Origin: an uncultured virus (IMG/VR IMGVR_UViG_3300020196_000017)
Lineage: Duplodnaviria > Heunggongvirae > Uroviricota > Caudoviricetes
Virus record (IMG/VR): IMGVR_UViG_3300020196_000017
Direction: 5' to 3' (one strand)
DNA length: 20,499 bases
Shown here: one piece after another, positions 1 through 20,499 of the stretch
Numbering within the stretch: position 1 is the stretch's first letter
Layout of the letters: each line of letters starts with the position of its first letter
The notes under the pieces: model-generated
What the model was told of the DNA's origin: nothing
Databases searched by the model: none
What the model saw: only the letters and a program-made list of their open reading frames with translations
Translations under genes and position numbers: made by a program

Positions 1-183
1 GGTAAAATTCAAGCCATTCGTTCTTTCTACATGAAAGACGATGAACTTACTCCGCTCAAGCAACCAGAGTTCCAACTGAAAGTCATCGACTATGCTTTTG
101 GTTCCAAGCCTCAACCAAAGGCCGAACCCAAAGCTACCAAGAAGACCAAAGCTCAGCCTACGCTTGAGCCAGTGGAACTCTAA
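1..183 (+). CDS. 3' end of hypothetical protein (partial, starts before window)
   Basis: Frame 1 open from base 1 to TAA 181-183: GKIQAIRSFYMKDDELTPLKQPEFQLKVIDYAFGSKPQPKAEPKATKKTKAQPTLEPVEL. Confidence 0.75.
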   Translation, partial: GKIQAIRSFYMKDDELTPLKQPEFQLKVIDYAFGSKPQPKAEPKATKKTKAQPTLEPVEL

Positions 184-188
184 TTGAC

Positions 189-237
189 GGTTACACTAAG
201 GGACTTCGGTCCCTTTCTGTAGCCCTCGATGGCTACA
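189..237 (+). promoter_or_regulatory. Structured intergenic element: cUUCGg hairpin within an extended stem, with an alternative pairing
   Basis: AAGGGAC-TTCG-GTCCCTT (198-215); GGTTACA (189-195) or GGCTACA (231-237) can each pair with TGTAGCC (218-224). Confidence 0.6.
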
Positions 238-264
238 CCACTTATTACACATTCACTTCACAAC

Positions 265-456
265 ATGAAACAAGTTATTAAACTACGTCCCAACAGTTAT
301 GTCCACCTTGATTCCTATGGCGAAGCTAAGGATTCATTTATTGCCAACATGCTGATTACTCTTGTTGTTGTCGGTATTGCTGCAATGACAGGAGCCGCTG
401 CTGTTGGCGTGGACATTACTAACATTCAACCTATTACTATTCAACAATCCAAATGA
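265..456 (+). CDS. Small membrane protein, hypothetical
   Basis: ATG 265 follows an AC-rich leader; hydrophobic segment MLITLVVVGIAAMTGAAAVGV; ATGA overlap with next gene. Confidence 0.7.
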   Translation: MKQVIKLRPNSYVHLDSYGEAKDSFIANMLITLVVVGIAAMTGAAAVGVDITNIQPITIQQSK

Positions 457-803
457 CTACTGCCCTTGCATCTCGTTTAGAAACTCTTGCTAATCGCATC
501 AATCAACTCTTTGTTGCATTGTGTGAGAACTATGCCAAGAGCAATGCCGGTAGTAAGTATTACCATCCGGATCAACTTAGTTTTGAAATCGTTTCAGGAA
601 CTAAGTACCACAAAATTGTCATGCACCACCAGGGCAGTCGATCTGTCCATGCGTTTGTCCACAAACAATCTGGTGCTGTCTACAAACCTGCTAGCTGGAA
701 ATCACCAGCTAAACACGTGCGTTACAACTTGCTTGATGACGCATCGTTCGAGGATTGCCTCAAGCGTGCTGACTGGGCAGGTGGGTATTTATACCTACCG
801 TAA
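453..803 (+). CDS. Conserved phage hypothetical protein (SVHAFV..KPASWKxPAKHVRY family)
   Basis: Motif KYHKI...SVHAFV..KxxGxVYKPASWKSPAKHVRYNL recalled from cyanophage/aquatic phage early proteins. Confidence 0.85.
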   Translation: MTTALASRLETLANRINQLFVALCENYAKSNAGSKYYHPDQLSFEIVSGTKYHKIVMHHQGSRSVHAFVHKQSGAVYKPASWKSPAKHVRYNLLDDASFEDCLKRADWAGGYLYLP

Positions 804-810
804 GCCCCAG
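773..810 (+). ncRNA. Motif B copy 1 (stem / CAG..CGUAAGC internal loop / hairpin)
   Basis: CTGGG-CAG-GTGGGTA-TTTA-TACCTAC-CGTAAGC-CCCAG, spanning the stop codon of 453..803. Confidence 0.65.
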
Positions 811-862
811 CTTTGCACACTAGCAAATCCTCGCTATCCTATCAACGTTCCCAACTCATACC

Positions 863-1297
863 ATGGAACTTCTATCCCAGCTTGACGTTCAGAACCCTGA
901 TCACGTCAGCGTTATTACCCGGTCTGGTCGTGTCATTATCTCCGTTCGTAAGAATGGATCTGATGTGACTGTCGGTTTTCCCGTCAACACATCAATCTTT
1001 GACACTACCCCCAGACCCCCGCTGGCACAATCAGCGCCAGCACCTAAACCTATTAGAGACGAACTACGTCAGAAACGTATTGAATCAGCTGCCGCTCGTA
1101 TGAGTAAAGCTGCTCGTTTTAATACCAAACTCACATTGCAATCAGCACGTCAAATTAAAGACATGCTGGTAGACAAAGAGATTATGGCTAAGTTCAGGTC
1201 TAGGCACCAAGCTCATTTGCAAATTGCACAAGCCTATGGTGTGAGCGTTCATGCCATTAGGGCAATTGACAAAGGTACGGCTTGGAAATCTGCCTGA
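863..1297 (+). CDS. Hypothetical protein with C-terminal helix-turn-helix
   Basis: C-term KLT..ARQIK...IAQAYGVSVHAIRAIDKGTAWK resembles the HTH tail seen on phage HNH-associated DNA-binding proteins. Confidence 0.7.
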   Translation: MELLSQLDVQNPDHVSVITRSGRVIISVRKNGSDVTVGFPVNTSIFDTTPRPPLAQSAPAPKPIRDELRQKRIESAAARMSKAARFNTKLTLQSARQIKDMLVDKEIMAKFRSRHQAHLQIAQAYGVSVHAIRAIDKGTAWKSA

Positions 1298-1305
1298 CTT
1301 ATGCC

Positions 1306-1401
1306 ACGTCTTGGGCAGGCGAAGCGTAATGTTTAATCAATGGACTCACTTGGATTTATCCCAGTGGGTCCTACACACCTTCGGTGACGTTAAACTGCCT
1401 A
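1306..1401 (+). ncRNA. Motif A copy 1: H-type pseudoknot with 68-nt structured insertion in L2
   Basis: ACGTC(1306-10) TT GGGCA(1313-17) [1318-1385] GACGT(1386-90) TAAAC TGCCT(1396-1400). Confidence 0.7.
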
Positions 1402-1429
1402 TTCTTTTTGGCTACACAGCATTCAACTC

Positions 1430-1582
1430 ATGGATCTTAATCAATTCGAAAATGACATTCCATCTGATGCACTTGATGCATTAGCTGATCTTGCTTATTT
1501 TCAACGTCAAGCAATGATGGAAGAACTCATTACTCAACCATCTACAACTCATGAAACCATCCTCTACTCCCCAACAACATGA
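1430..1582 (+). CDS. Small acidic hypothetical protein, 50 aa (not in ORF track)
   Basis: MDLNQFENDIPSDALDALADLAYFQRQAMMEELITQPSTTHETILYSPTT; ATG 28 nt after motif A. Confidence 0.6.
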   Translation: MDLNQFENDIPSDALDALADLAYFQRQAMMEELITQPSTTHETILYSPTT

Positions 1583-2003
1583 CATAGTTTTGGTATTGAT
1601 ATTCATTATCATTACCAGCGTTCAGCTCTTCATTCAATTCATTGCAGAACTATGGCATTTCATCCAGTTACCCAAGAAATCGCAGAAGCTTTCGGCTATG
1701 AACCCATGTCCGAAGCTGAGCGTAATCAACAATTCCAGCTCACTCCAAACTACGACTCCATTCAAGACGGAGTCCCAAAAGCTGGAAGTATCTATCTCAA
1801 CAAATGCGGAGTCTATCGCTATTACTGGATCCCAGAAGGTGACAACTACACCGACGAAGAGAAAGGTGACCTCCAAGGCTGGTACGATATCCCGCTCAAC
1901 GAAGACATCGAAGACTGGTGTTTCGATTCCTGCGCTTTCACGCCAGCGGAAGATGAAGTCGAACCTGACCACCCAGACAGCTGGCTTAGGCTTCTCGGTT
2001 TGA
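1551..2003 (+). CDS. Possible membrane protein overlapping 1652..2008 in another frame
   Basis: N-terminal hydrophobic helix IVLVLIFIIITSVQLFIQFIAELWHFI lies mostly outside other ORFs; S/T/K-rich tail overlaps next gene. Confidence 0.4.
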   Translation: MKPSSTPQQHDIVLVLIFIIITSVQLFIQFIAELWHFIQLPKKSQKLSAMNPCPKLSVINNSSSLQTTTPFKTESQKLEVSISTNAESIAITGSQKVTTTPTKRKVTSKAGTISRSTKTSKTGVSIPALSRQRKMKSNLTTQTAGLGFSV

Positions 2004-2008
2004 TTTAA
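1652..2008 (+). CDS. Acidic phage hypothetical protein
   Basis: C-terminal VEPDHPDSWLRLLGLI motif of a type recalled from phage hypotheticals; codon usage like neighbours. Confidence 0.75.
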   Translation: MAFHPVTQEIAEAFGYEPMSEAERNQQFQLTPNYDSIQDGVPKAGSIYLNKCGVYRYYWIPEGDNYTDEEKGDLQGWYDIPLNEDIEDWCFDSCAFTPAEDEVEPDHPDSWLRLLGLI

Positions 2009-2102
2009 GTATTGTTTGCCTACAAGAAACTGTCAATACTGCCCACAGCCTGGATCATTAAAGATCCGGTTGACTCTTCCAAATTCCAACGCACTTCCGA
2101 CA

Positions 2103-2381
2103 ATGCAAAAGTATTTAAATGAGTATTTCGCAGTTTGCGAAGTCTTAGCTGATCTCAAAGCTATTATCCAACGTGAAAATGAACGCCATGAAATGGATCA
2201 ACACCTTGTTCCATCCATGCGTGATCTAATTGAAAACGAAATTATTCCTTTGCTTGAAAATGAGATTGATGCAGATCCAACTCCTCAATATCTCTACGAC
2301 GACACCGGTGGTGAACCTCCGATGACTGCAGCGGAAATACATCACGTTGCCTGGGTGCAACACCAGGCTTTGCACTCGTGA
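2103..2381 (+). CDS. Hypothetical protein
   Basis: ATG 2103 after a G-poor leader preferred over TTG 2016. Confidence 0.7.
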   Translation: MQKYLNEYFAVCEVLADLKAIIQRENERHEMDQHLVPSMRDLIENEIIPLLENEIDADPTPQYLYDDTGGEPPMTAAEIHHVAWVQHQALHS

Positions 2382-2413
2382 TTTTATCTACCGCAAAGTT
2401 AAGAAACCATTAA

Positions 2414-2590
2414 GAAGTAAGGGCTGGTTCGCATTAGAACCTAAGTCTGGTGCGGCCAGACGCCCTTTGCTTCATCATTATTCCGGTTGGGCCTGAACCA
2501 AGCGGAATCCCCTTAAACAATCCACTGGCCAGTGGGTCCCTGCAGGAGACTCACTCATTGTAACCACAGTTACAGGTCCATGGCCAGGGG
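2414..2590. ncRNA. Candidate multi-domain structured RNA
   Basis: Three-way junction 2414-2473, hairpin 2481-2507, multibranch 2525-2587 in a 250-nt intergenic gap. Confidence 0.5.
2559..2574. promoter_or_regulatory. NtcA-like palindrome TGTA-N8-TACA
   Basis: TGTAACCACAGTTACA; could instead be just an RNA hairpin. Confidence 0.4.
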
Positions 2591-2633
2591 TTGACACATC
2601 TGGTAAACTTACAATTCATCACACCATCAACTT

Positions 2634-2852
2634 ATGTCACAGCTCAACGACGCACCCAAGCCCCGCATCCCTGATGCAATGGATTTCCAACGGCTGCAAG
2701 CAATGCAGATCGTTGCCAAGATGAAGGAATCAGCTGACAAATACGGTGTTGGATTCGTTGGTGGATTTGTATCTGCCAACGGTGAAAAATTCATGATGTC
2801 CAACATGTCAGATGAAGACACTTTAATGCTCTTGCCTGAAGATCTCCAATGA
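2634..2852 (+). CDS. Hypothetical protein
   Basis: 72-aa ORF, AC-rich leader, ATGA overlap with next ORF. Confidence 0.75.
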   Translation: MSQLNDAPKPRIPDAMDFQRLQAMQIVAKMKESADKYGVGFVGGFVSANGEKFMMSNMSDEDTLMLLPEDLQ

Positions 2853-3013
2853 AAGAAGTTATTTACTACAAAATCATTTCAATTGATGGACGTGATCACA
2901 CAATTAGTTGTTGTGATTATTCAGAGTCCATTAATGAATTAATTAAAGACAACATTCTTGAAGACAATGATTCAGAAATTGTTGATCACATTTTTCAAGA
3001 GGAATGTACGTGA
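2849..3013 (+). CDS. Small acidic hypothetical protein, 54 aa (not in ORF track)
   Basis: MKEVIYYKIISIDGRDHTISCCDYSESINELIKDNILEDNDSEIVDHIFQEECT; ATGA coupling to upstream stop. Confidence 0.6.
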   Translation: MKEVIYYKIISIDGRDHTISCCDYSESINELIKDNILEDNDSEIVDHIFQEECT

Positions 3014-3094
3014 CTAACAATCAGTCCGAACTAATTGATGCACTTATTGGAGATTTTAACTTTGAACGTGTGTTAACTGAATCATGTACTTGGG

Positions 3095-3304
3095 ATGACT
3101 GACAAATCACCAATTAATTTTGATAGGACAATCCACGGCTTCAATATTACGGAACATGGCATTAAGTCTTATACAAAATCATTCAAGCTTGGACCGTTTC
3201 AGTTAACACTGAACGCCCGTAAGTCTGGTGTCCTTGGGTCGGTATCGATCCCTGGTACTGGCTTGTCCAAGCGAAACATCAACCTATTCAATTTCAACTC
3301 ATGA
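3095..3304 (+). CDS. DUF4236-like small protein
   Basis: KSFKLGPFQLTLN..KSGV..SVSIPGTGLS matches the DUF4236 pattern. Confidence 0.65.
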   Translation: MTDKSPINFDRTIHGFNITEHGIKSYTKSFKLGPFQLTLNARKSGVLGSVSIPGTGLSKRNINLFNFNS

Positions 3305-3516
3305 ATCCAACTGAACTCACACAACTTATTTGCATGATGGAAACACGGGGCGGTTCTTTTGTAGCCGCCATCGGTGCAGCCTTGCGTTATGCAGATCCTG
3401 TCAATCGGCAACGATTGCTTGATGCATTTCCAGATCTTGTAGAAAAGTATGGCCCCAACGGCATGTTTGCTGTTGCTCGTGCCATGGCAGAAGACCTTAT
3501 CTCAAACAAATCATGA
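3301..3516 (+). CDS. Conserved phage hypothetical protein
   Basis: GGSF...IGAAL..ADPxNxxRLxxAFPDLxxKY motif; ATGA overlaps on both sides. Confidence 0.8.
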   Translation: MNPTELTQLICMMETRGGSFVAAIGAALRYADPVNRQRLLDAFPDLVEKYGPNGMFAVARAMAEDLISNKS

Positions 3517-3770
3517 CCGTCCTTGCAATCGAAGACACTTCTATTGATGGATCCCATGTCACAGTTACAGCTGTTGTGGATGAGATGCGTCTCATCTACC
3601 GTGCAACTCAGTTTGAACCTGAGGAATATGCTCCTGCATTATGCAGCGCAAGCTTTGAGCTGGATCCAGAGGAACAAATTCCTGTTGATGAAGATGGCTT
3701 CTGTAGTTATCTTGATCAACGAGATTTGCTCTGGCAACTGGTCGACACTTCCGACTGGGATCTAGATTGA
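3513..3770 (+). CDS. Acidic hypothetical protein
   Basis: 85-aa ORF translationally coupled to previous gene. Confidence 0.75.
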   Translation: MTVLAIEDTSIDGSHVTVTAVVDEMRLIYRATQFEPEEYAPALCSASFELDPEEQIPVDEDGFCSYLDQRDLLWQLVDTSDWDLD

Positions 3771-3775
3771 TTCAC

Positions 3776-3803
3776 TGTCCTGAGCATGACATTAAACTGC
3801 TCA
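3776..3803 (+). ncRNA. Motif A copy 2 (H-type pseudoknot)
   Basis: TGTC CT GAGCA T GACA TTAAAC TGCTC A; 28 nt upstream of ATG 3832. Confidence 0.75.
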
Positions 3804-3831
3804 ACACTACGAACTCAACTCTGAACTCACC

Positions 3832-5580
3832 ATGCAATTCCGACTCCCAGAACAACTGCAAACTGAGTTGCTTGCGTATGATCCCAAGCTTAAAGCTCTA
3901 GCTCGCAGTCAAAATCCTAAGAAACAAACCAAGAAAGCAACGCATCCACTTGGTAATCCAAATGATTTGATTCCAGATGATGTTGTTCGTGCATCGCTGC
4001 TTCAAGATGCAATCGATAATATCAACGGTAATCCTGCCGCAGGTAGGTTTCAAATCTTTACCAAAGTGGTAGATGTTGCTACACCCGAAGCACGTACCGT
4101 TACTGTTGCCATTCTTTACTACTATGAGCAATGCTGGTATGCAGCATGGCTTCCGCCCAAGGGTAAAGAAAATGAGTATCTCTACGGTTATGCATATGCA
4201 TATAAAGATACTGCAACAGCATTGAAAATGGTATCACGCTCACTAAATGAAGAAAGACATGAAAACCTAACAGTTGAAAAGCAATATGGACGCAGCAAAT
4301 TTTTTGTGCGTCAAGCTGTTATTACAATTGAAGATGTGCGTAAATCTAAATATGATCAATCGGTAAGACGTTGGAATATTCCAGGTGTTACTTCGTATTA
4401 TCGAAAATCGCAAGATATGTACAGAGCAATTACTGGATTCGAAGACGCATTGCGTAACAAAATTCCTACCTGGTCTGATTCCAGGGGGATCTTTGATCGT
4501 GTTCGTTGCACTGGAATCGGTAACCTTCTGATTGAAGAAGCAACACCCAATGTAGTTGCTGATCTTGAATCGTGGTTGCCTTCATATGAATCGTTGATGC
4601 AGATCATTGATTCAGATCCAGGGGAGTATCCATATCGTTTGGTAGAGTATCGTTCGTTTGCATCTATTAAGCACATTATTAATACACCGTATTTCCGTAG
4701 GTGGATTCAACAACAATGTGATTTATCCATTGCTACATTCAATAATCCAGCCACAGAATATGCGGCAGATGTCAAGCGTCCGTGGTTGACAATCAAAGCA
4801 TATCTCGGTGCTATCAATAGTATCTACGCAATCTGGCCTAATTGTCCCATTGATTACTATCAAAATAATATTGACGTATTGCTCGGTGTTACTTTCCGTT
4901 TGAATCAAAACGAAAAGACATTTGAATGGCTACGTCAACATATGCCAATTGCATCATTTATCGGCATCTTGTCTAAGTTTTACCAAGAACAATTGCAAGA
5001 GGCTAAAAAAGATAATCGTTTGCACCACCGCCGTAGCTTGTATTATAGCGAACGTTTGGGAAGAAACGTATTTAGCTTCTCTGATCTCAGTGATGCACTA
5101 TCAATGCTGACTCAGGTTCTATCCCATGGAGATCTTGAACCACCTAAGCGTTGGCGCATCGCTGAGTTCCATGATTATGTACAAGGTGAAGCCTGGAAGA
5201 TCAAGAATCCAAATGAAGGTCTGCCCCAAGACTTGTTCCCGCAACCAGTCAAGGTGCAACTTGATGGTGAAACTTGGTTATTCTTCCAGCCATATGACAC
5301 ACACCAGCTGTCAAGCTGGGGTCAAGCTGTTCGTAATTGCATTGGTTCTGCTACGCATTATGCGGAAGACTGCAAGAAGAAGAAACACTTTATTGTTCTG
5401 TGCATGATTGACGGTAAGCCTCAGTTCACCATTCAACTCACCGTTGATATGGGTATGATGTCCGTCAAGCAAATTGCTGGCATTGCCAACAAGAGTCTCA
5501 CGCAAGAACAGAAAGATCAATACACTCAAGCATTTGGCTTGGCCTTGCAATCTCGTAACGCTCAGCTAGTATCTGCGTAG
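3832..5580 (+). CDS. PcfJ-domain-containing protein
   Basis: C-terminal HD...P....L..WG..VRNCIGS..Y...C......IV......P..TIQL......QI.G..N is the PcfJ-like signature; long N-terminal region unrecognised. Confidence 0.75.
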   Translation: MQFRLPEQLQTELLAYDPKLKALARSQNPKKQTKKATHPLGNPNDLIPDDVVRASLLQDAIDNINGNPAAGRFQIFTKVVDVATPEARTVTVAILYYYEQCWYAAWLPPKGKENEYLYGYAYAYKDTATALKMVSRSLNEERHENLTVEKQYGRSKFFVRQAVITIEDVRKSKYDQSVRRWNIPGVTSYYRKSQDMYRAITGFEDALRNKIPTWSDSRGIFDRVRCTGIGNLLIEEATPNVVADLESWLPSYESLMQIIDSDPGEYPYRLVEYRSFASIKHIINTPYFRRWIQQQCDLSIATFNNPATEYAADVKRPWLTIKAYLGAINSIYAIWPNCPIDYYQNNIDVLLGVTFRLNQNEKTFEWLRQHMPIASFIGILSKFYQEQLQEAKKDNRLHHRRSLYYSERLGRNVFSFSDLSDALSMLTQVLSHGDLEPPKRWRIAEFHDYVQGEAWKIKNPNEGLPQDLFPQPVKVQLDGETWLFFQPYDTHQLSSWGQAVRNCIGSATHYAEDCKKKKHFIVLCMIDGKPQFTIQLTVDMGMMSVKQIAGIANKSLTQEQKDQYTQAFGLALQSRNAQLVSA

Positions 5581-5592
5581 TTTCCACGGCTT

Positions 5593-5621
5593 GCCGGTCT
5601 TAGTCTCGTACTAAGGCCGGT
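5593..5621 (+). promoter_or_regulatory. Strong intergenic hairpin
   Basis: GCCGGTCTTAGT-CTCGT-ACTAAGGCCGGT, 12-bp stem, no U tract. Confidence 0.5.
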
Positions 5622-5632
5622 ACCTCGTACTT

Positions 5633-5848
5633 ATGGAATACACTGACGATCAACTCCTTGCCATGGCACTTGGCAATATCGGTGATTTCATCCATGACAA
5701 TTCACCACACTATGTGTTGATCGAAGAAGATTTTCGCAACGATGAGGACTACGACACTTGGGATTATGGCACTGAGCCATTGCCCCAAGATCACACTTGG
5801 CGTCATACATCTATTGATGTTTGTGTAAGTCCAAGTGCGCCTGAGTAG
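5633..5848 (+). CDS. Acidic hypothetical protein whose 3' end overlaps motif B and the tRNA
   Basis: 71-aa ORF; stop TAG lies inside the first 10 nt of the tRNA. Confidence 0.65.
   Translation: MEYTDDQLLAMALGNIGDFIHDNSPHYVLIEEDFRNDEDYDTWDYGTEPLPQDHTWRHTSIDVCVSPSAPE
5794..5837 (+). ncRNA. Motif B copy 2
   Basis: CACTTGG-CGT-CAtACATC-TATT-GATGTtTG-TGTAAGT-CCAAGTG; ends 1 nt before tRNA +1. Confidence 0.7.
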
Positions 5849-5914
5849 CCCAGCGGAAGAGGCAAACGACTTAAAATCGTTCCAGCGTGGGTTCGAATCC
5901 CACCTCAGGTACCA
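5839..5914 (+). tRNA. tRNA-Leu(UAA), 76 nt, encoded CCA, short variable loop
   Basis: Acceptor GCCTGAG/CTCAGGT, discriminator A, CCA; anticodon arm AACGA-CTTAAAA-TCGTT (TAA 5872-5874); T arm GTGGG-TTCGAAT-CCCAC. Confidence 0.95.
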
Positions 5915-5941
5915 ACACACTTCATTTCATTTGGTTTTATC

Positions 5942-6172
5942 ATGCACATTCCTTTGTATAAAGACCCGTTTGAACCTGGTCGTAATTCTTTACTAACCAG
6001 AGAACAAAGAATTTATTTGTACAGACAACGCAAATCTGGAACAACGTTAAAACAGTTATCAATAGAATTAAATATTACAAAAGAACGTATACGACAAATT
6101 TATTTTAAAACAAATAGAATTATTGATTCTATTAAAGTAATTAATAAAGAGAAGTATCAAACAATGGTTTAA
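5942..6172 (+). CDS. Stand-alone sigma-70 region 4-like HTH protein
   Basis: LTREQRIYLYR...GTTLKQLSIELNITKERIRQI parallels sigma region 4 (TLxEIGxxLxVTRERIRQI); visibly AT-richer than neighbours. Confidence 0.7.
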   Translation: MHIPLYKDPFEPGRNSLLTREQRIYLYRQRKSGTTLKQLSIELNITKERIRQIYFKTNRIIDSIKVINKEKYQTMV

Positions 6173-6175
6173 TTT

Positions 6176-6203
6176 CTGGGCGTCCACATGGTGTAAGCCC
6201 CAG
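6176..6203 (+). ncRNA. Motif B copy 3 (minimal)
   Basis: CTGGG-CGT-CCACATGG-TGTAAGC-CCCAG; 27 nt upstream of ATG 6231. Confidence 0.7.
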
Positions 6204-6230
6204 TTTAGTTCAATTCAATTCATTACAACA

Positions 6231-6593
6231 ATGGAATTCCTTTCTGCTTTTCGTCATTTCATCCCTGAGTTCCACGCTTACTCTGATGACGAGCAGCGTT
6301 ACAACCTTGGAGCAACCTGGACAGCGGCTGACGGTCTTAAGGACTATCACAACTTCGAACTACGGTACGTACGTAACTCAGAGCGTCTTGCTCTCCAGGG
6401 TGATCCCCAGCCTGATGGCAGCTGGAAGTATGTGGAACCTTGCGGACGTATTCACACTATGTCCGCAGAACGAGCCAAAGCTTTCATGGAGCAGACTCAT
6501 CATCATGCCACCATCATGTGCGGGATGCTTGATCGCCTGAAAGATGCTGGTCTCATGGAACCGGTCATTGACACGAACGCACAACCTGCCTAA
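6231..6593 (+). CDS. Hypothetical protein
   Basis: 120-aa ORF with AC-rich leader. Confidence 0.8.
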   Translation: MEFLSAFRHFIPEFHAYSDDEQRYNLGATWTAADGLKDYHNFELRYVRNSERLALQGDPQPDGSWKYVEPCGRIHTMSAERAKAFMEQTHHHATIMCGMLDRLKDAGLMEPVIDTNAQPA

Positions 6594-6596
6594 TGT
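6568..6596 (+). promoter_or_regulatory. Sigma70-type promoter candidate
   Basis: TTGACA-17 nt-TAATGT. Confidence 0.5.
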
Positions 6597-6607
6597 GTAG
6601 ACGCACT

Positions 6608-6635
6608 TCCCCCCGTCCCCATCGGGGGGATTTTT
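6608..6635 (+). terminator. Intrinsic terminator candidate
   Basis: TCCCCCCG-TCCCCAT-CGGGGGGA followed by TTTTT. Confidence 0.65.
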
Positions 6636-6644
6636 AATTGCATT

Positions 6645-6968
6645 ATGGAAACCAACTCAAACCCAAACAAAGGTATTGACCTTAACCTTGTCGATCAAGT
6701 TGTAGCTCACATCCCAGCTTGGACTTGGACTGTAGTCAAAAAACAACTGGTTGACGCACTGGTTAATGCAATGCCTACCACGGTGCTTGAGAAATTGACA
6801 GGAGATCCAACCGACGATGATCGTGCATTGGAAATCCTGGATGATTATTACAAAACAAATGACATGAATCAAGAACTAATCATTGATGCGTTCAAAATCT
6901 TGGGTGAAGAGCACACTGTTTATTTGCTTGATGCTTTGCAGCTTGACAAGATCAAAGCGCCACAATGA
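6645..6968 (+). CDS. Hypothetical protein
   Basis: 107-aa ORF, ATGA overlap with next. Confidence 0.75.
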   Translation: METNSNPNKGIDLNLVDQVVAHIPAWTWTVVKKQLVDALVNAMPTTVLEKLTGDPTDDDRALEILDDYYKTNDMNQELIIDAFKILGEEHTVYLLDALQLDKIKAPQ

Positions 6969-7297
6969 AATGCCGCAATTGCAACAGTAAAAACACACGT
7001 GTCATTTGCACAGATCAATTTGATGTAGTAACTAAACGTTACTGCCGGTGTCTTGATTGCAACACTAGCTTTCGCACTGTCGAACGCTACGAAGTTGCTA
7101 AGCCTATACCGTTGAATCCAGCTCCCAACATTGGAGTAGACAACCCAAACTCAAGGCTTACCACCAGGGAAATCCTAATGATCAGACACTTACATCAAAA
7201 AGGATTAAGCAATGGTCAACTAGCAATTCGTTTTAATCAATGCCGTAGTACCATCAGTCGTGTTGTCAACTACAAAACTTACACAAACATTAAGTAA
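6965..7297 (+). CDS. NrdR/Ogr-like zinc ribbon fused to HTH, putative regulator
   Basis: MKCRNC...TRV...KRYCRCLDCNTSFRTVER (two CxxC) plus RLT..EI..IR.L...GLS..QLA.RF...RSTISRVV. Confidence 0.7.
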   Translation: MKCRNCNSKNTRVICTDQFDVVTKRYCRCLDCNTSFRTVERYEVAKPIPLNPAPNIGVDNPNSRLTTREILMIRHLHQKGLSNGQLAIRFNQCRSTISRVVNYKTYTNIK

Positions 7298-7302
7298 TTT
7301 AC

Positions 7303-7602
7303 ATGACTACTAAAGAACAACCTAAATTCAACATTGGTGATCGCGTAGCCGAGAAACCAAAGCCACGTGCAATTTTGACGAATAAACCTGAGGTCAGGGA
7401 AAAGATTAAACCTTTTACCACTCAAAGGTATGGCACTGTACTTGATACGGTATATAAGCCGGTTTCCAATGGAAAGCGGGTTCCATACGTAAAGATTATG
7501 TGGGATTATTCCAGCTCTCCATCAGTTCATTCACAGAATAGAATCTGTCTTCAACAAGATTTGGCTGAGGAAATGGACAACTACTTCACTGCAACTTCAT
7601 GA
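7303..7602 (+). CDS. Hypothetical protein (possible small beta-barrel)
   Basis: KFNIGDRV...GTV...YVKIMWD pattern. Confidence 0.7.
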   Translation: MTTKEQPKFNIGDRVAEKPKPRAILTNKPEVREKIKPFTTQRYGTVLDTVYKPVSNGKRVPYVKIMWDYSSSPSVHSQNRICLQQDLAEEMDNYFTATS

Positions 7603-7603
7603 C

Positions 7604-8236
7604 ATGACTGTTGAACTCACTTGGGCAACACCAAACGCCGAAGCACTCATCGTTGAAATGGCACGTGTCTCGGCACCAGAGAACCAAAGTAACTTGGATA
7701 CAGCTCCAAGGTTATTGAAGTATCTTATTCGCAATCACCATTGGTCTCCATTTGAAATGGGAAACATGTGCGTAAAGATACACACGGAACGTGACATCTC
7801 TGCACAAATACTTAGGCATCGATCATTTAGTTTTCAAGAATACAGTACGCGCTATGCAGAAGCGCAGGCTTACACTATGCCTCAATACCGTAGGCAAGAC
7901 TTTGCTAATCGCCAAAATTCAATCGATGATTTATCTCCAAGTATGCTTGATGAATTAACTCGATTAACGGACCAAGCGTTAACAAATGTTGATTCAATTT
8001 ATAGACGCATGCTTAGTCTTGGTGTTGCGAAAGAAACAGCAAGGCGCATACTTCCACTTTGTACAAAAACAACTTTGTATATGAATGGAACTTTACGTAG
8101 CTGGATTCATTATCTTCAGCTGCGTACCCATGAATCAACCCAACTTGAACACAGGCTTATTGCAAAACAAATCCAGGCTATTTTTATGGAACAATTCTCA
8201 GTAATAGCTGAGGCTGCCTTTGAAACTCACAACTGA
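7604..8236 (+). CDS. thyX: Flavin-dependent thymidylate synthase ThyX
   Basis: HWSPFE, signature RHRSFSFQEYSTRY, E.AR.ILP, NGTLRSWIHY..LR, Q.EHR. Confidence 0.97.
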   Translation: MTVELTWATPNAEALIVEMARVSAPENQSNLDTAPRLLKYLIRNHHWSPFEMGNMCVKIHTERDISAQILRHRSFSFQEYSTRYAEAQAYTMPQYRRQDFANRQNSIDDLSPSMLDELTRLTDQALTNVDSIYRRMLSLGVAKETARRILPLCTKTTLYMNGTLRSWIHYLQLRTHESTQLEHRLIAKQIQAIFMEQFSVIAEAAFETHN

Positions 8237-8243
8237 TTACGAC

Positions 8244-8558
8244 ATGATGACTTCTGAACTTCGTCGACTTAACTACAAAAGGAGAGAGTCTCAGCTCCTG
8301 GAAGAACTCGAATGCTTTCATCCAGTGATTGAAAAAGTATCACGTGCCATAAGCGACTGGCAATCAGAGCGTGATTGGTATTTTCAAACGGATCGTGCCT
8401 TCAGGACGTTAGATGCTGTGGCAACTGAATTGAATAAGGAAGGGCATCGTGAAGCAGCAAGTTACTTGTTGCGCATCATCGGTAGTCACATACCCAAACC
8501 TCGCTCTGCTGACAGCAAGCCTGAAGAACCTCAACGTCTTAGCCAACTGTACTTCTGA
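8244..8558 (+). CDS. Hypothetical protein
   Basis: ATG 8244 just after thyX stop; TGATG coupling to next. Confidence 0.7.
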   Translation: MMTSELRRLNYKRRESQLLEELECFHPVIEKVSRAISDWQSERDWYFQTDRAFRTLDAVATELNKEGHREAASYLLRIIGSHIPKPRSADSKPEEPQRLSQLYF

Positions 8559-8818
8559 TGGACATCAAAGAAACCACTGTTATCAAAGAAGAATTCAGCA
8601 TCGATGAAGACAAGTACATCGCAGAGATTACTCTTAATCTCAACGGTGAATCTTCTTGGATTGAATACAGAGAGTACGAAAAGGATGGTGTTGGTTCTGC
8701 CATGTCAAGTGAAGTGACCATCCCATCGATGCACTTAATGGAAGAACTTGGTAAACGCCTATTGCGTTATGCAAACCTCTATCGATTCAACAAAGCAACA
8801 GACGAAGAACTTACTTAA
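8558..8818 (+). CDS. Acidic hypothetical protein
   Basis: 86-aa coupled ORF. Confidence 0.7.
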   Translation: MDIKETTVIKEEFSIDEDKYIAEITLNLNGESSWIEYREYEKDGVGSAMSSEVTIPSMHLMEELGKRLLRYANLYRFNKATDEELT

Positions 8819-8966
8819 GTTGACCACCAGTTACATATGGCATGTAATGGTGACCACGATAAGTAAGACCAAGCCAAGGACGATGAGCTAAATTCCACCA
8901 GGCTCGTTGTTTCTTGGCTTCTTCTTCTTTGTAATACTTGCAACCTCTGTAAGTAAGCTGTGTCAT
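8811..8966 (-). CDS. DUF4278-like small protein, 51 aa (not in ORF track)
   Basis: MTQLTYRGCKYYKEEEAKKQRAWWNLAHRPWLGLTYRGHHYMPYVTGGQLK: two LTYRGxxY repeats, the DUF4278 hallmark. Confidence 0.8.
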   Translation of the reverse strand: MTQLTYRGCKYYKEEEAKKQRAWWNLAHRPWLGLTYRGHHYMPYVTGGQLK

Positions 8967-8968
8967 GA

Positions 8969-9085
8969 CTAAAAACAAGCGGTGGGTTGTTTACCTAAAA
9001 CCTTTTGATTGTTCGCAGTTTCTTTTGAAGTGCGGACAATCTTTTTCTTTTTGTCAATCAAATAAACAATGAAGCCTTTATGCAT
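8969..9085 (-). CDS. Possible small basic protein upstream of the DUF4278-like gene
   Basis: MHKGFIVYLIDKKKKIVRTSKETANNQKVLGKQPTACF; stop 2 nt before the DUF4278 ATG. Confidence 0.35.
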   Translation of the reverse strand: MHKGFIVYLIDKKKKIVRTSKETANNQKVLGKQPTACF

Positions 9086-9091
9086 GATTCT

Positions 9092-9115
9092 GTATCTATT
9101 GCTACGGAAAGTATA
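9092..9115 (-). promoter_or_regulatory. -10 box TATACT with NtcA-like box over the predicted start site
   Basis: Minus strand TATACT (9115-9110) ttcc GTAGCAATAGATAC (9105-9092, GTA-N8-TAC). Confidence 0.5.
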
Positions 9116-9169
9116 TGACGATTCATGTATATGATGTCGTTCATCCAGATACAAACTTATAAAATTTTT

Positions 9170-9196
9170 TGTCCTAAGCATGACATTAAACTGTTA
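9170..9196 (+). ncRNA. Motif A copy 3
   Basis: TGTC CT AAGCA T GACA TTAAAC TGTT; followed by hairpin CATATAAG/CTTATGTG and leader of the GP88-like gene. Confidence 0.7.
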
Positions 9197-9258
9197 GGTG
9201 CATATAAGTTTTACTTATGTGTGGCCGTACATTCTTCAACTCAACCCAAGTCAACACA

Positions 9259-10038
9259 ATGAAACTTCTCAAGTTCTCCACGGGTAATGCCAAGCTTGGT
9301 AAGCGTCTCATCTTTAATCTCCCAGCGGGCTATGCATGCCCTAACGCAGGCGTATGCAAGACCATGGCTGATAGAACTACAGGTGAAATCAGAGACCTGC
9401 CACAGCTCAATGGAACGCAAGCAGATGAATTCCGCTGCTTTGCTGCAATGGCAGAGACCAGGCCAAACGTACGTGATTCCAGGTGGCACAACTGGGACTT
9501 ACTGCGTGAAGCCATGTATGAATCCAGTGATCAACTTAAAGCACTGACTTCTATCATCGAACTATCGCTCATGGTTCAGCCAAAGCTGGACCTATGTCGC
9601 ATTCACGAGTCAGGCGACTTCTGGACTGAGCAGTACCTACGTGCATGGCTCAACGTTGCACGTAACAATACCGACATCAAGTTTTACGCCTACACCAAGT
9701 CTCTTGGTATGTGGCTCAGTTGTCAGTCCGAAATCCCATCCAACGTCTATCTCACCGCATCACACGGTGGTACTCTCGATTACTTAATCTCCAAACATAA
9801 AGAAATCTTTAAGAGAGTAGCCTACGTTGTGTACACGGAAGAACAAGCAGAGGCACTGGGACTCGAGGTGGATCACGATGACTCACATTGTTTCGGCACT
9901 AAGCCATTCGCACTATTGGTACATGGCTCCCAGCGGGCAGGATCCGATGCCAGTAAAGCAATATCTCAACGTAAGTCCCAGGGGAAATTTGTTGGTTACA
10001 ACAAAGCCAAACAACAACATTACTTAGTGCCCCCATGA
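9259..10038 (+). CDS. GP88-like (radical-SAM-like) phage protein
   Basis: GNAKL..FNLPAG..CP.A..C...CFA, RIHESGDF, FYAYTKS motifs; ATG 9259 preferred over 9217. Confidence 0.75.
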   Translation: MKLLKFSTGNAKLGKRLIFNLPAGYACPNAGVCKTMADRTTGEIRDLPQLNGTQADEFRCFAAMAETRPNVRDSRWHNWDLLREAMYESSDQLKALTSIIELSLMVQPKLDLCRIHESGDFWTEQYLRAWLNVARNNTDIKFYAYTKSLGMWLSCQSEIPSNVYLTASHGGTLDYLISKHKEIFKRVAYVVYTEEQAEALGLEVDHDDSHCFGTKPFALLVHGSQRAGSDASKAISQRKSQGKFVGYNKAKQQHYLVPP

Positions 10039-10076
10039 TTTAAAAAATCCATTACCATCTGTAAGTTCTTTTTGCT

Positions 10077-10118
10077 CCCCCTGACCCCCACCGGGGACCA
10101 CCAGGGGGTACTCTTTTT
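10077..10118 (+). terminator. Intrinsic terminator candidate
   Basis: CCCCCTG...CCCC/GGGG...CAGGGGG then TACTCTTTTT. Confidence 0.55.
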
Positions 10119-10135
10119 ATTAAAGAAACTTACTT

Positions 10136-10369
10136 ATGTCTTACATTATTGCCACTTGGAAAGGTACCACTCCTTACGGAGTAAGGGCCGATAGAGACTC
10201 CAATTCATTTCAACTTATTCCGCTAGTATCAGACGTAGCCCTGAGCCAGGTGTACTCCTCGCCATACCAATCAGGAGCACAGTCAATACTTAAGTGGATC
10301 AAAGAAAATGACACAGTTCTCTCCGGTGAAGAATTCGAAGTTTGCGATGAAGGACGTTTCCGGAAGTGA
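10136..10369 (+). CDS. Hypothetical protein
   Basis: 77-aa ORF directly upstream of and overlapping the polymerase start. Confidence 0.7.
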   Translation: MSYIIATWKGTTPYGVRADRDSNSFQLIPLVSDVALSQVYSSPYQSGAQSILKWIKENDTVLSGEEFEVCDEGRFRK

Positions 10370-12173
10370 GCGGTGGTACGTTGTTGATATTGAAACAGAT
10401 AACCTTTACGACAAAGTTACAAAAATATATTGTATTGTTCTCCACGATGTCCAAGGAGAACAGACTTTTACTTATGGGCCTGATCGTATTGCTGACGGTC
10501 TTGAGCATATGGCTAACGCTCATGTGCTCATTGGTCACAACATCATCTTTTACGATCTGCCGGTTATAAGAAAACTTTATCCTTTTTATACATTTAAAGC
10601 AGCTCGACTTATCGACACACTCATTTGCACTCGACTTATCTGGCCTAAGGAAGTTCTTTATGATCTCGACACAGAACAATATACGGAGGTTCCAAAGAAT
10701 CTCTGTGGTTCAGCCTCGCTTAAAGCATGGGGCTACCGATTGGCAGACAATAAAATTGAATTTAAAGACTTCACGAAATTCTCTAACGAAATGTTGGAGT
10801 ACTGCGTCCAGGACGTTAATGTCACCACTCAACTCTTTAGGCTTGTTCAAAAGCAAAACTATAGAGAGTCGGCATTACGGCTTGAACATGATTTTGCCAT
10901 CTCCATTAATGAACAAATTAGAACAGGTTTTCCTTTTGATGTTGATGCATGCCTTGATCTTGTGGATGTGCTTAGAACAAGACAAACGGAACTCGAAAGC
11001 AATTTAAAAGAAATCTTTCCGCCTATTAAACATGAAGAAGTATTTATTCCCAAAGTAAATAACGCTAAACGTGGTTATGTTAAAGGCGAACCATTCACTA
11101 AAGTCTTGTACCAAGAATTTAATCCTGGCTCTCGTGAACAAATTGTTGAAAGACTTAAAAACAAATACGGGTGGTCCCCTGCAAAAACTACGGATAAAGG
11201 CAATCCGGTGCTTAATGACGATGTACTGGAAGCACTTCCATACCCCGAAGCAAAACCACTTGCGGAATACATGCTTGTCAAGAAACGTCTTGGGCAAATA
11301 GCTGATGGATCCAACGCATGGTTAAAGCTTGTCAACAATGACACCGGTTGTATTCACGGTGATGTAATTACTAACGGCTGCATTACGGGTCGTTGTGCGC
11401 ACCGTAATCCCAACATGGGTCAGGTACCTGCAAGTTATTCGCCATATGGAAAAGAATGCCGATCATTATTCCATACGCCCCAGGGATGGGCATTGATTGG
11501 TGTTGATGCCAAAGCGTTGGAACTCAGATGCCTTGCTGGTTATTTGGCACATTGGGATAGTGGTGAATACGCACGTATTGTTACTGATGAATCAATTGAC
11601 ATTCATGTTTATAACCAAGAGCGATTTGGTGTAGCTACCAGGGATATCAGTAAGCGTTTACTCTATGGGCTTCTATATGGGTGTGGTGCATTGAAGGCTG
11701 GCACTATTATTGATCCGAATGAAAAAGATGAAATTGTTCTGCGTCGTATGGGAGGTAACGCAATTAATTCATTCATGAATAGTGTGCCTGCTTTGCGTCA
11801 GCTTAAACAAAAGATTGAATCAACTATTCAAGAACGTAATTACTTGCGTGGGCTTGATGGCCGTGCACTTTTTTGTAGATCTGAATTCAAAGGATTAAAT
11901 GTTTTATTGCAATCATCTGGTGCATTAATTATGAAACAAGTTGTTATTGAACTTCACAAAACTATGTATGAAGAAGGGTATGTCTACGGCATGGACTGGC
12001 AGCAAAATGCCATGATCCATGACGAACTTCAATTGTCTTGTCCGTCTCACATGATTGACACTTTGAAACAAGAAGCGCTTGATTCATTTCCAAAAGCTCA
12101 GCAATTCTTTGGATTTCAATGTCTTATTGAGGGTGATGCCCATGTAGGATCCTGCTGGGCTGAGACGCATTAG
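10347..12173 (+). CDS. polA: Family A DNA polymerase, T7 gp5-like (3'-5' exonuclease + polymerase)
   Basis: ExoI DIET, ExoII GHNIIFYD, ExoIII YCVQDV, TGR, motif A DAKALELR, motif B RDISKRLLYGLLYG, motif C IHDE; start 10347 or 10308. Confidence 0.96.
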   Translation: MKDVSGSERWYVVDIETDNLYDKVTKIYCIVLHDVQGEQTFTYGPDRIADGLEHMANAHVLIGHNIIFYDLPVIRKLYPFYTFKAARLIDTLICTRLIWPKEVLYDLDTEQYTEVPKNLCGSASLKAWGYRLADNKIEFKDFTKFSNEMLEYCVQDVNVTTQLFRLVQKQNYRESALRLEHDFAISINEQIRTGFPFDVDACLDLVDVLRTRQTELESNLKEIFPPIKHEEVFIPKVNNAKRGYVKGEPFTKVLYQEFNPGSREQIVERLKNKYGWSPAKTTDKGNPVLNDDVLEALPYPEAKPLAEYMLVKKRLGQIADGSNAWLKLVNNDTGCIHGDVITNGCITGRCAHRNPNMGQVPASYSPYGKECRSLFHTPQGWALIGVDAKALELRCLAGYLAHWDSGEYARIVTDESIDIHVYNQERFGVATRDISKRLLYGLLYGCGALKAGTIIDPNEKDEIVLRRMGGNAINSFMNSVPALRQLKQKIESTIQERNYLRGLDGRALFCRSEFKGLNVLLQSSGALIMKQVVIELHKTMYEEGYVYGMDWQQNAMIHDELQLSCPSHMIDTLKQEALDSFPKAQQFFGFQCLIEGDAHVGSCWAETH

Positions 12174-12226
12174 CTAATGACAAATCAACTAACTCCTGAA
12201 CAAATCGATGCATTTCTAGATTTGCC

Positions 12227-12382
12227 ATGTCAGTTAAAAAACCCGGATTGTTTGAACGTATTCAAATGTCAGCTGGCAAGATGCCATTATGGAACTGGGC
12301 AGACAATGTAACTGTCGGACTGGCAGCGCTTGTCGTCTTGGTTGCCGTTGTGGCTGTGCTGCTAGTAACTTGTAAGGTTTAG
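12227..12382 (+). CDS. Small membrane protein, 51 aa (not in ORF track)
   Basis: MSVKKPGLFERIQMSAGKMPLWNWADNVTVGLAALVVLVAVVAVLLVTCKV. Confidence 0.55.
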   Translation: MSVKKPGLFERIQMSAGKMPLWNWADNVTVGLAALVVLVAVVAVLLVTCKV

Positions 12383-12408
12383 TTACTAGTTCATTTGTTT
12401 TGTTACTT

Positions 12409-12435
12409 CGTCCCAGGTATGACGTTAAACTGCCT
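12409..12435 (+). ncRNA. Motif A copy 4
   Basis: CGTC CC AGGTA T GACG TTAAAC TGCCT; 20 nt upstream of the ssb ATG. Confidence 0.75.
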
Positions 12436-12455
12436 TCTACTACTCTTTTGTATCT

Positions 12456-13268
12456 ATGAACTTTGTAAGCATTTGCGCACAAACAACTGAGGAGCCTCGC
12501 GAGGTTTACGTCAGTGCCACATCTACTGCAATTCGTTGCAATGTTTTGTTGCCTCCAGTAGGGAACAAAGCACCTACTCCAATTGAACTTAACGTTTATG
12601 GAAAAAACTCAGAGCGGTTTGCTCGTACAACGAAGCACTCCAAGGTCTTCATTCATGGCGCAAAATTACGCTTTGACCTTGACTCCAGAACGTATTCATT
12701 GCATGGAGGAGTTATCGCTACGGTTGATGAAACGTTCCCTATCTTTAACACAGTCATCCTCAGTGGCCGTTGCGTTAAAGACATCTATCGCGATGACGAA
12801 CGCGCTTTCAAAACAACCACTGATGGATTGATGGTCTGCAATCAAACCTTATCAGTAAGTACTGGTAAGAACCAAGCAGATCTGTTTAACTTTTATGCAA
12901 TTAATACAAGTCAAGACAAGTTAAACAATGCGGAACTACTTGTTAATTTCACGCGTAAAGGTGTTGGCCTCACGATTAATGGCCGTTTGGTTACTGATGA
13001 ATGGAATGATTCTCAAACCAAAGAACGCAAGCATGCTACCAAGATCCAATTGGTAAGTATGACCCTGGCTCCCAAGGCTTCGCTGCCTAATAAAGATGGT
13101 GAAGGTCGGGAGATTAAACCGCAGACAACAGTTAACGGTGCAGGGAAAGTTGCTTCGCTTTGGGGCGGAAAAACATTGGATGACAATCCTTGGGATCAGA
13201 CGAGCGGGCTACCGGATTTGCCTGGTCAGTACGGTGCTGCACCTGATCTTGACAACGAACCTTTCTAA
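12456..13268 (+). CDS. ssb: Single-stranded DNA-binding protein with two tandem OB folds
   Basis: MNFVSIC...EPR and FNTVILSGR..KD...GVGLTINGRL..DEW.D..T.ERK repeats; G/P-rich linker; acidic tip DLDNEPF. Confidence 0.85.
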   Translation: MNFVSICAQTTEEPREVYVSATSTAIRCNVLLPPVGNKAPTPIELNVYGKNSERFARTTKHSKVFIHGAKLRFDLDSRTYSLHGGVIATVDETFPIFNTVILSGRCVKDIYRDDERAFKTTTDGLMVCNQTLSVSTGKNQADLFNFYAINTSQDKLNNAELLVNFTRKGVGLTINGRLVTDEWNDSQTKERKHATKIQLVSMTLAPKASLPNKDGEGREIKPQTTVNGAGKVASLWGGKTLDDNPWDQTSGLPDLPGQYGAAPDLDNEPF

Positions 13269-13281
13269 TTAACTACTCACC

Positions 13282-13545
13282 ATGACTTCTGAATCACTAA
13301 TTGAATTCCAACGGGGAATTGACTTTGAGGAATTAACGCTTCAAGATTGTATTGCTATTAATTTTTATTTGGATAACGTTGTAGAACTTTGTGTTAAAGG
13401 AGAAACAAATGCAGATCAAGTAAGAAATAACTTAGATCTATTAGCCAAATCTGCATATTCTATTGCAGATGTTTTTTGTCAAATGCGTAAAAGAATACGA
13501 GAATCAATTGAAGAAACAAATGAAGAAGAAAGCGAGGTTGCGTAA
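13282..13545 (+). CDS. Hypothetical protein
   Basis: 87-aa ORF, TAATG coupling to next. Confidence 0.7.
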   Translation: MTSESLIEFQRGIDFEELTLQDCIAINFYLDNVVELCVKGETNADQVRNNLDLLAKSAYSIADVFCQMRKRIRESIEETNEEESEVA

Positions 13546-13778
13546 TGGATAATTCAAAACTTGTGTTTAGTTACACTGATGAAGATTCAAAGATTACTTA
13601 TGAATCGATGGGTGTAACAACAGATGAAGTAATGCATCACGTTGTTTGTTTTCTGTTGTCTATGGGTTACGCACGGGAGAGTATTCACTCAGCCATGCAA
13701 GAAATCGTAGAGGAACATGAAGACTATTTACGAAATGAGCCTAACTATAAACTTGAATTGCCGCCAGACGTAGTCTGA
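13545..13778 (+). CDS. Hypothetical protein
   Basis: 77-aa coupled ORF. Confidence 0.7.
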   Translation: MDNSKLVFSYTDEDSKITYESMGVTTDEVMHHVVCFLLSMGYARESIHSAMQEIVEEHEDYLRNEPNYKLELPPDVV

Positions 13779-13782
13779 AGGC

Positions 13783-13810
13783 ACGTCCTGGGATGACGTT
13801 AAAAGCATCC
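13783..13810 (+). ncRNA. Motif A copy 5 (variant)
   Basis: ACGTC CT GGGAT GACGT TAAAA GC ATCC; P2 shifted (GGAT/ATCC); 21 nt upstream of ATG 13832. Confidence 0.55.
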
Positions 13811-13831
13811 ATTCATCACAACGAAATCACC

Positions 13832-14902
13832 ATGAGTGAACCTACGATTGCTGAATTAGTTGATTCCACTACTAACTACTTGAAACCTACTAAGACTATG
13901 ACTGTGAAGAAAACTTTTGCCCTTGCCACCCGTGGCCTGGATTCTTTCAAACTTTTCCAAGATAAGCAATTCGTCTCCGGCTACCAAAACCTCGTCACCA
14001 TCCAACCCCTTAACAAATCGAAGACACGAGGTTGGTTCGTGCGGAAGTCAGATCTGGACACTTGTGGATGGAACGCCACTGAAAGTGACTTTGCTAAAGG
14101 TTCAGTCATTTGGGACTACAAGCAAACTTTCGGTATGGCTCCCAATACTTCAGTGGAAGAAGGGCTCAATTTTGTTGAGCCTCGAATTCAAATCCTTCTG
14201 CGTTCCCCGCTTATGGTAGAAGAAGCTAAAGGAATGAGGCAGACAATTGGTACCTTTGATAATCCAGAGGTTAAAGAACTTTGGGAAGCTGACAAGATTG
14301 CAGCTGATCTTGAAAAAAGTAAGGGTAAAATGCATGATCGTAAGTACAGTGTACGTACAAAATACTTGGTGTACGTTCTGACCCAGGACAATAAGCGAGC
14401 CCATAAGATCCCAATGGTTCTTACCTTAAAAGGATTGAATGGTACTGATATTTCCGAAAAGGTTCGGATGTATGAAAAAGAAATGTCCAAGTGTTTAAGC
14501 AAAGCTTTGGATTCAGAAATTCCTCTTGCATTCAATGAAAAGTTCTATGCCACTACCGTATTTGCTCCGGTACTTGCCAATGAGATGCGTGGCGCCAACA
14601 ACGTTGAGATCTGCGCAATTGAATCTTTTGACATCCCTGATTACAGCAGTCAAGAAGACGCAATCGAATCATTGAATCGCATGTCGATTCCTGATGAAGA
14701 TCGCGAATCTACTTGGAAGTATCAGGAGATGTTCAATGACTACATCAACCAACATGCACGGCAAGACGCTGAAAAGCTCGGTGGTGCTTATGGAATTAAA
14801 GATGGTGTAGAGATTCTTCCAGCGTCCCGAACTACCGATCTGGTTGATGTAAGGGCTCTTCCTGCTCGGGATGAAACTACGGGTGAAGACCTGTCGTTTT
14901 AA
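13832..14902 (+). CDS. DUF5895-like protein
   Basis: PRIQILLRSPL...YLVYVL..DN...H.IP..LTLKG..G pattern recalled from cyanobacterial DUF5895 proteins; ATG 13793 lies inside motif A so 13832 preferred. Confidence 0.6.
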   Translation: MSEPTIAELVDSTTNYLKPTKTMTVKKTFALATRGLDSFKLFQDKQFVSGYQNLVTIQPLNKSKTRGWFVRKSDLDTCGWNATESDFAKGSVIWDYKQTFGMAPNTSVEEGLNFVEPRIQILLRSPLMVEEAKGMRQTIGTFDNPEVKELWEADKIAADLEKSKGKMHDRKYSVRTKYLVYVLTQDNKRAHKIPMVLTLKGLNGTDISEKVRMYEKEMSKCLSKALDSEIPLAFNEKFYATTVFAPVLANEMRGANNVEICAIESFDIPDYSSQEDAIESLNRMSIPDEDRESTWKYQEMFNDYINQHARQDAEKLGGAYGIKDGVEILPASRTTDLVDVRALPARDETTGEDLSF

Positions 14903-15165
14903 TCTTTAGTTTCGGTAGGGAACTGGGGATTAGCAATGTCATCTTGTTCAATAGCAACGTTGTTGAAGATGAACATATCTTGTACTAATCCCCTGATTAC
15001 TCCCTGACGATTAGTGGCGATCTGCGCAAGCAAGGTCGCCATTTCTTTTAAAGCACTTACAGAGTTACATTCTTCAATGGATCTCTTAATCTTTTCCAGC
15101 CAAAACTTATCATCTAAGGTTGGTTCAATTTGGAACTGGTTAAGAGGTGCATATTTAATTTCCAT
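14899..15165 (-). CDS. nblA: NblA-like phycobilisome degradation adaptor candidate
   Basis: PTLDDKFWLEKIKRSIEECNSVSALKEMATLLAQIATNRQGVIRGLV parallels the NblA helix-loop-helix pattern (LxLEQxFxL..helix2). Confidence 0.5.
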   Translation of the reverse strand: MEIKYAPLNQFQIEPTLDDKFWLEKIKRSIEECNSVSALKEMATLLAQIATNRQGVIRGLVQDMFIFNNVAIEQDDIANPQFPTETKD

Positions 15166-15227
15166 GGGAACTCCAGGGGATAGCTAATTCTAATCCCACA
15201 TAAAAACTTAAATTTTAACTTTATGTT

Positions 15228-15241
15228 GTATTAAGAATTAC
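15228..15241. promoter_or_regulatory. NtcA-like box in the divergent region upstream of the nblA-like gene
   Basis: tGTA-TTAAGAAT-TAC. Confidence 0.35.
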
Positions 15242-15242
15242 C

Positions 15243-15374
15243 ATGATTATGCCATTGCCTATTGCATCGCTTGGGATCTCAGTTGTCTTAATTGTTTTTG
15301 GTCTTAGACGCTTGTCCAAACCAAAAGTTTCTGCTACACTCGATCCGTCAGAAGAAGACGATCTTTTCATCTGA
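15243..15374 (+). CDS. Small membrane protein, 43 aa (not in ORF track)
   Basis: MIMPLPIASLGISVVLIVFGLRRLSKPKVSATLDPSEEDDLFI. Confidence 0.5.
   Translation: MIMPLPIASLGISVVLIVFGLRRLSKPKVSATLDPSEEDDLFI
15312..15340 (+). promoter_or_regulatory. Sigma70-type promoter candidate with extended -10
   Basis: TTGTCC-17 nt-TACACT with TGn extension. Confidence 0.45.
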
Positions 15375-15392
15375 CTTAATTCAACACAACCC

Positions 15393-16460
15393 ATGGCTAC
15401 TCAACTCAACACACAATTAAATACTGCGCAACAATCTATTTATTCCCGTACTAACATTCATCGTGCGTTCCAGGATTTTGATGATTCGGATGTCGCCGCA
15501 ATTAATTTGCGAGCTGATACTTGCATCGTGGTGTATCGCGATGGCGCTGAGCGTTGCTATCCCACGCAACCAATTAAAGATGCCTTTGTCTCCTACACCC
15601 ACCGTCTCAAAGATTTCTTCTCATACTTAGGACCTAACTATCGTGGCCCTTCCATTTGGCACAACAACAGCTACATCCTCTTTAAGGGCTGGGCATATCA
15701 ACATGCTCTTGGGCGTCTTTCGTCCAACGCACAGTTGCAGGCTGCCTGGGCAGACCGATTTATCCACCTTACTGATGAAGAAAAACTTAAAGCTTTACTT
15801 CAGTCGGACCAAACTGACCTTGGGTATCTCGTTGCTCCTGACGGCTTCCGTTACATTGAATCGCCTGAGCTTGGGTCTCAGTTTGACGAATCGGATACTG
15901 ATGATGAAGATGTTGAAACTGGAAAGGAAGCTGCGCCGGCACCTCAGCCATATTGCTCATGCGGTTCCTTCCAAAGGCAACTGAATAACTTAGCTGACTT
16001 CCAGGGGGAGATCGCTGGTTATCAGCCATGGTGTATTCATCTGACTTGGTTCAAGAAGTACAGAGAGTTGCTTTGTGAACGGGCACGGGTGCGCTCTGAA
16101 TCCCGTGGGCAGGCTCCTGATAAATGCGTGGCTTGGTGGTACGCACCGCCGTCTGACCACACCAGTGATGGACGTTTTGTGTTGTTACACACCAAATCTG
16201 GTGCACAGGCTCCGCTGACGCACTGGCGGCCCTACAAACCAAAGGAAGTGTTCACACAGAACCATGCCTGGGAACTGTTCTTCAATATGATGGCGGCAGG
16301 GTACGTGCCATTTCCCGGTACCTCACTACCTCAACTCTCATCAATCACAAAGAAAAATGGGCCAAAACTTGAATCACGATCTGGAATTGCAAATATGGAT
16401 GGAGAAGTATCAAGAGAAAAGGAGGAGGCCTATACTGCAGCAGATCACCACAAACGGTGA
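15393..16460 (+). CDS. SWIM zinc-finger-containing protein
   Basis: YCSCGSF...WCIHL = CxCx(n)CxH. Confidence 0.7.
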   Translation: MATQLNTQLNTAQQSIYSRTNIHRAFQDFDDSDVAAINLRADTCIVVYRDGAERCYPTQPIKDAFVSYTHRLKDFFSYLGPNYRGPSIWHNNSYILFKGWAYQHALGRLSSNAQLQAAWADRFIHLTDEEKLKALLQSDQTDLGYLVAPDGFRYIESPELGSQFDESDTDDEDVETGKEAAPAPQPYCSCGSFQRQLNNLADFQGEIAGYQPWCIHLTWFKKYRELLCERARVRSESRGQAPDKCVAWWYAPPSDHTSDGRFVLLHTKSGAQAPLTHWRPYKPKEVFTQNHAWELFFNMMAAGYVPFPGTSLPQLSSITKKNGPKLESRSGIANMDGEVSREKEEAYTAADHHKR

Positions 16461-16545
16461 GCTTGACTTAACTAAACTGACTGACTACCTACGCAATCTC
16501 GAAGATGACATCGACGGAATCCTCGACAGAATACAATGTGATTGA
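16357..16545 (+). CDS. Hypothetical protein
   Basis: 62-aa ORF overlapping the tail of 15393..16460. Confidence 0.5.
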   Translation: MGQNLNHDLELQIWMEKYQEKRRRPILQQITTNGELDLTKLTDYLRNLEDDIDGILDRIQCD

Positions 16546-16732
16546 TCCAGCATCCTGGGTTTATAAACTAAATCTGGAATGTGTGGATGAAGAAGATGGA
16601 TCTATGACCATTCATATTGAATGGAATGAATTAGATCCAGATCTTGCTTACTGGACTTCACTTGGTTCAGAAGGTCAAGAAGAGTTTATTATGACTGCAT
16701 TACGCAATGCTTTGGAGCAGTATGGCGCTTGA
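16505..16732 (+). CDS. Acidic hypothetical protein
   Basis: 75-aa ORF in the gene chain. Confidence 0.65.
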   Translation: MTSTESSTEYNVIDPASWVYKLNLECVDEEDGSMTIHIEWNELDPDLAYWTSLGSEGQEEFIMTALRNALEQYGA

Positions 16733-17105
16733 CACCTATGGTCTTTCTAACGATCAATACAAAAAAATCTTTTTACAAAAAGCTGAGTTTACTATTGCTC
16801 TTTTAACGGCACTCAAAGTCAAAGCTGAGGCCCAGGGTCATAGGCTTGACAATTACACCGACAAATTTATCTGGGATCTGTTCCAGGAGGTTGCATACGC
16901 TTCTGATGAAGAAGCTCGTGTGTACCAAAAGGAACATGACCCTGAGTCGGTCAAGAAGCACAGCTTTGACTATGGCGTTATTGCTACCAGGGAAGAACTG
17001 ATGGGAGAAATTCAATCTGTCTCTGCCAAAGTTGAAGCACTTGCTGATTATGTTGGCCAGTTGACTGAGAGCATTAAGGAGGGCTTGACAGAGCAGGTAG
17101 ACTGA
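16722..17105 (+). CDS. Hypothetical protein with coiled-coil C-terminus
   Basis: ATG 16722 overlaps upstream gene end. Confidence 0.7.
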   Translation: MALDTYGLSNDQYKKIFLQKAEFTIALLTALKVKAEAQGHRLDNYTDKFIWDLFQEVAYASDEEARVYQKEHDPESVKKHSFDYGVIATREELMGEIQSVSAKVEALADYVGQLTESIKEGLTEQVD

Positions 17106-17112
17106 TCGTCCT

Positions 17113-17141
17113 ACGTCCTGAGCAAGACGTTAAACTGCTTA
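17113..17141 (+). ncRNA. Motif A copy 6
   Basis: ACGTC CT GAGCA A GACGT TAAAC TGCTT A; 24 nt upstream of ATG 17166. Confidence 0.75.
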
Positions 17142-17165
17142 ACAATTCACTTCACATTTATTCAC

Positions 17166-17288
17166 ATGTTTGAGTTTTTTGCTTCTGTCGTTGCACCAAA
17201 ACTTACCGAATTATTGACCGAACTTGTGTGGACAGCATGCGCAGCAATGCTGGCCTACGCAGTAAACAAAGCATGGAAAATGGTTTAA
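17166..17288 (+). CDS. Small hydrophobic protein, 40 aa (not in ORF track)
   Basis: MFEFFASVVAPKLTELLTELVWTACAAMLAYAVNKAWKMV. Confidence 0.6.
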   Translation: MFEFFASVVAPKLTELLTELVWTACAAMLAYAVNKAWKMV

Positions 17289-17321
17289 CTCAAATTAATT
17301 CAACTCAACACATTACTATCA

Positions 17322-18041
17322 ATGACACAAGTAACTCAAACAAAACTGAATAAACTAAATGTCTTGCAACTGTATGATCACTATGGTGCCCTGGAGCGCT
17401 CTCTTCCTTTGCTCACTCCTGAATCCCAGGACTTGGCAAAAGCTGAGTTGGAGCAATGCTTGGCACTGCGCTCAGAAAAAATTGATCGGATTTACTACGC
17501 ATGGGCGCATCATGAAGATGCAATAGAACGTGCAAAAGCTGAGCAAGAGCTGTTGGCTACTGCCAGGAAACACCATGAGTCTCAGGTGACTCAGATCAAA
17601 GGATTGATCAATTGGTTGCGGCGTTCTGCTCCGCTGGATTCAAACAAGATTACGGGTAAAGATTATGAATTTACCTTAAGTAAAAAGAAAAATCTATCGG
17701 TCACTATCTCTTCCAAGATTGAAGAATGGGATGAGGAGTACCAGCAAAAGTTCTGTTTGCTGCAAACGACAACCACAACGAAACATAATGTGGTAACTTC
17801 TATGAATGGTGATGTGGTTGAAGAAACTACAACACCTACAACGAAGACAGAACTAATTCCTAATCTAGATGCCCTCCTCAACGCTTACCAAAACGGACAA
17901 AAAATTCCCCATGGCGTCAAAATCCAACAAGACTACAACATTCGACGAGCAAGAATCCTTGTCAAACGCCAAGTGGGAACACTTTCATCCACATATCCAG
18001 CAGAGTTTCTATCAGAATTTGAGGCCGCCGACCAGCCTTGA
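17322..18041 (+). CDS. Siphovirus Gp157-like protein
   Basis: EKID.I........IE.AK.E...L...RK......IK.L, KITG....FTL, P+LDAL..A...G.KIP.GV.I pattern. Confidence 0.7.
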   Translation: MTQVTQTKLNKLNVLQLYDHYGALERSLPLLTPESQDLAKAELEQCLALRSEKIDRIYYAWAHHEDAIERAKAEQELLATARKHHESQVTQIKGLINWLRRSAPLDSNKITGKDYEFTLSKKKNLSVTISSKIEEWDEEYQQKFCLLQTTTTTKHNVVTSMNGDVVEETTTPTTKTELIPNLDALLNAYQNGQKIPHGVKIQQDYNIRRARILVKRQVGTLSSTYPAEFLSEFEAADQP

Positions 18042-18276
18042 TGACGCACACATTCGTTGCCGTTGTCACGAACAAGCGATTGAGGACTTCCAGTTGCAGA
18101 TCGAAATGATAGATCTCGAGCTGGCAATGCTTTCAGACGATGGGGATGTACTGCCCTATAACGAAAGCAAAGCTCAAGAGCTGGAAGAAAAAAAGCTCAA
18201 GCTGTTAAGCGGTAAACGGTTCCAAATTAATGCACGTAATTGTTATTGGTATTACCTCATGAAAGAAAAAAGTTAA
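17869..18276 (+). CDS. Hypothetical coiled-coil protein (start uncertain)
   Basis: Only + ORF covering 18042-18276; overlaps tail of the Gp157-like gene. Confidence 0.6.
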   Translation: MPSSTLTKTDKKFPMASKSNKTTTFDEQESLSNAKWEHFHPHIQQSFYQNLRPPTSLDDAHIRCRCHEQAIEDFQLQIEMIDLELAMLSDDGDVLPYNESKAQELEEKKLKLLSGKRFQINARNCYWYYLMKEKS

Positions 18277-18308
18277 ACCATGTAAACTGAAGGAAACACA
18301 AGGGTTCC

Positions 18309-18572
18309 ATGACGGAAGACAACCAGTTAATTAACTTGATTGCTGGTTTTACCAGTGGTGGAACCCCTTTACAGGCTACGGTCGGCAGTAAGTCAGAATG
18401 GATGGTAACCATTTTGACGGCAGCAATGCTTGCAAATGAAAATCTTGCCTCATCAATGGACGCAACTGAGATGGTTGATGCAGCAATTAACTATATGAAC
18501 ATTATCCAAGAACGTCTTGCGTATTACGAAAATGCCAAGATGCATTCATTAGAGCGCTTGCTGGATCGTTAG
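18309..18572 (+). CDS. Hypothetical protein
   Basis: 87-aa ORF. Confidence 0.75.
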   Translation: MTEDNQLINLIAGFTSGGTPLQATVGSKSEWMVTILTAAMLANENLASSMDATEMVDAAINYMNIIQERLAYYENAKMHSLERLLDR

Positions 18573-18640
18573 ATTTTTTTAACTACTGATTGCGCAGCTT
18601 CTTACAGATATTGCTAAGGTAATTACGTTCTTCACCTCCA

Positions 18641-18841
18641 GTGATGGAAACGATTGCTTCTCCAACCGTAACGGTTACCTTCTCGATTGACCTTGAACTT
18701 GCATACGATCCTTTCAAGGGCAAATCAAAACAAGAGTTTGCAGCTCTCGTAGAAGATGACCTGTATGACGCACTAATGGATCTCAGGCCCGAGGTTCAAT
18801 CTGTATATACTTCCATTGTTTCCATTGAAGGAGACAACTGA
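18641..18841 (+). CDS. Hypothetical protein
   Basis: 66-aa ORF (GTG 18641 or ATG 18644), TGATG coupling to next. Confidence 0.7.
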   Translation: MMETIASPTVTVTFSIDLELAYDPFKGKSKQEFAALVEDDLYDALMDLRPEVQSVYTSIVSIEGDN

Positions 18842-19101
18842 TGTCTGATTACCAGGAAATCCTTAACAATTGGAGTGTGACCAAAGAGCAGCAGAAAGCT
18901 GACTTCATGGAGCACATGTACTATTGCTCAGGCCGTCAGGATCCTTCTCATCCAATGCACAGCTTGTACACAGGTTTGTGGCAAGACTTTTGCATTAAGG
19001 AAGCAGGGCCTAAATGTCGGGATGAATTCTTTGAGCGTCTCCAATTCATAAAAGATTTGGAAGAAGGAAAAATTAAAGCGGAACCTGTATTCCTTTCTTA
19101 A
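18841..19101 (+). CDS. Hypothetical protein
   Basis: 86-aa coupled ORF with FMEHMY..SGR....H..YTGLWQ. Confidence 0.75.
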   Translation: MSDYQEILNNWSVTKEQQKADFMEHMYYCSGRQDPSHPMHSLYTGLWQDFCIKEAGPKCRDEFFERLQFIKDLEEGKIKAEPVFLS

Positions 19102-19120
19102 GTTTTTCACCTATTCTTAA

Positions 19121-19150
19121 AGCGTCCCGTAAGGGGCGCTATTTACTTTT
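19121..19150 (+). terminator. Intrinsic terminator candidate
   Basis: AGCGTCCC-GTAA-GGGGCGCT (GNRA loop) followed by ATTTACTTTT. Confidence 0.6.
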
Positions 19151-19157
19151 AGTACTT

Positions 19158-19520
19158 ATGACCAAAGAAAACAAAGAACCAATCGATGCAATCAAAGATT
19201 GGCAAAAGAAATTTCGCATGGTTTCTGAAGTGAATGCTCCAGGAGAAACCAAAGATTCGCGTGAAAACCTGCATGATACTAGTAAGGTTTTTATTTCTAT
19301 GACGGAAGCTGAGTTAAAAGCTCAAGCAGAAAAAAGAACGTTTGAAGGTTTTGCAGATGTAATCTGTGAAGGACTCTGTGAAATGTCCAGCGCTGATGTT
19401 TATGTACTATTTCTTAAAGCACTAGAAGATAATTTGGAATACACCAAGAAGGAATACTTGAAATCTTTAGAGCTGTATCAACTTGCTACAGGCAAATCCA
19501 CCAGGAAGAACAATGGCTAA
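19158..19520 (+). CDS. Hypothetical protein
   Basis: 120-aa ORF. Confidence 0.7.
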   Translation: MTKENKEPIDAIKDWQKKFRMVSEVNAPGETKDSRENLHDTSKVFISMTEAELKAQAEKRTFEGFADVICEGLCEMSSADVYVLFLKALEDNLEYTKKEYLKSLELYQLATGKSTRKNNG

Positions 19521-19737
19521 GACTAAAGTACAGTACCCTGATTGGATTTGTGATGAATGTGGAATGCGTTACGGCAGGTGGTACCAGCCTGGTGTTGTTC
19601 ATTCAGAAAATCACTATGCCACCTATCACTTAGGTGAATGTGAATGTTGCAATAACACTGAGGTCCTTGTGACTGAACCCAGGGACTACGGCCATTTAAT
19701 CAATGGTTGGGAGCTAGCTCGCGCCCAGTTGAAATAA
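19513..19737 (+). CDS. Small zinc-binding phage protein
   Basis: WICDECG...ATYHLGECECC...VTEPRDYGHL, two CxxC. Confidence 0.75.
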   Translation: MAKTKVQYPDWICDECGMRYGRWYQPGVVHSENHYATYHLGECECCNNTEVLVTEPRDYGHLINGWELARAQLK

Positions 19738-19836
19738 AACTTTGGCCGCAGTACCACAATTTGTTTTTTAGTGTCATTATAAAACAATAAAGTAAAAGAA
19801 AACGAATGAGATAATAAAAGAAAGTGTTTTAAAGCA

Positions 19837-19959
19837 ATGGTTTTATATCGAGATCCTAACTGGAAAAGCAACTTATATGAAGTAGTTAAAGTCCAGACGT
19901 GCAGTGGCGCAGGTGCTGATGTTGTAGCAGCACTTAATTGGGAAGAAGTTGTTTCTTGA
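19837..19959 (+). CDS. 40-aa ORF, possibly a gene remnant
   Basis: MVLYRDPNWKSNLYEVVKVQTCSGAGADVVAALNWEEVVS. Confidence 0.4.
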   Translation: MVLYRDPNWKSNLYEVVKVQTCSGAGADVVAALNWEEVVS

Positions 19960-19985
19960 TAAACTAGAACTATTGCGAAATCTTT

Positions 19986-20499
19986 ATGTATACCCCCGGT
20001 CCTCAAACGCTTCAGCAGCTGCAACCCCCCCCGGTTCAAGAGGTTCCTCAAGTGCAAGACAAACCCAAGGCCCCTGGTAAATCTAAAGGTACTGATGTGG
20101 GCGCATTCATCCAGCAGTGCATTTCTCTTTGTGCATACATCAAAGAACTTGAGACTCAAAGCCACCTCATCCATTTGAATTATGAGGGGGCGAACTTCCT
20201 TGGGGTGCATGCATTCCTTAAAGACCAATACGAGGCTCATCTTGAACAGTTTGATGCGCTTGCAGAGTTCATCCGTTCCATGGATTACCTGATGCCCATG
20301 TGTGCCACGGGGTTGGGTGATGCGAGCCCTGGTATCCAACACGTTAAAAGTTACAAGGGAACTGAGCAGCTCGCTGTTTATTACAAGAACTTAGAAGAGC
20401 TAGGCATGAAGTGCAAAAAGCTTGAACCCATTGCGCAAAAAGTTGGTGCTATTGATATTGCTAATTTTCTTGCTGACCTTACTGGTCAAGCTTTTAAAA
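19986..20499 (+). CDS. dps: Dps/ferritin-like protein (runs off window end; not in ORF track)
   Basis: HLIHLNYEGANFLGVHAFLKDQYEAHLEQFDALAEFIR matches Dps HWNxxGxxFxxLH...Y......DxLAER; P/Q/K-rich N-terminal tail. Confidence 0.85.
   Translation, partial: MYTPGPQTLQQLQPPPVQEVPQVQDKPKAPGKSKGTDVGAFIQQCISLCAYIKELETQSHLIHLNYEGANFLGVHAFLKDQYEAHLEQFDALAEFIRSMDYLMPMCATGLGDASPGIQHVKSYKGTEQLAVYYKNLEELGMKCKKLEPIAQKVGAIDIANFLADLTGQAFK

Follow-up and report, generated by a model that had tools for sequence, protein, structure and literature searches.

A covarying RNA pseudoknot in phage and bacterial gene leaders carries the conserved letters of the coremin motif

The closest described RNA is the coremin motif (xrRNA-C), published as GUCCGAAGACGUUAAACUAC (Dilweg et al. 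2019, PMC6546385; 2023, PMC10520033). It occurs in beny-, cucumo- and many other RNA viruses, and its essential positions are A15-A17, C18, U19 and a C-G loop-closing pair (PMC6546385; PMC10520033). Without any protein partner, coremin halts Xrn1 at the nucleotide preceding hp1, a resistance that requires the hp2 hairpin directly after the spacer. In vitro, it is also reported to bar the passage of scanning ribosomes and to promote -1 frameshifting. A Watson-Crick form, xrRNA-WCC, has a 3-bp S2 (nt 6-8 with 18-20) and a 4-nt loop with G5; it is reported from two RNA-virus sequences and from an experiment by selection (Dilweg et al. 2023, PMC10321173). A flavivirus xrRNA blocks Bacillus subtilis RNase J1 in vitro. 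Among other leader elements, the gene 32 leader of T4 and RB69 has a 5' H-type pseudoknot and then an unstructured tract before the phage ssb. The aprE leader stem-loop, ermC and the cryIIIA STAB-SD are 5' stabilisers that shield Gram-positive mRNAs from RNase J, and the class I preQ1 aptamer (preQ1-I, RF00522) folds within about 30 nt into a compact H-type pseudoknot whose P1 groove holds an A-rich strand.

We analyzed a 20,499-nt stretch of DNA from an uncultured virus (IMG/VR IMGVR_UViG_3300020196_000017), hereafter the window. The genome is cyanophage-like. A preliminary description had reported six intergenic + strand copies of a pseudoknot, and all six were found at its coordinates, in gaps between + strand ORFs (Table 1). 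Each copy fits a 27-28 nt H-type pseudoknot with P1 NGUC/GACN, L1 YY, a P2 of 4-5 bp and L3 UUAAAC. Across copies, P1 has 4-5 bp with an invariant GUC/GAC core, the pyrimidine L1 has 2-3 nt and L2 has 0-1 nt. Copy 1 is split by an insert whose predicted fold has an MFE of -22.2 kcal/mol (z -2.7) with paired ends; of 200,000 simulated upstream stretches, 57 contained a matching 5' half within 130 nt by chance. Of 10 related loci, 10 keep copy 4 ahead of ssb, and orthologues of copy 5 in relatives have either the same variant or the standard form. The covariation in the earlier list of P2 helices stands, with GGAT/ATCC of copy 5 to be added, and the downstream gene names given there (PcfJ, GP88, SSB, DUF5895, Sipho_Gp157) hold.

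Table 1. Coordinates, composition and placement of the pseudoknot copies and their spacers in the window
Feature	Position	Strand	Composition	Placement
Copy 1, 5' half	1306..1317	+	P1a ACGTC (1306-1310), L1 TT, P2a GGGCA (1313-1317)	begins 8 nt past TGA stop at 1295-1297
Copy 1, insert at L2 junction	1318..1385	+	68 nt, self-contained closed hairpin	
Copy 1, 3' half	1386..1400	+	P1b GACGT, L3 TAAAC, P2b TGCCT	29-nt spacer, then ATG at 1430
Copy 2	3776..3802	+	TGTC-CT-GAGCA-T-GACA-TTAAAC-TGCTC; P1 TGTC/GACA, P2 GAGCA/TGCTC	5 nt past stop at 3768-3770; 29 nt ahead of ATG 3832 (PcfJ-like gene)
Copy 3	9170..9196	+	TGTC-CT-(A)AGCA-T-GACA-TTAAAC-TGTT; P2 AGCA/TGTT with one G-U pair	20 nt ahead of ATG 9217 (GP88-like gene; family-typical start MKLLKF at 9259)
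Copy 4	12409..12435	+	CGTC-CC-AGGTA-T-GACG-TTAAAC-TGCCT; P2 AGGTA/TGCCT with one U-G pair	20 nt ahead of ATG 12456 (ssb)
Copy 5 (variant)	13783..13810	+	ACGTC-CTG-GGAT-GACGT-TAAAAGC-ATCC; P2 GGAT/ATCC, no L2, 7-nt L3	4 nt past stop at 13776-13778; 21 nt ahead of ATG 13832 (DUF5895-like gene)
Copy 6	17113..17140	+	ACGTC-CT-GAGCA-A-GACGT-TAAAC-TGCTT; P2 GAGCA/TGCTT with one G-U pair	7 nt past stop at 17103-17105; 25 nt ahead of ATG 17166 (40-aa ORF preceding Gp157-like gene)
Spacer, copy 2 (example)	3803..3831	+	unstructured, G-poor	knot-to-start-codon gap
Other spacers	1401-1429, 9197-9216, 12436-12455, 13811-13831, 17141-17165	+	G-poor, essentially unstructured	

A descriptor scan of the window revealed four matches on the + strand and none on the - strand, compared with a mean of 0.2 matches in 300 Markov simulations. 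One of these four, at 6115-6141, was unsupported by the covariance model. This model was built from other viral contigs, two of its 122 seeds being near-identical copies from G001, and recovered matches at 3774, 17112, 9168 and 12407 at E <= 1.2e-5. The scores were 46.4 bits for copy 2 (E 3.1e-8), 45 bits for copy 6 (E 6.1e-8), 36.7 bits for copy 3 (E 3.2e-6) and 34 bits for copy 4 (E 1.2e-5). Variant copy 5 (13782) scored 15.2 bits (E 0.089), and copy 1 gave a partial match to its 3' half (1385-1395). Nothing below E 0.69 was obtained on the - strand of the window. No Rfam family matched the element, even at E <= 10 on an 81-nt stretch, in agreement with the earlier remark that it could not be matched to a named Rfam family.

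Covariation was examined with a pattern scan that fixed only GTCCT-N6-GAC-N-TTAAAC and left P2 free. The complete P2 helix of five pairs was formed in 108 of the 138 viral matches and in 30 of the 120 bacterial ones, where chance gives 0.74% per match, or about one per set. Among 122 distinct viral sequences, 95.0% of cells pair, compared with 81.3% in shuffles (0 of 500 as high), and 167 cells have both sides changed (55.2 +/- 5.7 in shuffles). When the pairing register was slid, paired cells fell to 23-53%. Changes on both sides were seen in four of the five P2 pairs and in the outer P1 pair, and inner P1 pairs swap outside the pattern (CGAC/GUCG in Staphylococcus phage B166; UCUC/GAGA in Vibrio phages). 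The pseudoknot, with both stems covarying around an invariant A-rich L3 as first proposed, is therefore real and strongly supported by covariation. About 80 of the 1098 cells are G-U pairs, which fit the sense RNA only, as had also been claimed for the + strand of the window.

These data bear on a site acting in DNA, such as a palindromic operator or promoter element (GTC-N8-GAC, similar to NtcA/CRP-type sites) or a phage promoter. Taken by itself, P1 is an inverted repeat whose halves are 8 bp apart, the element stands ahead of genes, and the copy in phage B166 carries a BPROM "promoter" annotation. However, P2 interleaves with P1 and covaries, which a DNA-binding dimer cannot explain, and the G-U cells would be mismatches on the opposite strand. 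Strand bias is strict: all model matches lie on the coding strand (window 5/5, S-EIVl 7/7, G001 5/5, relatives 17/17 and 8/8), those of G001 all within the module at 47.9-61.5 kb. Sigma-70-like sites were not enriched (19 found, 39.9 expected) and none adjoins a copy, and the same motif acts as RNA in RNA viruses. We give a DNA site very little credence.

The phage element and coremin have the letters GUC-C...GAC-G-UUAAAC-U in common, and the positions published as essential for coremin are those invariant in the phage element. In both, a C-G pair closes the loop of a GUC/GAC hairpin, the loop opens with a pyrimidine, and the linker G-UUAAAC-U contains the essential AAA, C and U. Both are small, repeated within one genome and sited in intergenic regions or UTRs. 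Unlike the coremin loop of 4-6 nt (YGAD or YGNNAD), the phage loop has 8 nt (7 nt in copy 5) and is off that rule; a second stem of 4-5 Watson-Crick pairs replaces the non-canonical loop-CUAC contact, its register is nt 19-23 rather than 18-20, and hp2 is absent. Whereas coremin lies in 3' UTRs, the element described here is encoded by dsDNA phages and bacteria, ahead of genes, and its nuclease resistance is putative. In a relative (L020), the orthologous ssb leader reads CGUC-CGAAAU-GACG-UUAAACUAC, which agrees with the published coremin hexaloop form, YGNNAD, in every letter as far as CUAC. Long viral contigs also contain hexaloop forms whose second stem has 3 Watson-Crick pairs, so that the forms make up a continuum from coremin to the window form.

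xrRNA-WCC is likewise a canonical antiparallel pseudoknot in which the hp1 loop pairs with the linker, as compensatory changes show, and hp2, absent from the phage element, is dispensable at least for frameshift stimulation (PMC10321173). Relative to the form described there, the phage S2 is longer (4-5 bp) and begins after C18, L1 is CU, CC or UU, and the element comes from DNA phages. The fold can be classed as a coremin (xrRNA-C) variant, long in its loop and fully Watson-Crick.

The preliminary description had presented a candidate undescribed phage system. The element is not an undescribed system special to this phage, since the conserved letters coincide with those of a published motif and the element is widespread in unrelated viral contigs, bacterial chromosomes and cultured phages, among them phages of Staphylococcus, Nostoc and Microcystis. 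A literature search gave no description of it in phages or bacteria. The same letters occur in Omnitrophota and Planctomycetes chromosomes and in one giant-virus contig. Twenty-seven Vibrio phage records matched the query, and the one inspected holds a well-formed copy. Four viral loci of identical sequence (L028, L051, L072, L079) have the knot 3 nt before a tRNA. Downstream genes are unrelated across copies, and include ssb, PcfJ, GP88, scaffold proteins, Rrf2 regulators, L11 and tRNA.

This distribution argues against an operator through which an RNA-binding protein (phage SSB, a RegA-like repressor or a host protein) would control a six-gene regulon. A 5' pseudoknot and unstructured tract before ssb do recall the T4 gene 32 operator, the knot before ssb is kept in all ten relatives, and its unpaired letters are highly conserved. 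However, the T4 element is specific to gene 32 and dependent on gp32, whereas the phage knot also heads five further genes and is found in unrelated hosts; the same unpaired letters recur before tRNAs and in eukaryotic RNA viruses, where coremin acts in vitro without protein. Because no phage protein is common to all carriers and the letters are kept across life's domains, the operator for SSB or another phage protein suggested earlier is quite improbable.

Size and topology near those of the class I preQ1 aptamer, invariant unpaired nucleotides and wide occurrence in bacteria and phages would suit a small riboswitch-like ligand sensor, another of the functions first considered. On the other hand, the Rfam search gave no match, the genes downstream are unrelated (none downstream of the window copies is a queuosine gene), phage genomes carry 5-8 copies each, and the unstructured spacers offer no alternative pairing or expression platform. 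An L2 of 0-1 nt would also leave scant room for a ligand pocket. A ligand sensor is unlikely, about as improbable as the operator. Ribozymes are common in phage intergenic regions, and the 5' half of pistol, built of P1 hairpin, loop pseudoknot and A-rich linker, resembles the knot in topology and in its GUUAAA-type linker. We nevertheless regard a part of a self-cleaving ribozyme as highly improbable: no Rfam ribozyme family matched, and the unstructured spacers hold nothing for further helices or a cleavage-site junction.

The element begins 4-8 nt past a stop codon in four of the six window copies and 5-11 nt past one in five of seven S-EIVl copies, and is always 5' of a start codon. The spacing from P2b to the next ATG, first given as 20-28 nt, runs from 20 to 29 nt (29, 20, 20, 21 and 25 nt for copies 2-6, and 29 nt for copy 1). 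The six spacers fold weakly (MFE 0 to -2.5 kcal/mol), contain 8.7% G and have no SD-like word (0/6). The earlier claim of G-poor, SD-less spacers holds for these six, but the feature is genome-wide: the other 34 window leaders have 13.8% G, with an SD-like word in 4 of 34.

The main rival to the reading we prefer is a knot that acts on the ribosome, either as a barrier against terminating or sliding ribosomes that come from the gene ahead, so insulating neighbouring cistrons, or as a standby platform that aids 30S loading at a fixed distance from the start codon of an SD-less leader. A structure 4-8 nt past a stop codon lies at the ribosome's mRNA entrance, and no partner other than the ribosome is shared by bacteria and eukaryotes. 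The first ATG lies 19-29 nt past P2b in 59 of 107 viral copies and 6/6 window copies, and this tight spacing could reflect a direct role in initiation. The effects on ribosomes reported for coremin point the same way. However, the 30 SD-less leaders among those 34 other window genes have no knot, and therefore SD-less initiation can do without the knot. Among bacterial and prophage copies, the distance to the start is 8-106 nt and SD-like words occur in 18 of 33, nothing is translated next to the tRNAs, and direct reading of the window copies showed neither slippery sites nor overlapping frames. We consider a ribosome-directed role plausible, though less probable than a roadblock.

Our best explanation, held tentatively and with a little less than even confidence, is that the element is a protein-independent roadblock, placed in the leader, to the 5'-to-3' degradation carried out by RNase J or RNase E; among the four functions named in the preliminary description, a 5' exonuclease (RNase J) block fits best. 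Each copy would be transcribed within a long + strand message and fold into a compact knot with the A-rich L3 (UUAAAC) along P1, forming a direction-dependent mechanical block that works as coremin does. The progress of enzymes that track from the 5' end, namely RNase J (present in cyanobacteria) and perhaps also 5'-end-dependent RNase E, would halt at the P1 5' edge, which would leave the downstream cistron with a knot-capped 5' end, while the unstructured leader of 20-29 nt would stay open to ribosomes. Six early or replication genes (PcfJ-like, GP88-like, ssb, DUF5895-like, the Gp157 unit and a small ORF) might thereby gain stable, separately lived messages from a polycistronic transcript. 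We infer both the stalling of bacterial nucleases and the effect on mRNA life by analogy. Class 1/2 flavivirus xrRNAs provide the same kind of protein-independent mechanical block, with far larger three-way-junction ring folds and without sequence similarity to the phage element; the Gram-positive stabilisers, which consist of simple hairpins or of bound ribosomes, form no conserved family of pseudoknots. If the explanation is true, phages and bacteria may protect messages as the plant-virus element does.

Several observations count against a roadblock. Five of the six window copies have no hp2, with spacers of 0 to -1.6 kcal/mol, and the 32 nt downstream of viral copies are less structured (mean -2.6 kcal/mol) than those after chance matches (-4.1 kcal/mol). 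This weak downstream structure, the shifted second-stem register and a loop off YG..AD all depart from coremin. Gammaproteobacteria are not known to have RNase J, and the Vibrio phage copy counts against a roadblock on that ground. The tRNA-adjoining copies count for it, not being tied to translation. RNase J (TIGR00649) was above cut-off in 19 of 30 motif-bearing and 18 of 49 chance-match genomes (Fisher p 0.036, ignoring relatedness), and at a laxer threshold in 21 of 30 and 24 of 49 (p 0.10, likewise ignoring relatedness), a weak association. The 9-11 of 30 motif-bearing genomes in which RNase J was not found are mostly small Omnitrophota and Planctomycetes assemblies. On the supporting side, Synechococcus elongatus, used as a control, has an RNase J match.

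All six pseudoknots that the preliminary description had placed on the + strand between genes were found there, in gaps between ORFs, and the downstream genes that it named were upheld: those for the PcfJ, GP88, SSB and DUF5895 proteins and the unit with Sipho_Gp157. Five of the copies are contiguous elements of 27-28 nt, built in the order P1a, a pyrimidine-rich stretch of two or three letters, P2a, zero or one junction nucleotide, P1b, (U)UAAAC and P2b, where P1a and P2a each have 4-5 nt. Copy 5 is present, and its earlier parsing was incomplete: its P2 is GGAT/ATCC, there is no junction letter, and its L3 loop has 7 nt. In copy 1, an insert of 68 nt splits the element where the junction would lie and folds into a self-contained closed hairpin (-22.2 kcal/mol, z -2.7); a matching 5' half was obtained by chance in only 57 of 200,000 simulations. 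An extra copy proposed by a descriptor scan was dropped, as it had no covariance-model support at E <= 10. Downstream of copy 3, a hairpin spans the ATG at 9217 and is kept in two related contigs (L012 and L151) with a compensatory A-U to U-A swap. The start typical of this protein family, MKLLKF, lies further downstream at 9259, and the annotated start at 9217 may therefore be wrong.

Coordinates of the pseudoknot copies and of other features discussed in the text
Feature	Record	Position	Strand	Remark
Copy 1, 5' half	window	1306-1317	+	split copy
Copy 1, 3' half	window	1386-1400	+	split copy
Copy 2	window	from 3776	+	
tRNA gene	window	5839-5911	+	58.8 bits, E 1.2e-10
Extra descriptor match	window	6115-6141		dropped
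Terminator-like hairpin	window	6608-6630	+	8 pairs, 6-7 G-C, T-run
Copy 3	window	from 9170	+	
Hairpin 6 nt 3' of copy 3	window	9197-9219		7 bp, A-U
Copy 4	window	from 12409	+	
Copy 5	window	from 13783	+	variant
Copy 6	window	from 17113	+	
Terminator-like hairpin	window	19121-19140	+	8 pairs, 6-7 G-C, T-run
Knot of Staphylococcus phage B166	KP893289.1	21042-21067		same as L279 1201-1226
Knot of Vibrio phage D456 g1	L280	801-827		

The scan pattern used for the fold, GTCCT-N6-GAC-N-TTAAAC, fixes only the P1 core, L1 and L3, so that the second stem was not presupposed. Among 138 pattern matches in viral contigs, five, four, three and two of the five P2 pairs were formed in 108, 20, 5 and 5, respectively; these counts are not independent events, because the viral set is dominated by phages resembling Synechococcus phage S-EIVl. 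All five pairs are expected by chance at 0.74% per match, or about one per set. Bacterial and archaeal genomes gave 120 matches, with all five pairs in 30 and four in 23; in the remaining 67, pair counts were distributed as by chance. Across 122 distinct viral sequences, 95.0% of cells were paired compared with 81.3% in shuffles (none of 500 shuffles was as high), and both sides had changed in 167 cells compared with 55.2 +/- 5.7 in shuffles, while a shifted pairing register left only 23-53% paired. P2 was paired in 93.4% of cells in this set, with both-side changes at four of its five pairs; several Watson-Crick types occurred at four of the five P2 pairs and at the outer P1 pair. P1 pairs that are invariant within the pattern swap outside it, to CGAC/GUCG in Staphylococcus phage B166 and to UCUC/GAGA in a cluster of Vibrio phages.

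About 80 of the 1098 cells are G-U pairs, which become mismatches when the opposite strand is read. A DNA site or a promoter is excluded by covariation between interleaved stems, by these G-U pairs and by the strand bias. An NtcA/CRP-type site, whose symmetric half-sites on double-stranded DNA impose no constraint between spacer and flank, was rejected because covariation ties the spacer to the 3' flank, the G-U pairs suit one strand only and the copies all lie on one strand. Sigma-70-like sites numbered 19 against 39.9 expected, none of them adjoining a copy; the -10-like words noted by eye 5' of three copies belong to the stop-codon context of each preceding gene and have no conserved counterpart in relatives, and neither sigma-54 nor NtcA spacings fitted when checked by hand.

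Consistent with the earlier remark that the motif matched no named Rfam family, cmscan of the window at E <= 1 and of positions 3760-3840 (81 nt) at E <= 10 returned no family matching it, and 20 bacterial and viral copies searched at E <= 1 yielded only tRNAs and noise. The preQ1-I riboswitch family (RF00522) was without a match at the same thresholds in the window and in the 81 nt, and none of the genes downstream is queuosine-related. A small-ligand sensor, one of the functions initially proposed, is in general unlikely because the downstream genes are unrelated, each genome has 5-8 copies and no alternative pairing is available, the spacers being unstructured (0 to -1.6 kcal/mol after five of the six window copies). 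A pistol ribozyme was also rejected: neither RF02679 nor another Rfam family matched, and unstructured spacers stand in place of the further helices and G-U cleavage junction that it requires.

The window is phage DNA, with a family A DNA polymerase that shares 75.7% identity with the counterpart in S-EIVl; the host of the window is provisionally assigned by similarity to that phage. Positions 1-15162 match a viral record of 64.6 kb (G001) at 99% identity, with divergence thereafter; 15163-20499 corresponds to G001 59315-64632 only in patches of 74-77%. In the G001 counterpart of copy 6, P2 is fully compensated (GGTCA/TGACC) and L3 reads GTAAAC. Ten related loci, gathered via the SSB protein and not via the motif, all carry the element about 20-25 nt upstream of ssb, with diverged flanks and SSB identity down to 57%; UUAAAC is invariant in the alignment of these leaders. 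A covariance model encoding P2 only, with the 122 sequences as its seeds (including two from G001 that are identical to copies in the window), recovered five of the window copies and, of the sixth, the 3' half; it found nothing below E 0.69 on the opposite strand. It detected seven copies in S-EIVl, all on the coding strand at 25.9-43.0 kb, and five in G001, all at 47.9-61.5 kb and none in the first 40 kb; among relatives, all significant matches (17 of 17 and 8 of 8) were on the ssb strand. These positions show that the element is restricted to the early/replication module. Knots fill 6 of the 19 window gaps of at least 35 nt, and the typical gap is filled entirely: stop codon, 4-11 nt, knot, 20-29 nt and start codon (four of six window copies and five of seven S-EIVl copies).

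Nearly all window genes lie on the + strand, and an SD-like word is found in only 4 of 40, which suggests SD-independent initiation across the whole phage. Window leaders are G-poor and C/A-rich, and CAACTC-type words recur directly before the ATG. A tRNA gene within the early gene array has no adjoining knot, unlike other viral contigs with a knot next to a tRNA.

BLAST of one copy against cultured phages matched 137 records, including 83 from Staphylococcus and 27 from Vibrio phages, together with phages of Nostoc, Microcystis, Synechococcus, Bacillus, Lactobacillus, Moorella, Mycobacterium, Arthrobacter and Paracoccus; the knot structure was read in two of the 137, B166 and Vibrio phage D456 g1. 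The B166 knot, with its changed P1, lies 9 nt after a head-morphogenesis gene and 60 nt before the ORF preceding the capsid gene, and KP893289.1 carries a BPROM 'promoter' annotation over it. The copy in D456 g1 is well formed (UCUC/GAGA with GAGCA/UGCUC) and antisense to the surrounding tiny annotated ORFs, so that either the ORF strand is wrong or the copy is exceptional. For the bacterial copies, 28 of the 41 downstream ORF fragments found were scanned, revealing six Rrf2 regulators, six proteins like phage scaffold or prohead protease (three of which exceed the Pfam cut-off) and one ribosomal protein L11. The knots before Rrf2-family genes stand 8-37 nt upstream in Omnitrophota, Planctomycetes and other MAGs (L160, L196, L203, L225, L249 and L273; 6 of the 28 fragments), and this association is chromosomal and non-phage. 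Four viral loci with the same sequence have the knot 3 nt before a tRNA. A model designated R1 had no match at E <= 0.01 in 121 cyanobacterial genomes, with only 59 candidates per genome scored under strict filters, so that this negative carries no weight.

A T4 gene 32-type SSB operator is a knot specific to the ssb leader that nucleates cooperative SSB binding. The present knot precedes ssb in all ten relatives, and it also precedes five other genes in the window and non-phage genes elsewhere. Given its occurrence in phages of other hosts, before bacterial genes and before tRNAs, the operator for a phage protein that the preliminary description had considered is unlikely.

The element was compared with coremin (xrRNA-C), the Xrn1-stalling motif of RNA viruses, GUCCGAAGACGUUAAACUAC (PMC10520033). 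In the published reports, coremin begins with hp1, a hairpin of 3 bp whose YGAD loop is closed by a C-G pair. A conserved linker of 10 nt follows, in which A15-A17, C18 and U19 are intolerant of change (PMC6546385), and then an obligatory second hairpin, hp2, on which Xrn1 resistance depends (PMC6546385; PMC10520033). Coremin blocks scanning ribosomes; it also halts Xrn1 at the nucleotide before hp1 without any protein (PMC10520033) and promotes -1 frameshifting (PMC10321173). Natural coremin loops of 5-8 nt exist, the octaloops falling outside the loop consensus, and a 'Watson-Crick coremin' (xrRNA-WCC) with a canonical second stem of 3 bp has been constructed and is also present in two RNA viruses (PMC10321173).

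GUC, the first loop C, GAC, G, and UUAAAC with the next U are common to the window element and coremin. A short GUC/GAC stem resembling hp1, with a C-G (or U-A) loop-closing pair, was present in all six window copies and in nine of nine aligned ssb leaders. The linker UUAAAC (UAAAC after a 5-bp P1) was present in five of the six window copies, with UAAAAGC in copy 5; the linker U that follows occurs in 113 of the 122 viral sequences, and the final AC is replaced by P2b letters. As in xrRNA-WCC, an antiparallel Watson-Crick/wobble stem connects the hp1 loop and the linker, here backed by compensatory change; its register and length differ from those of the published 3-bp stem. Unlike the YGAD or YGNNAD loops of coremin, window loops have 7-8 nt (e.g. 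CUGAGCAU), agreeing with the consensus in the first letter (Y) and the last two (A-D), whereas the second is U or C, not G. The window also differs in hp2, which is absent from five of the six copies; the A-U hairpin after copy 3 may be an hp2-like partner of its knot. Regions 3' of viral copies are less structured than those 3' of chance matches. Because of the loop, the second-stem register and the lack of hp2 in these five copies and in viral copies generally, we class the window element as a coremin variant and not as a plain member. In a giant-virus MAG contig (L024), a hairpin of 9 bp stands 2 nt beyond a copy with AGUC/GACU and GAAUA/UGUUU; this hp2-like layout is without a counterpart among the window copies.

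The ssb leader of one relative (L020) has a hexaloop form, CGUC-CGAAAU-GACG-UUAAACUAC, which fits YGNNAD, and hexaloop copies are frequent in long viral contigs, some having a 3-bp Watson-Crick stem (e.g. loop ..CCA.. with UGG). On account of these sequences, a continuum runs from published coremin to the octaloop, 5-bp form of the window. The canonical coremin pattern with a 4-nt loop matched viral contigs 93 times, and 48 matches continue with TAC; those cross-checked were in short contigs of 1-10 kb. Long-contig matches were rejected as coremin, since they continue with ATT or ACT and resemble one conserved phage sequence. Class 3 xrRNA was rejected as a relative, its fold (PMC11702639) being different.

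The same unpaired letters recur in hosts that share no specific RNA-binding protein, so the constraint must come from the three-dimensional fold of the RNA itself. The knot should therefore function by its fold alone or with a universal machine. Two candidates follow: the knot may obstruct 5'-3' nucleases, or it may obstruct ribosomes or serve them as a landing structure. The tight spacing of the first ATG (19-29 nt in 59 of 107 viral copies) and the known effect of coremin on ribosomes speak for a ribosome-directed role, which we hold as the less likely rival, given that spacing varies and SD-like words occur in bacterial copies, that 30 other window genes have neither an SD-like word nor a knot, and that some copies adjoin tRNAs.

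We tentatively favor the nuclease roadblock, because this is the demonstrated activity of coremin, an unrelated xrRNA halts B. subtilis RNase J1 in vitro (PMC5760640), and cyanobacteria have RNase J, as the positive control of our genome search indicated. In addition, copies before tRNAs cannot concern translation, and a knot flush with a trimmed 5' end and followed by a free leader is the design expected of a stabilizer. RNase J scored over the cut-off in 19 of 30 motif-bearing and 18 of 49 chance-pattern genomes (p 0.036), and at E <= 1e-20 in 21 of 30 and 24 of 49 (p 0.10), both comparisons being uncorrected for relatedness and including incomplete assemblies; this co-occurrence lends weak support to a nuclease block. 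We argue that RNase J is not the sole target, because the knot also occurs in Vibrio phages and in genomes of Omnitrophota and Planctomycetes that are RNase J-negative; to our knowledge, the host group of the Vibrio phages is without RNase J. Another target may be RNase E, which scans from the 5' end. RNase J (or scanning RNase E) would be halted by the knot at each leader, and polycistronic phage transcripts would thereby be carved into decay-proof, separately lived cistron messages. With a little more reserve, we suggest that the knot might be a genuine exoribonuclease-resistant RNA, which would make it the first class of xrRNA to be native to phages and bacteria, with a fold common to the coremin of plant, fungal and insect RNA viruses.

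As far as we know, exonuclease-resistant RNAs have so far been a hallmark of eukaryotic RNA viruses. Large catalogues of RNA motifs in phages, compiled automatically, exist (e.g. PMC10690425) and may contain the element unnamed. A full-text search of articles turned up no account of an element of this kind from phages or bacteria; phages, bacteria and DNA viruses are not mentioned in the coremin paper PMC10520033, and 'bacteri' has zero occurrences in PMC10321173. A block to RNase J or RNase E would give phages and bacteria a general means of setting individual cistron lifetimes. If true, this reading would explain a very common uncatalogued intergenic motif, offer synthetic biology a tiny portable mRNA stabilizer, mean that one RNA device of about 27 nt acts on unrelated 5'-3' nucleases across all domains of life, and lead one to ask whether DNA phages, bacteria, giant viruses and RNA viruses exchanged the fold or reinvented it. 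Cultured carriers, namely S-EIVl and Nostoc, Microcystis and Staphylococcus phages, allow direct testing, and the family merits an Rfam entry even if its function is ribosome-directed.

A general link between knots and terminators was rejected: an intrinsic terminator lay downstream of only 16 of 106 hexaloop copies, against 12 upstream, and downstream of 2 of 129 octaloop copies. Of the intrinsic-terminator-like hairpins in the window, the two strongest do not adjoin a knot. In one phage family (L387, L441 and L455-L488), a strong intrinsic terminator follows the coremin-like hexaloop element after 9-27 nt (16 of the 106 hexaloop copies), and the two together could yield a small stable RNA shielded at both ends.

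What the first reader, a model, noticed from the sequence alone, without database searches (positions are those of the whole stretch)
1306..1401. Motif A copy with a 68-nt structured domain inserted exactly at the 1-nt L2 position
Seen: where other copies have a single T/A between P2a and P1b, this copy has 1318-1385. The insert folds on itself: CGAAG(1320-24)/CTTCG(1379-83) closes a 9-bp stem GGACTCACT(1342-50)/AGTGGGTCC(1363-71) capped by GGA-TTTA-TCC. Both pseudoknot stems remain intact. Inference: tolerance of a self-contained insertion argues strongly that motif A works as folded RNA, not a dsDNA operator. This copy may be an elaborated or ancestral form with an extra sensor or protein-binding module.
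Basis: partly seen in the sequence, partly recalled or inferred. Interest (0 to 1): 0.72.

Follow-up and report, generated by a model that had tools for sequence, protein, structure and literature searches.

The report
Coremin-like phage RNA knot with extra arm
One copy of a small knotted RNA that sits between genes of this lake cyanophage carries an extra 68-base hairpin arm at a fixed spot; related phages keep the same arm at the same gene junction, so the element works as folded RNA, and it resembles a plant-virus RNA that stops RNA-degrading enzymes.

Summary
Window 1306-1401 is a true copy of "motif A", split by a 68-nt hairpin (1318-1385) where other copies have one base. Motif A is a real H-type RNA pseudoknot. 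In 120 distinct copies from other viral contigs its second stem covaries strongly, and G·U pairs outnumber A·C 114 to 15. That places the fold on the sense strand, not in duplex DNA.

The insert is not a one-off. Three other contigs (two independent lineages plus a near-duplicate) carry a 67-nt arm at the same gene junction. The arms share a conserved base (CGAAG...CUUCGGU) and have different, compensating apical stems. Four further relatives have an ordinary copy there. Elsewhere, the same loop varies from 1 to 26 nt.

The core letters of motif A equal the plant-virus coremin Xrn1-resistant RNA. No Rfam family matches, and my searches found no paper on phages.

The most likely function is a 5'-to-3' roadblock that shields the downstream message, with the arm as an accessory helix. 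This is inferred, not shown. Earlier agents of this scan had already noted the knot; the conserved arm is the new part.

The parts
1306..1310 (+). P1 (S1) 5' strand, ACGTC. C1307-G1389, G1308-C1388, T1309-A1387, C1310-G1386; possible fifth pair A1306-T1390.
   Evidence: 100% paired in all four arm-bearing copies.
1311..1311 (+). L1, a single T (C in most copies). Corresponds to the Y of the coremin loop.
   Evidence: natural L1 = T copies; coremin nucleotide 5.
1312..1317 (+). P2 (S2) 5' strand, TGGGCA. Pairs with 1396-1401.
   Evidence: Pair 9-96 of alignment A2 is G-C here and A-U in the other three (compensatory).
1318..1385 (+). P3 arm inserted at L2. Base stem 1320-1324/1379-1383; 1326-1327/1377-1378; 1330-1332/1373-1375; 9-nt asymmetric loop 1333-1341; 9-bp stem 1342-1350/1363-1371; 1x1 mismatch 1351/1362; 3-bp stem 1352-1354/1359-1361; loop TTTA 1355-1358. 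Linkers GG (1318-1319) and GT (1384-1385).
   Evidence: fold, z -2.70. (homologous 67-nt arms in L284, L285, L286 with conserved base and compensating apical pairs).
1386..1389 (+). P1 (S1) 3' strand, GACG.
1390..1395 (+). L3, TTAAAC. A-rich loop, identical to the coremin spacer UUAAAC.
1396..1401 (+). P2 (S2) 3' strand, TGCCTA.
863..1297 (+). Upstream gene (144 aa, no family hit). Its stop ends 8 nt before A1306. Used as the orthology anchor.
1430..1582 (+). Downstream small gene (50 aa). Starts 28 nt after P2b. Homologues follow the element in relatives.
3776..3803 (+). Canonical motif A copy, before the 582-aa gene that starts at 3832.
   Evidence: 47.3 bits.
9170..9197 (+). Canonical motif A copy, before the GP88-like gene.
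   Evidence: 38.6 bits.
12409..12436 (+). Canonical motif A copy, before the SSB gene that starts at 12456.
   Evidence: 45.7 bits.
17114..17141 (+). Canonical motif A copy, after the gene that ends at 17105.
   Evidence: 47.9 bits.
13783..13810 (+). Degenerate copy overlapping the ATG at 13793 (spacer TTAAAA, shifted P2). The model did not report it.
   Evidence: Absent at E <= 10. The S-EIV1 orthologue (L414:15386) is a proper copy, 29.8 bits.

Best explanation
Window 1306-1401 is transcribed as part of a multi-gene phage message and folds into a coremin-like H-type pseudoknot. P1 is CGUC/GACG, L1 is one pyrimidine, P2 is 6 bp, and L3 is UUAAAC. A third helix, P3 (about 22 bp with internal loops), grows out of the P2-to-P1 junction, where ordinary copies have one base.

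Shown here:
- the fold is supported by covariation;
- it lies on the sense strand;
- the arm is conserved in architecture at the same gene junction in related S-EIV1-like cyanophages;
- the junction loop tolerates 1 to 26 nt in other phages.

Inferred:
- Like plant-virus coremin, the knot acts as a mechanical barrier to machines that move 5' to 3' on RNA. In cyanobacteria the obvious candidates are RNase J and 5'-end-dependent RNase E.
- The cistron behind it (1430-1582 and onward) would thereby get a protected 5' boundary, set about 28 nt before its start codon.
- The P3 arm is an accessory helix that leaves the knot intact. It most likely braces or stabilises the fold, much as the obligatory second hairpin does in coremin. 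It could also serve as a docking or cutting site.
For: Structure:
- 120 distinct copies, 93.1% of cells paired against 84.4% in shuffles; 135 double-change cells against 49.8; covariation 0.388 against 0.215 (0 of 500); slid controls at most 0.119.
- G·U 114 against A·C 15.

The arm:
- 67-nt inserts in L272/L284, L273/L285 and L278/L286, with P2 6 of 6 pairs and folds of -22.8 to -32.1 kcal/mol.
- P1 and P2 100% paired, P3 base 96.4% paired, and 5 pairs with changes on both sides.
- the flanking ORFs are orthologous.
- arm-bearing copies fall in both starred clades.
- L2 of 2-3 nt is common, and 6, 9, 15, 18, 24 and 26 nt occur with P2 intact.

Coremin link:
- GUCCGAAGACGUUAAACUAC, as printed in PMC10520033.
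- hairpin 1 stem, YGAD loop and essential spacer A16-A20 (PMC6546385, parts 1-2 read).
- the H-type pseudoknot model with L1 = nucleotide 5, and a Watson-Crick variant (PMC10321173, passages read).
- a flavivirus xrRNA also stops bacterial RNase J1 in vitro (PMC5760640, passages read).

Placement:
- of 129 distinct viral instances, an upstream ORF's stop ends within 40 nt before the motif in 79, with a mode at 5 nt. The next start lies 0-60 nt after it in 77, with a mode at 18-27 nt.
- no promoter-like site beside any copy.
- in three Bacillaceae/Paenibacillus genomes the copy sits just ahead of scaffold- and capsid-like genes.

Host clue:
- the DNA polymerase is 75.7% identical to that of Synechococcus phage S-EIV1.
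- S-EIV1 has six to seven copies.
Against: - No RNA data: no RNA run holds this phage, so transcription, 5' ends and resistance to nucleases are all unobserved.
- Coremin needs a hairpin directly downstream. The phage copies show no conserved downstream feature.
- Position 20 of the spacer is G, not A, and the loop is 8 nt, not 4 or 6.
- L1 in this copy is U. In the Watson-Crick coremin variant that change abolished resistance.
- The model built from canonical copies sees only the 3' core of the split copy (11.6 bits, E 1.1).
- The insert's fold is only moderately better than shuffles (z -2.70), and the antisense strand folds nearly as well (z -2.14).
- The arm family has only three independent sequences.
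- A stop codon 5 nt upstream would place a terminating ribosome on P1, which fits a role in translation as well as one in decay.
- The invariant core letters in alignment A1 were fixed by the search pattern, so their conservation is not measured there.
Confidence: 0.55

Rival explanations
1. The knot acts on translation, not on decay. Placed a few bases after a stop codon and about 20 bases before the next start, it would insulate or couple neighbouring cistrons. It could halt ribosomes that slide on after termination, or set the 5' edge of the initiation site on leaders that lack a Shine-Dalgarno sequence. The arm would tune this.
For:: sharp mode of 5 nt between stop codon and motif, and 18-27 nt from motif to start; coremin blocks scanning ribosomes in vitro (abstract and passages of PMC10520033); coremin stimulates -1 frameshifting; the window's leaders lack Shine-Dalgarno sequences.
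Against: Bacterial initiation does not depend on scanning from the 5' end. The copies in Bacillaceae do have a Shine-Dalgarno sequence behind the motif. Spacing to the stop codon is broad outside the mode. There is no direct evidence.
Confidence: 0.2
2. The P3 arm is a cutting site for a double-strand-specific endonuclease such as RNase III, embedded in the knot. Cleavage would separate the upstream and downstream messages and leave the downstream piece with a structured 5' end.
For: P3 has about 22-26 bp with small internal loops in all arm-bearing copies. From general knowledge, not from a call: T7 has processing hairpins between cistrons. The arm occurs at only one junction per genome.
Against: No cleavage data. 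No conserved sequence was seen in the apical stem, where RNase III would cut. The conserved part is the base, next to the knot.
Confidence: 0.12
3. The insert is a neutral or selfish insertion, such as a small palindromic element or a recombination scar, that has inactivated this copy. The flanking halves merely have not decayed yet.
For: L1 is T instead of C. The canonical model does not recognise the copy as a whole. Duplicated and tandem halves in other phages show that these sites rearrange. Hairpin mini-elements that split tRNA genes are known from this scan.
Against: The arm is single-copy in the genome and absent elsewhere in the viral collection apart from three unrelated hits. The same architecture sits at the orthologous junction in lineages whose flanking protein is only 50-69% identical. 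There P1 and P2 are fully paired, with a compensating P2 change, and the arm base is conserved. Natural canonical copies with L1 = T exist.
Confidence: 0.08
4. The element acts as DNA: an operator, a promoter for a phage factor, a replication or recombination signal, or a single-strand DNA structure.
For: Highly conserved 12-nt core. Several same-strand copies ahead of genes. Copies mark boundaries where relatives differ (the G001 copy at 61473 lies in a diverged segment).
Against: G·U against A·C asymmetry, 114 to 15. P2 changes sequence freely while keeping its pairs. A 68-nt insertion and 1-26-nt length variation lie between the two halves. No promoter-like sites. No phage RNA polymerase was found among the proteins scanned, though not all were scanned.
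Confidence: 0.03

Closest known systems
[quoted passage not shown]
   Same: - Letters (C)GUCC...A-D-GACGUUAAACU are shared.
- 4-bp hairpin-1 stem with a C-G closing pair.
- A single pyrimidine as L1.
- An A-rich spacer proposed to lie in the minor groove of S1.
- Loop-to-spacer pairing that starts at the A-U pair corresponding to coremin 7-19.
- Small size, and several copies per genome in some viruses.
   Different: - S2 is 6 Watson-Crick pairs instead of 2-3, partly non-canonical.
- The loop is 8 nt, not 4 or 6, and does not fit YGAD/YGNNAD at the second position.
- Spacer position 20 is G.
- There is no obligatory downstream hairpin 2.
- It lies in dsDNA phages and bacterial genomes, between cistrons, not in 3' UTRs of RNA viruses.
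- Nuclease resistance is untested.
- The copy studied here also carries a 68-nt helix at the position of the loop's last base.
Flavivirus and tombusvirus-type exoribonuclease-resistant RNAs (PMC5760640)
   Same: Proposed working principle: a compact pseudoknotted fold that blocks 5'-to-3' enzymes mechanically. One such RNA stops bacterial RNase J1 in vitro.
   Different: Those are 60-80-nt three-way-junction rings with no sequence likeness. The ring topology is not shown for coremin or for the phage knot.
H-type pseudoknots with an embedded hairpin, and luteovirus frameshift pseudoknots such as BWYV. BWYV is named in PMC10321173; preQ1-II is recalled from general knowledge.
   Same: Short S1, one-base L1 and A-rich L3 (BWYV). 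A helix inserted in a pseudoknot loop (preQ1-II, recalled).
   Different: No slippery site, and the element is not in a coding frame. Rfam riboswitch and ribozyme models gave no hit. BWYV does not stop Xrn1.

Membership tests
Coremin / xrRNA-C | Hairpin 1: 3-4 bp stem (C)GUC/GAC(G) with a C-G loop-closing pair | tested here: met
   Window copy CGUC 1307-1310 / GACG 1386-1389. Y-R outer pair is CG 65, UG 23, UA 17 of 120. The inner three pairs were fixed by the search pattern, so their invariance is not measured.
Coremin / xrRNA-C | Loop 1 fits YGAD (4 nt) or YGNNAD (6 nt) | tested here: not met
   The loop is 8 nt. The first base is Y (C, or U in this copy). The penultimate A holds in 118 of 120. 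The last base is U 79, A 29, C 11, G 1. The second base is U in 102 of 120, not G. In the copy studied, the last position is replaced by 68 nt.
Coremin / xrRNA-C | Conserved spacer UUAAACUAC, with A16-A20 essential | tested here: inconclusive
   UUAAACU is identical; position 20 is G (it pairs in P2). The pattern fixed TTAAACTG. S-EIV1 copies found by the model vary (CUAAAC, UUAAAG, UAAAAC), and one reads AAACUAC.
Coremin / xrRNA-C | A second hairpin directly downstream, required for resistance | tested here: not met
   No information content beyond P2b in 129 instances. My inference only: the 6-bp P2 may stand in for S2 plus hairpin 2.
Coremin / xrRNA-WCC | Pseudoknot pairing of loop nucleotides 6-8 with spacer 20-18 | tested here: met
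   A-U at the pair equivalent to 7-19 in 118 of 120; the next pair is CG 75 or UG 45; four further covarying pairs. In the window copy G1318 could pair with C1395, equivalent to 8-18.
Coremin / xrRNA-C | Stalls Xrn1 or another 5'-3' exonuclease one base before hairpin 1 | not testable with these tools
   No RNA run holds the phage. An enzyme assay is needed.
H-type RNA pseudoknot | Two crossing helices supported by covariation on one strand | tested here: met
Known small ribozymes and riboswitches in Rfam 15 (which families it holds, e.g. pistol or preQ1, is recalled, not checked) | Match to the family's covariance model | tested here: not met
   No relevant hit at E <= 1 over the window, nor at E <= 10 on 3760-3835 and 1290-1430.
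RNase III processing hairpin | About two turns of dsRNA at an intercistronic site, cut in vivo | tested here: inconclusive
   P3 has about 22 bp with interruptions. Cleavage is not testable here.

The most novel reading that the evidence does not exclude
The arm-bearing copies are natural three-helix versions of a coremin-class roadblock, in which formation of the knot depends on P3. The two halves lie 68 nt apart and meet only when P3 folds. Anything that binds, melts or cuts P3 (a phage or host protein, temperature, RNase III) would therefore switch protection of the downstream early message on or off. That would be a conditional exonuclease barrier, a kind of control not described in bacteria or phages.
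Probability: 0.12. Interest if true: 0.85.

Novelty: new variant of a known kind. Interest (0 to 1): 0.62.

Why it matters
- Coremin had no solved structure in 2023, and its pseudoknot was still a hypothesis. The phage copies supply what the plant-virus copies cannot: hundreds of natural sequence variants whose covariation fixes the pairing.
- The arm-bearing copies show that the junction base can be replaced by a whole helix. That is independent evidence for the fold.
- They also mark a natural place to graft crystallisation or labelling modules.
- If the phage knot does stop RNase J or RNase E, it would extend exonuclease-resistant RNAs from eukaryotic RNA viruses to DNA phages and bacteria. 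It would also help explain how phages set different lifetimes for parts of one long message.
- A conserved optional arm at a single gene junction points to gene-specific tuning.

Tried and rejected
- **RNA evidence:** no RNA holder was listed for window 1000-6000. Contigs of four DNA runs laid on 900-1700 show the arm-bearing form, with no joined (arm-less) form and no variation inside the element. This says nothing about expression.
- **Close relatives with a varied arm:** the single metagenome scan returned only records identical to G001 in the element.
- **Inserts of 33-63 nt:** the 22 loci turned out to be canonical copies with a chance or duplicated upstream half, not true L2 inserts.
- **The arm as a dispersed element:** not found. 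It is single-copy in G001 and in the window. There were three unrelated hits in the viral collection.
- **Link to the hairpin at 2529-2555:** the shared 11-mer and 8-mer are each at chance level.
- **Promoter reading:** no sigma-70-like site lies next to any copy. The window has 19 sites against 39.9 expected.
- **Rfam:** nothing.
- **Megablast of window 1-6000 against isolated phages:** no match.
- **S-EIV1:** it lacks the ORF 863/1430 junction, so the isolate cannot show the arm.
- window's own assembly not held; a pattern that began with an ambiguity letter; a script key error (fixed).

Full report
**What is in the window.** The window is a block of plus-strand early and replication genes of a phage: ThyX-type thymidylate synthase, family A DNA polymerase, SSB and a tRNA-Leu. 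The DNA polymerase is 75.7% identical to that of Synechococcus phage S-EIV1, so this is an S-EIV1-like freshwater cyanophage. The nearest held record is G001 (64,632 bp), which is identical in the region of the finding.

A 28-30-nt repeat occurs four times in canonical form, at 3776, 9170, 12409 and 17114. It also occurs once in degenerate form at 13783 and once split at 1306-1401. Its layout is Y-GTC, C, a 6-mer, one base, GAC-R, TTAAAC, and the complement of the 6-mer.

**The observation.**
- The 5' half is ACGTC-T-TGGGCA at 1306-1317. The insert is 1318-1385. The 3' half is GACG-TTAAAC-TGCCTA at 1386-1401.
- The insert folds as described: -22.2 kcal/mol, z -2.70, 3 of 200 shuffles as good. 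The antisense strand folds almost as well (z -2.14), so energy alone does not pick the strand.
- A CGTC-N-6-mer able to pair with TGCCTA is expected about 0.0005 times per 120 nt, so the 5' half is not a chance match.

**Motif A is a real RNA pseudoknot.**
- I aligned the 120 distinct 38-nt copies. In the named structure 93.1% of cells pair, against 84.4% in shuffles. 135 cells carry a change on both sides, against 49.8 +/- 8.3, and 0 of 500 shuffles reach that. The covariation score is 0.388 against 0.215, and no slid control exceeds 0.119.
- The three inner P1 pairs and the TG of P2 were fixed by the pattern and say nothing. The four free P2 pairs carry the signal.
- G·U cells number 114 and A·C cells 15. 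The helices therefore exist on the sense strand.
- No conserved sequence flanks the motif, and no promoter-like site lies beside any window copy.
- Among 129 distinct instances, 79 have an upstream ORF whose stop ends within 40 nt before the motif, with a mode at 5 nt. In 77 the next start codon lies 0-60 nt after it, with a mode at 18-27 nt. The motif is an intercistronic RNA element.

**The split copy is a true copy, and its arm is conserved.**
- Relatives of the upstream gene (863-1297) were found in eight viral loci. Four of them (L145, L146, L147, L151) have a canonical, arm-less copy at the same junction. Three (L148-L150) have none.
- A scan for 64-94-nt gaps gave 19 loci. Three of these (L272, L273, L278) have a 67-nt insert with all six P2 pairs. 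The rest are tandem copies or chance matches.
- The 3' junction CTTCGGT-GACRTTAAACTG occurs in exactly four viral contigs: G001 and these three.
- Their flanking ORFs are orthologous to 863-1297 and 1430-1582.
- All four inserts fold into one long hairpin, at -22.2, -22.8, -31.1 and -32.1 kcal/mol. They share the base CGAAG (CAAAG in L284)...CUUCG-GU. They also share a bulged pyrimidine, a long stem, a 1x1 U·Y mismatch, and a 2-3-bp cap with a U-rich tetraloop.
- On the alignment, P1 and P2 are 100% paired and the P3 base is 96.4% paired. Five pairs change on both sides. These include a P2 pair that is G-C in the window and A-U in the others, and two pairs of the 9-bp stem between the window and L284.
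- The apical part of L285/L286 has a different sequence and was misaligned by MAFFT, which lowers the apical figure to 72.9%.
- L285 and L286 are near-identical, so there are three independent arm sequences.
- In a tree of the upstream protein, arm-bearing copies lie in both strongly supported clades, next to arm-less ones. The arm is therefore old with repeated loss, or it is exchanged among phages. The tree is unrooted and mostly unresolved, so direction cannot be told.
- Each arm-bearing genome also has two to five canonical copies on the same strand.

**The junction loop is a variable site in general.** A scan for 2-32-nt gaps gave 50 loci. L2 of 2-3 nt is common. Inserts of 6, 9, 15, 18, 24 and 26 nt occur with P2 intact, and the 18- and 24-nt ones form small hairpins. 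A scan for 33-63 nt gave 22 loci, none of them a true insert. Canonical copies with L1 = T, as in the window's split copy, exist in other phages.

**Closest known.**
- A literature search on the core letters led to the coremin motif of plant RNA viruses.
- As printed in PMC10520033, coremin is GUCCGAAGACGUUAAACUAC.
- PMC6546385 (parts 1-2 read) defines hairpin 1 as CGUC/GACG with loop YGAD, followed by a 10-nt spacer in which A16-A20 are essential and by an obligatory second hairpin.
- PMC10321173 (passages read) proposes an H-type pseudoknot. Nucleotide 5 is L1, loop nucleotides 6-8 pair with 20-18, and the A-rich spacer lies in the S1 groove. The paper also describes a Watson-Crick variant.
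- The phage motif has the same S1, the same L1 and the same UUAAACU. Its first P2 pair corresponds to coremin 7-19. It extends S2 to 6 bp and lacks hairpin 2.
- My inference: the long S2 may replace S2 plus the stacked hairpin 2.
- The three coremin papers I searched for the words do not mention phages or bacteria. PMC10520033 and PMC10321173 had zero occurrences. PMC6546385 was read only in parts 1-2 of 4.
- Searches for coremin, xrRNA with bacteriophage, exoribonuclease-resistant with RNase J, and cyanophage with pseudoknot found no description of the phage element.
- The library lacks most subscription journals. I did not open the supplement of PMC10690425, which lists over ten thousand unnamed candidate viral RNAs, twelve of them upstream of ssDNA-binding genes.
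- Rfam 15 has no matching family.

**Spread.**
- The motif also occurs in bacterial genomes and MAGs of many phyla. Of 123 pattern matches, 95 have at least five contiguous P2 pairs.
- Five genomes examined have one copy each. In two Bacillaceae and one Paenibacillus genome it lies just ahead of scaffold- and capsid-like genes. In two Desulfotomaculia-type genomes it follows a tiny conserved ORF.
- S-EIV1 has six or seven copies, among them ones before the GP88-like, SSB and DUF5895 genes, as in the window.

**How it most likely works.** Shown: the fold, its strand, its intercistronic place, and the tolerance and conservation of a helix at L2. Inferred: a mechanical barrier to 5'-to-3' enzymes that protects the downstream cistron. 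The inference rests on three things:
- the near-identity to coremin;
- the fact that another xrRNA stops bacterial RNase J1 in vitro;
- the position ahead of heavily used genes.

The arm may brace the fold, or it may be a site for a protein or for RNase III. Nothing here decides between these. A role in translation fits the stop-codon spacing equally well and is kept as the main rival.

**Earlier notes of this scan.** After I had reached the coremin link, a look-up showed that other agents had reported the same knot in other phage windows with the same reading. None mentions an insertion at L2. These notes are not independent evidence.

Noticed in passing
window 2382-2633: A 252-nt ORF-free spacer that folds very strongly as RNA (-85.7 kcal/mol, z -4.84, 0 of 200 shuffles). 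It contains a hairpin at 2529-2555 whose two strands resemble the apical stem of the finding's arm, but in swapped order. Each shared word alone is at chance level.
   Followed up: partly
window 11285-11296: Inside the DNA polymerase gene, the 12-mer ACGTCTTGGGCA is identical to the split copy's 5' half, with no 3' half behind it. It is also present in G001 but has no counterpart in G007-G009. Probably coincidence.
   Followed up: partly
L162, L183, L185, L191, L201; L208, L209, L216, L282; L180: Other phages carry a second 5' half 20-65 nt upstream of a canonical copy, in one group with an AAGGAG between them. Both halves can pair with the single 3' half. This could be a switch or a recombination scar.
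   Followed up: no
L409, L410, L411 (Heyndrickxia, Bacillus, Paenibacillus genomes): A single motif copy lies just upstream of scaffold-like and major-capsid-like genes. In L409 and L410 it directly follows a gene of about 480 aa. A Shine-Dalgarno sequence lies behind it.
   Followed up: partly
L412, L413 (Desulfotruncus, Desulforudis genomes): The motif follows a conserved ORF of about 18 aa (MLR.xWMLR..C..GC). In one genome it is followed by a terminator-like hairpin. This is a non-phage-looking context.
   Followed up: no
viral loci L011-L143: The stop codon of the upstream ORF ends exactly 5 nt before the motif in a large share of instances. That would place P1 at the entrance of a terminating ribosome.
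   Followed up: partly
L414:18636-18673 (S-EIV1): One S-EIV1 copy has the spacer AAACUAC, as in plant coremin, with a C·A mismatch at the second P2 pair.
   Followed up: no
window 1374-1386: The invariant 3' junction ACCUUCGGUG of all four arm-bearing copies can also form a mini-hairpin, (C/U)ACC-UUC-GGUG. This takes G1386 away from P1. It appears in the nested minimum-energy fold. It may be an alternative state.
   Followed up: no
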